From Eledone cirrhosa (taxonomy: Eukaryota), in assembly GCA_964016885.1 (NCBI GenBank), contig CAXHJY010000554.1, positions 23,742 to 87,741 on the forward strand: a DNA stretch of 64,000 bases, given 5' to 3'. Below the pieces are notes generated by a model. That model did no database searches and was not told where the DNA came from. It saw only the letters and a program-made list of their open reading frames with translations. The position numbers were made by a program, and so were the translations under genes. Positions 1 to 64,000 of the stretch are shown here, piece after piece (the first letter of the stretch is position 1; every line of letters begins with the position of its first letter).

Positions 1-130
1 AATGTAAAATGTAATGCATGAAAAATGGAAAACATTATTTTTTGTAATAAATCAAATCAAAATTACATTATTAAATCTTATTCTTATTTTGTTTTTTGTA
101 AATAATTTTTTTTAAAATATCAATTCAAAA

Positions 131-470
131 CTTTTGTGAATAGGCATCATATCTTGTCATTTACCTATGGTTTAAATTTCATATAAATCAAAGGGAAAAC
201 ATTTTCAGTCGGAGTTTGAGCTCCTGGGGAACCCTAACAAGGGGTTTAACCCCCATTAGGGTGTCTTAATGTTATTGAAATTTGCTGAAGTTTTGTGAAT
301 AGGCATCATATCTTGTCCTTTACCTATGGTTTTAATTTCATATAAATCAAAGGGAAAAAATTTTCAGCGGAGGCTTGTGCCACCGGGGAACCCTTTGATT
401 AAAATAAAATATACTTATGCAAGTACCCTGGGCAATGTATTTTCAGAATAGTTATGGTTATGGGGGTCTA
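131..470. repeat. Interspersed repeat with internal duplication; related copy at 55918-56300
   Basis: The unit ttttgtgaataggcatcatatcttgtc.tttacctatggttt.aatttcatataaatc occurs twice here and twice near 55947-56270. Confidence 0.8.
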
Positions 471-514
471 TCGCCACTCTCTATCTTTGTATTTCATCTT
501 TTATTTCTCATTCT

Positions 515-552
515 ATCTTCTGATGAAGGACTAGTGTTCGAAACATAGACTG
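515..552 (+). ncRNA. Minimal hammerhead-ribozyme-like core in a Penelope-type terminal repeat remnant
   Basis: CTGATGA(520)-aggactagtgttc-GAAAC. A homologous copy with shared flanks lies at 18149-18173. Confidence 0.5.
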
Positions 553-732
553 TTTTCCTACTATATCAAGAGTTAAACTAATATATTTCTGTGTTGTTCC
601 CATTTATTTTTTGCATATATATATTGTATTATATGAGGTAGATAACCAGTTAGGGTTTTGTAACTGGTAGATCTCGAAGTATCCTGAGGTAAGCACTCAA
701 CAACATTAGGTGGTCCAGTTGGAATATATGCA

Positions 733-1187
733 GTGAAGAATAAGTATGGAAAATGGGTTTTTACAACAATTTATTTGGAAGATTTCCAAATAAATTGTTG
801 TAAAAACCCATTTTGATTACTTATTCTTCACTATATATATATATAGGAAAAGAGTCAGGACCTCGACAGCTGAGCTCAGCCGTCGGGGTCCTGACTCTTT
901 TCCTATTACCCACTCTACTACCCTAAGTATCAAGTACTCTGGTGCGTTATGATCCACCTGGTATCTTACCACACCTTCTTTGTTATATATATATATGTGT
1001 GTGTGTCAGGTTCAGTCGGGGGTAACCACAGTAAGGTACTCAATACATAGCAGAGTATAAATGTTTAATATAAAAATGGCTTCTACAGGACTAGAACTGT
1101 TTCATTCGAAGGAAATCATCATGGATTTCCTGATGATTTCCTTTGAATGAAACATTTCTAGTCCTGTAGAAGCCATTTTTATATTAA

Positions 1188-1188
<1 letters not shown>
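733..1188. repeat. Three consecutive long hairpins (about 733-832, 843-905, 1063-1188)
   Basis: Arms read as reverse complements, e.g. aaaatgggtttttacaacaatttatttggaa / ttccaaataaattgttgtaaaaacccatttt. Confidence 0.85.
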
Positions 1189-1233
<45 letters not shown>

Positions 1234-2760
1234 TCTTGGTGGAGCCTGACTCCCACATTGAATGGTTTCAGTTTAGCACCATTTATCCGAACACAAATAC
1301 TTGGACATACATATAGAGACATCAGGGCAGCAAGATCCCATACTCCTGCAGAACCTTCCACAGCAGGTCCCAAGGAACACAGTCATATGCCGTTTCAAGG
1401 TTTTCAAAACAAGAATATACCTCTTGGCAATATTCCCATGGTTTCTCGAAGACCTGCCACAGTGTGAATATTTAATCAGCTGTGCTGCATCAGGGCAAAA
1501 ATCGCACTGTTCTTCAGCTAGCTTGGACTCAACGATCTCTTTGCCAGACACTTTGCATAGACTTTATCGTGGAGGTTTAACAAGTAGATCCCTCTGTAAT
1601 TGGAACAATCTCTCTTGTCTCATTTTTTGAAAATTGAGATTATCACTCCTGATTGCCATTGTCTAGGTGCTTTCCAGAAATCCAGGCCACATGACACACA
1701 TGAGTCAGCCAGAGAATACCTTCTCTATATAAAGCTTTTAACATCTCAGGCCAGATTTAATCTTCCCCAGCAGCCTTGCCACATTTGAGCTCTTTAATTG
1801 CTCTTGTATCCTCAGCCTCCGAGAGATTAGTCACCGTTCCCAAATGCATCTTGTATACATCAGAAGATGCTGTTGTGATTGCGTTTAGGAGATCAGCAAA
1901 GTATTCTCTCCACCTTGCAGAAGAGAGGAGAACCACAAATTATTTTCATGAATAGGATAAACATGAGCAGCCGGGTTGGAAGTGGTATCACGATTGGCAG
2001 GTGTAATATTTAGTCGGCTGGAATTTACAGACGACATGGTGTTACTTAACTCGATAGAAGGTGATCTCTGACTTGCACTTGATAGGTTTGATGCCGAGTG
2101 CTGCATTGCCGGAATGAAAATTCAGTGCTGCGAAAACTGAGATACTCGTACTTTGAAGGAAGCCTGCACATTGCAGTCTACATGAGAATGGAGTTCCACT
2201 GAAACAGGTGGAGAAGTTCAAGTATCTCAGGGCTGGGCTCACGACTGATGGAAGGCAGGAGGGGGAATTAAGTGCAAGAATTGTAGGAACAGGTACATTA
2301 CTGCACCAGCTTTAGCATTCTGTAATCAGAAAAGTGAGGTAGGTGTAAAAGCCAAACTTGCTATCTTCAATTCGGTATTCGTACCAACTCTCATGAATCT
2401 TGAATAATGACCGAAATAATACGATCGGGAATACTAGCGGCCGAAATAGGGTTCCTCTGCAGGGTCTATAGAGTAACATTGCTTGATAGAGTGCGTAGCT
2501 CGGAGATCAGAGAGTCACTCCAGGTAGAGCTGTTACTTCTCCGAATTGAGAGATCACAACTCTGATACTATGGGAATGTGCTTAGAATGTCTCAGAAATC
2601 ACTGGACAGATTTTATGGGCAAAACCTACCGGCAGGAAACCCAGGGGTAGATCTAACTTGAAGATCCAGCCGGATCAGATGGAGACGATTGCTTCTGACA
2701 GGACCCGCTAGAAGGAGTGTTTGAGGACTCTAACCCCACGTCCCTCTCAGGAATAAGTGG
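1234..2760. mobile_element. RTE-type LINE fragment with inverted 5' part
   Basis: Minus-strand RT motifs (IVESKLAEEQC.F.P, VGVRLHQ) over 1234-1915. Plus-strand continuation (FMNRI..., QVEKFKYL.., 3' end) over ~1940-2760. Confidence 0.8.
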
Positions 2761-3299
2761 GGGAAGAAAAAATATATATATATATATATATATAGCGAGA
2801 GAAAGAGAGAGAGAGCATGGCTTTGTGATAAAGAAATTCGTAGTCATGGATTTGATAAATGCCTTGTAAGTGAAGTTTGATAAACTCATTCTGCGAAATC
2901 CTGTCGCGTACGTGCGTGTTTACATTTACACCGCTTATAAAACCGGTGCTGGTGTTTATGTCCCGTAATTTGAATATATACATAGATTATTACAATACCA
3001 TTTCTTTTAGTTAGTGATTGGACTGCCGGCATGCTAGAACATATATATACTTTTTATTTTTTAACTCATTAAAACTGATAATGCATTTCATTGCAACTCA
3101 ACGTTTCTAACGTGTATGTGTCCGTTTAGAGAAGATATTTAGTGTTTGATGGAGAGCTGCAAATGTATATTTCTTGGCGGGGTACTTGACTGAATAAATG
3201 CAGAGATGCGAAAAGCTCGGAGTAGCAACGAAGTGAATCATCAACTTTGAATGTTAACACACACAGATATATATATATATATATCCATAGATACACACT

Positions 3300-3349
<50 letters not shown>

Positions 3350-3681
3350 TAGACATACGCACACACACATATGCGAGTTCTATTCTTGTCGCCATATTTC
3401 TGTTGAAATAAATTCCGGCGCCATTTTTTGGATTAAGTCGTCATGATTTTACACCCTAGAACTGTATTTACGACTTGCGCAGGATAAAAAAAATTATTAT
3501 TATTATTATCATCAATTAGAAAACGATTGATTTCAGTGTCAATTTTTACTCATTTTATCTATGTAGTATATTCATTTTTTTTTTACTTTAAATTGACACT
3601 TTGTAATTTAAGAATCAATTTTAAAAATTCGGTCACTTTGTTTGATTACAAGCGGCCTAGGAAAAATATAGGGATTCGAGA

Positions 3682-4086
3682 ATGGAGCACAAACCATACA
3701 ATGGGGTATGGATCCCTGTAACAGATGGTCACGATAAAGTAATGTATGAAGGATATATTTTCAATTATGAAAAAATGAGTAAAACTGATGAAGACACTCG
3801 CTTTTACTCGTGTTACAGAAAGAAATCGTTGCGTTGTAAAGCAAGATTGCACATTTGTAACAACACAATAACAAAATTACATAAGAACCACAACCACACT
3901 GAGGATTCTTCGAACATTGATAAAAGTAATAAGTTCAGACTGGAAAGCGAGATGATACGAGCAACGGAATCACATTCGACAAGATTGTTACTTATCGCTA
4001 ACAGCCTCAATTCAACAATATCTGTCCCAGAAAAACTGGCAATCACAAATTCTCCTGGATGTATAAGACAAAGAAATATGAGCAAA
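3682..4086 (+). CDS. FLYWCH-type zinc-finger coding exon (variable unit V1), ends in phase-0 donor
   Basis: ATG at 3682. Translation VMYEGYIF..TRFYSCYRKKSLRCKARLH..HKNHNH fits the FLYWCH/WRKY-GCM1 C-x7-C..H-x-H pattern. There are 135 codons, then AAA|GTAAGT at 4086/4087. Confidence 0.8.
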
Positions 4087-4937
4087 GTAAGTGTATATTC
4101 ACGTGTGTATGTGAAAGCCTGTTTGTTTACATGTATTCAGTGAAGAATGAATCTAGTCAACTGAATAACACAATTTAAACCTGGCGGCCCATAATTCACC
4201 AATCACACTTTTTCTTGGCACCGATTTTAGCTGTCATAAAGTCTCTTTCGAAAGTTTTTTTTTTTTTTTTTTTTTAAATATATTATGAAGGAGTGAAACT
4301 TGATATTATTGCAGATGTATCTCAATATTGTTTCTAGTAGTTACTGTTACTTTTGTTAAGTACCGATTGACGGCTCTCGCCTAAAATACGCATCTCACTC
4401 TTTGCTGTCTGCTAAAATCGGGGACGGTGAAGGATACGAAAGTTACTTTCAAAACCCTGATTCAGGTATGGGTAACCCTTTTTTAGCAGTGAGTTGCATT
4501 AGATATGGTTCATCATAAGGTGAGCCGCACTACTAACAAAAATTAAGGGTAATTATTAATAAGGCGTGCCATTCAGAAAACCAAACGGGCCGCAGTTTGC
4601 CCATGGTTGCAAATAGTGTATAGTTTTATTGTTTATTTTACATAAAAGATATTCCATATCAAGAAGTGGAAAGTTATGGGACTGCCACTACGCTGACTAC
4701 TACGTTCATACGACTGGATAGAGGCTATTTCTAAAAGTGTTTCCAGAAATCTCATTTAGATCCAGAATCCTTCACGATAGACTCGTATACAATTAGTCCA
4801 AGCAACGTCAAAAATACGTTGATACATATCTTAGTGCTACCTATTACAAATAAATTAAACAGTTTGTGAATTTTCTGTTGGGATAGCCACATAAAACCAG
4901 CAAAGTCAGGTAGCAGTGCATTTAAGTTCTTTTACTG

Positions 4938-5492
4938 TCAAGGGTGCGTATTGTCACCTCTCCTGTTCATAATCTTCATGAACAGTATTGACATGCACAG
5001 CTGACTGGAAGTGGTATCAAAACTGGTGGGTGTAGGATCAAACTCGCTAATTTCAATTTGGTGTTTGAGCTTATCCTCACCTATGGTCATGAATCTTGGG
5101 TAATGACTGAACGATTACAAGCAGCCAAATGGGGTTCCTCCAAAGGGTCTTTGGAGTAATATTACTTGACAGGTTGCATAGCTTGGAGATCAAGGAGTCA
5201 CTCCAGGTAGAGCTGCTATTTCTCTGAGTCGAGAGATCACAGTTCTAATACTATGAACATGTGGTTAGAATGTCTCAGGAAAGAATTGCTGGGAAGATTT
5301 TACAGGCAAAGCCAACTGGTAGGACACTCAGTGATAGACCATGAGCAAGATATTTGGATAACATCCATGAGCTTGGTTGGTCTCACTTGGGGATCCATCT
5401 GGATCAATTGGAGATAGTTGCTTCTGATAGGACATGCTGGAAGGCATGTCTGAGGATTCTGCCCCCACAAGACTTTTAGGAATAAGTGAACA
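4938..5492 (+). mobile_element. RTE LINE 3' fragment, same family as 1940-2760
   Basis: QGCVLSPLLFIIFMN motif; shared 3' end ..aggaataagtg. Confidence 0.8.
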
Positions 5493-7029
5493 AAAAAGAA
5501 TTGTTATATCCTAACTAGAACTTAGAAAAGCAGTTAATATCTTAACAAATAAAAGGGATTTTGACACAGTGTAGTAAACTTACTAAAAGGGGTGTTGGGG
5601 TAAACAAAGAATTGGACAAGCCAATGTGGAATATTTAACTATCTTCCTCAAGAAGGATGCATGAAATGAAGGGGTTTTAGATACATTGTGCCCAAATAAA
5701 AGTGGTAATGTTTACAGTTAGAACATTTTTGATCATAGGTTTGCTCAACCAAAGACAGACTTAAGAAAATTGTGGACAGAGGATGTATAATTATAAAATC
5801 TAGAAAGTTATTTCTATTTTTTAAAATTCAGAGCTTTTAATTGGCACCATATCATCTAGGTGCATAAGGTTGACAGAATAAGAATGTATTTGAGTTTGTT
5901 TGTCTCTCTCTGATATTATTAATAATGATTTAAGAATTAGGCACAAGGTCAACAATTTTTGGGGAGAGGAAAGTCAATTAAATCAACCTCAGTGCATTAC
6001 TGGTACTTTATCTTATCAATCCCATAAGGATGAAAGCCAAAGCTAACCTAAGTGGGATTTGAACTCAAAGCATATTGTCAGATGCTCTATCAATACTGTC
6101 AATCCACTGTCCTAATAATAATAATAATAATAATAATAATATTTATATGGTGCCATAAATCTATTACAATTTTAAAAGTTTCTTCACAATTCACGAGTTT
6201 CCATTGCTCCTGACAACCTCTTCTTGCTGTGATTGATGAATGTTCAAGCAGGTCTTTCTCTACTGCATCTCCTGTGAGTTGGTTCTCACAATAGTAACTT
6301 GTGTATAACTTCCTGCTTACTTCTCCAGCAATTTCTTGCAAATTGTAACTGTCTTTGAGCAATTGTAGTTGTTATCTTGGGCAGATTTCCATATAAATTT
6401 TCATTTGTAATAAGCATTAAATAAATAAATCATCTGTAAGGAGTGTATACAATATTTACTTGCCTCCACAAATCAGGAACTACACCCATTATTATTTCCA
6501 TCTACATATATACTATAAGAATACAATTATACTAATGTGTACTATTCACACTAGTATATATGAATGTACATATATATCATCATCATCATTATACATCCTC
6601 TTTTCCATGCTTGCTTTCATTGGGCAGATTCTCTCCAGCATAACCGCCCTCGTACTTTTGTCATTTTTGTGAGGCTCAGTATCTTAAGATCAGCTTTAAC
6701 CACCTCTGCCCAAGTCTTTCTAAGTCTTCCTCAATTGCAACTTCCTTCCACTGGCATCACCTGGCACTTCGTCACCCAGTGTTCCTCATCTATATGTCCA
6801 AACCAGTGCTTCTCTCTTGCACACTATCTGATTCTTCTTATACCCAGCTTTTCTCTCAGTTCATCCATTCCTCATCATTCATGCACACTACTAACATTGC
6901 ACATCCAATGAAGCATGTCACTTCATTTCTCTCCAGTCTCTGTATATCCTATGCATTTATTGCTCATAAAGGAGAGAGGGAAGGACGACAGCTGTATAGA
7001 CTTTTAATGTAATCTTGATACTGATGCCT

Positions 7030-8320
7030 TTCCTGTTCCATACTTTTTCCTTGAGTTTCCTTGAGTTTCCTTGGAGATCCTGTATTCTACTTCTTCGTCA
7101 ATATTTGCTGTTTTAGAGAGAGTGCTACCTAGAAAAATGAATTTTCCAGTTTTTGTCCTTTTATGGTGAAGATGGATTCTTTGTAGAAGGTATCAGGTGA
7201 GAGTTGGTTCATCATTTTGGTTTTCTTGGTGCTTATAGTGAAACTAAAATCGTCACAGGCTTGAGAAAATAAATCCAAGCTTGCTTGCATAACACTTTCT
7301 GAGCTGACATAGAGGGCACAATTACTGGCAAACAAAATGTCTCAAGCTATGTCCTCCTCGGTATATGTCTTGTCCTTTAGTCTGTTCAGATTGAAGATGC
7401 CACCGCCATTAAATTTGTATGATACCTACACCTAGTGTTTCTGTAAGCATCAGAAAGCATAGCAGAGAATACCATGCTGAAAAGCATAGGGGCTATAACA
7501 CAGTCCTGTTTTACTCTGTTGGTAACTGGGAATGGTTCAGAAAACTCACCATCATCTTGTACACTTCCAATCATTCCTTCGTGTAACTGCCTGACTATTG
7601 AGATAAACTTATCTTGACACTCGGACTTGACCAAGCTATTCCAGAGACCTTTCATAGTGACAATGTTTGACTTAGAATAAAAAAAGTCCATGGGTTCAAT
7701 GGGCATCTGCAGAAAAAAACTCCTGTATCAACAGAATCAAAGATGTTTGCAGCACTGCACTGTGGAACACATGCAGGAGACTGAATTAAGTGCACGAGCT
7801 GATGCAGTAATGCACCAGCTTCAGTAATCAGAAGAAGTGAGATAGGTGTAAAAGCCAAACTCACTATCTTCAATTTGGTATTCGAGCCAATTCTTACCTA
7901 TGGTCATGAATCTTGGGTATCAAGCGGCTGAAATGGAGTTCCTCCAAAGGGTCTTTGGAGTAATGTTACTCAATAGAGTTATCCAGGTTAAGCTGATACT
8001 TCTCCGAATTGAGATACTATGGGTATGTGGTTAGAATGTCTCAGGAAAGAATCGATGGACAGCATTCTACACCATGAAACCCAGAAAGCTCCCAGACCTA
8101 ACAATGTGCCCTTGGAATTCTTCTCACATGGTGGCCCTGAATTGAAGACCTTGTTAATGCTCCTGATACTGAAAATCTGGGAAGCTAATACTATCCCTGA
8201 GGATTTAAAAAAGGCCAACATTGTGACAATTTTCAAGAAAGGAGACCAATCATTCTGCAGAAACTCTCATAGCATCGCTGGCAAGATCTCCGCCCGAATC
8301 CTCTTGAATCGACTCCTCCC
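7030..8320. mobile_element. Jumbled RTE LINE fragments (BovB-like on minus, others on plus)
   Basis: SEPFPVTNRVKQDCVIAPMLF and FTISTKKTK on minus; IPEDLKKANIVTIFKKGD on plus. Confidence 0.8.
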
Positions 8321-9042
8321 CATATATATATATATACAGAGAGAGAGAGATGTGAGTATATGTGTGTGTATTCAAAGCAAAAGCGTTTTTGTGGAGATGT
8401 GGAATGTTCTAGTTAACTGACTACTCAGTGATTTGACTTGACCACCTCCCTACTCACCACCACCAGCACAGAGTTGGCTATCCACAGGTGTGAGCCTCGC
8501 GAGCTTGAATGGCTCTTCCAGCACGTCTCCCTCACCATCATCTGGGGGAACATCTCTATTTTGTCCGCCGGGGTTGTAGGGAGGCCAGTGCGTGGACCCC
8601 CATTTGCTTGTAATAGTGAGAGATGGAGAGAGTGGGAGAGACGGAGGCAGTGACAGTGGGAGTTTGGTTCCATTGTGTTCAGACCTGGTGTATATGAATA
8701 TATTTATTTACCACACCACATTAACAATAATTTCTCTGAAGACATAATCCAACGTTCTGACTAGCTTAATGACGTCACTTGTTATATTTCTTGTAGTCAA
8801 GGTCCTGTTTGATGTAAACAGGATTTCATTGGATAGCTTATGATTGACGTCAATTGTTTTTATGAATCCTTGCTTTGAATGATAAACAGCCTTATTCATG
8901 TGCAAATAGAACGTTCAGGGTTTCGAATTCTGGGTTAAACCCATTACACACACACACACACATACATATATGTATGTGTGTGTATATATATATAGGTAAA
9001 TTTACACAACTCCCTAATCGATTTCAGTGGGAAAAGAATTTC

Positions 9043-9431
9043 GTGAGCTATCAACTAATCTAGCCACCAAGATTCTGTCAATCGACTTTTTCCCCGGAAA
9101 ACGGAAACCCTGACCCTAATCAGGGGAAAAAAGTCTGTTGCGAGCATCTAAGAGGTTCATAAAAAATTGAGGAAAGATAATTATTTCCCACCAAACGCGA
9201 GAGGCGTGTCGAGCTGCGAAACTCAGATGGTCCTTTCGCTCCCTTTCACCTCGCTTTTCCTACAAATCTAGTCGTTTCTGACTGGTTCGGAGATCCTATT
9301 CGTTGCCCCCCCCCCCCCCCCATCGTAATGAAAACCCTAAAGTGGGGGTCCGATGGGGGGGGGGCACCCCCTCCGTTCTCCAGGGAAAAAATCGATTGCT
9401 AGAATATTGGATGTTAGATTAGATGATAGCA
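9043..9431. mobile_element. MITE with ~55-bp imperfect terminal inverted repeats
   Basis: gctatcaactaatctagccaccaagattctgtcaatcgactttttcccc pairs with ggaaaaaatcgattgctagaatattggatgttagattagatgatagc. Confidence 0.7.
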
Positions 9432-10223
9432 CAATATATGTGTGTGTGTGTTGAACTTCTTTCTTTTCTCTCTTTCACCCAAAGCGTGAACCTTATAACA
9501 TTAATTGTATTTGTATCTGTGTTTGTCATTTCTTATTACACACACCCTTCTCTATATAAGTATATTCAAGTTATTTCCATTTTATTTTATCACTGTATAT
9601 AAAAATATAATATAATATATTCAAAATACCTTTTATCGTAATATTGTTTTCAAGAATATCAGTAAACGCATTTGGTTATATCTATTATAACTAGCTGATC
9701 CCGTGGCAATTCAAAGATTTAATTGAGTATTAAAGATCAATATGGCATTTTAAGTGTTTTCTTTACAAGTTACACACACACACACAAACAAACAAACTAT
9801 TGTATACAGTGCTTCATTGCATGTAGGCATGGTCGCTAAATCCTTGTAGGAGTCGTAGGGGTGTCGTATATGTTTGTAGGGTATTTTCTTTCAAAACCTG
9901 GTGGAGCCCATCTCTCCATGTCTGTAGATCGCTGGACGAAATACCTTACGATTTTCATTTAGTTACAGCCTTTCGCGTTTGAAATCCCGCCAGATGTACT
10001 TTCTCTTTCGTACTTGCCGAGTTTATAAAATAAACACCAGTTTTACTATTGTAAAATTATTATTATTATGAAATCATTATTTTTTATTGTTACCTTTCTC
10101 TTTACTATTGTCAAACCTGTTTACACGCACCCTACACGCCGACACACACATTCTGTTTTCATGTACCGTCCCAATGTTTTCTTAATGTAAACCCTTTGTG
10201 GTGAATAAGGAAATCATTATTAT

Positions 10224-10492
10224 TGGCAGAATCGATAGAGCGTCGGACACCATGCTCTGCGGCATAGAGTTTCGACTTTTTAACGTTCTGAGTTCAAATC
10301 CTGCGTAGGGAGCTTTGCTTTTCATCCTTATGGGGTCGATAAAATAAATTACCACATCCTGCGTAGGTGAGCTTTGCTTTTCATCCTTATGGGGTCGATA
10401 AAATAAATTACCAGCAACGCAGTGTCGATTTAATCGACTTTCCTGTCCCCATCTCCCAAATGGTTGGCCTTGTGCCTAAATCGAAAATCATT
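10224..10492 (+). mobile_element. tRNA-derived SINE with internal duplication; family copies near 5935(-), 13970, 14560, 16180, 18560, 20210, 24930(-), 26250-26640, 31260(-), 33660
   Basis: B-box gagttcaaatcc followed by conserved tttgcctttcatcctt..ggggtcgataaaataaagtaccag and an (att)n tail. Confidence 0.8.
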
Positions 10493-11644
10493 ATCATCAG
10501 GTAAACATATTTTTGTTATATGGTTTCATGACGTCAGTTCAAGTTATGTGAAAGTCACGAGAAGGCAAAATACGCCATAATGATTTTATAACAAGCAATT
10601 AAAACCAAATTGTTGATTCTGAAAGTTGTACGGCGTAAGTTAAGGGAGATAAATAAATTGTTGCTAAGGAATTATTAGCACCTGGTAACAATCATCAGGT
10701 GGCAGCATGTGTTACCAAAACAAAAACGAAAAAATCTCAGACTGTTAGTTAAAGGGTGAATGTAATTAAGGGCACTGTAATAATGTAATAAATGAAGGTA
10801 ATTTGTTTATCAATAAAAACAAAGTAGATTATTTATATTTTTACATAGTATACTATAAAGTAGTTTCTGTTACATTTAATTTCATCTCATGGCTAAATTT
10901 CCGTAAGATTTTGATACGTGGAAGACTGCCATATTTTGACAAGCGTTGACACGCGATTGTGGGTTTGTTAGAGGAAAAAAATAAGTGGCCAGAGGAAATA
11001 GAGAAAGGACAAGTGGTGTTGTGTGTTACAGATCGGATTATTATTGTGCGCCGTTATGTGAGAGGTTTGGGGTTGATTTCAAGCAAAAGGGATTTCCTGC
11101 GATGTTTTTTCTTTTCTCTTTTTTTATTTGCAATTACTTCCTCACAAACAAGCTATACGTTTCACGCACACATCTCACGTTTTTGTGTATAATACTCCAT
11201 TTACACTTGCGTGTGCGCGCGCCCACACACATACATACAAACACACACACATACACACATATATACGCATTTCTTGGCCCCGCTTTCCTTCATATATAAC
11301 CATATAACACCTGTACATTCTCTCTGTCACCAATACAATTCTCACCAGACGCCTACTCACAAGACTTAACCATTGTATCTTACTCCCGCTCTCATTTACT
11401 CACATACGTCAATGTTAAATCTGGGCGGTATCGTTAGGAAATATAGAAAAGAAATTGTTTTATGAGAATTAAATTATATTTTATATTTTATGAAGAATAA
11501 ATAGCTAATAAGGCGAACACTGAATAATTAATGAGACGGACTGGAGTTTTGCCCTCTTTTCTGTTTGTGTAGGTGGCTTCCACAGTATTTCTGAAGAGAA
11601 GTAGTTTTGGATCTATCGTAGAGATAAACAGATCGATCGAAACA

Positions 11645-12055
11645 ATGCCCCAACATTGCGTAGTTCGATTTTGTGATACCGTTCAGTCTTCGAGTTCAGA
11701 ACCAGCCACTAGTTTACACCGCTTTCCAAAGGATCCCGTTCTAAGGTCCAAATGGATCAATTTCGTGCAGACAGGGCGTAAAAACTGGACACCCAATGGC
11801 TCATCTGCCATATGTTCGCTTCATTTCACCAGCGAAGACTCACTAGGAGTTTTAATGAAGAAATTCGGATGCCGTACACGCATATTCTTGAAACAAGGAG
11901 CGATACCAACAATACAGTGCCCTAAAATGGCATTGTGTGCAGAGAAACCCACAGAGCAAAGACAGGATTTAGTCAGTGATAAAGCGATAAATGAAAATAT
12001 AGCCCTGTCCGGCGGAAATCCATCAGTTCCAAAATTATCTAAAGGAAACTCTCTG
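11645..12055 (+). CDS. THAP zinc-finger coding exon (V2, exon a), phase-0 donor
   Basis: MPQHCVVRFC..SLHRFPKD..WINFV..ICSLHF..LKQGAIPTI gives the C2CH THAP signature with conserved P, W, F and an AVPTI-like box. Donor CTG|GTAAGT at 12055/12056. An upstream acceptor ctcttttctgtttgtgtag| lies at 11572 and is in frame. Confidence 0.88.
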
Positions 12056-12759
12056 GTAAGTTGATTGCGGTTGCTAAATATTAGTGTTTACATTAGATAA
12101 CTACTAAAATACTTTTCAATGTTTAGTTACGTCACTTTATATACAGAGTTCAAATATTGCAGGGTCTAATTTGCCTTTAATCCTCCTCAAGTTGATATAT
12201 GTACCAGTTGTTATAGTAGTAAATTACCGGTATCGATTCAGTCGACTCCTTATTTCATAAATATTTATGAAGTATTAATTTCATAATTCAGATAGACAAT
12301 GAAGACGAGGTGACAATCGAGTAAATTCAGTAAAATTCTAGGATTAATTACCCGAAATTCTCTGCAAAAAGTTAACATAGTCTTTCGTTCTCCAGTATCA
12401 ATAAAATACGTATCAATAATATATTGTAGTTAGTTTAATTGACTTTCTTCTGAAACAACAATAGGCCCTTTATATTGTCAAAAGAAACCAGTATTTCACA
12501 GTTTCTTATTTTATACATTAGGGACCAGCTTAGCTTTTGCATCCTTCTAGGGACAACCAATACGCAAGAGTAATTTGCTGGTTCGTCTCTGTTGAGAATT
12601 TACAGAGTTTCCATTAATTCGTGTGTGAATCTTTATCCTTAGAATTGAAGGATTTTAGACAAAAATAATGATTTTTAAAAATATATTATTGTAATTGTTT
12701 TCTTCTTTTGGCGTACTTGCATCTAATAAAAAAAAATATTTTCATATGTAAACCCCCAG

Positions 12760-13690
12760 TCACTCATGCAGCACCCTACATCAAACCTATCGAATGCAAG
12801 TCGGAGATCAACCTTCTGTTGAGTTAAATAATACCATGTCTGCAAAATCCAGCTGACTGATTTTACACCCGCCAGTCGTGATACCACTTCCAACCTGGCT
12901 GCGCATGTTAATCTTGTTCATGTAAATAATGAACAGGAGATGTGACAATGGTTTCAGGTTAGCACCATTTATCTCAACACAAATACTCGGGCTCTCATAT
13001 AGAGACATCAGGGCAGCAAGAAGCTGACTATCGAACCCATACTCCTGCAGAACCTTCCACAGCAGGTCCTAAGGAACGCAGTCATATGCCTTTTCAAGGT
13101 TGACAAAACAAGAATATACTTCTTGACAATACTCCCATGATTTCTCGAAGACCTGCTGCAGTGTGAATATTTGGTCGGCTGTGCTGCATCCAGGCTGAAC
13201 ACCACACTGTTCATCAACTAGCTTGGACTCAACAATCTCCCTGCATCTCTTTGTATAGACTTTACTGGGGAGTCTTAACAAGTCAAAATTGGAATTACCA
13301 CTCACGATTGCCATTGCTTAGGTACCTTTCCACACTCAGCATACACAAGTCAGCCAGAGAATACCTTCTCTATTTAAGGATTTTAACATCTCGGGTCGGA
13401 TTTCATCTTCCCCAGTGGCCTTACCACATTTGAGTTCTTTAACTGCTCTTGTGATCTCAGCCTCTTTGATTAGTCATCGCTCTCAGATGCACCGCATGTA
13501 CATCAGAAGATGCTGTTGTGATCGGGTTTAGGAGAGCAGCAAGTTGGTTGGATAACATCCATGAGCTTGGCTGGTCTCACTTGTGGATCCATCCGGATCA
13601 GTTAGAGACAGTTGCTTCTGACAGCACCCATTGGAAGGAGTGTTTCAGGACTCTGCTCCACCACCCTCTCAGGAATAAGTGGCTGAAGAA
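12760..13690. mobile_element. RTE LINE fragment (minus) joined to plus-strand 3' end
   Basis: FVNLEKAYDCVP and DEQCGVQPGCSTADQIFTL on minus; homologous to 1260-1890. Confidence 0.8.
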
Positions 13691-16600
13691 GAAATCCCTA
13701 GTCCCTGGCTCTTGTATTGTTTATAATGTTTTGGGCCCTAGTGGCCAATAAAATTATTATTATTAGTAGTAGTAGTCATATTTTCATTGCGTGTTGTCAC
13801 TGCATTACCGAGCACAGCCTTGTGCGTCTTGGGTACGTACAGTGTTGTTTCCATTGCATTGAAAGAACTCTTCATAATGTTTGTGCAAAATGTACCAGTG
13901 CTATTTTCTGTACGTAGTGTATATTTTACTCCTGGGGTTTTGATTATGTATTTGTCTTATTATTATGGTGAATTGGCAATATCGGTAGAGGGTCAGACAC
14001 CATGCTTCACAGCATAGAGTTAGGTCTCTATCCAATCTCAGTCCAAATCCTGCAAAGGTTAGCTTTGTCTTTCATTCTTATGGGGTCGATAAAATAAAGT
14101 ACCAGTAATGCACTGGGTCGATTTAATCGACTTTCCCCTCTCCCCAAAATTGTTAACGTTGTGCCTAAATCAGAAATCATTATCATTATTATTATGGTGG
14201 AAAGAGAAGTGCTGTCCCCCAGTACATTTGCTAAAAGGTCGGTGAATGTGGCGAGAATGGGCCTACTCTGAGCATGCGCCTGTAGGCTGGTTGATTTGAG
14301 GAGGTGCCCTTCCTGGGTGTTCTTGAAGCATTGGGTATTTCAGGATTAGTGGGGTACCTGAATCACCCCTGGGAATTATGGGGAATTATGTTTGTATTTT
14401 TATTGCTTATTATTATTGCTGTATTTATTTTTTTTACTATTTCTACCCCCACCCCACTGTCCGTCGTTTTGTATTGTCCCCTATATGTAGGCTCTTGTGG
14501 CAAATACAGAAAAAAATTATTAAGTATTGGAGAAAAATACATGCAGTGTTTGTTCTGAATTCAATTACTGCCATGGTCAGCATTACTTTTCATACTCTGA
14601 GGTCGATAAAATAGAGTACCAATAAAGCACTGGGGTTGTTTTAATCGATCACCTCCCCTCATCAAATTTCTGGATTTGTGCCTGTGTTAAAAACGATTAT
14701 TATTATTGTTATTTCTTTTGTGATCATTATCAATTACTTGGATCAGGAGAAAGTGAGTGGGTAGTTGTTTTCAGCTACATGCATGGAGGTTGTCATAAAA
14801 GTGCCTTATTTGCAGTAAGAAATGTATGCTTTGTACACACACACACACACACATTTATCTTGGTGTTGCATTTATAAGAAGTGTAATTCAGCAAGCCTTC
14901 CAGCACTAAGAGCCTTAAGCCCCTCCAATAATGTGGAAACTTGTTCAATGATCTTGGTTTTTACAACACAGATTTTCTACTGACTCTAAATGTTAGTATG
15001 ATCATGTTTTTAATTTCTTTTGTAGTCTTGTATTGGTGATAAAAAAAAGTATGAGCTAATAATGATAATACACATGTACAGTATATATAGTTAAGGCCCT
15101 CCCCAATCCCAAAACTGTATCAGAAGCTCTGTTTGGATTAGGTGCAGACAGCTCACTTTTAAGGTATGAAATTAATTTAGGTGCTGTAATTGTAGTATGT
15201 ATGCAGTGCTAGTCAGTCCTATTTTTAAAAAATTTTCTGAACAGATGATTCACCTGGGATATTGCTAGATGTTTCTCACAACCTTTTCTTATCATACCTG
15301 GTGAGTGGTACTGTTATTGTTTGAATATTTCACGTATTTTCAATCTCTATTCCTAGGTTTTGGTATTTGCTTGGTATTTGAATACACAGATCAGTTAATT
15401 TGCAGATTTTATCTTTCCTGTCTGTGATGATGATAATATCTGGCATGATCACTAGAACTGTGCAGTTTGTGCTAAAATCCGAAAGTACCCTTACATTATG
15501 TTATTGGTTCTTGGCTGTTTTTATTTTCTAGTTGCATAGTGAAAATCAGAAAAGAAGCACAGCAAATCTTCATCTGCCTAGTAGCTATGGCAAAACAACT
15601 GTATGGTGGACATGTCTAAAAGGTTTGAAGAGAAAAATCTTCCTCTCCAGCCATGCCCTCACCAACTTCAAGTATTCCTTGAAGAGGAAGATGCTGCCTT
15701 CTAGTGTGTTTTATAAAAGATGAGTGACAGGAAGGGTATCCAGCCATAGAAATCTTGCCAAAGGGTTGGGAGGATCCCTTCAGTTGTGTCAAAGACATGG
15801 CAGCCTACCCTGCGCACTCGGGATAACATGAGACCGTACATAAGCAAGATGACAGATCCCTAGCTTGTCTGGGAGATCATTAGCCCCGCTTCTATACTTT
15901 GGCAGAAATGAACATTTATAGAAATAGTAAACTATGTTATTGAAAGAAACAGCTTTTCCAAGAAACAAAATACAAATATTTGTCTTTGACCTGTGAGACA
16001 TTGTATGTTTATGAAAAAATATTTCAAATATTGGGCCTGCATAATAAAAAATGAAGGCTATTATAATCATGAACACTTGGATAATGCTATTTTAGTTGTA
16101 AGAATTCAAAATACACCAATGAATGAATAGGCCCTCAAATGGACCAGTAACCAGTCATATTATTACTGATTAATGAAGGGCGGAATTAGTAAAGGACCGG
16201 ACAAATGCCTCAGAGTATTTAGCTACGTTTCTTCATGTTCTAAGTTCAAATCTTGCTATGCCTTTCATTCTTCCAAAGTTGATAAAATAAGTAACAATCA
16301 AGTATTGTGGTTGTTGTAACTATTTGGAAGACCCCGTTTAAGGGTGAAGGCAGGAATTGTTTGCTTAAACGTTTAATCTGTGCTAATAAATAAATATTGT
16401 CTAAGCACCTGAAGATTAGGTCATAATTTTGATCCCTATGACAATCTGGAGATGTGGTCAATATTGGGCCTTGTGTTCAGTGTATAAACATAAGTAATTA
16501 ATATATATCAGACCTCATTCCTGATTGAGCAGTTTTCCTTTTTCAGACCTATGAGTATTTTCTACACACACACACACACATATATATATATAGACCTGCC

Positions 16601-18047
16601 TTCCCATGTGCACGGGTTGAAGCATATATCTTGTATGCACTGCTTTCCCCTTCCCACACTGTAAAGTGATCTTGTAGGTGCCACGGTAAAAAAGCACCCA
16701 GCTCACACTGTAAATGTGGTTGGTGTTAGGAAGGGCATCCAGCTGTAGAAACCAAGTCAAAACCAGTCCTGTATGAACAAATCATGGTCATCAGATCGGG
16801 CTTGTCTCACAATGGGGTAACTCATCTAACCCATGCTAGCATGGAAAATACACATTTAACGGTGATGATGATGATTATTTATTGAACATTGTGAGTCAAC
16901 AAATTCTTAAAAATGGGCATAGATGTCCACATATTCAAAGGTTAGAGAATTATGGTTTGTTTCTTGTTCAGCTGGTTTGTATATGTCTTATATTTGTTTG
17001 TGTATGTCTTATATATATAGATCTTCGTTTTGTATTCACACCCTACTTACACACAGAAATATTTAGTTGTACAAACAGGAGAAACACAGTTTAACCCTTT
17101 AAACCAGCCATATCCGGCCAGAATTCTCTCACCTCTTTCTATTCAAACCGGCTGTAACTGGCCATTCATACTGATGTTAAGGTATTGTTCTCAAAATAAA
17201 TAATAACAAAATCTCATAGATCCGATATTATGTGAGGTAAAGCCTTTACCATGAAAATACAACAGTAAATATAGAGTAATGTAAATGCTAAAGTCTTAAT
17301 AAAGTGCTCTTAGGCATGAAATTCATGACCCTTGGGTCACTTGTCTGGTACAGTTTCACAGCAATTATAATTATACATATATAGATAGTTAATGGTGAAA
17401 TGCAAAGCAGTGACAAAATATTCAATGCCATAGGAGAGTACAATAAAATTTATTCAACCCTGAGTTTTTGTGAATTGCCACTCGAAGTTTCTTGGTATAT
17501 GCAAGTATAAAGCTTTAACGCATATGCCCTGTAAGTGCAGGAATATATAGAATTGATGCTGAAAAGTTAACGCTTCTTTGGTAATTACATATTTAAAATT
17601 CAGCAATAACCTTCGCTTCACTATCAGGTAAATATTTTGTAACTAAAAATTGTATATTTGAATCAGGGGGAAAATTGTTTTATTTATTAAGATGAATTAA
17701 TTATCTCCCTTGAACTGCGAAGCTAAAGCAAGAGACTTAATTTACTACTAAACTGTTGGGAATGCTTTCATTTCTATAAAAGTACAACTAAATCATATCA
17801 TTGAAAAGAGAAAAACAATTGGACAAACACTATAAAATAATTTCTCCCTAGTATATGATATATTTAATAGCTTATCTCGTTCAAAGTAATAATGTCAAGT
17901 TTATCTTCCGTTGATGCTAGCTTGGTTTCAACTTCTTTTTCTTTCAGCAACTGACTCACTCAGTTGATTATGCTTGTTTTCATATCTAGTAAGAATTAGA
18001 ATATATTTTATAGTATAATATATCATGTAATTTTTTTTTCCTTGTAG

Positions 18048-18087
18048 CTGAAAACTCAGAATCAACTAAATGAAGAATTTGATATTG
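18048..18087 (+). CDS. 40-nt mini-exon (LKTQNQLNEEFDI-G), phase 0 in / phase 1 out; probable second exon of V2
   Basis: Strong acceptor ttttttttttccttgtag| and consensus donor TTG|GTAAGT. Open in frame 0 for 13 codons + 1 nt. Too short for the ORF track. Confidence 0.7.
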
Positions 18088-18798
18088 GTAAGTCTGATGT
18101 TTCAATATTCCCATCTTTTTATTTTTTAAAATTTGTAATATATATCTTCTGATGAAGGACTAGCATTTGAAACGTTAAGGCTCTTTTCCTTCTATATCAA
18201 GCATAAAACTAATAATATATTTCTTCATTGTACTATGTCATTTGCTTTGTTATTTCTGTTTGCCCTTTGCATACATATATAGGTGTGTGTGTGGGGCTGT
18301 GTATGTAGTTGATGGCTGAGAGTTTTATCTGCGATAATAAGCAGGCGAAACTCCAGTATAGCAAGACTCACTATTTATCCTTAATAAAATGAATATATAT
18401 ATAAACTGCTCTGGCAGAGAATGTGTTGTAGCAATTTACATAGCTATCAAATTTAACATTTTTTAATAACAAATGGTGTTGCTTCTTGTTTTCAGCAGGT
18501 TATTAAATATTCATATATGAATAAATGCTCCAGATACAAGCTTGGCAAAGAATTAAGGCAGTGTTGGATAAATACTTTGCATTTTGAATTCAAATTCCAT
18601 TGAGGTCAACTTTGCCGTTTATCCTTCAGGGGTAGATAAAATAAAGTACCAGTCAACTACTGATTATCGTTTTACACCCCACCCACCCTTTCCCAATAAA
18701 GTTCTTGCTTTGTGCCTGTTGTATCAATGGCAGTCTGCTGTTTTAGTTAAGCTACTTTTTTGTAGAATGTTTTTTTTTATCATAACCACTATTATGTA

Positions 18799-18994
18799 CA
18801 AGGGTCGGCTGAAAAGTTCATAGGCTGACCAAGATACTCATGTAACGACCAAGTGAGGTTTATTTCTCGACATTGTCCCTGGAAAGAAACAATTCAGTTA
18901 TTAATAAGAAGAGTTGAAATTAACGCATGCAAGATTTCACAGCTTTAGCATCAATCCTTCATAGTCAGCCTATGAACTTTTCAGCCAACCCTTG
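18799..18994. mobile_element. Mariner-type MITE, TA target duplication; second copy at 19361-19533
   Basis: TA-caagggtcggctgaaaagttcataggctgac..gtcagcctatgaacttttcagccaacccttg-TA. Confidence 0.88.
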
Positions 18995-20850
18995 TATATT
19001 GTTATTTACAATGATTCATTGCCAAACTAGATGCCTCACATTTCTACATTCAGGCCTTGCTAGGACATTTTTAACCTTTTGACTCTGATGAAATAAGTAC
19101 TAGTTTTATATTCAGGTTGATTAGATTAAAGGACTGTCCTTCTTTTTCAATATTCAAGACTTTGTAACTAATGTTGAACAAATATTTTTCCCTTATATAA
19201 TTATTATTCAGTAAAAGAGGAAAGTCGGGGAATGCTTGTGAGTGGGAAGAGAGTGCAGAAAGTATGACCAAATACACAATAACAAAAATTAAAATGAGTT
19301 GGTAACTAAGATTTTTAATTGGCAAATATGAAAGAAAAATTTAGATATTTCATCCTTATATGAGTGTCGGCAGAAAAGTTCATAGGCTGACCAAATAAGA
19401 CTTATTTTTCAACATAGTCCCTAGAAAGAAACAATGCAGTTATTAAGAAGGAATGAAATTAGTGCATGCAAGATTTCACAGCACAAACATCATTTCTTCA
19501 TAGTCATCCTATGAACTTTTCAGTCAAACCTTGTATAATTTCACAATATTTGTTGAACTGTGTTAACAACCAAAACTGAACCAAATAGAGTATACAGAAT
19601 TATATTTTTATTTGGCATGGGGAAAGGGAATTGTTTAAAAATTAAAGAAATATTAGATGTAATCTACATGATAAATAATATTTATATAGGCCAAAACATT
19701 TTTAATGGAATATTTAAAAAGTTGAAGCAAGATCAAATATAAATTAAAAAGCTGAAGTAAGATAAAATACAAATTAAAAAGCTGAAGTAAGATAAAATAC
19801 AGGGTAACCAGGCAGTCAATACATTTTTATTGCAATGTTCACAGATAACTTTTTGAACATCTGCTTTAAAATATATAGAGGAACAGAGGTCAGATTTTCA
19901 AACATTTACTTTAATTATATTTTTTAAACTACTTTTGATGTATGTATAATTTCGTAATGCATGACCAGAATTTAGTAAATATCATCACTAGGAATATAAA
20001 TATTGAACTGTCCGGTTACGTATGACTCACCCTATATAACAATTAAAAAGGAAAATGATGAGAGTTAATGGTTTGGTGAATTGTATGGGTCACTTTGAGA
20101 TGGATTATTTGATGCCAAGAAATAGTTATGGAAGATCAGAATCAATTATGAGATTGACAACAGCAACAGCTGTTTGTATTTAAAAGTAGTAGTAGTGATG
20201 TTAGTAGCTATTGACGCATAGAGTTACGGCCCTTGCCATTCTGAGTTCAAATCCTGTCGAGGTTAACTTTGCCTTTCATCCTTACGGGGTCGATAAAATA
20301 AAGTACCAGTAATGCACTGGGTAATTGATGGCATTGTGCCAAAAGTAGAAACAATTATTATTGTAAAAATCAGCAGTGAGACCATTTAATTGTTGCCTCT
20401 GTCAATAAATTTACCTCAAATAAGGTTTGTAGCTGCACTCATACAAGATTGATTGTGTTGATTTTTGATAATTGATTGAATCATCGTTGCGATGTATTTG
20501 ATACTTATTTCATTAAAAGTCAGCTTGTAAAAGGTAAACAATTAGTGTATTTAATTATAAACCAATAATTCAAACAATGGAATATATTTTATGTTGTGAG
20601 GACTAAAAGTCCATCGTTTTGGACATATCCCAACATTGGAGATTGAATAAAATCATGTTTTCATGCTAACAAATGGTGTATTTATTTACAATTTTTACAA
20701 ATGCTCAATATGTAAATAACTTTATAAACATTTTAAAAAGTTATAAAAAATGAATCAACTTTATATTTAGACATGTATCGGACAAGTTACCGCATGATTA
20801 TATGGTCATTTGTTTAAAAAATATAGCCGTTTTGATTACACCCTGTATAT

Positions 20851-21172
20851 CAGAGGTTCTCAAACTTTTTGCCCCCCCCCCCCCCCCCCCCCCCAAATAA
20901 CGGCCACGTAATACTATCAGTGCCCCACCCATATTTCCAGAGAGACCTGCCTACACGCAAATTGTAAATAATATATAAATAAAATCGTTAATTTATATAT
21001 AATATAATATACACTATGTATAAACATTATATATTTTTTATTTTACTATATTTATATATATGTATCATTTGATATTTAATATACTATTATATAATCTCTA
21101 CCGCCAGCAACCCCATGGACCTTCTCAACACATCCGGGGGCGGGATGGGATAGCGCCCAATTTGAGAACCTG
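20851..21172. mobile_element. hAT-type MITE with perfect 8-bp TSD CTGTATAT
   Basis: TIRs cagaggttctcaaa / tttgagaacctg; CTGTATAT at 20843-20850 and 21173-21180. Confidence 0.88.
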
Positions 21173-21638
21173 CTGTATATCAAAGTGACCACCAGTAGAT
21201 GTTAAAATGTACCAAGTATATAATTACCGTTTATAGCAAGGTCAAATTATAAACTACCCCCCAATTTTAAAAATTATTTTAAATAATCACCTGCACTGTT
21301 CCACTCTTATTCCACTCCCAGTTGAGTGGTTGCCAATAGGAAGGACATCCAAATGAATATAAAACTGTAAAAGAAAGTAAAATAAAAGTGATATCTTTCG
21401 TTTGGCACCTCCCACTCCCTTAAGATTGACAAAAATGTCACCTACTGGAATAAACTATAAATGTATGCAAGGTTTTAATATACTACTTAAGTTGTTTTCG
21501 GCAGAGATTTTTGTTGGGTCCAATTTAATTCTGATAGAAACTGATTTTGTTAGAATTAAATTAAGCAACGTGACAACGAAACATTAATGAGAAGATACGA
21601 GAGTTATCGAGTTTTTAAACCATTCAAACAGCTTTTAT

Positions 21639-21690
21639 CAACAGACCAATGAGAAACGGGTAGACGGTAGAAGGCGGTGGTCTACATGGG
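21639..21690 (+). promoter_or_regulatory. Putative promoter of V3: GACCAATGAG CCAAT box plus GTAGAC..GTCTAC inverted pair
   Basis: The same motif block is conserved upstream of V5 (31411-31450), while flanking non-coding DNA has diverged. Confidence 0.55.
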
Positions 21691-21826
21691 ATTGTGTCTT
21701 TATTATATATTTTTTGCTAGCATTTTGATAGCCTCTGCTACGTGACAAAATTCCGTGCTAGAACTCCAACTGGCCTTCTTTTTCTATTCTGAGGCTCGCT
21801 AGTTCCTTTCTTTATTGTTCGCCACA

Positions 21827-22067
21827 ATGCCGGCTAACTGTATAGTGAAAGGCTGTCGCTCCATTCAGAAGAAAGGCGGGCCGATTAGCTTCTACCGACT
21901 ACCATGGAAAAATGTCCGTTTAAGAAACGAGTGGATACGACGAGCTGGTTATGATCCGAATAACTACGAGGAAGTGAAGCATATAAGTCGTGACCATCGA
22001 GTATGCAGCAGGCATTTCTGGAACAACCGCAAGGAAAGTCCTTATGATCTCCCGACGTTTTATCTGG
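21827..22067 (+). CDS. THAP zinc-finger coding exon (V3), phase-1 donor
   Basis: gccacaATG context. MPANCIVKGC..SFYRLPW..EWIRRAG..VCSRHF..LPTF. Donor CTGG|GTAAAA at 22067/22068, followed by low-complexity T-rich intron-like sequence. Confidence 0.88.
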
Positions 22068-22280
22068 GTAAAAAAACAAATCTATTAAAATTTAGTTTTC
22101 TTTCTTTTGCTTTTAAATATATATATCAAAAATATATATATAATTTTCACTCTGAACTCCTTGATTCTCTTCCCTTTTCTTTTACCTCTTTTGTGATATA
22201 TAATGGAAATAGTTGAGTGGCTTAATACATACACACATACTACTAAAACGAATATTGTGTATTTGTCGGTGGCCTGAAAT

Positions 22281-22337
22281 TTCTACCTCAATTTCATTGG
22301 TTGATGAAGCTAAGTTGTCGTGACGTCATGTGACGTG
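22281..22337. promoter_or_regulatory. Conserved block TTCTACCTCA-TTTCATTGG..TGACGTCA (inverted CCAAT + CRE)
   Basis: Repeated at 32002-32052. In both cases it lies about 200 nt after a THAP exon and upstream of an HTH exon. Confidence 0.5.
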
Positions 22338-23403
22338 GGGAGGGGGGGGGGCACTTCCCAGTGTTATGATCAAAGTAAATAATTGAAAAAGTTGCATTAC
22401 ATCATACATCAGTAATAGTGCATGGCACACACATTATTTGTTTACAAACTTATATATACATATATATATATAAAGCACAAGTAAACACTTAATACTCATA
22501 CGATAACACATTTGTGTGTGTGTGTGTATATATATAAGTATCAGTATACAGTTTTAATCCTCATACGATAACACATTTGTGTATGTATATATATAGATAT
22601 CGCTATAGGTAATGAGTCCTAGATTTATAACAATTTAGAGGAAGGATTTCAATAAATTTATAATTTAAGATACGATACATACGGCATAGTAGGTTAAATT
22701 AAATTCCCATGCTACGTATTGTATGCAGATTAAAAATGTTTAATTAAACATGAAGTTTTAGTCTGAAAAGTTATATTATCAACAATTCGTCTCAAACACA
22801 TAGCTAGTGAAATGTTATATATGAGTATTGTTGTTTATATAATAATATATTATCGCATGTACTCTGTATTATAACATTTGATCGAGCAATGCTTTGCATG
22901 ATGTCCAGAGAAAAATATTGTCTAAGACTTAGTTTAAGACTACATTCTTTAAAGTTTACCCAATGTTTCTCTATCTCAGAGATCTTTAGTTCCAACATCT
23001 CTCGTTTATTTTCCCATGTCTATCCATCCATCTCTCTATCATGTTATGAGTGTGTGACTCTCTAAAAATGTAAATTATTCCATCCTTGATGAAAATGTTT
23101 AAATGAAATACATTTGTACTTACATTATGGGGGAGGAGGGAGTCACCAGGTGTCCGCAGGTTAGGAAATGAAGAATTAATAGCATTTAAAAGTTATTTTA
23201 TTTAATTAATTTTTTTATAGAATGTTTAAGAAATTTATCTTGGGTTGTAACCATAGTAAGATCAACTAATCTTTAAAAAATTTTCTTCCAACAATATTGA
23301 AGTGGAAACGAGTTATCTTCGATTTATTCAGCATCATAGGTGGCGCTGAAAACGGTTTAGATAACTCTGTAATCAACAAAGGCAGACTCCGGTGTTTATT
23401 ATC

Positions 23404-23647
23404 ATGGGTCGTGCGCGAAAATCGTTCAGTGCTAAACAGAAGTTAAAAGTGATAGCTTTTGCCGAGATTTATGGAAACCGAGCTGCTGGTCGTCAATTCA
23501 GTGTCGATGAGAAATCGGTCAGAGAATGGCGGAAGCAGAAAGATCGGCTGGAGAACATGCCGAAAATAAATGTAGCTGATAGTAACAAGCGACCAAAAGA
23601 ATGGCTGTGGGCTATGCAGAAATGCGGTTTATACATACCGAAATACG
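23404..23647 (+). CDS. Brinker-DBD/pogo-type helix-turn-helix coding exon (V4), probable phase-1 donor
   Basis: MGRARKSFSAKQKLKVIAFAEIYGNRAAGRQFSVDEKSVREWRKQ resembles the BrkDBD-type HTH at the N-terminus of POGK-like pogo transposases. The donor ACG|GTACTT is weak, so the 3' end is uncertain. Confidence 0.75.
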
Positions 23648-26600
23648 GTACTTATCAATTCTGCTTTTCATTTCACAGCTTCTGTATACACATACATGCA
23701 TGAATGCATGTAATGCATGTATATCTATTTGTTTATATATTGACTTATTACTGAAGGATTTTTTTCTTTAATTCACTGTGCAAGAATCTATAAGCATTAT
23801 CTACAGTAAAATTTTACCGGACCATACCTTGCAAATGTGTATTAATAAGTTGGGAAGTTCAGGAATGTATTATCTAAAAGTTGATCTGCTGTTTATTATA
23901 TTTCACTGCTGTCGAATTTCGTTTTACTCTATGAATTCATGTACATCTTATCAGTGAATGTGTATGCATATATATTTATATATATATACACATACACATG
24001 ATGTTCCGTGGTGTTTTCAGCTTTATTATGTAAATGAGATTGCACAAATATCGAGAATTTGATGACATCTGGATAACTTCTGAGAAATGATATCGTCTGA
24101 GAAGTTAAAAGCGTATTTTGGGGGTTATTGTCCACAGAGAACTTCTGTATCAACAAACTTACGTTTCTTCGTATCTTTGGGGAGAGGATTTTCGATCAGG
24201 TTTTAAGTTGGCATTTACAGTTGCTTTTAGGAAACAAATGTAAACTTCAGATAAATAATTTTTACTATGCTGTGTTTTTTCTAAGTGATTTTGTCAATGA
24301 ACAGAAACAAATGTAGTTCTAATCATTAATTATTAGGAAATATTGATTCTTGTTTTACTTTAAATACCATATCTTTATGTCTAACCTTTTATATTTTTCG
24401 ATTGATTATGTCTCCTTAGAATGGACTTTCTTTTTATTGAATCGGTCTCGAAACAAACTTTCAACATGTTTATGTTGGTTGGATTTCTTTTTTTATTTTT
24501 TTTTTAAGAATCAACCATTGAATGTGTGCACTTTGTTGAAGCTTTGTATCTGTGAGAAATGCATATGAATATACACAAAATAATGTTTACGTTGATGTAA
24601 GAAAATAATCATTTTTAATATGGCATTTTAGTTCAGTGGTTCGTAAATTAGCATTTTTCGCTTAAACTGCTAAAACTTAAATGCATACTTACCTCCCCTG
24701 TTCCATTATATCGTGAACGTTCTGAACAGTTTTGTATGCAAACTGCATTGGTGTAAACATGGGAAAATGACTGATTCATACTAAAGTATGGGTGTAGGGG
24801 GAATCTGACGTCAGGATATTGATGACTTTCCCAAAGGAATTATTAGCGTCTGAAGATGCCACTAATTCCTTTAGAATCAGAACTGGATTGTGAACTTGAG
24901 TTTACTGTCTAGACTTCTAACAATGATTTCTGATTTAGGCACATGGCTTACAAGTTTGAGCAAAGGAAATGTCCATTAAATAGACCCCGGTACTTTATTT
25001 TATCAACCGCATAAGGATGAATGGCAAAGCTAACCTTGTTGAGATTTGAACTCTAGACATCTAATAATGCATATGAATGGTGTGTGTTGAGCAAAAACTT
25101 CTGAAGGTTAGTTGTATAGAATAGTGTGGTCAAAAGAGCTGGGAAACATTTCGCAAGAGTTAATTACGTCAAAACGTTAGTTGTAACTTACAGATATTTG
25201 TTGGTAAAAGGTTGATAGAAAATACACCATTGAATTAAAAGTGATGATTGTTTTAGTGCTTTTCTGATTTTGATTATATTTGGGATAAAAAAAATGATGC
25301 TCTCAAATGCATGGAACATAATAAGTTAGGTGAGAAATCTGAAACTAAATATTATCCTGTTGGCAAACCACTTTCAATTGGGATATGAAAACAGGTATTT
25401 GACACATTTTACTGAGAAATAATAACCACATCACAAATGCAACAATGTATCTATTTAAAATTATATCAACTGCATCCTATATTTAAATACAGTTTACTGA
25501 ATGTAAGCTGTATCACTGGCTTGTGTCACAATGGGACAACTCGTCTAAGCCATGCTAGCATAGGAAAATGGACATTAAATGGTGATATGTTGTCATTGGA
25601 TAATTTGGTCCTATATACACTGTCTGGTTAAACGATGAAATTGTTGTGGCTGGAATGCATTTGATCATAGGTTCGATCAATCAGGTGATCAAGCGTCACA
25701 GCATACTGGTGATAAATTTATTTCTAGTTTCCTTTTTTTTTTTTTTTTTTTTATAGCAATGTATTAGGAGGAAAATGCATGTTGTTGTTCATAAGTAGTC
25801 CCAACTAGCTTTACACCATATGGGGAATCAATGGAAGAATTAAGAGCAACCCAGATATCTATCATATGTGAAGGTGCTATATTTCAGTTTGCTCTGAGAT
25901 TATTTACATAGACTTTGTGGAAATCAGCTTTTAATATTTTTGTGTCAATATATGTATGCATGTTTGGTCACCTAACTCCTGAGGAAGTTGGAGGGGCGCC
26001 GTATTGACATACGGCGTCTTAAGGGCATGTTTTTAAACCTGGCAGAGCCCATCTCTTCTCCTGGCCTGAATATCACAGATTTCTTCCAGAGTCAGATAAA
26101 GAATGAGAGAATGGGAGTGAGAAAGATATATAGAGGAAGAATCAACACCCAGTCTCTGGCTGGTACTTTATTTTTTTATCAACCTTCATTGGATGAAAGG
26201 CAAAGATTATGTCAATATATAGTGTATTATTATTCTTAGGGTGAATCATGGCAAAATCGGTAGAACACTAGCCAAAATGTTTGCAGTATTTAGTTATGAC
26301 CCTTTATGTTATGAGTTCAAATCCTGCTTGGGTTGGCTTTGTTTTTCGTCCCTAAGAGAGGAGGTGTCAATTTAAAATAAGCACATGTATTGAAGTTTCA
26401 TTGAATTTTCTTTAAACATCTCCTAAATTTGTGTCGTTGTGCTTATATTAGAAATCATTACTATTTCTGTTAATGGGCAGTGGATTAGCAGAAGCATCAG
26501 ACAAATGTTCAAAACCGCTGAGGTTAACTTTACTTTTCATCCTTCTGGGGTTGATAAAATAAAGTATCAGTCAAGCACTGGAATTGATATTATCAACTTT

Positions 26601-27029
26601 CCTTTCCTAAACATTTGTTAGCTTTGTGCCTAAATTAGAACTCATTGTTTCTGCTGTTTTTAATTTAAGTCAGTTAGAGTGTCCAGGTTTAAAAAAAAAA
26701 AAAAGAATTGAATTTTATTTTACATGAGTAATTTCTGTAAGTGTGATCTGCAATTTCTTTACATTTATTTTACTTGTGTATAATTTTTAAGGCTTAGCAA
26801 AAGATCCAGTGACAGCCATAGTTACTTTTGTGTTAGTGTTCCACACTCTCATCATGGTCTCCAATTTGAGATATTTGTTAATGTTCTTGGCTTCCTTTGT
26901 TAGAAGATTAGTATGGTCTGTGAACATGACATCAATAAGAAAGCAGGTCTTTGCATTTTCATTTTAGAATATTGTTTTGCTATGGTGCTGTCTGTATTGA
27001 CAGCTATCTCACATGATTCATCATCATCT

Positions 27030-28870
27030 TTTTTATGTACGTCTTTTCAATGTTGCATGATTTGGATGGGTCCTTTTCAGCACAGCATCTCTCCACTCTC
27101 CACATTCCTTCGTTATCTCCTCTGTGAGACTTAGCAATTTGAGATCAGCTCTCACTGCCCAGGGCTTCCTTGGTCTACTTTTACTGTGGCTTCCTTCTAC
27201 AGGGATTTCCTGGCACTTCTTCACCCAGCAATAATCATCCATGCATATCACATACCCATACCAACACACTCATCTCTTTTGCACACCACTTCAGATTCCT
27301 TTTAAACCCAAGCATGGAGGCTTCATTTCTTTCCAATTTTCACAGGTCCTCTTCGCACAGTGTCCAGGCCTCACTGCTGTGCAACATTGTTGTTTGTATA
27401 CATGCATCATACAATCTTTCATTTTGAGGGAAAAATCTTTTGTAGTTAGCAGCAGTGGTAACTTCCTGAAATTTCTCCAACCCGTTTTCACTCTGGCTAC
27501 TGTGCTTTCAGAACACCCTCCTCCATTTCTAATTTGGTCACCCAGGTAACAGAAACTATCTACTACTTCTACACAGCCCTCTGGGCATTTGAAGGAGTTT
27601 GTAACCTGAAAGCTCTTGCTACTTACTTCCCCTGTGCACTGGCCACATGTAAAACCTACATTTTTTGCTAGCTTGCCTGAGATCCCACTACATTTCTTGT
27701 GTACTCATAATTTGCATTTGAGACATAGGATGGAATTTTTACCTAATCCTTTTCTGCATACTGAACACGGCCATTTCCCCGATGAGATCTGGGCCATTTT
27801 CTTTTCTACTTACTAGGACTAGAGTCTTTGCCAAGTTGACTTTGAGACCTTTTGATTCTAGGCCATGCTTCCAAGTTTGGAATTTCTTCTCTAATTCAGC
27901 TATAAGGGTTAGGTCATCTACATATAGGAGTTCCCATAGGCAGCTAGTCTTAAACTCCTCCGTTATTGTATGCAGGACGATAATAAACAGGAGAAGGCTA
28001 AGAACTAAGCTATGATGGGCACCAACTTGCACACTGAATTCTTAGTCATTATTAATTCTGACCTTGCATACTGTTCCTCTATACATGGCTTGTACTGCCT
28101 TCACAAGCCACTCATCTATTCCTAGTTTTCTAAGAGCCCACCAGATAATGGAATAGGGGACTCTGTCAAAAGCTTTCTCCAGGTTCACAAAAGCCAAGTA
28201 GAGGGGTTTACCTTTAGGTAGGTACTTCTGCAATTACCTTACAAGAAAGAGGGCATCTGTGGTACTTTTACCTGGTACAAATTCAAACGGCATCTCATTT
28301 AGGTTAACTTGTTCCCTAATCAGCTGTGCAATGACGCTTTCTGCAACCTACATAACTTGGTCAACCAACTTAATGCCTCTATAGTTTTCTCTATCTAGAG
28401 CATCACCTTTGCCTGTGTAGCAGTTGATGATGCTGCTGCTACGCCGGTCATTGGGTATGACACTATTTTGTATTACTTAGTTTACAATGCAGGAGACTAT
28501 GGTGTGGCCCACCATTCCTAATGCTTTCAGTGTCTCAGCAACTATCTCCAAAAGTCCAGCTGCCCTGCCTATCTTCATATACTTGATTGCTGTACTTACT
28601 ATACTACTGCTGACCTGTACAGCCAATCCCCCTGTTGGGTCAACTTGGGGAACACTATCTTCTTCCCATGCATTCTCCTTATTCAGTGGTGCTTCCATCA
28701 TACCTTCTTTTCAGCGTCAGTCAAGACAAGTTTGCCATAATCATTTCGGACACATTTCTTCCCATCGACATCACAATTTTCCATGATACACTGGATGGTG
28801 ATCCTGAACACCTCACGCTTCAAAACCTGCTTAAATTTTTTGTTTTCCGCTTCCCTTGTGGCAAGGTATA
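27030..28870 (-). mobile_element. Degenerate RTE LINE (RT region)
   Basis: YLAFVNLEKAFDRVP, ELLYVDDLTL, GLKVNLAKT; multiple stops and frameshifts. Confidence 0.9.
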
Positions 28871-29926
28871 ATCGTCGCCTAGCATTCTAGTAGAGATCTC
28901 TACTTCCCCCATTTTGCCAATCCTTCCAAGCATGTCTTTTGGCTTTAATTGTCTCACCTTCACCTTTATATTTAGGTATATTGGAATTTCGTTTGATATA
29001 TTATACAATATTTGGGAATATTGGTATATATATATATGATATATACACAATGTACACTATAGTTAGGTATATTGCTATTTTATTTGATCGATACACAATG
29101 TACACTATTCTTTCTCAGTTTTGATTCCTCCTCTGGGGAGCCATCATAGATAGGATATGATTTGATGGAATTTGGCTGCTATATAGAGGGGTTTGCATGG
29201 GCTTGATGTATCTGGTGTTTAAGAACATGGAGACTCTTTGTTTTGAAGTCATTTAATGTCCTACATTCATCTAGTGGAGAATCATGATGAAAGCATGGCT
29301 GTCTTGGCATATTGCTATCCAGATTTTTCTAGTGATTACGAGGTAAACTTAGTTGGAGCGTGATAATTGCGGTCCCTCTGCAATTGCTATTGATGCTGTG
29401 ACACTCACTACACTCTTTTAGGCCTATGAACTTATTGGTGCTTCTAAATTTGTTCCCAAATGATGGATCTAATATATTGTTTCTAGATTTGTGTTGACCA
29501 ATCATTTTATAGGCTAGTCAGGACAATGTCCATAACTTTTGCAGTATGTCATAAGACTAATGAAATCGATATAATTGATGTTACGGTTGGGAAAAGCCTG
29601 TGTGTGACCTAAGTATGTTTGCACATAATTTTGTTTTGGCTGTCTTCTGCGTCCAGGTTCGTATCATTGTGGTAGCGATGTTTGAGTATTTTTTCTCACA
29701 ATGATAATGGTTTCTGATTTAGGCACAAGGCCAACAATTTTGTGGAGGAGGGAAAAATCGATACCAGTACGTTACTGGTACTTTATTTCTCACTATACTA
29801 ATAATAGAAACAGCAATTGTTATACTGCCTTCTTGTCTTTATATTGTTGAGCGTGGTGATCGCTATTATCTGATGTTGCTGATAAGAAAGATATTGGAAT
29901 GGATAGGTGCTACTATTAGTCTAATG

Positions 29927-30258
29927 CAGCATTTCTCAACTTTTTTACCCGTGTGGAACCCTTAAAATAGTTTTCATGTCTCAGGGAACTCCCGCATAAA
30001 AATTACTATATACCATTATTAATATCTATCTATTTTATATTTTTATCGTAGTTCACGTGCTAAACATAATATATTTATAATATAAGAGGTTGAAGCTTTA
30101 TTATATATAATAACCAAGGGTTTTCCAACAATATGCCATACTTGTATAGTAAAATTACGAGTATACAATTAAACAAAATTACTCAAAAATGCATTAGCTT
30201 ATTTATCAGTATCTCGCGGAACCATAGGATTCCGGTGAACACCGGTTGTGAAACACTG
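29927..30258. mobile_element. hAT/Charlie-type MITE
   Basis: TIRs cagcatttctcaac / gttgtgaaacactg; imperfect TSD gtctaatg/gtctagtt. Confidence 0.75.
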
Positions 30259-31410
30259 GTCTAGTTAAGAGAGTTGTTTGTAGCAGCTCTCTCTGGAAAT
30301 AATGAGATGTGAATATCATGTGTAATAAAAGTTAAAAAGTGTAAGAGGGTGTGTCCTTGTGCAACACTGTTAGGTAAATTGCAAATTCTAGACGAAACAT
30401 TATTGTATTCTACATCATAAGATTCCGATCCTATACCTACGTTGTTGCAAAATGAATTTTAAAGGGAAAAAATCCTTTGAATTAATCTTAAGATCTAACA
30501 AAGATTTTTATTTTATTTTATAGATAACCGAACAATCGATATTTTATTGTTAGTGTATTATTTTATCAACTCTAATTTATGGAGCCGGCTGGATTATCCA
30601 GAAATGATGGAAAGAGACCAGACGGTCTTACCTTTTATCTTTGTGAAAAAGATAGGCGTCTCATCTGAGACTTAACAGTCAGTGACTCTTTTGCACCCTC
30701 CCATGTCATGGACGCCGCGGTAAATGTGAGGGCTTCCGTTACCGAACGGAATAAAATTCGGAAATATCTGGATTTATCTAATAACTATTTTTCGAGACGT
30801 TTGGTGGAGTTGGGTCGCTAACAGCGAAGTTCTTATCGCTGGCGGCTTGCCTTACTGGGGTGTTAGAGTGCCTGGTTGTTTCAGCGCCTTAGCCTAGCTA
30901 TTACCAGTAGTGATGTTGTGAGTGTGTTAGCTTGCCTCAAGATGTTCCGTTGATCCTTATGATGTGCGGCCGATTGTCGCACTTGGTGGCGAATTGTTGG
31001 TCGTTTTTGCTCCCTCCCCGCTTTCTTTCGCCCTGGTCGTGTTTTGGTGCGTTGTTTTTGTGAGGTTCCTGGCGATGGCTGGTTGTATTTGTTATATGCG
31101 TTTATATGTGTATCAACATTATATTTGTAATGTTATGTGTACAACTGTGAATAACGTTTTATATTTCCAATTGTGAAAGAAACGAAGAAAAACAAAACAA
31201 AAAATATGCAAACATTGATGAATTGTAAATATACTTCTATAATAAATTGTTTTTACTTTTGGCACAAGGCCAGCAATTATATCAGTGTATTACTGGTGCC
31301 TAATTTTATCGACCCCTTAAGGATGAAAGGCAAAGTTAACCTCGGCGAGATTTGAACTCGGACCATAAAGGGCCATAACTATGCTGCAAAAGCCGTTTAA
31401 ATAGTTCTGT

Positions 31411-31450
31411 CAACCGACCAATCAGAAGCAGGTAGACGGTGGTCTACACG
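31411..31450 (+). promoter_or_regulatory. Putative promoter of V5: GACCAATCAG plus GTAGACGGTGGTCTAC palindrome
   Basis: Lies about 120-160 nt upstream of the ATG and is homologous to 21639-21690. Confidence 0.55.
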
Positions 31451-31571
31451 ATAATATATCTTTAGGGTATTTTCTTTTTTGCTGGTACTGGGACCATCTT
31501 AAATTTGATAAATTCCCATGCAGGTCCACCGTTCTGCATTACTTTTCATTTGATTCTGAAGCTTGCTATAA

Positions 31572-31812
31572 ATGCCAACCAAGTGCATTGTGAAAGGCTG
31601 TCGTTCCCTTCAGAAGAAAGGTGGGCCGATTAGCTTCTACCGACTACCATGGAAAAATATACATTTAAGAAATGAGTGGATACGACGAGCTGGATATGAC
31701 CCAAATAATTATGAAGAAGTGAAGCATATAAGTCGTGACCATCGGGTGTGCAGCAGGCATTTCTGGAACAACCGCAAGGAAAGTCCTTATGATCTCCCAA
31801 CGATTTACCTGG
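31572..31812 (+). CDS. THAP zinc-finger coding exon (V5), paralogue of V3, phase-1 donor
   Basis: 74/80 residues identical to V3 by manual alignment. Donor CTGG|GTAAAG at the same position (31812/31813). Confidence 0.88.
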
Positions 31813-32001
31813 GTAAAGAAACTATCTATGAAACCTGCTTCATTTTTAAAAATTAATTTATGAGTATAATTTGTAGTCCATCTCGTTTCCTCCTTTTTGC
31901 TCTTTAAACAGCTATCCAATGCGTGCTTTTTCTTTCTCTCATTCAGCACACATACTAATGTGATACCGTCGCCGTCTTAACGTTACTTAATATTTCGAAC
32001 C

Positions 32002-32052
32002 TTCTACCTCATTTTCATTGGTCGGATTAAAACTTGAGCTAGCATGACGTCA
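32002..32052. promoter_or_regulatory. Second copy of the inverted CCAAT + CRE block
   Basis: ttctacctcattttcattggtcgg..catgacgtca. Confidence 0.5.
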
Positions 32053-34331
32053 CCGGTATCTAATGCATTTACTTTAGAATACAAACTAACCGGTTTAGGT
32101 GTCCCAACCTTCTAAACATGGTTAAATCTCCTTTAAATGGTTCTCTACAGTCTTGAATTAAGAAAGGGCATACTGGATAATGTACTCTTAGATTCACTAT
32201 GCCTGAAAACAAAGCACTTTTAATTGTAATGATTTTGTTGGGCAGCCGCATGTTGATGAAAACGTAAACAAGTAGACGAAGAAAAGTAAATAAATACTTG
32301 GGACTTTACTTTTATCTCTGATGGTATATTTATAACTGTTATTCTTTCATGAGGTTTTCCCTCAAGTTTAAAGGGTAGCAGAGAAATTCGTTATATCTTT
32401 CCCCTAGAAATGGAAAAGTGAAATGCCTAAAAGCGAATTGGAATGAAACAAAGAAAGGTGTGACCAGCCAATTTTATTTTACTCTATGCATATTTCAGGG
32501 TAATTTATGCATAGAAAATAATTAACGGCAACTAATGGACTGGAATAAGTAGTTAAGCCCCTGGTCGGGGACTGATTGATCCACGAGGCTAAAGTGGACA
32601 CGGTTGTATAGCTGTGCGATTGCGTGGTTTCCGTTTCAGTTTCACTGACCTTGGCCAAAGTATCTTGTCATGGCATCGGGACAACCAGAATGTTTGTGAG
32701 GAAACTTAGTAGACAGAAACGTCTGAAAGCTCATGGTGTTGTTTAACACCGACACCTGGTCCATGAAAACAATCACGGAAATCTTGAAAAGAGTTGAAAT
32801 ATATCAACATTTATCTATCCCTATAAAATCCGGGAGATTGTGCTTTATTATAATAGATCAATTTTCAATTTGTGTATATATATATATATACATACACATG
32901 CAAATTCTATAGCGCTTTTCAAGTATTTCTAGATAAGCGACTCGATGAAATAGTTCAGGTCTAGAGAATTCGATTTATATGAAATATAAATGCATTTCAA
33001 AGTGATTTAATGATATTTGTGAAGCTGTTTCAATTGGGAGTCTGTTTTCTGAAAACATAACTTTTATCACACACACACACATACTCTCTCTGGATGTCTG
33101 TTAATGAGAAGTCTGTGGGGAATATTTTATTTGATGTTTGTTTATTTTATAAAAAAAAATACACGTCAAAATATTTTAAATGATATTTATTGTTTATTTC
33201 TTTTTTAAACAAGGTGTTAACTAAAGTAGTAATGTTGATTATTTAACATTAGATGCTAGGTGATATTAAAGTCACGGAAATCTTTTAATCATTCTACACA
33301 CTATAGTTAATTTTCCTTAATTTTAATTATAAGGATGCTTATGTTAAATTAGTATAAAGCTGTTAATTCCGTGCAAGAAATTTTGTATGCAAGACCTTTT
33401 TTCTTATAAGGTGAAGGATGGATACAGAAAAAAGAATCAATGATCTAAAGGATGACAAGTACTCTTTAAGTAATTTGAAAGATTTTTAAAAGTAAAATAT
33501 ATTTCTTTGCAAGTGTTTCGAGTAAAGAGAAATAAAAGGAAGAGTCATTGTTGGTATTATTTTTTTTTTGGGGGGGGGGGGGGGGGGGTCATTTGCAATT
33601 CTTCTATTCAAATAAATATATTGCATTGTCAGTTCAAAATTGATGATATTATGTGTACTGGATTGGCAGTATCGGTAGAGGGTCGGACGCCATGCTTTCC
33701 AGCATAGTTACGTCCTTTACGATCTGAGTTCAAATCCCGCCGAGGTTGACGTTGCCTTTCATCCTTACGGGGTCGATAAAATAAAGTACCAGTAATGCAC
33801 TGGATAATTGCTGGCCTTGTGCCTAAAGTAGAAACAATTATGTGTACTAGGAGCCAGTTCTTTAAGATGTGTATTTTCCCCGTTCTCGTCAAAATAGTCG
33901 ACTTAGAAAATTTAAATTGCTACTTTATATTAGATATTGTTCATCCAATGAATATACATTTTCAGTTAATCTCAAACACCAATTGTAATAGACATAAAGA
34001 GATCGATAAATAGTTTTAACAGAACTTCGCAGCCATTTTTACAAGTCTTATAATAACCATTCTTCTTTTCATTTTTTTCGGTAATTTTAATGTAAGATCA
34101 AGTCCGAACTTCCGGTTAAAACAAGCTTCGTTTTTTCCCCAAGTTAGAAATCATATTCGGAAAGATGCAGTGAAAGGATGAAGTGGTTTTTCGCTTTACT
34201 CAGCTGAAATATTGTCAGCTTTCATTTATAAATAATAGAGAATTTTCAACAAACCGAATAACAACAAAATCAGGTTAGGGGAAAATACTTTCACTTCTAC
34301 TTCGGCAAACGAAGAAAGAAATCTGAATAAA

Positions 34332-34563
34332 ATGGGTTTTAAACGAATGAAATATACTTCAAAATTTAAACTACAAGTCGTGATGCTGGCTTTGAAAACC
34401 AATAATTCGGAAGCTGGGAGACAATTTAGTGTTAATGAAAAACTTGTTCGGGACTGGAGGAAAAAGGAAGCTGAACTTCGGAATATGCCACCCACAAAAT
34501 GTTCTAATCGCGGTAAGAAAAATACTGACAAAATCAATATACCATGTGTTAATTTTTTTACAG
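34332..34563 (+). CDS. Brinker-DBD/pogo-type HTH coding exon (V6), phase-1 donor
   Basis: MGFKRMKYTSKFKLQVV..NNSEAGRQFSVNEKLVRDWRKK. Two candidate donors, both phase 1: GCG|GTAAGA at 34512 and CAG|GTGAGT at 34563. Confidence 0.8.
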
Positions 34564-36152
34564 GTGAGTTTGACATTTCGAATTAATAATAATGATAATT
34601 TCTTACATTGCTGAAGAAATTGTATAAAGAAATGACTAATTAGTCAGCAATGTTGATGGTTATTAATTAGTCTAGGTTTTTAATTATGGATTTTTGGAGG
34701 AATTTTGCAACAACTGTTGTTGATATAAAATCATGTTTGATGAAAACAATATATTCTTAGGCGGTTGTGAAATTATAACAAATGATGATGACGACGTAAT
34801 TGTAGCCACATATGAGAATATAATTTACTACTTATTTGCTTTACTTTCATTTAAAAATGTATTTGTAATTAATGAAAATCCCCTGCAACCTCACATTGTC
34901 TTGTGTATAAAGGTCGTCACAGTTGCGTAACTATTCTAAATGTAATATCGAATAAGTGGCCAGAATTGTTTTAAGTCTCCTAGCTGGGGTTTTGTAGTTT
35001 TCAGAAATTTCCGCCCTCTATATAAACAAAATTGAATTATTTCAACACTTCAAATACAAACGAAATATATAGTTGATTACAGTATAATGTTAATGATATC
35101 AACTAAAATTCGTTGGCTCAGTGACCATGAAATAATACAGTATTTTCTGCTTGTTTTGGTATTTTTATGTTGGTGATATTCTAGAGAAACAAATGCTACG
35201 TTTTTAATATTTATACCTCCTAATTTAAGTGTAGTTTTGTTTTTAATTTTATTCTTTTCTGTTTCGCTATTTTTTGCCTTGTAAATTTCTTCGGTTATTG
35301 GATCGTTCATATTGATTGATCTGTTTGATGCTTATCAGAATTATACAGCCTTGTTCTCTCTACACGTGGTTGTTATAAGTGAGGTGTATATTTATGGTTA
35401 ATAAAAAAATTAATTTTTGTTGAAATAGAAAAAATACAGGAATCAATAAAAGATCGAATGGACGTGTAGTTTGTTTGAGAGAATTCAGCAAATAATAGAT
35501 TTTTGCGCTCAATTAAACACACATTAATTTGGTGTTGATTGATAAAATTTGCTTTTTAAATATTTCTATGTCATAACGTGAAAAATATTCGATTAGGTTC
35601 AGAAATCCCTAAGTTTTACCTCTACACGACTGCCATGCAATAGAATGTTGATTACCGATTTTAAAAAAATTTAAAAAATTCGCGCAAAATGTTTTTTGCG
35701 GCAATTTGTTAAGAAGCAGTTTAGCGGAAATATTAAAGTTTTCAAATCGGAGCAATCCTATTGAAATGTTTACACGCTTGTTCATTGACAGTTTCCGATT
35801 TCTGTAGTTAAAACACAATAATATAAAACAATCTGGAGTAATTCATTAATCGATTACACTTCCGTTTTTGTATTTCCACTCGGAGTTTGTGTTTTCTTTT
35901 AAAAGAAAGCAAGCAAGCCAATCTGAATTGAATAACTGGAATAATTTGAAGACTAGTGTCAAAGGAACAGAAGATGAACCCTATATGATGGATTGGAAAA
36001 AAAAGCCGTATAGTAAGAAGGATCTACAGAGAAGTAAAGCAAGCACTAAAGCAAGCAAGCAAGCAACCTACCGACCAACGGAGTGTGCGGCCGACATGCT
36101 TGGATGTGTATGTGGGCAGCCATATTGCTTTGAATGAAAACACTGTAGAAAG

Positions 36153-36223
36153 ATGGTGAACTTCTGTGCCGTGTTTGGCTGTAACAGTAAACACAAGACT
36201 GGGAGCGGCATTTCCTTCCACAG
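36153..36223 (+). CDS. THAP domain first exon (V7a): MVNFCAVFGCNSKHKTGSGISFH-R, phase-2 donor
   Basis: aagATGg start, C-x4-C THAP N-half, 71 coding nt, donor CAG|GTAAGA. Not in the ORF track. Confidence 0.88.
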
Positions 36224-39200
36224 GTAAGATTATTTTATCTTTTGTTGTTGCTACTTTAAATTTGTTTTTTCATTTTTACTATTTCCATTAATGTTTGTTT
36301 AAATATATATTTATTTCTGTATGACAATTCCAGCGAAGTCTCTAAGCCAGTACATAAGGATTAGCTAGTTTAAGTTAGTGTAGGAGCGGCGACTAATACC
36401 TTTCCAATACTATCACTGTTATTTTTCTTCCTCTCACTTTCATGTCTCTCTTATCTCGCTCTCTCACTCGATGTATTTGCATCTCTGTTTGCGCCAATCT
36501 TCTCCCCCCCCCCCCCTTCTCTCACTCTCTCACACTATCGCACTCGTTCCACGTTTTTAGAGGTTTTCACATGGGTTTTATCGATTCACTCACCGGGGTT
36601 TGCTTTTTTTTTTTTACATTATTTTCGCTATAATATAGCACTCCTGTTGATCTATTCAATATAAATTGTCTTGTTGCAATATATCGCATTTGTAAGTCCA
36701 TTTCGTCTATTAGTATTCCTTTGTCTTCGATCAAGATGAGAAGTGACTGTTTAGGAAAAAACTAGAGAAATGAAGAGGAGAGAGAGCCATAGGGGGATAA
36801 TTGATGATTGCAATTTTAGCGACAGAACTACTTGTCTTTAACTTTTAATTGTATTCTTAGATTGGCCGGCACATGTTCTGTGTTTACAACGTGTGATAGA
36901 GGGTGTGTGTACTACAGTAAATAGTCCAGTCGAAAGAGCCCTTCAATTTTTCGTTTTCCTGTATATGATTATTTCTTGTTGAATTTCTGATTTCTAAACA
37001 TGATCAAATGATAAAGATATGTCTTTTCTTCACCTACCCCCACCTCATGTATTGTGACTAATGTGCACTATATTGTATGTGTATCTCTTTAAGGACGACT
37101 TTCTTGTTTTTGTCAGACATAAATCGTAAGTGCTAGTAATGTTTTGAGTTCATTGATTAAAATGTCTTCTTATTTGAGGATATTTCTTGCCAGCAATGGA
37201 TACACGGATGGTTTTCTGAACGTGTTACCAGCGAATACTTATCCTGGTACTTGGTTCTCAATAACTCAGTCCACTGAATTGTGGTTTAACTACACATAAG
37301 TCAGCCTAAGTGAACAGTTCTGTAATCTCTTGAGCATTGCGTAACTATGACTTCCTCGTTTTTTGAAAGTTGTAGGGTGTAATTGGAAGATTTGGCTGCT
37401 ATTTCTGGCAGGTCAAGAAGCCATGTACAGGCTCCTCATACTTCTTAGCTTTCAGTAGATACCAGCAGTAGTATTGTTCACAATTATAGACAATGATACT
37501 CTCTCTAGAATTAATGAATGATTCATTGGATTGTCATGTAATCTACATAATTCTTTCTCGGAGGGAAAAACTACCAGTATCATCATGGTTATGACTTAAT
37601 TCTGCAGAAACTGGAGATAAGCCCATGGATATTTATTATTTAGAAAAGGATATGTAATGCTAGAGCATAAGTGAGCTGAAAGAAAAGTTAAGTATAAGAG
37701 GAATTGAATGTAGTATGTAAAAGAAACTATTGTGTTAGTATAGGGTCATGTTATGTGTAAGGAGAGTGAAAGTTGTACTATGGAATAGGGAGACCTAAGA
37801 AGCGAAGGGATGAAGATATAAAGAATGACCTCAAGAAGCTGAGCCTCGCGAAGGAGATGACACAAGACTAAGCTGACTGGTAATATGCTATAAAACAAAA
37901 GACCCACTCTCCCACACAAGCACAATGGCACAATATAAATTAGTGGGCAACCAGAGGCTATAGTATTAATGATTGAATTGAGACAATAAAAGGTTTGCAA
38001 GGACCCTTCAGTCTTGATGAGCATATAATAACCACTCTATTGCTGATGCCTTGATAAAATGCACCCACAACACTCTGCAAAATGTTAGTGTTGGTGCCAC
38101 AAGAAAATGTTAGAGGTGGTGCCATGAAAATACATGCTCAGTACACTCTGTAAGGTAGTTGTTGTTGTTAGGAAGAGCATCCATCCATACAAGCCATACC
38201 AAATATGGAATGTGTGGACAAGTTGGGTAGATCTGATAACCCATTCAACTGAAGCCATTGAGGAAAGCAGATAAAATGATGCTGATGATGACGACAACAA
38301 TGAAAATGGATTAAAATATGTGCTAGTCACTGACAGAGCAACACAAATTCTTGCTTAAAATTAAAGTATTTTATAGTAGTTAAATTAGAAAGTTGGTGAT
38401 ATTGGCCTATGACAAGTTTAAATATACTGTATACATTTTGTTGTGTACATTTTAGTTTGCATGACTGTTTATTATCAGTACCTTATCATCGGTCTGATAT
38501 TTGAGATACACTGTAATTTTTCAAGAAAATGTTTATCTTAATAAAATATAACCAGTTCTTAAATATTCTGTGTATCAGCATTGTTTACATTCAGTTTTAC
38601 AAGTTGGCATACCTGGAGGGACATTTGCATATGTAATTGCTGTGACAAATGTTTTATTCCTTTGTGCTAACCATTAAACCATAAAGACTTGTTATCAACC
38701 AGAGAAAATGTTGTGGGTGGTAACACATGCCAATAGCTAAATATATTAACTTACCAAAAGACTGGTCTGTTCTAGACAAGTAGACTACTCATACTTAACA
38801 AAATAGTTAAATTAGTTTCCTCTTGTAGTTGAAATTATGTACTAAATAGTTGCAAACTTCTTACAATGAAGCTACCTTACATTAACCAAGTTCTTTTTAT
38901 ATGTAATTACAAAGGTGATGGCATGTAGTGACATGGTAAAAACATAAAGGGGACCAATCACAGGGTGTTGGCATTGTCTCAAATATATTTGTGTTGAATG
39001 GATACATTGAAAATGTAGTGTGAGAGGATTATTAAACTGGTTATAGCTTTAGTTAAGCTATTTGCAAAATAACAACAAATGGTGATTTGTTGAACTTTGG
39101 TTTATTGCATGACAAACGTTTTCAAATGTAAGAAGGAGCAACCTACCCCTAAAGTCCAAGTCTTGTTACCTGACTCACTAGGAGTGTCTTCACTGTCGAC

Positions 39201-39279
39201 TAGTTCAATAACAAGTCTGCAGTAAAGGCCTTTCCATCAACAGTTTGTCTTTTACTAGCTTGTGGCAATTCTTTACATG

Positions 39280-39870
39280 ACAAATATATTTAAGTGTAAA
39301 ATGTGCATAAGGGAAGCTGCAAATGGAGAGGGTTTTCAGCTGGATCTTGAGAATGTTGGAAAAATGGAATGTGTGGTAAGGTTTTGTTATCTAAGAGACA
39401 TGTTGAATGGTGGTAGTACAGTAAGGTGTGCATGGAAGAAGTTCTGGGAACTAAGTGGCATGCTAACAAAAGAGTGTAGCTGAAAATGAAGGGGAAAGTG
39501 TATGCTGTCATAGATGTGAGACATGGGTGATGAACGTGGAACAACAGAGGAGGCTGGAAAGGATAGAAATGATAATTGTTTAGTGGATGAGCAGAATATC
39601 ACTCTAACAGGAAAACTACTATGAATTGCAAAGGACGATAGTAATAGAGCCAGGGGCGAATGTCGTTAAGAGAAATGCAATGGCATGGTTGGGTCGTGTG
39701 TTGAAGGATGAAAGAGACCAAATGACAGGAATGGTGAAAATCCATATGGAAGGAAGTAGAGGCAGAAGAATACCAAGAAAAACATGGTTTAAAATAAAGG
39801 AGATGTGGAGAATTGGGCAAAATAGAGAAGCTTGTCATGAGGCCTAGCTAACTACTGTTTTTTGGCTAAG
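39280..39870 (+). mobile_element. Old RTE LINE 3' fragment
   Basis: VVRFCYLRDML..AWKKFWELSGML; WLGRVL..GSRGRRIPRKTW. Confidence 0.75.
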
Positions 39871-41735
39871 AAAATGGCTTGAAAACACTTGTATACTTGT
39901 AATACTGCATCTTGCCTGAATAAAAACAGTATAGGGTATTGTGTATTGCCATACTGTACCAAACAACTAGATTGAATCCTGGCATATTTTGTATGCTTGG
40001 CTTAAAAGATCATTCAGATTTGTTTGATTAACACTATAGGTTAAATAGCTTAACTGAGGCAATACAAAAACAAGCAACATTTGAAATCGTGTTTCCATCA
40101 GTGATACATATCAAGACATACATCATAAAATCCATATTTGTTATATGAATTACTGACATATGTTCATGGTGAAATTAGTTACATTGTTTCACTCTTATCT
40201 TTAGCCAATCTCTTTAGCAACCCTATCTTTTCATACCTGATGGCGTCATGTTCTATTTGATTTACAAGTGTCTTAAGTTTCAATGTCCATAGCTTATAAA
40301 TGCTTTACTTTCTCTTATTTACCATCTGTAATCTTTTCACATTTCTTGAGCGTATCAAAATTCTCTTCACATCAATTCTTTGAAGAAACAAAAATATTTC
40401 TATATTTGTTCTATAACATTTATTACTATATACACTATAATAAAGCTAAAGTAAAATCATTTGAAAAGGAAAGTTAACAATGCTGCAATATAGTATTTAA
40501 AGACATCATTTCTACCATACATTTCAGTCTTTTTTTCTTTTAGAAACCTTTGTTTCATGATACACGGAAGTTCTGTAAATTCTCATTTTTTTTCTTTAAA
40601 ACCAATTAGCTCAGTCTAAGTACTAGAATACCACAATATATTTATTATCATTTCTTATGATGTCTGTAGATTCAACGCCAGCTTTGGTATCAATGTACTG
40701 AAAATTCAGTCAGATTTGTATTCTTTGAGGGTATGTTTGATAGTCTTTTTATGAGGTCAACCCATAATTGAGAAAATTGAAATATGTTTACTCCTGACTG
40801 TATTTCTAATGATATACTATCTATTTCATATAGTTAATGATGAATTTTAAAGGATTTACTAAAATTATTAATGATTTCATAACTAAGATGGTAATTTAAT
40901 GTAAGGTTTTTATATAAAATTATGTTGAAAGATTTTGATTTAAATTGGAAATTTTTTAAATGGGTGGTTATTTCATAAAACCAGAGATGATTTTGGTCAA
41001 GTTGGTAACAAAAGGGTTAAATATTCTGAAGTTTATATCTTGAAGCTTTAACATTTGTTAAAAATCAGGAATTCTGTTTCTTTTTTTATGTGTTCAAGAG
41101 AAGGGAGATAGTAATGGTGAAGGATATATAAAATATTCAATAGATTTGTGTCAAAAGATGTATGGCTTATGAGAAAATGTCAAAATTTTACCCCCAAATT
41201 TAGATTTGATGACTGTTGCTTGACAGATGTGCATATGCTGAATATCTTGTTTTTATGATATTAAAAAGCTATTGAGTTTCTGGCATAATGTCATTCATAA
41301 TAATGGGATGTCATCTGGTATGAGAGTAACTGGATTTTACTGCATTTATTTATACTAATCAACATTGCTCTTTCTATCATTGTTGATGTGAACATATGTT
41401 ATTTACTCTCTGTTGCATTCAGTCTTTTCATACCATACATTACTCTTCAAGCTTAAAGTCTTTTTGTGCACTCCTTTTGTGGATTCTGTTTGCAATGGAA
41501 GGTAAGCAATCAAGTGTCCCCAGTCATTCCATCTTCAATTCAGATAAGGTGAATTTTACCCCTAATACAAATAAATAGAAGATAAAGCCACATTGCTGTA
41601 TAATGAATCTTTACACCAAACCCTGTTGCTCCCATCAAACGTTACTTTAATAAAACATTTGTTTTCTGTTGTTTTTTTCATTATCTGTTCAATAGTTTCA
41701 ATAATATCTTTTTTCTTTCCTTTCTTTTCTTTTAG

Positions 41736-42007
41736 ATTCCCTGATGTACGTAAAAAGCCAGGTCTGTGGCACAAATGGGTCCGTGCTCTTGCCCGTCAGA
41801 ACTGGACTCCTACTCATTACACTTATATCTGCAGTCAACATTTTGAAAAATCTTGCTTCCAAACGATCAAACCAGGGGGGCGGGCATTACTTGAAAGATA
41901 TGCTGTTCCTACAATATTTAATAATGTACCCAAAGCACCCGAAAGTCGTGATTTTAACATTGAAAGTTCAATGATATCTACATCTATGTCTTATGTGCGA
42001 AACTCTT
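41736..42007 (+). CDS. THAP domain second exon (V7b), phase-2 acceptor, phase-1 donor
   Basis: Long polypyrimidine tract ending tttag|A TTC CCT completes R-FPD..KWVRAL..WTP..ICSQHFEKSCF..AVPTIF. Donor CTT|GTGAGT at 42007/42008. Confidence 0.9.
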
Positions 42008-42259
42008 GTGAGTGCCTAATTTTTTCTTTAATTTTCATAAATATGTATATTGTTTCAAGTAGCTTTTAAGCATTTCTTGTGATTCATGTTCAGACATGAA
42101 TTTCTGTTTGCATATTACGCATTATTAACCTGTGAAGAAACATGGATTTTTCACAGTTAGTGATTTATTATAATAATCCTCAATATATATATCGGGAATA
42201 TGTCTGTATATATATATATATATCATTGTTTTTGTGTCTATTGTTCCATGTTTGCATGG

Positions 42260-43420
42260 GTTGTTCAGGTCCTTCTCAGCACAGCATCTCTTCACTCCTG
42301 TTACTTTGTCGTTTCCTCTGTGAGTCTCAGCAATTTCATGTCAGCTCTCACAATCTTTGCTTAGGTCTTTCTTGGTCTACTTCTATTGTGGCTGCCTTCC
42401 ACTGGGAAGTATATATATATATGTCATCATCATCATCATCATCATTGCCACTATTTAATGTCCCTTTTTCCAAGCCAGCATGGGTTAGATGAGCTGTCCC
42501 ATTGTGAGACTTGGCAGGTCAGATAACCATGTCTTGCGCATACAGATTTGATTTGGGCTTGGTATCTATGACAGGATGCCCTTCCTAATACCAACCATAT
42601 TTACAGTGTGTACTGGGTGCTTTTTGCCATGATACCTACACAACCACATTATAGTGTGGACTGGGGAATTGTGTGGGGGGGGTAGATCTAGGGGCATGGG
42701 GCAGAGTGTTACAATGTGGGAGGTGTATGGAGAGGAAGGTAGTGCATACTAGATGTGTACCTCAGACCATGAACATGGGAAAGCAGGTCTTGCTTCATAA
42801 CACCAGAGATCATGGTCCTCTGTCATTACCTTTGAGAGGTGCAATTGTGCAAGGTCAGCTTTTATCACTTCATCCCAAGTCTTCTTAGGCCTTCGTACTC
42901 CATATCTTCCATCAACTTTGAGCGCTCTGCACCTTTTTATACAGTATCATCCTTCATACGTATCAGGTGTCCATACCAATGCAATATCCTTTCCTGCACA
43001 CTGCATCTGATCCCTCTTATGCCCTGTTTCTCTCTCATACAATCTATCCTTCACTTTGAAGGAAAGTAGTAGCTCCCTAAACTTTCTCCAACCCATTCTC
43101 ACTCCGGCTACTGTGCTTTCAGAACATCCCCCTCTGCTGCCAATTTAGTCATCCAGGTAACAAACTATATACTACCTCTACACAGCCCTCTGGGCATTTG
43201 AAAGAGCTAGTATCCTGTGAGCTCTTGTTACTTACTGCACCTGTGCATCAGCCACATGTAAAACCTACGTTGTTTGCTAGCCTGCCTGAGATCCCATTAC
43301 ATCTCTTGTGTATCCATAGTTTGCATTAGTGACATAGGCTGGAATTTCTACTAACTCCTTTTCTACATGCTGAGCAAGGCCATTTCCCTGAGGGTATCTG
43401 GGCTCTGTTTTCCTTTCCAC
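42260..43420 (-). mobile_element. RTE LINE 3' fragments and RTE-tailed non-autonomous repeat
   Basis: Homologous to 27060-27800 and 45040-45860; (cat)n tail. Confidence 0.75.
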
Positions 43421-45039
43421 ATATTACTCTTCTTGAGCCCAATTCTCTGAGACACCTCAGGGATTTGGTATGTTTTTACTAAGAACCAGGATACCTACAT
43501 AGCAGCTTCCTATATTCTAAGCATTGCAAGTAAAATTTGATTGAGAGAATCTGTAGAAGCCTGGTGACAACACACTACCATGGTCGTCTCTGAGTAAAAA
43601 ACAAAAACACACTTTTTTTCTACTCCGTCTTTTTCTTTGCTTTTTTCCTTAAAGCCTCTTGGAATGTGTTTACCACCATTCTTCTGGTAAACAACTATTA
43701 TGCAATATACACCTGATGATGACACCGGGTTCATACGCAGCCTGGCCACTAAAATGCGAAAAGTGTTTGCTGAAATAAATAATTAAGGGAATTCAACCTG
43801 TCTGGCCTCTTGTCATTTTACTTTATAATATATATATATATATATCTTTATATATATGTATACACATACACACACACATACACCCTCCTGACATTCATCC
43901 AACTATTCACTGCACTTTACTGTCTGTATAATAACAGATGGATTTGACCCTGTCTGTATTTTATCTTTCCGTACTACGAACCTTATCACTCTACTTCTAT
44001 CTCTCTTCATGTCTCTGTATCCAATATAATGCTACCAGCTATCACTCCCTCTTCGCCAGGTCACGTGTTTGCCATCTGTTACTCTTGATTACCATCCGTC
44101 TCTTTCTTTCTCACCAGTAAAAATGTTGCTACCGTCACTGTCTCTATTCCATTACCGCTACCACTGCACGTTATCCAACCAGATTCTTCTTTCCTTCAAT
44201 CACTCATCCTGGTCTTTTTATTACTTGCCAATAGCATGACAACTTCTCTAGTTTTAGTGTCATGATGAAATATGCCCAGTGCACTGTTAAGTGATTGCTT
44301 TTGGAAAACCATGCCAAAAATGGAATGTACATATGAAATATATTTATCCTGATCAAGAGGGTTGTAACTTTCTATAAGTTCTGTCTTGGACTGAGGTGAT
44401 TTGTTTAATCCAATCCATCTTAGGAAAATACAACTTAGATAATAGCTAATCGCCATGCAGCAGCTTCTGGTAAATGCATTATTTTGATTCCTTATTTTAG
44501 ATACATAATTGGTGTAAAATGATGATGATGATGATTTCCCTGCTAGCCACGATTTGACTATGGAAAACAAATGTACTTGATGTCTTTTAGCCCTCCTCCA
44601 TTTTCGCATATTATTGTGCTATTCTATCTCATCAATAATCATAATCTATTTAGATTTTGTATTTCTTAAATGCTCTTTTTTTTTTATTCATCCGTAATTG
44701 ATTGGTGAGGGGGTGGTCTCTAATCTTTTATATATATATATATAAAATAATAGTAATATACAAGGGAACAAAGAATCAGTGTTGAGTCATATACATATTT
44801 AATTGCATATTACATATGTTTCACTGTCGATCAGCTCGAGGAACAATCGATTAATGATCGATCCTGACTCTGGAATCGGAAGCTCCTCAGATATGTGTTA
44901 ACATCTAGATTCTCGTCTATATATATAGTGTACAAATCAATCCGTCGGTTTTGACAATAGGTATTTATTTGTTTGAGATACAAACTATCTCCCCATTTAA
45001 TTACTGTATAAGTGGCTGAGTCTTCCACCAAGACATGGA

Positions 45040-45858
45040 ATCATCATCATCACCGTTTTACGTCCGTTCTTCCACACTAGCATGGGTTAGACGGGTTGTC
45101 CTGTTGTGGGCAGTGTCTGGTCGGCTGACCATGCCTTGCTCATACAGGAACTGATTTGGCTTGATTTCTACAGCTGGATGCCCTTCCTAACACCAACCTC
45201 ATTTACAGTGAGTGCTGGGTGCTTTTTCGTGGCGCCTACACGTCCACTTTACAGTGTGGGCTGGGTGCATTTTTGCCGTGGCACCTCCACGACCACCTTA
45301 CGGTGGGGGGTGTGGGGGCATATTGTCTATATGCTTCAGCTTGTACCCATGGGAGGTCGGGTACTCTGTATTACTGCGTGACGCCAGAAGTCACGGTCGT
45401 GTGTCATTGCCTTTGAGAGGTGTAATTGGGTAAGGTCGGCTTTTATCACCTCATCCCAGGTCATCTTGGGTCTCCCCACTCCGCGGTTTCCATCAACTTC
45501 TAGTGCTCTGCACCTTTTTATGCAGCTGTCATCCTTCATACGCATCACATGTCCATACCAGCGCAACTGCCTCTCCTGCACACAGCATTTGATTCCTCTT
45601 ATGCTCAGTCTCTCTCTCAATTCATTTATGCTTTGTCGTTCACGTATATTACTGTTACACATCCATTGGAGCATGCAGGCTTCGTTTCTCTCTAATCTAC
45701 GTAAGTCTTCCACCTTCAGCGCCCAGGTCTCACTACCATGTAACATTGCTGTTCGGATACACGCATCATACAGTCTGCCTTTCATTCTGAGGGAGAAGCC
45801 TTTTGCAGCTAGCAGTGGTAGTAGTTCCCTAAACTTCTTCCATCCCGTTCTTACCCTA
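45040..45858 (-). mobile_element. RTE LINE 3' end with UTR and (GAT)n tail
   Basis: MKGRLYDACIRTAMLHGSETW..RQLRWYGHVMRM..RGVGRPKMTW. Confidence 0.9.
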
Positions 45859-47419
45859 GTTACTTAACTTAAATAGGTTGTTCAACATGACTGTGTGTAT
45901 AACCTGGCTGGACCTTTGAATTACACCAACAAATCCATCTGATGGGCCTCCAAGCTGTTTTTGTCTATCCAAGCCTATGATGAAAGACATTTGCTCATTA
46001 CGCCACTCGTTATTGTGAGTCATGGAAATCAGAATAATTGCAGAAATAAGAGATTTAAAAATGTAAAAAAATGTATCTCTCTTCACTGATGATCAACTTA
46101 ACTTCAAAAGATGTGGGATTCAGCAAGAATGTTGATAATCCTCTGCACAGATCTCCTTTACCTTGTATAAGGTAATCTTCTGAATATATAAAACAGTGTC
46201 CAACACTTGCTATGTTAAATAATAAGGATGAATATATAGATACAGTGTATCCCAAAAAAATGATTACCTGTGTAGGCAATATTTATTAGAACAGTGTATA
46301 CATTTTGGGGGGGGGGGGGGGGGGTACACCCTGCATCAAAGCTGTAGACGCTTGGCCAAAAACTGAAAAGTATATAAGCAAGATGTGCCCCCAAACCCCT
46401 ATCTGGGAAGGTAGTAATTCCAATAAATTGTTAACTTGTCTGTGATGAATTATCGAACCCATGCCAGCATGAAATAAGGAAGGTGATGATCATCATCACC
46501 ATTTCATATTTACTTTCCATGCCGGCAAGTGTTATCAGGTGACTGCGTCACGCTCATACATTTAATTATGGCATGTACTTAATACGCTTTATCATGGCAC
46601 CACCACTACCACTTTACAGAATGAACTGGGTTCATTTTATTGTGGCACCAGCACTACCACTTATTAACACCAGGGTTTTCACAGCATCATCTTCAGCCAG
46701 CCTAGGAAATCAGTGATGAAAGCATGGATATATAAATACAGACACACTCACGCAAATTTTCTTTTGTCTTTTTTTTTCTTTCCTCTTCCACTATGAATAT
46801 ACATTGTATGTGTGTGTGTGTGTATAAAACTAAGGTTCTAGTAAGTAGAAAGGAAACCAGAAGCCTGATTCCCTCTGAGCAATAGCCTTACTCAGTGTGC
46901 AGGAAAGGTGTAGATAGAAATTCTATCCTATGCCCCAAATGCAAATGAAGGGTACACAAGAGATGTAATGGGATCTCAGGCAGGCTAGCTAAGAATGTAG
47001 GCTTTGTATGTGGTCAATGCACAGGTGCAATAAGTAGCTGTCGCTCACAAGAAACAAGCCTCTTTAAATGCCCAGAAGACTCCATAGAAATAGTCGATTG
47101 CTTCTGTTATCTAGAGGACCAAATTAGCAGTGGAGGTGGGTGTTCTGAAAGTATAGGAGCCAGAGTGTTGGTAACTATGGAAAAGGAAGAAATAGGAAAA
47201 CTTGGGATCATGTGATGAAAGCTATCTTTGCCCAGTTAAACCTCACAAAGAAGATGATACAGGATTGAGGCCATCATGCTACACTCCAGAAGACAGTATG
47301 ATATATATACATGTGTTTGTGTGTGTGTATGTATATATATACATATACCTTGATAGCTTTTGGCCAGTATTGGCCCAAGCCATGTCTTACTTCATAGCAC
47401 CACTGGTGAAGTCTTTCAA

Positions 47420-48070
47420 ATCATGATTTGGACACCATGGCCCACTCAAGTAGAGAGTTATTATTCATGGAGACATATCCAGGATTTCTTGGAAGAATTT
47501 GTCCAGAGTTTTTAAATTTTGTGTAATGTAAAGACAGCGGGACCAGCTGAGGTGAAATAATTGTACTGTAATGTTGTTGGCAGATAGCATGAGGCCTGAG
47601 CCTTAGGTGTACTTTAAAGATGATGCCAACATCATTTGGGCAAAGCTGATGGAATATTTTCCACATCACAGTAGTATTGGAGAGAGTGAAGTTTGAGCTT
47701 TTCTAGTTGACCCCGATAGTGAAGGCTTGTCATGCTGTCTGTCTTTTTTGTGATTGACCTTCAAGGTGCTTCAATTTTCATAATACTTTGTTTTGTGCTG
47801 GGAGACCACGGTGTGCAACAGTATTCAAGGTGGGCTTGGAAAAATAGAGAAGAGAAGGATAGTGATGTGGATATCTCTCGACTGGGAAATTCTGAGAATC
47901 CTGGAACACATCCTATTGGCCATGTCAACTTTGCTATTTTTATGAGTGGCCCAGCTGATTTTGTTGGATGCCAGAGGCGTTTCACCTGACTAAAGGGAAT
48001 GAGGGTTTCAGTACATCCTCTTTTCCAAAGTGGATTAATTCAAATTTATCCTCATTCAGCATCATATTGT
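47420..48070 (-). mobile_element. CR1/L2-like LINE RT C-terminal fragment
   Basis: HLEYCCTPWSP motif in ORF 47761-47985(-). Confidence 0.65.
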
Positions 48071-48327
48071 TTTATATATATATATATATATATATATTCA
48101 TGCTGTTAGGTAGTTGGTGTTAGGATACATCATAAAAGCAAAGTTGGGCCACCTAACCTATATATATATATGGTGGTATTTGGAAGGACAGCAATTTAAA
48201 TATAACTTATTTGTTATGTGAGTATTGTTTTTTTATTTAACACCCTAAATTGTATTTGTTTCTATATTTAGTAAAGCCTGGTTAGTTTCTCAATTGACAT
48301 ATTTCTATATATCGTTTAAAATTATTT

Positions 48328-48365
<38 letters not shown>

Positions 48366-48702
48366 ATAGGTAATAAGAACAGAGAAAATATATTTTGCAT
48401 TTCATTTTCTTTCATCAATTTTTATTACTGTTTAGTACACTGAAAATTACTGTCTTTTATGCAAATGTGTGGCTTACGTCTTATTTATTAGTTATCTCCC
48501 TTCTCTTTAGCATTTTTTTTACTTTTAATTTTTAGGCTTATATCCTATATAGACCAATCAGAGACCTTTAAAATATCACATGGTTTGCTATGACAGACAA
48601 GATGGCCTTCTGTGTGGTATACATTTCTTTTTCTCATGATCTAAAAGAAAATTAAACTACCATTGCTCATTTCATCTGTACTGTGCAAATGCAGAAGAAT
48701 TG

Positions 48703-49057
48703 ATGATGGAGAAACATGTTGGTACACAATCCACTATTTATGATATTGTAACTCAATGTCAATGCCCACAGATTTCTTGTTCTTATAGAAATATTGAAGA
48801 TCATGTAAAGTATACATTATTTACTAACTTTCATAATTTGCCTAGTCAGAAGTTACAAAATTTATATTTGAGTAGTTTAATGAAGAAGAAAGCTTGTAAA
48901 TGGCAGTGCTTACATAAGAGAAAAGACCCCAATTTTTCACGTCGAACTTGTACCTGGGAATATTTTTTGAATATTGATGAAAAGAACATTAGAGTTTGTT
49001 CAAAGGCTTTCCGATTTGTCCATGGCATTAATGATAAACGGGTTAGAAAAGCTCAAG
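48703..49057 (+). CDS. Cys/His-rich transposase N-terminal-like domain exon (V8), phase-1 donor
   Basis: CQC-x4-C..FTNFHNL..QNLYLSSLM..WEYFL..RVCSKAFRFVHGINDKRV resembles the N-terminal zinc/HTH region of invertebrate Sola-like DNA transposases (family call from motif recall, not searched). Donor AAG|GTAAGA. An in-frame stop lies upstream at 48637. Confidence 0.7.
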
Positions 49058-49847
49058 GTAAGAATGAATATTTCTGCTATTTGAGTACATTTTATCATTT
49101 TTTTCAACTGGTTGGAAAGTATCTGATAAATGGATTATGAGAATTCTTATTATAATAATAGCCAATGTGTATTTGTCCGTCACTCACTAGAGATGACTGA
49201 GGAAAGTGGTGATGACAAACTACAGAAAGTATTGTCTTACACTTGCTACACTGCGTGTATAGCGAGGTGGCTCCACACATTGGTTGTTATGATTATGTGA
49301 GTGTATATGTGTTTTTGTGTGTTTATTTAGAAAGATACATAGACAATAGAATTACAAACACACACGCATCTACACATATCATCATCATCATCAAACAGAC
49401 ACACTTAGAAAAAATAATTATTACATACACACACATCTATTGATGACTGAGGAAGGAGGGGGGGGGGGCGAAACAATAGAAGTCCAGCATTCTAAGATTC
49501 GTCACACTTGTGTGTGTATTGGCCACACACATTGGCTGTGAGTGAACGCGAAGCAACCAACCAACAAATGCTGCTTTTTTTATATTATGTATATATATTA
49601 CATTTAGCCATCATTTTTGATGGCATGGAGCCAGCTAGCATTTATAGATTTCAGCATTGGACACAAATCTCATTAGTTTGTATTATATTCTCTGATACTA
49701 ATGCCATTGTGTTCATGAACAATCTTTATATATGTAAATGTAAGGTGTGAATGCGTGTGTTCGCATTTTATTAAGAAAATACGAAGTGAACACTCACAAA
49801 ATACTATTTGTCATCTCCCAAGTTTGTAAAACATTTATTTTGAAATA

Positions 49848-50032
49848 CAGTGAAATTCCGTTATAACGAAATTCAATGGGTATAAAATAAAATTCATTGT
49901 AACAAAAAATGCTTTGTAACGAGATCGACTGAAACAAATCGAGCGTTTGTTTGTTATTACCTCGGGGAATAAAAAAGATTTTGATATACTGAAACATTCT
50001 TTATAATGTTCGTTATAACGGAATTTTACCTG
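49848..50032. mobile_element. Tigger/pogo-type MITE with TA TSD
   Basis: TA-cagtgaaattccgttataacgaa..ttcgttataacggaattttacctg-TA. Confidence 0.8.
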
Positions 50033-52721
50033 TATAAAGCAACAGTGGTATTAAATTAATTTTTTTGACCATTTTCACTTACAATTACCTCCCTTCTTCT
50101 GCTCTAGGGAGAGAAGACAAGATACAGAGGTATGCAAGGACATGAGAGAGAGGGGGGAACTTATGTAAATATTGGAAAATAGAGAGATATAGATACATAG
50201 TTGATTGGTGGTGATGATGTTTTGCATTTTTGTCACTCACTTGTATGCCTGTCCTGTGTCAAAATAGTTCTCAGCTATGAAGTGGTTTAAGTTTGTAGTA
50301 AGCTTCATCAACTGCCTTTTGTAGCAGCTAGAAGGAGTATTTATGCTGTTAATGAAACATTTTCTAAAATTGTTCTTCCTGTGCACACTGAATCTCTGAT
50401 GTTTAAATCATCAAATTCCAAATAATGTTTTGGAATAAAAATGTAAAATGAACAAGATTGAATGTGGTCCGTAATTTACGTATTTTGATGCATTTACTTC
50501 TTCATTTCAAGAAATTAATTGAAAGGAAAGTTAGAATTCTACACATTGCTGTTAGTCCTAATTTTGAATATGCTATTTTTGTTGACTTCTACCATCTTAT
50601 TGGAAGTGGCATATTTGGAATTGGAACCAGCATTGCATAGCTTGTACTGATTATGGAAAACAGCACAACTAAGTTAGGAGAAAATTTGGAAAAGTGGGAT
50701 ATGGAACAAGGTGATGAAGACTGGCTTAAAAAAAACTGAACCTCACAAAGGTGATTACAATTATTGGCAACATGCTTTTGCTCATGTCTTTTTTAATTGC
50801 ACACTTAGAGCACATTTGGCTTGAAAAAACAGATTTGATGTAAAGTGAAGAGGACTGTTTAAATTAGTCAGCAGACAACCTCATTGGTGTTGATGCCATA
50901 ATAAAATGCAACCACTAACCTTTGTAAAGTGGTTAGTGACTGAATGGAATCAATGTAGGATAGAGAGGACTCCTACGTTTTGTAAAGGTCATGACAATCT
51001 TTTTAGTTCTGCACCCAGTATATTCTGTTAAATGGTTGGTGTTTAGAAAGGCATCCAGCAATAGAAACTATCCCCCAAAATAGATTCTATGAGGAAGATG
51101 TGGTCCTCCAACCTGTCTAGGAAGACAGTAACTCTGAATAAGAAGTTAGTCTGTAAGAACCAATGACTTTCAAACAAAATGATGATATCTGTGCACATGA
51201 CTAAAACAAACTGAATATCATACTCATTCACACAATCAGTAATATCATAGGCCCCTGGATCATCTGAGAAATCAGTAGCTCCACATGAGTACTGTCTCAG
51301 TTTATGAAAACCCATCCAGCCCTTGCCAGTAGTGTAAACCCATCCAGCCCTTGCTAGTAGTGATGATGGGGATAGCTTCCTAACATATATAGATATATAT
51401 ATATGAGTGTGTATGAGCTGTGGTACACTTGTCTATGGTAGTTAGATGTACTAGTAATCATCATCCTCATCATACGTCCGCTTTTCCCTGCTTGCAAGGG
51501 TGGGACGGGAACTGATTCTGGCTTGATTTCTAAAGCTGGATGCCCTTCCTAACACCAACCTCAAATAGAAATAGTAGCCAAAATTACAGTGTGTAAACGA
51601 GACTGCACTGCACCATGTATAAATATATACACATATCTAATGTGCAGGCATGTAATGTAAACATGCCAGAAAATACAAATTTCTCTGTAAATTGAAAAAA
51701 ATGATAAACTTCTTTCATCGATTTGCAGATCTAATTAGATCTTTATCAGATGTGTATTGTATTTTATATATGTGTGTGTGTTTATCTATGCACTAAAGTG
51801 GTTGCGAAGATAACTTCTTAAGTTGATGTCCATGCCTGCATCTATATATATATATAAATATGTGATGCGGGATCAGATTGTTTGGAGTAGAGAGGTCTTT
51901 TATTCTGCAGTGCATAGGACTGGCTGATAAACTGATTCAACATAGTATAAAGAAGACCCTTTAATCTTGTCAATGGTGTGATAACTGCTCTAATGCTGGT
52001 GCTATGATAAAATGCGCCGAGTGGACTGTGTAAAGAGGTTGGCATTAACAAAGAGCATCCAGCTGTAAATAAAACCTTGCCGCACATACTGTGAGAGGAC
52101 TCTTCAGTTGTGTAAAGAGCATGACAGCCTCTCTAGTGTTGGTACCACAATAAAGTGAATCAATGCATTCTCTAAACCTGTTTCTATGTGCCTTCTGAGT
52201 CCTTGCCACTTCTTTTTTTGCAGCCCTTTTGGCTGCCTTATAATTCTTATGAGCTGTCATACCCCTCAATCTCTGAATCTCTTCCTCTTCTCATTCATCC
52301 TTCTAACTTCATCCCATCATCATGTTTCCAAGTGTCTTGGGGACCTGCTTGTCCATCCACACACATCACCAACAACTCCTAACAAACCATCTTAAAGATC
52401 ATCCCTCTCTGTCTTTTCTTTTAACCTTCTAGCCTTCAGCCGTGGTTGGTATTTCCTCAGTTGGTCTCTCCTCTCACTCTTCATATCATATATATACATA
52501 TTTGATAGGCTTCCACAGTTTCCTTCTACCTAATATTACCCACAAGGCATTAATCAACTTGAAGGTATAGTAGAAGATACCATGCAGTATATTTGAACCC
52601 GAAACCATGTTGCTGCAAATCCATATATACTTATAACTATGTAGCCATACATACATACATGTATGTATCTGGTTGTTTACTGTTTGCTTAAAGGCTTGTG
52701 ACCTCACGGTTCAAAAAATAT

Positions 52722-53075
52722 GTTTACTTGTTCCTGAGAGGATTGTGGGAACAGATCCTGTAAGAAGCAGTCGTCTCCAATTGATCCGGCTGAATCAAAG
52801 CGAGACTAACCGAGCTCACGGATGTTATCCAACCATCTAGCTCGGGAACTACCACTGGGTCTCCTGCCAATTGGTTTTGCTTGTAAAATCTGTCCAGCGA
52901 TTCTTTCCCATGGCATTCTAACCACATGTCCGTGATATCTCAATTGAGAGAAATAGCATCTCTACCTGAAGCGACTCTGATTCAGAACTATGTACTTTAC
53001 CGAGTAACGATTTTGTCCGCTTGTATTTGCGATCGTTAATCATTACCGAAGACTCATGACCATAGATAAGAGTTT
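52722..53075 (-). mobile_element. RTE LINE 3' fragment
   Basis: Reverse complement of the family at 4938-5492 (IQPDQLET.AS). Confidence 0.7.
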
Positions 53076-53797
53076 GTACAAATAAAAGTCAGTAAAATAA
53101 AATATGATCGGCTAAACCCTTCAAAGTGGTGTCCCAGCTTTGGCCTTTGTTCAATAAATCAAACTAGTAAATGCATCTGTATCTCGTGATTTTGGAGTGG
53201 GTGTCCAGTGCACTATATAAAGTGAGAGTTTTTTTACTATAGTTTTCAATGAGCAAAATCTTTTATTGGTGTATTGGGTTTTTCCCCTCGTGTCAAATTG
53301 TTTAAACTTTTTCGATAGTGTAAATTACTGTACTAAATACACACACATATATAATGAAGCTCTACAAATTATAGTATTTGAGCTATTTCAGGTGTAATGT
53401 AACTGAAAATAATTTTATTTTAGGCTATTCTTATATATATATATATGTATATGATTCTTTAAGACGGGTGGTTATAAATCCTATATTGCACCATACAATT
53501 TTACACTTATACTTCCTCTTACTTCATCAGCCAAAAATATTTTTGAAATACTTTCAAATCCTTCGAGCAACGACAGATTCGTAAAACCTACTCATATAGT
53601 GCTGTAAATCATTCGGTAGTAACTCTAATTGGTCAAAAACAGTTCGATATATAACATTAAACGTGATACGCAGAGCGGCTTCTGATACTTGATAAAAAAG
53701 AAATTACTTCTAACATCAATAAATCGAAAGTTTGCTCCTCAAGACAAAAGTGGTTACACATGCTGTAGACGAAGGCACAAACAAATAATAAATTATA

Positions 53798-54023
53798 ATG
53801 AAAAATCGCGCGCGTATTTTGCAAGATTTCATTGGCAATGGCTCGTCACAACGCAAGCGAATTAGAAATACACTTTATAAAGATGTCGAACAAACCATAT
53901 ATAAATGGGTCCTCCAGCTTTGTCGTCAGGGACTACAGCCAAGTGCTATCAAAAATCAAGCGTAAAGCTATTGAAGTAGCACACAGCCTTGGCTATAATG
54001 GATTTTGCCTTCGTAATAATTGA
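53798..54023 (+). pseudogene. Frameshifted CENP-B/Tigger-type HTH (possible decayed or mis-assembled variable exon V9)
   Basis: One frame reads MKNRARILQDF..RKRIRNTLYKDVEQTIYKWVLQLCRQGLQPSAIK. After an extra A in the A5 run at 53951-53955, the next frame reads IKRKAIEVAHSLGYNGF. Together these give the HTH_Tnp_Tc5/CENP-B pattern. Confidence 0.65.
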
Positions 54024-54433
54024 CGAAAACAAGCGACGTTTTTGTTGATGATAAACTTAACACTAAACCAACCACATTTACAGTGTGTGCTGGGTGCTTC
54101 TTGTGACACCTACACGACCTCTTTACAGTGTGTGCCAGATACTTTTTGTCATGTCACCTACACGACCACTCTGCAATGTGGACTGGGTGCTTTTTGTCGT
54201 GTCTCCATTACAACCATTTTACAGTGGTGCTGGAGGCCTGTATATATATATATATATATAATGATAGTCTGGAACTAGCTGTTGAAATGGTTAGAGCTCA
54301 GCCGTCAGATCCCAACTCTTTATAATATAGCCATTTCTACTACTCCAAGTATCGAGTATTCTGTTGAGTAATGGTATAACTAATTTCAAACTGGTACTAT
54401 CTTGATTTCTGATGATATCTATATGTGTGTGTG

Positions 54434-55210
54434 TTCAGATCATCCCATATGTAATGTTAATTTTACACTATTCGTTAAAAACATTTTCCAGCATGTCTAA
54501 ACAAGATTTATTCTGCAGCTGTATAAATACTGCGGAGAAAGAAAAGCTTCATTCAGATGATTTCCTGCTTGCAGAAACAAGTTTTAATTTGTTCCTTTAA
54601 TAATCCTTCATGAAAATGGAAGTCCCAGAACGGCTCATAAGGCATGTCATGCTTTACCAGTGCAAAAAAGGCAACAGTGCTACGAATACTGTAAAAAATG
54701 TGCAAAAAATGTATGGTGAAGGTGTTTTGAATGTTCGTAAGTGCCAGCGATGGTTCCATAAATTTCGGCATGGGGATTTTGACTTGGAAGACGGCCACTG
54801 GTCTGGGCGCCCTGTCTCTTTTGATAATGATATGCTGAGGGTCGCTATTGAAAGAAATCCCCATGCAACTGTTTAAAAGTTAACAGAAGTTAATTTAGCT
54901 TCATCAACCGTCCATCGCCATTGGATTCCACATGGACTGAGTGAAAACAATCGAAGAGTTCGCGTCAACGGTTGCACTTAATTCTCGAGAGTATGTCTCC
55001 GTTTTCCACATCCCCATGACCTTGCTCCTTCAGATTGTTATTTATTCTGAAGTTTGCATGGAAGTTACTAATGGAAAATAATATAATTCCATAGAGACAT
55101 TTGAAATGGACCTCTGCGATTTTTTTCCCTTCAAAACCGTCCGATTTCTATAGGAATGGCAAAACCTTTTACAGCATTGGAAGAATGTTATTGATTTAGA
55201 TGGGGATTAT
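54434..55210 (+). mobile_element. Degenerate mariner transposon with internal deletions
   Basis: ORF 54610-54876 has the mariner HTH (IRHVMLY..CQRWFHKFRHGDFDLED..SGRP). A downstream DLAPSDCYLF remnant of YSPDLAPSD lies near 55018-55047. Stops and deletions are present. Confidence 0.85.
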
Positions 55211-55311
55211 AAACTATATATATATGTGTGTGTAAGTATATATGTAAGTATACATATATATATGTTTGCGTGTATGTATATATATATATACGTGCGTGTG
55301 TATATATATAA

Positions 55312-55455
55312 TGGAGGCACATGGCTTAGTGGTTAGAGCATTGGCCTTGCAATCGAAAGGTGAGTTCAATTCTCAGACCGGGTGATGTGTTGTTTCCTTG
55401 AGCAAGACACTATATTTTACATTGCTCCAGTTCACTCAGCTGTAGAAATGAGATG
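55312..55455 (+). mobile_element. tRNA-derived SINE head (second family)
   Basis: A-box tggcttagtggttagagc, B-box gagttcaattc, then ccttgagcaagacact body. Confidence 0.75.
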
Positions 55456-55917
55456 ATAGGGACTGGGGTCCCTATCATTCCACGGCAAAAAAGCACCCAG
55501 CCCACACTGTAAAGTGGACGTGTAGGTGCCACGGAAAAAAAGCACCCAGCACTCACTGTAAATGAGGTTAGTGTTAGGAAGGGCATCCAGCTGTAGAAAT
55601 CATGCCAGAATCAGTTCCCCTCCCACCCGTGCAAGCAGGGAAAAGTGGATGTAAAATGATGATGATATATATTTATATATACATACATATAATATATATA
55701 TAAGGTTCCCGGTAATACCCCGGAGCGGGCTTATTCCCAGTTCCCATTAAAATGCCCAATGCCTCTCAAACCAAAAAGGAAATCAAAATATAGGACAGAT
55801 AATGAAAAGCGAAGACAAATTCATTTACGAAACAATAATACAAACAAATATTGTTGGTTGCATTGGTCAGGCGAAAAAATGTTTGTTGAGTGTTGCTATA
55901 AGGAAAAAATAGAGCCC

Positions 55918-56300
55918 TCCATTAGGGGGTCTTAATATTATTGAAATTTTGTGAATAGGCATCATATCTTGTCATTTACCTATGGTTTAAATTTCATATA
56001 AATCGAAGAGAAAAAATGTTCAGCGGGGCTTTTGTGTCCCCGGAGAACCCTTTGATTAAAATGAAATATACTTATTCAAGTACCCTGGGCAATGTAGTTT
56101 CAGAATATATATGGTTATGGGGTCTATCTCCAAAACCATAGGAGGAGTTCGCGAAATCTTGTTCAATTTATTGGCCAAAATGTTCACTATAGGGTGTCTT
56201 AATATTATTGAAATTTTGTGAATAGGCATCATATGTTGTCATTTGCTTATGGTTTAAATTTCATAAAAATCGAAGGGGAAAATTTTTCAGCGGGGGCTTG
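55918..56300. repeat. Copy of the repeat at 131-470
   Basis: Near-identical blocks in the same orientation. Confidence 0.8.
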
Positions 56301-56362
56301 ACAGAAATTGCCATTTATGTGTATATATATATATATACATGCACACACATATATATATGTAC

Positions 56363-57208
56363 GTATGGATTTACCGAACATTTATTATAATGCTCGGTTT
56401 GTTTGTAAACAAACATCCCGAATTAAGCCGTACAGTGTTTAGCAACCATCGTTGCCCTTTTGTTCAACACTGACAAAGGAATGATGTACTAGTTTCAAGC
56501 TTATTAGCTATCATCAACACCGTATACCTTCCTGCCAGATGATTGAACGTTTGAAAGTATATACTTTCCTCATGCATATTAATGGGTGAGCAGCCTAATT
56601 TGCATATCGAGTGAGTTAGTCGGCCGGGCGCACCGAAAACGATAAATGGAAAAAATGAAACTAAATTTCATTTCTCACTCTTAGTACGACTGTTACTTAA
56701 ATATAAGTATGTGTACGTACAAACATATATGTATGCAGACGTACAGTGGTATGTATATATATATATATATATATATACACATACATACATACATGCACAC
56801 ACATATATATATATATGTACGTATGGATTTACCGAACATTTATTATAATGCTTGGTTTATATACTTATATTTAAGTAACAGCTGTACTAAGAGAGAGAAA
56901 TGAAATTTTGTTTCATTTTTTCCATTTATTGTTTTCGGTGCGCACGGCCGACTAACTCACTCGATATGCAAATTAGGCTGCTCACCCGTTAATATGCATA
57001 AGGAAAGTATATACTTTCAAATGTTCAATCATCTGGCAGGAAGGTATACGGTGCTGATGATAGCTAATAAGCTTGAAACTAGTACATCGTTCCTTTGTCA
57101 GTCTTGAACAAAAGGGCAACGATGGTTGCTAAACACTGTACGGCTTAATTTGGGATGTTTGTTTACAAATAAACCGAGCATTATAATAAATGTTCGGTAA
57201 ATCCATAC
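56363..57208. repeat. Long inverted repeat: ~348-bp arms 56363-56710 and 56861-57208
   Basis: Arms are high-identity reverse complements separated by a 150-nt spacer. Confidence 0.9.
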
Positions 57209-57684
57209 ACAGATACATGCGAATACATACATATACATGCGTATACACACATATATCCCTGAATTTGTGGTGCCAATATATATATATATATGTGTGTGTG
57301 TATGTATATATATGTGTGTGTGTATATATATGTGTGTATGTATATATATGTGTGTATGTATATATATGTGTGTATGTGTATGTATATATATGTGTGTGTG
57401 TGTATGTATGTATATATATATGTGTGTGTGTATGTATATATATATATATATATAGTGTTCTCCTCTAATAACATTTGCAGTAAAGTAAATATAATTTGAT
57501 TTATTCATTTTCTTTAAAAAACAAAACAAAAAACGTTAGATTGTTTCAGCAAAGCGAATATTCGCTAAGTCTCTTCGGGGAAGTAGAAAGAGGTTGAGCG
57601 AACATTCGTTTTACTGAAACATCGTAGCTATACTGTGAGAAACTAAATAAAACAACTTATATATTTGTGTGAATGCGTGTGGAC

Positions 57685-57716
<32 letters not shown>

Positions 57717-57921
57717 ATATAAAATCTCAAAAGATGGTTAAGAGTTTCATGTATTTTATTATGCGCATTTCAAAAACAAATATCATCGCATAATAAATTA
57801 TATGTAACTCTTAAACATCTTTTGATTTTATATTATTTATACTCCAGTCCTATAAACTGTTGAGTGTTACTTATCCGATATTTGCATTGCTTTATTGTGC
57901 TACAATAAAACTCACCTCATA

Positions 57922-64000
<6,079 letters not shown>

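Follow-up and report, generated by a model that had tools for sequence, protein, structure and literature searches.

An octopod gene in which alternative 5' exons for different DNA-binding-type domains are tiered onto a shared BTB-containing part

A 64-kb stretch of Eledone cirrhosa DNA (assembly GCA_964016885.1, contig CAXHJY010000554.1, positions 23,742 to 87,741; hereafter the window) carries a row of separate coding units for DNA-binding-type domains, and the question it raises is whether they are parts of one gene and, if so, what they are spliced to. The preliminary description had proposed alternative first exons that share a C-terminal part. The comparisons made here bear this out: the eight units, two of them with probability only, belong to a single gene that is orthologous to Octopus bimaculoides LOC106877732, and serve as its variable exons at the 5' end. 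The architecture, in which alternative 5' exons of DNA-binding type are tiered within one gene onto a constant part with a BTB domain, appears close to certain, and a large 5'-variable gene with BTB constant exons is very likely the best overall explanation of the window.

An ORF scan of the window bore out the eight intact units, all without stops and on the + strand, and Pfam names seven of them above its curated cut-off (one FLYWCH, four THAP, and two BrkDBD). The first two are variable first exons, a FLYWCH zinc finger at 3682..4086 (+; Pfam E 2e-12; 85% to the N-terminus of O. bimaculoides isoform X9) and a THAP domain at 11645..12055 (+; E 3e-17; 75% to isoform X6). Both end in phase 0 and lead to shared (collector) exon 1, a 40-nt exon at 18048..18087 (+) that is entered in phase 0 and left in phase 1, has its AG and GT sites in place, and encodes the 14 aa that recur in isoforms X4, X5, X6, X7, X9, X35, and X36; the isoform models of X9 and X6 show the same passage from unit to 40-nt exon. 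The seven donors listed earlier as phase 1 are all real GT sites in that phase, but the one at 18087 closes this shared exon and not a private unit. Two sister THAP first exons follow at 21827..22067 (+, phase-1 donor leading to shared exon 2) and 31572..31812 (+, phase 1), 99% identical to isoforms X20 and X21, with a Brinker-type HTH first exon between them at 23404..23647 (+, phase 1; BrkDBD E 3e-7; 83% to X19); the junctions of X20 and X19 fall at the same donors. A second Brinker-type HTH, at 34332..34563 (+; BrkDBD E 4e-11) with two phase-1 donors (34512 and 34563), has no orthologous isoform among 297 proteins compared (best 41–50%), and its position, strand, and phase suggest that it is an array member and a probable variable first exon.

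The remaining THAP unit consists of two exons. The first, at 36001..36223 (+), has its ATG at 36153 and a phase-2 donor and is 96% identical to residues 1–24 of isoform X11; the second, at 41736..42007 (+), has a phase-1 donor leading to shared exon 2; spliced (36153–36223 + 41736–42007), they match X11 at 82%. An ATG of its own for each unit, as previously supposed, therefore does not hold for the THAP at 41.7 kb. The last unit, at 48703..49057 (+), is a probable variable exon with an open frame and a phase-1 donor, encoding a Cys/His-rich domain without a name. It is single copy in the genome, has no Pfam, fold, or isoform match among the isoforms compared, and falls in unnamed, arthropod-rich Atlas clusters at 0.95; its single-sequence model (pLDDT 58) reached a best Z of 4.7 in a fold search. 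On these comparisons with Pfam, Atlas clusters, and folds, the earlier label 'Sola-like' is tentative. Weak cover of 48647–48957 in sequencing run X4 was left uncounted. Six of the eight units match an O. bimaculoides isoform (75–99%) and are joined at the predicted donors; units 34332 and 48703 have none among the isoforms compared, which include at least 15 of the 32 members of the main isoform cluster (15 among the matches listed). Farther downstream, 53657..54022 (+) is a deleted and frameshifted duplicate of a CENP-B-type variable exon (blastn 78% with 70 gap positions), whose intact copy (85% to isoform X10) lies downstream at C4:234,669,434.

Is such a row more than chance preservation? 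The surrounding LINE frames had been described as full of stops, which is true of 8 of the 11 LINE-matching segments in the window, but the same contig keeps a 900-aa open LINE frame upstream, so that intactness by itself is a weak contrast. The sister THAP units are more informative, with dN/dS of 0.064 at dS 0.50 (21827 vs. 31572) and for each its own 99%-identical counterpart in O. bimaculoides; judged from these sequence comparisons, the window's array is beyond chance.

The common C-terminal part predicted for these units was found in octopus proteomes, among isoforms that differ in their N-terminal domains and are identical at the C-terminus, and a domain scan identified it as BTB-containing. 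The 24 O. bimaculoides RefSeq isoforms compared, which are predicted models from another species, have a single distinct C-terminal sequence of 533 aa, carrying the BTB domain, and 23 distinct versions of the first 12 aa. In these models one variable exon leads, by way of at most three short exons that are shared, to constant exons that encode a linker, the BTB, and a long tail, and the BTB follows the variable domain in all scanned isoforms of this gene. Each variable exon encodes a complete or near-complete DNA-binding-type domain, including THAP, FLYWCH, BrkDBD, CENP-B_N/HTH_Tnp_Tc5 (CENP-B/pogo HTH), HTH_psq, Crypton-derived DUF3504 (three units in the locus), and others.

The constant exons are absent beside the window: the contig stops where the window does, and the 23.7 kb ahead of it contain LINE-type frames only. 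A (TA)n array at 57925..64000 (no strand) closes the contig and matches the TA-rich right flank of a scaffold gap at C4:234,660,713; the contig, which is not contiguous with C4, probably sits in this (TA)n-flanked gap, and the gene would then be about 300 kb long. C4 carries the shared exons and 24 further variable units, bringing the total to ~32, all on the same strand, in an array roughly four times the size of its part in the window. On C4, the second and third shared exons and the constant exons lie in order and with fitting phases; shared exon 2, for which a search of the genome with a degenerate pattern gave no match, was located by direct inspection of C4. The phase-1 donors of the window lead to a common phase-1 acceptor at C4:234,675,742, downstream of the window as had been predicted, but the joining proceeds in tiers, with three short shared exons as intermediates in place of one acceptor, and donor phase tracks the tier (0, 1, 0, 0). 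For 19 of 20 C4 units the donor scored best by our own simple matrix is in phase 0, and in the remaining one the phase-0 donor ranks second. Several THAP domains are split and obtain their last zinc ligand from one of the shared exons, without which their halves miss it; a zinc finger is thus assembled through exon choice. With the queries used, the THAP exon of isoforms X4/X7 had no match in this assembly, the CENP-B unit of X5 only decayed or distant copies, and the unit behind X18 was not found.

Splicing in the species itself is represented by one contig of depth 3.6 (run X4 contig 12, beginning at 36001) that joins 36223 to 41736, from a run of unrecorded type that also covers intronic pieces; contigs of run X1 continue into the intron. 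After the spliced unit, contig 12 ends in 26 unaligned letters; in number, these and the 4 letters common to the intron and shared exon 2 add up to the 30-letter overlap that a convergence point should leave. The search of sequencing runs gave no RNA holder among the matches listed, and a protein search with one THAP unit at longer lengths gave one match out of 3 candidates, which proved to be read-through of genomic sequence. Repeats account for most of the joints and loose ends listed for the window contigs.

How old the system is may be judged from abalone, where 12 compared isoforms of LOC124116851 have three shared suffix lengths and carry THAP (seven), FLYWCH (two), C2H2 (two), or MADF (one), and where the split THAP with its shared exon is 46–48% identical to that of octopus over about 112 aa. 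Because abalone shares this layout down to the split THAP, the system is probably older than the gastropod–cephalopod split, as far as sequence comparison can tell. Identity between the BTB domains of octopus and abalone is only 29%, and a higher score against the profile is reached by a scallop protein whose BTB is N-terminal. A BTB tree of 30 of 31 rows (one row without the anchor motif left out) was rejected for dating the array because of its poor resolution (8 of 25 inner branches starred). The search for decapodiform isoforms of this gene gave no more than a single cuttlefish model and one further relative. Oyster BTB genes are known as gene clusters, and shared-exon arrays are not reported in the available part of that source (PMC12111275). 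As a scenario, an ancestral THAP-BTB gene may have been split by an intron within the THAP, its 5' half then duplicated, and later transposase 5' ends landing upstream in the right phase would have been captured as variable exons. Early (whole transposase cassette), mature, and decayed stages are all visible in what may be called a permanent trap in which the genome collects transposase domains, so that serial domestication is directly testable.

Such turnover is also what one would expect if the captured domains guided a BTB repressor to cognate transposon ends and the array changed with the mobilome. The variable domains that have a name are mostly of the transposase kind, in line with the transposon origin first suggested, and gains and losses can be seen in two decayed copies (window 53.7 kb and C4:234,729,394), in units missing between species, and in a paralogue where a complete DDE_3 transposase sits between the BTB and a THAP or CG-1 domain. 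However, some domains are 97–100% identical between species, and this near-frozen state and the split-THAP set shared with abalone suit fixed host targets better; abalone isoforms also use C2H2 fingers and MADF domains, and with the C2H2 fingers the transposon origin does not extend to every variable domain. We consider a role in transposon surveillance doubtful, though the strongest of the rival readings.

What selects the variable exon? Each first exon may have its own promoter, with the cap-proximal donor spliced in cis, in which case promoter choice would set the DNA-binding domain; we regard this cis choice as likely. The CpG observed/expected ratio exceeds the window's 90th percentile at five of the eight unit ATGs; low values belong to the Cys/His unit (0.09) and the ATG at 36153 (0.58). 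Transcripts from upstream must skip the strong internal exon 41736–42007, a skip that simple first-exon logic leaves unexplained. If short transcripts made separately were trans-spliced, as in mod(mdg4)/lola, no such long-distance skipping would be needed; collinear gene models fit cis and trans alike, and same-strand isoforms of mod(mdg4) also exist according to the part of PMC4667647 available. Against it, all 63 matching ORFs (among 2199 + and 2290 − ORFs) lie on the + strand upstream of their shared exon, in a count whose queries were known N-termini and which unrelated domains could escape, whereas mod(mdg4) has opposite-strand exons. Nor is AATAAA enriched in the 600 nt past the donors (3 sites over eight donors; background 0.73 per 600 nt), and trans-splicing seems improbable beside promoter choice.

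The BTB of the shared C-terminus aligns to BCL6/ZBTB17 from profile position 7–8 and has a feature of the ZBTB type, in that the domain is complete and its N-terminal helix and strand take part in the modelled dimer interface (residues 2–20 and 85–94). In a comparison with solved structures, the TTK-type CG6765 (E 2e-6) comes after BCL6, ZBTB17, ZBTB18, and chains of KLHL type. A homodimer model scored 0.85, against 0.01 for the best of 3 controls, with contacts agreeing at ≥94% and pLDDT ≥88; of 30 solved pairs, 21 reach the mark for this score, as against none of 23 single chains (animals 7/16), and the model indicates likeness only, because BTB dimers are already solved. If the domain dimerises as ZBTB-type BTBs do, co-expressed isoforms could pair and join two different DNA-binding domains, forming a modular chromatin regulator (a repressor or an insulator-like bridge); we lean modestly toward this putative role. 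A Cullin-3 adaptor with the variable N-termini as substrate-binding modules would agree with the KLHL-type BTBs (NS1A-binding protein, gigaxonin) that rank beside BCL6 and ZBTB17, yet BACK or Kelch domains occur in none of the 44 proteins scanned and the variable domains are DNA-binding types, which makes it highly improbable. A reading of the units as small genes of their own or as relics, with annotation chimeras behind the multi-isoform models, can be practically dismissed, even though the window's contig has no constant exon and PMC10027918, in its available part, counted such proteins as separate genes, given identical junctions in O. bimaculoides, O. vulgaris, and Argonauta models, donor phases that agree by tier, the spliced run X4 contig of Eledone cirrhosa, the same design in two abalone species, and split THAP domains that need the shared exon for their last zinc ligand.

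With one gene of tiered 5' exons as the preferred reading, the locus resembles a mirror-image mod(mdg4) on protocadherin-style first exons and is a member of neither family. It resembles mod(mdg4)/lola in having one BTB common to many isoforms with different DNA-binding domains, but there the BTB is N-terminal, of the arthropod-only TTK type, and encoded in common 5' exons with the variable exons 3', whereas in octopus the variable exons are 5' and the BTB internal. Those of mod(mdg4)/lola are mostly of one domain type and partly opposite-strand and trans-spliced, while octopus has at least six named folds in tiers and no − strand ORF among the 63 matching known N-termini. This is a second, apparently independent route, of opposite polarity, to the insect design of one BTB with many DNA-binding domains. 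In the KRAB–transposase fusions of tetrapods, splicing joined captured transposase DNA-binding domains to an effector domain of the host. Those are separate genes with the effector N-terminal, in contrast to an isoform array. In UGT1A, tandem alternative first exons are spliced to common 3' exons. The clustered protocadherins are alike in splicing tandem alternative first exons in frame to common 3' exons, a mechanism that cephalopod protocadherins do not use, according to the available part of PMC9068888. Variable exons of protocadherins and UGT1A are paralogues of one domain, whereas those of octopus are unrelated folds with several shared exons on a transcription-factor scaffold. The BTB of KCTD1 is of the potassium-channel tetramerisation type. 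An alternative long isoform of KCTD1 has a Crypton-derived DUF3504 exon N-terminal to its BTB, as far as PMC3212892 is available. That is one captured exon and not an array.

The authors of PMC10027918 we take to be Mukherjee and Moroz 2023. In its available part, most Octopus THAP and CENP-B proteins are reported to carry BTB; THAP-BTB and CENPB-BTB are treated there as expanded genes with BTB as a transposon source, no common locus is described, and 'isoform' is absent from the main text (PMC10027918). TTK-type BTBs are confined to arthropods according to the available part of PMC11426971. The literature searched, outside which lie subscription papers and supplements, gave no description of the locus; neither LOC106877732 nor LOC124116851 occurs in the papers listed by one of the searches, and the layout is apparently not yet described.

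Counts of mollusc transcription factors would be affected, in that gene sets of longest isoforms may retain one of about 30 DNA-binding domains; since 3'-end single-cell data also merge the isoforms, this diversity would be hidden in current cephalopod cell atlases. More speculatively, and unlikely as a whole, the locus could be a combinatorial transcription-factor locus of molluscs more than 500 million years old, with stochastic or cell-type promoter choice among dozens, BTB-paired isoforms that link two unlike DNA motifs and thereby organise chromatin, ongoing recruitment of transposase domains, and an octopod expansion to ~32 exons and many paralogous mini-arrays, possibly serving cell-identity codes in the nervous system. 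Thirty-two isoforms would allow 528 possible dimers.

The window forms the last 64 kb of an unplaced 87.7-kb contig (C581, with (TA)n at both ends) of the 3.0-Gb genome. Its + strand holds eight coding units without stops, seven of which are named by Pfam (one FLYWCH, four THAP and two BrkDBD), and in this respect the preliminary description was right. The phase-1 donors that it listed as unit ends are exact at 22067, 23647, 31812, 34512 or 34563, 42007 and 49057; only 18087 drops out, as this site closes a separate 40-nt exon (18048–18087). The 41.7-kb unit, formerly read as a first exon, comes second in a two-exon THAP unit starting at 36153. The FLYWCH unit and the THAP unit at 11645 end at exact phase-0 donors (4086 and 12055, respectively), and a CENP-B-type unit is present at 53.7 kb as a decayed copy. 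Two sister THAP units (21827 and 31572) differ by a dS of 0.50 and a dN of 0.032.

Family searches of the animal's own genome revealed that THAP and Brinker domains form further clusters, again on the + strand, on another sequence of the assembly, C4. There, at C4:234.68–234.88 Mb, a BTB-coding exon closed by a stop comes after many ATG-to-donor units. A profile built from eight such BTBs retrieved octopus proteins that carry the same BTB with differing extra domains. In its core this BTB shows 100% identity with Octopus bimaculoides, and the proteins place the animal among the octopods. The isoform numbers of the O. bimaculoides gene LOC106877732 reach X36, and public annotation carries these isoforms as uncharacterised. 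Among the 24 compared, all of them predicted RefSeq models, the last 533 residues are common to all and the first 12 residues occur in 23 versions, which is the pattern of different N-termini on an identical C-terminus expected earlier. RefSeq models of this kind generally rest on RNA-seq.

Six of the eight window units match isoform starts: the FLYWCH unit (X9, 85%), THAP 11645 (X6, 75%), THAP 21827 (X20, 99%), Brinker 23404 (X19, 83%), THAP 31572 (X21, 99%) and the two-exon THAP starting at 36153 (X11, 82%). The switch to common sequence in these isoforms falls at the window donors. Brinker 34332 and Cys/His 48703 had no counterpart among 297 proteins, which included 15 of 32 main-cluster members. 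A 200-N scaffold gap with TA-rich flanks lies at C4:234,660,713, preceded by an exon of isoforms X4/X7 and followed by an intact CENP-B unit (X10, 85%) and then by a short collector exon, shared exon 2; judging from the fitting exon order in non-contiguous sequence, C581 would sit in this gap.

By our count, the array has about 32 variable units (one upstream of the window, eight within it, then one, 11 and 11), which join the constant part in four tiers. FLYWCH, THAP 11645 and units farther upstream lead from phase-0 ends into shared exon 1 (18048–18087, phase 0 to 1); the six remaining window units, like the X10 unit, lead from phase-1 ends into shared exon 2 (C4:234,675,742, phase 1 to 0); 11 units join shared exon 3 (C4:234,758,190, phase 0 to 0), and 11 the first constant exon (C4:234,781,861, phase 0). 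The phase-1 donors do converge on a common acceptor, that of shared exon 2, while a single acceptor for the array is set aside, since joining is tiered. With a simple home-made matrix, the best-scoring donor was in phase 0 in 19 of 20 C4 units tested, and in the twentieth the phase-0 donor ranked second. Pfam names 20 of the 24 C4 units scanned (THAP, CENP-B_N with HTH_Tnp_Tc5, HTH_psq, DUF3504 and zf-C17orf113; E up to 0.01, several matches being under the curated cut-off). Across four regions, known N-terminal parts matched 63 ORFs, every one of them on the + strand, against a background of 2199 + and 2290 − ORFs.

Exon logic and domain order are established. Each first exon would have its own promoter, and CpG observed/expected exceeds the window's 90th percentile at five of the eight ATGs; cis-splicing would then proceed from the cap-proximal donor. 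This model does not account for the internal exon 41736–42007, which upstream transcripts must skip to avoid a frame shift. Two sequencing runs of one study, X4 (distinct from the isoform of that name) and X1, were aligned to window 30500–50000. Contig 12 of run X4 (525 nt, depth 3.6) passes from 36001–36223 to the 41736 exon, continues to 42011 and ends in 26 non-fitting letters; run X4 is of unrecorded type and also covers intronic pieces. The intron after 42007 and shared exon 2 start with the same four letters, so that four plus 26 letters give an overlap of 30 letters, the length expected at a convergence of several exons; the agreement is one of length. Contigs of run X1 cross both exon ends unspliced.

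Several smaller features lie within or beside the array. Isoform X35 has a tiny first exon, and a short stretch with a GT donor at 10776–10823 resembles it (E 0.13), with a start-codon position that is not ATG. This stretch may be a first exon that has decayed or is non-coding, in which case the BTB protein it gives would lack a DNA-binding domain. At 54604–54873 (+), a stop-terminated mariner fragment (Mos1-type HTH_48) in which no donor was seen is apparently an uncaptured transposase 5′ end. Upstream of the window, a 900-codon open LINE frame (L005:4163–6862 on C581) and several near-identical copies record recent LINE activity within introns of the gene. Between shared exons 2 and 3, a stop-terminated 319-codon frame (L010:1747–2703, C4:234,681,747, +) has repeated LERDLEKW-like units and no Pfam match; it may be a gene nested in the array, or else an alternative last exon yielding BTB-less isoforms.

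The domains nearest to the BTB are those of BCL6, ZBTB17 and KLHL-type proteins, and neither BACK nor Kelch domains occurred in the 44 proteins scanned. A homodimer model scored 0.85 (best control 0.01), with contacts agreeing at 94% or more and pLDDT of at least 88; the mark used is reached by 21 of 30 solved pairs (7 of 16 from animals) and by none of 23 single chains. Because BTB dimers have already been solved, the model speaks of likeness only. As the BTB is common to all isoforms, co-expressed isoforms should pair, uniting two DNA specificities. A sequence-specific regulator of chromatin acting on fixed host targets is, in our view, somewhat more likely than not; transposon surveillance seems rather improbable.

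In four tier-3 exons the THAP zinc site is cut off directly behind its third cysteine, to be completed by the histidine-phenylalanine at the start of shared exon 3; one tier-4 THAP, from the same subfamily, has the homologous peptide within one exon. Shared exon 3 is thus the rear end of a THAP that an intron has split, and unrelated first exons have come to use it too, which suggests how the array may have begun. A damaged split-THAP duplicate (L014:9394–9627, C4:234,729,394), 290 bp ahead of its intact copy, is a case of exon birth and death.

The array is real, and we found no account of the locus in the accessible parts of the open literature, including PMC10027918, PMC11426971, PMC9068888, PMC3212892, PMC4667647 and PMC12111275. 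PMC10027918 notes that Octopus proteins with THAP or CENP-B domains carry the BTB, and takes them as separate genes. The locus works like mod(mdg4)/lola, but its polarity and strand put it outside that class. Its build resembles that of the clustered protocadherins, although its variable exons encode unrelated folds.

The BTB has at least 20 matches in the own genome. In a second C4 region, DNA-binding-type exons stand before each of six BTB copies: the tandem genes at C4:285.92–286.09 Mb (L030–L049), which follow THAP, CG-1-like, FLYWCH-like, Brinker, CENP-B or STPR-type exons, are smaller arrays of the same design. Swapped N-termini are also found in isoforms of octopus LOC115209617, LOC115209547, LOC115209549 and LOC106879774, one of which joins a THAP or CG-1 exon to a whole DDE_3 transposase and then to the BTB. 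Upstream of a second BTB copy near the main array, a unit (L025:2711–3199, C4:234,832,711) akin to the Tc1-like transposase of the octopus LOC106872006/LOC115209547 DDE_3 cassette is possibly a later stage of the same transposase capture. A possible synteny marker a short way past the BTB genes there is a single 1197-codon open frame (L028:2271–5861, C4:234,862,271, minus strand), which we take to resemble a TANGO6/TMCO7-type protein.

A wide profile search led to Haliotis rufescens LOC124116851, whose 12 isoforms compared share 744, 703 or 638 C-terminal residues and start with THAP (seven), FLYWCH (two), C2H2 (two) or MADF (one). Five start with split THAP halves joined to a peptide homologous to shared exon 3; over about 112 residues these are 46–48% identical to octopus. 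Between the BTBs of Haliotis and octopus, identity is 29%. H. cracherodii has the same arrangement, and in a cuttlefish-linked cluster THAP versions and FLYWCH versions have 698 residues in common. The simplest reading is an origin common to abalone and octopus, before the gastropod-cephalopod split, which is Cambrian. In the bivalve Argopecten irradians, a protein named isoform X5 (P0120) has a related BTB at its N-terminus and a CENP-B HTH at its C-terminus, the polarity of mod(mdg4), and bivalves may hold an oppositely oriented array.

Follow-up and report, generated by a model that had tools for sequence, protein, structure and literature searches.

The clustered protocadherins and UGT1A carry variable first exons in tandem, each with a promoter of its own, that are spliced to shared 3′ exons; in clusters of this type all variable exons join a single constant acceptor in a single donor phase, and the choice of promoter is specific to cell or tissue. 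The Drosophila loci mod(mdg4) and lola each give rise from one locus to about 30 isoforms, in which a common BTB domain is combined with alternative DNA-binding modules that include FLYWCH (PMC4667647; PMC11426971, both in partial text), and they are defined by a BTB in common 5′ exons with the variable modules placed 3′ (PMC4667647, partial text). The Tramtrack-type (TTK) BTB has been reported as confined to arthropods (PMC4667647 / PMC11426971, in the portions available). KRABINER-type fusions between host genes and transposases are each counted as a fusion event of its own, and in tetrapods the favoured partner is KRAB (bioRxiv 10.1101/2020.05.07.082677, partial text).

The window analysed here, a stretch of 64,000 nucleotides from Eledone cirrhosa (assembly GCA_964016885.1, contig CAXHJY010000554.1, positions 23,742 to 87,741), contains part of a locus that can be set against each of these systems. 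A 40-nt mini-exon in the window, C0, very likely stands first among the shared exons of an octopod BTB gene. About 30 variable 5′ units of this gene, likely with promoters of their own and mostly encoding transposase-type DNA-binding heads, are predicted to be joined by cis-splicing to whichever shared exon comes next and then to follow the ladder of rungs C0>C1>C2>C3>BTB, yielding what is likely a transcription factor family with a common dimerising body. Like mod(mdg4) and lola, this locus joins one common BTB to many alternative DNA-binding modules including FLYWCH, but its heads occupy 5′ exons and its BTB lies 3′, its BTB lacks the FxLRWN motif and is not of the Tramtrack type, and it has at least six unrelated head families and four nested entry exons. 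Whereas loci of the mod(mdg4)/lola type employ trans-splicing and place some variable exons on the opposite strand, all units detected by tblastn in the octopus locus lie on the plus strand, as do the shared exons, so trans-splicing is not required here; same-strand trans-splicing would be compatible with this layout. The tandem variable 5′ exons and shared 3′ exons recall the protocadherin and UGT1A clusters, but where those clusters vary paralogous ectodomains or enzyme halves, the octopus heads are DNA-binding domains unrelated to one another; entry is through four exons (phases 0, 1, 0 and 0), and some heads are encoded by two exons. As in KRABINER-type fusions, transposase-type DNA-binding domains are spliced to a host regulatory domain, but the octopus locus keeps many such heads side by side at one address on a BTB. 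The heads would descend from transposons, judged by domain family alone.

C0 (18048–18087, plus strand) enters in phase 0 and exits in phase 1. In the window sequence it is bordered by a pyrimidine tract and TAG on its 5′ side and by a GTAAGT donor on its 3′ side; frame 0 is open for 13 codons with one nucleotide left over, and frames 1 and 2 contain stops. On a rough frequency-based splice-site score, the C0 acceptor–donor pair ranked first among 906 frame-0-open AG..GT pairs and second among all 4093 pairs between 12100 and 21600, and second of 24,575 pairs between 100 and 57,800; the top-ranking pair uses the same donor. An acceptor 100 nt upstream of C0, at 17948, scores above C0's own; paired with the C0 donor it would delimit a 140-nt exon containing stops, and it is unused in the spliced contig of sequencing run X4. 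C0 is single-copy, with one match in the genome assembly, and its coding content is conserved across species, the 13-residue peptide being 77% identical to its counterpart in O. bimaculoides and 69% identical to that in O. vulgaris.

Direct evidence for splicing comes from V1, a tier-0 FLYWCH variable exon with a phase-0 donor (3682–4086, plus strand; Pfam FLYWCH E=2e-12; O. bimaculoides isoform X9). Run X4, which derives from a second sample, is far smaller than runs X1–X3 and is of a kind not on record, includes a single 368-nt contig with a depth of 3.62: its letters 1–298 correspond to 3789–4086 of V1, letters 299–338 correspond to 18048–18087, and the remaining letters are the first bases of C1 as found on contig C4 of the assembly, with exact GT–AG ends. 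V1 is thus spliced to C0 and C0 to C1 in Eledone cirrhosa, by one contig of one run, and two of the three junctions named by the first-pass annotation, 4086>18048 and 18087 to the next shared acceptor, occur in it. Together with the sequence and the ranking, this contig bears out the annotation's account of a 40-nt, frame-0-open exon with strong splice sites and a phase-1 exit, and its wider model of variable exons joined to constant ones holds as well. Runs X1–X3 are unspliced and contiguous across the intron–exon borders of C0, and X4 also has intronic pieces; this check of reads at C0 used a 176-base repeat-free stretch, the span 3600–22200 being swamped by repeats. A processed retrocopy was considered as the source of the spliced contig and is unlikely, since C0 has a single match in the assembly and X1–X3 show the unspliced form only.

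V2 is the second tier-0 exon in the window, a THAP variable exon of 483 nt (11573–12055, plus strand) that is in phase 0 at both ends and open from its acceptor, with an ATG at 11645 and a GTAAGT donor at 12056; the earlier reading that it ends in phase 0 at 12055 is therefore correct. It matches Pfam THAP at E=2.9e-17 (63.6 bits against a curated cut-off of 23.9) and is 74% identical to residues 1–151 of XP_052822529.1, its best longer relative, which is isoform X6 of O. bimaculoides LOC106877732 and combines the THAP exon, the C0 peptide and the shared BTB region. The V2>C0 join occurs in two O. bimaculoides models, XP_052822529.1 and XP_014782193.1, RefSeq isoforms being computed models that are in frame by construction. 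V2 sequence is present in four runs, none of them recorded as RNA, which says nothing for or against expression, and the 12055>18048 junction is absent from X4, where the listed V2 contig spans 11524–11951 only and leaves the donor without listed cover. The first-pass proposal that C0 fits phase-0 exons to a shared acceptor accordingly stands for V1 in this species and for V2 in the O. bimaculoides models only. More generally, the V1>C0>C1 joins, the phases and the order and strand of the units come from the data presented here, and V2>C0 and most other joins come from RefSeq models of a relative. Transposon descent of V2, DNA binding and dimerisation are predictions.

A likely leader exon for V2 lies at 10776–10823 on the plus strand, matched by eye to the N-terminus of O. 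bimaculoides models P0004/P0041, and the ATG that begins the leader in the O. bimaculoides model has no counterpart there in Eledone cirrhosa. This loss, the missing V2>18048 join in run X4 and an older O. bimaculoides model (P0005) that reads through the donor and ends would all agree with V2 being a stand-alone or decaying THAP exon in Eledone cirrhosa that makes no use of C0. We consider this highly improbable: the open reading frame is intact, a strong donor sits exactly at the RefSeq join, identity to the joined isoform is 74%, and coverage in X4 is so thin that the absent join carries no weight. Read-through of the V2 donor would meet a stop at 12062–12064. One genome search that took in V2, under a filter stricter than that of the CENP-B search, found no broken copies of it, and the tier-0 CENP-B head of O. 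bimaculoides has many broken relatives in the Eledone genome, at up to ~60% identity.

The stretch from the V2 acceptor to its ATG (11573–11644) comprises 24 open codons, and its O. bimaculoides counterpart is open too. A phase-0 acceptor followed by an open frame would permit tandem V1>V2 heads, of which none has been seen so far, and V2 might on this basis be mainly an internal exon into whose acceptor at 11573 heads such as V1 are spliced, giving FLYWCH–THAP tandems before C0. The phase-0 end of V1 and the tandem THAP+Psq isoforms in RefSeq (isoforms X4 and X7) are in keeping with such a role, but the sole V1 junction observed skips V2, no V1–V2 model occurs among the isoforms listed (15 of 32 in the largest cluster), and the start of V2 is CpG-rich and carries a YY1-like motif, which together make a predominantly internal V2 quite unlikely.

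Beyond C0 the ladder lies on contig C4, where C1 to C3 and the BTB span 234.676–234.785 Mb. C1 (50 nt, contig C4:234,675,742-791) takes phase 1 to phase 0, C2 (96 nt, contig C4:234,758,190-285) takes phase 0 to phase 0, and C3, which starts with a phase-0 acceptor at contig C4:234,781,861, takes phase 0 to phase 2 and is followed by the BTB. In the O. bimaculoides isoform protein the BTB comprises residues 372–475 of 746, C-terminal to the variable part. Inspection of P0001/P0006 found no FxLRWN Tramtrack motif in it, and its best solved relatives are NS1A-binding protein, ZBTB18, SLX4 and BCL6; the Tramtrack-type CG6765 is at the bottom of the list of 28. Many paralogous BTB exons occur elsewhere on contig C4, at 234.80–234.84, 285.9–286.1 and 297.9–298.3 Mb and at 312.4 Mb.

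We scored 29 variable units, all on the plus strand, 3 before C0, 7 before C1, 11 before C2 and 8 before C3, a set that includes V8, added by eye, and excludes a broken half-THAP duplicate at contig C4:234,729,427 and a broken CENP-B copy at 53726 of the window. Their heads, all associated with the BTB, belong to THAP, FLYWCH, CENP-B_N+HTH_Tnp_Tc5, HTH_psq, BrkDBD and DUF3504, and a few have no family. The phase of the top-scoring donor equals that of the next rung in 24 of the 29 units; the five exceptions are V3, V4, V5 and two CENP-B units, and for V3 to V5 the RefSeq join uses a phase-1 donor ranked second or third by score. Top donors in phase 1 were found in four of the seven tier-1 units vs 2 of the 22 others (Fisher p=0.018). 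Donor phase follows position and not family, as THAP and CENP-B units are in phase 1 in tier 1 and in phase 0 elsewhere. Phase 1 is thus a property of tier 1 only, and the common phase 1 that the first-pass annotation had extended to the whole locus does not hold: C1 returns to phase 0, the C2 and C3 acceptors are in phase 0, and 22 of the 29 units sit in phase-0 tiers. Phase 1 had been taken as general because the window shows mostly tier 1.

Since most variable units have a donor in phase with the next rung, the phase adaptation by C0 is local only, and C0 and C1 together amount to 90 nt and are net phase-neutral. On the proposed rule that a donor's phase must fit the next rung, V1 and V2 would need an exon of length 3n+1 to pass through C1, and C0 is also used by further phase-0 units (Psq, CENP-B and leader-only isoforms). 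One possible, if doubtful, reading of these relations is that C0 is a dedicated adapter, gained from an intron after tier 0 had joined as the final tier, 5′ of an entry exon in phase 1, and rescuing the frame of phase-0 heads. This reading shares the mechanics of the account favoured here and differs in the origin of C0 only. C0 is the outermost rung, is 3n+1 long and has no recognisable domain, all coding units upstream of it are in phase 0, and V1 or V2 joined directly to C1 would be out of frame, as a purpose-made adapter would have it. However, phase-0 heads can reach the BTB body unaided, because the C2 and C3 acceptors are themselves in phase 0; C1 is likewise small and turns the phase back, and the 13 residues of C0 are conserved like those of an ordinary coding exon. 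C2 moreover looks like the 3′ portion of a THAP unit, being 53–67% identical to part of the tier-3 THAP (contig C4:234,776,731-814), and the tier-2 heads X29, X30 and X32 end just short of the last histidine of the THAP match, a residue that C2 provides. Because C2 both resembles part of a tier-3 THAP and completes these half-THAP heads, the comparison suggests that the rungs may be former internal exons of older units, from which it would follow that C0 was inherited and was not made as an adapter. On the account of a ladder of shared exons, C0 by itself is an ordinary short coding exon, but one that marks an unusual locus.

The half-THAP heads lie at contig C4:234,729,719-234,745,469, and for the unit at 234,729,719 the XP_014782221 row in the portion of the PMC10027918 supplement available gives the same C2 join. 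Three large single-exon DUF3504 heads, at contig C4:234,721,107, 234,739,002 and 234,777,319, reach 330–390 aa, far above the other heads, and two of the three also have weak QRICH1 matches.

Within the window, the units downstream of C0 are all on the plus strand and begin with V3 (21827–22067; O. bimaculoides isoform X20), a tier-1, phase-1 THAP variable first exon, and V4 (23404–23647; isoform X19), a tier-1, phase-1 exon with a Brinker-type helix–turn–helix. V5 (31572–31812; isoform X21), a further tier-1, phase-1 THAP exon, is a close duplicate of V3, and the duplication predates the Eledone–Octopus split because both copies occur in O. bimaculoides. V6 (34332–34563) is a predicted Brinker-type unit with candidate donors after 34512 and 34563, both in phase 1. 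V7 is split into exon 1 (36153–36223), which carries the N-terminal THAP part, ends in phase 2 and corresponds to isoform X11 and Argonauta P0010, and exon 2 (41736–42007), which carries the remaining THAP from phase 2 to phase 1 as supported by Pfam and isoform X11. V8 (48703–49057), with a phase-1 donor, is a doubtful candidate that has no Pfam family and is not CpG-rich; its reading frame is cysteine-rich and its donor good, and no matching isoform is present among those listed. At 53726–54020 lies a broken CENP-B/Tc5-type copy with stops and frame breaks, whose intact counterpart is at contig C4:234,669,434. From 57900 to 64000 the window is near-pure AT repeat up to the end of the contig, which is the likely reason for the assembly break.

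Base composition at the unit starts points to a promoter for each unit. Over windows from −800 to +100 of 28 unit starts, which take in 100 coding bases and do not represent mapped start sites, the median CpG observed/expected ratio was 1.05 vs 0.36 in 2000 windows drawn at random from the locus (p=8e-16), and a YY1-like motif, under a pattern that we take to represent the site, was present at 12 of the 28 starts vs 9.9%. The four shared exons have ratios of 0.31–0.51, and V8 is the exception among the units at 0.15. By-eye comparison places the starts of the RefSeq cDNAs of V3 and V5 in DNA just upstream of their own ATGs. Taken as sequence signals, these features make one promoter per unit likely.

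The window's contig probably fills a 200-N gap at contig C4:234,660,713, a placement that is inferred and not assembled. The contig ends where the window ends, in an AT repeat, and the right flank of the gap is likewise AT repeat. The placement follows from a tier-0 Psq exon upstream of the gap, at contig C4:234,567,943, from C1 downstream of it, and from agreement in order with O. bimaculoides, in which Psq, V2, V3, V5, tier 2 and tier 3 succeed one another on one scaffold (PMC10027918, in the part of the supplement available). Orthologues of two O. bimaculoides tier-0 heads, a CENP-B exon and a THAP exon before Psq, were not found in the assembly and may lie in the C4 gap or have been lost. 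Among the open reading frames listed for the 23.7 kb upstream of the window on its contig, no head was recognised by eye, and most of the stretch is made up of AT repeats and LINE fragments. From the Psq exon to V1 (contig C4:234.50–234.66 Mb and the window's contig), the text of the open reading frames shows dense LINE-, LTR-type and hAT-like pieces.

The relatives of these proteins are already known in so far as RefSeq annotates them as uncharacterised isoforms: isoform names of LOC106877732 reach X36, and the largest cluster has 32 members, 15 of which are listed. Of 1662 candidates, a search with the shared region retained 33 proteins; they include more LOC106877732 isoforms, orthologues from Argonauta, O. 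sinensis and O. vulgaris, and related cuttlefish BTB proteins. The O. vulgaris and Argonauta models are probably not independent, because they are named after O. bimaculoides RefSeq isoforms. In 34 stored proteins with the C3 motif, a count that mixes orthologues of several species and two annotation versions, the entry point was C0 in nine, C1 in seven, C2 in ten and C3 in eight. Paralogous octopus loci also carry alternative heads on one BTB, namely LOC106877745 (CENP-B, FLYWCH) and LOC115209549 (THAP, CENP-B). A table in PMC10027918, as far as that source was available, contains 11 entries labelled LOC106877732 and treats them as separate factors from 'BTB/POZ transposon sources'; the same source, in its available parts, describes Octopus THAP and CENPB factors as BTB-bearing, and its main text never uses the word 'isoform'. 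What is new here is that these separate factors are isoforms of one laddered locus. The literature searched, which left out most subscription journals, yielded no description of the locus architecture, and one may exist.

Under the mechanism that we favour, a transcript would start at one unit, so that promoter choice would select the head; the unit's donor would join the next shared acceptor downstream, and the ladder would then be followed to the BTB. Most units would have no usable acceptor and would be skipped by transcripts from upstream, a rule that is not universal, as V2, V7 exon 2 and the tier-0 Psq exon do have acceptors of their own. Units would be kept only where the donor phase fits the next rung, misfits falling out of frame and being lost, and the resulting proteins are predicted to bind DNA through their heads and to pair through the BTB.

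On an evolutionary scale we tentatively entertain a bolder possibility, that coleoid cephalopods independently evolved a mirror image of mod(mdg4) and lola, in which a BTB gene served as a landing pad for about 30 transposase DNA-binding domains, each taken up as a first exon with its promoter; intron phase would have decided which were kept, and the array would have grown outward rung by rung. In that scenario C2 would supply the last zinc ligand of the half-THAP heads, and promoter choice combined with BTB pairing might produce a combinatorial dimer code, perhaps in neurons, or a library of anti-transposon repressors. On the favoured account itself, the design of one BTB with many DNA-binding domains arose twice and in opposite orientations, in insects and in cephalopods. 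Transposase capture can be counted at a single locus, where each intron sets a phase rule open to testing, and part of what has been published as expanded sets of octopus THAP, CENP-B and Psq genes consists of isoforms of one gene. The locus is in this sense a candidate diversity generator for cephalopod gene regulation.
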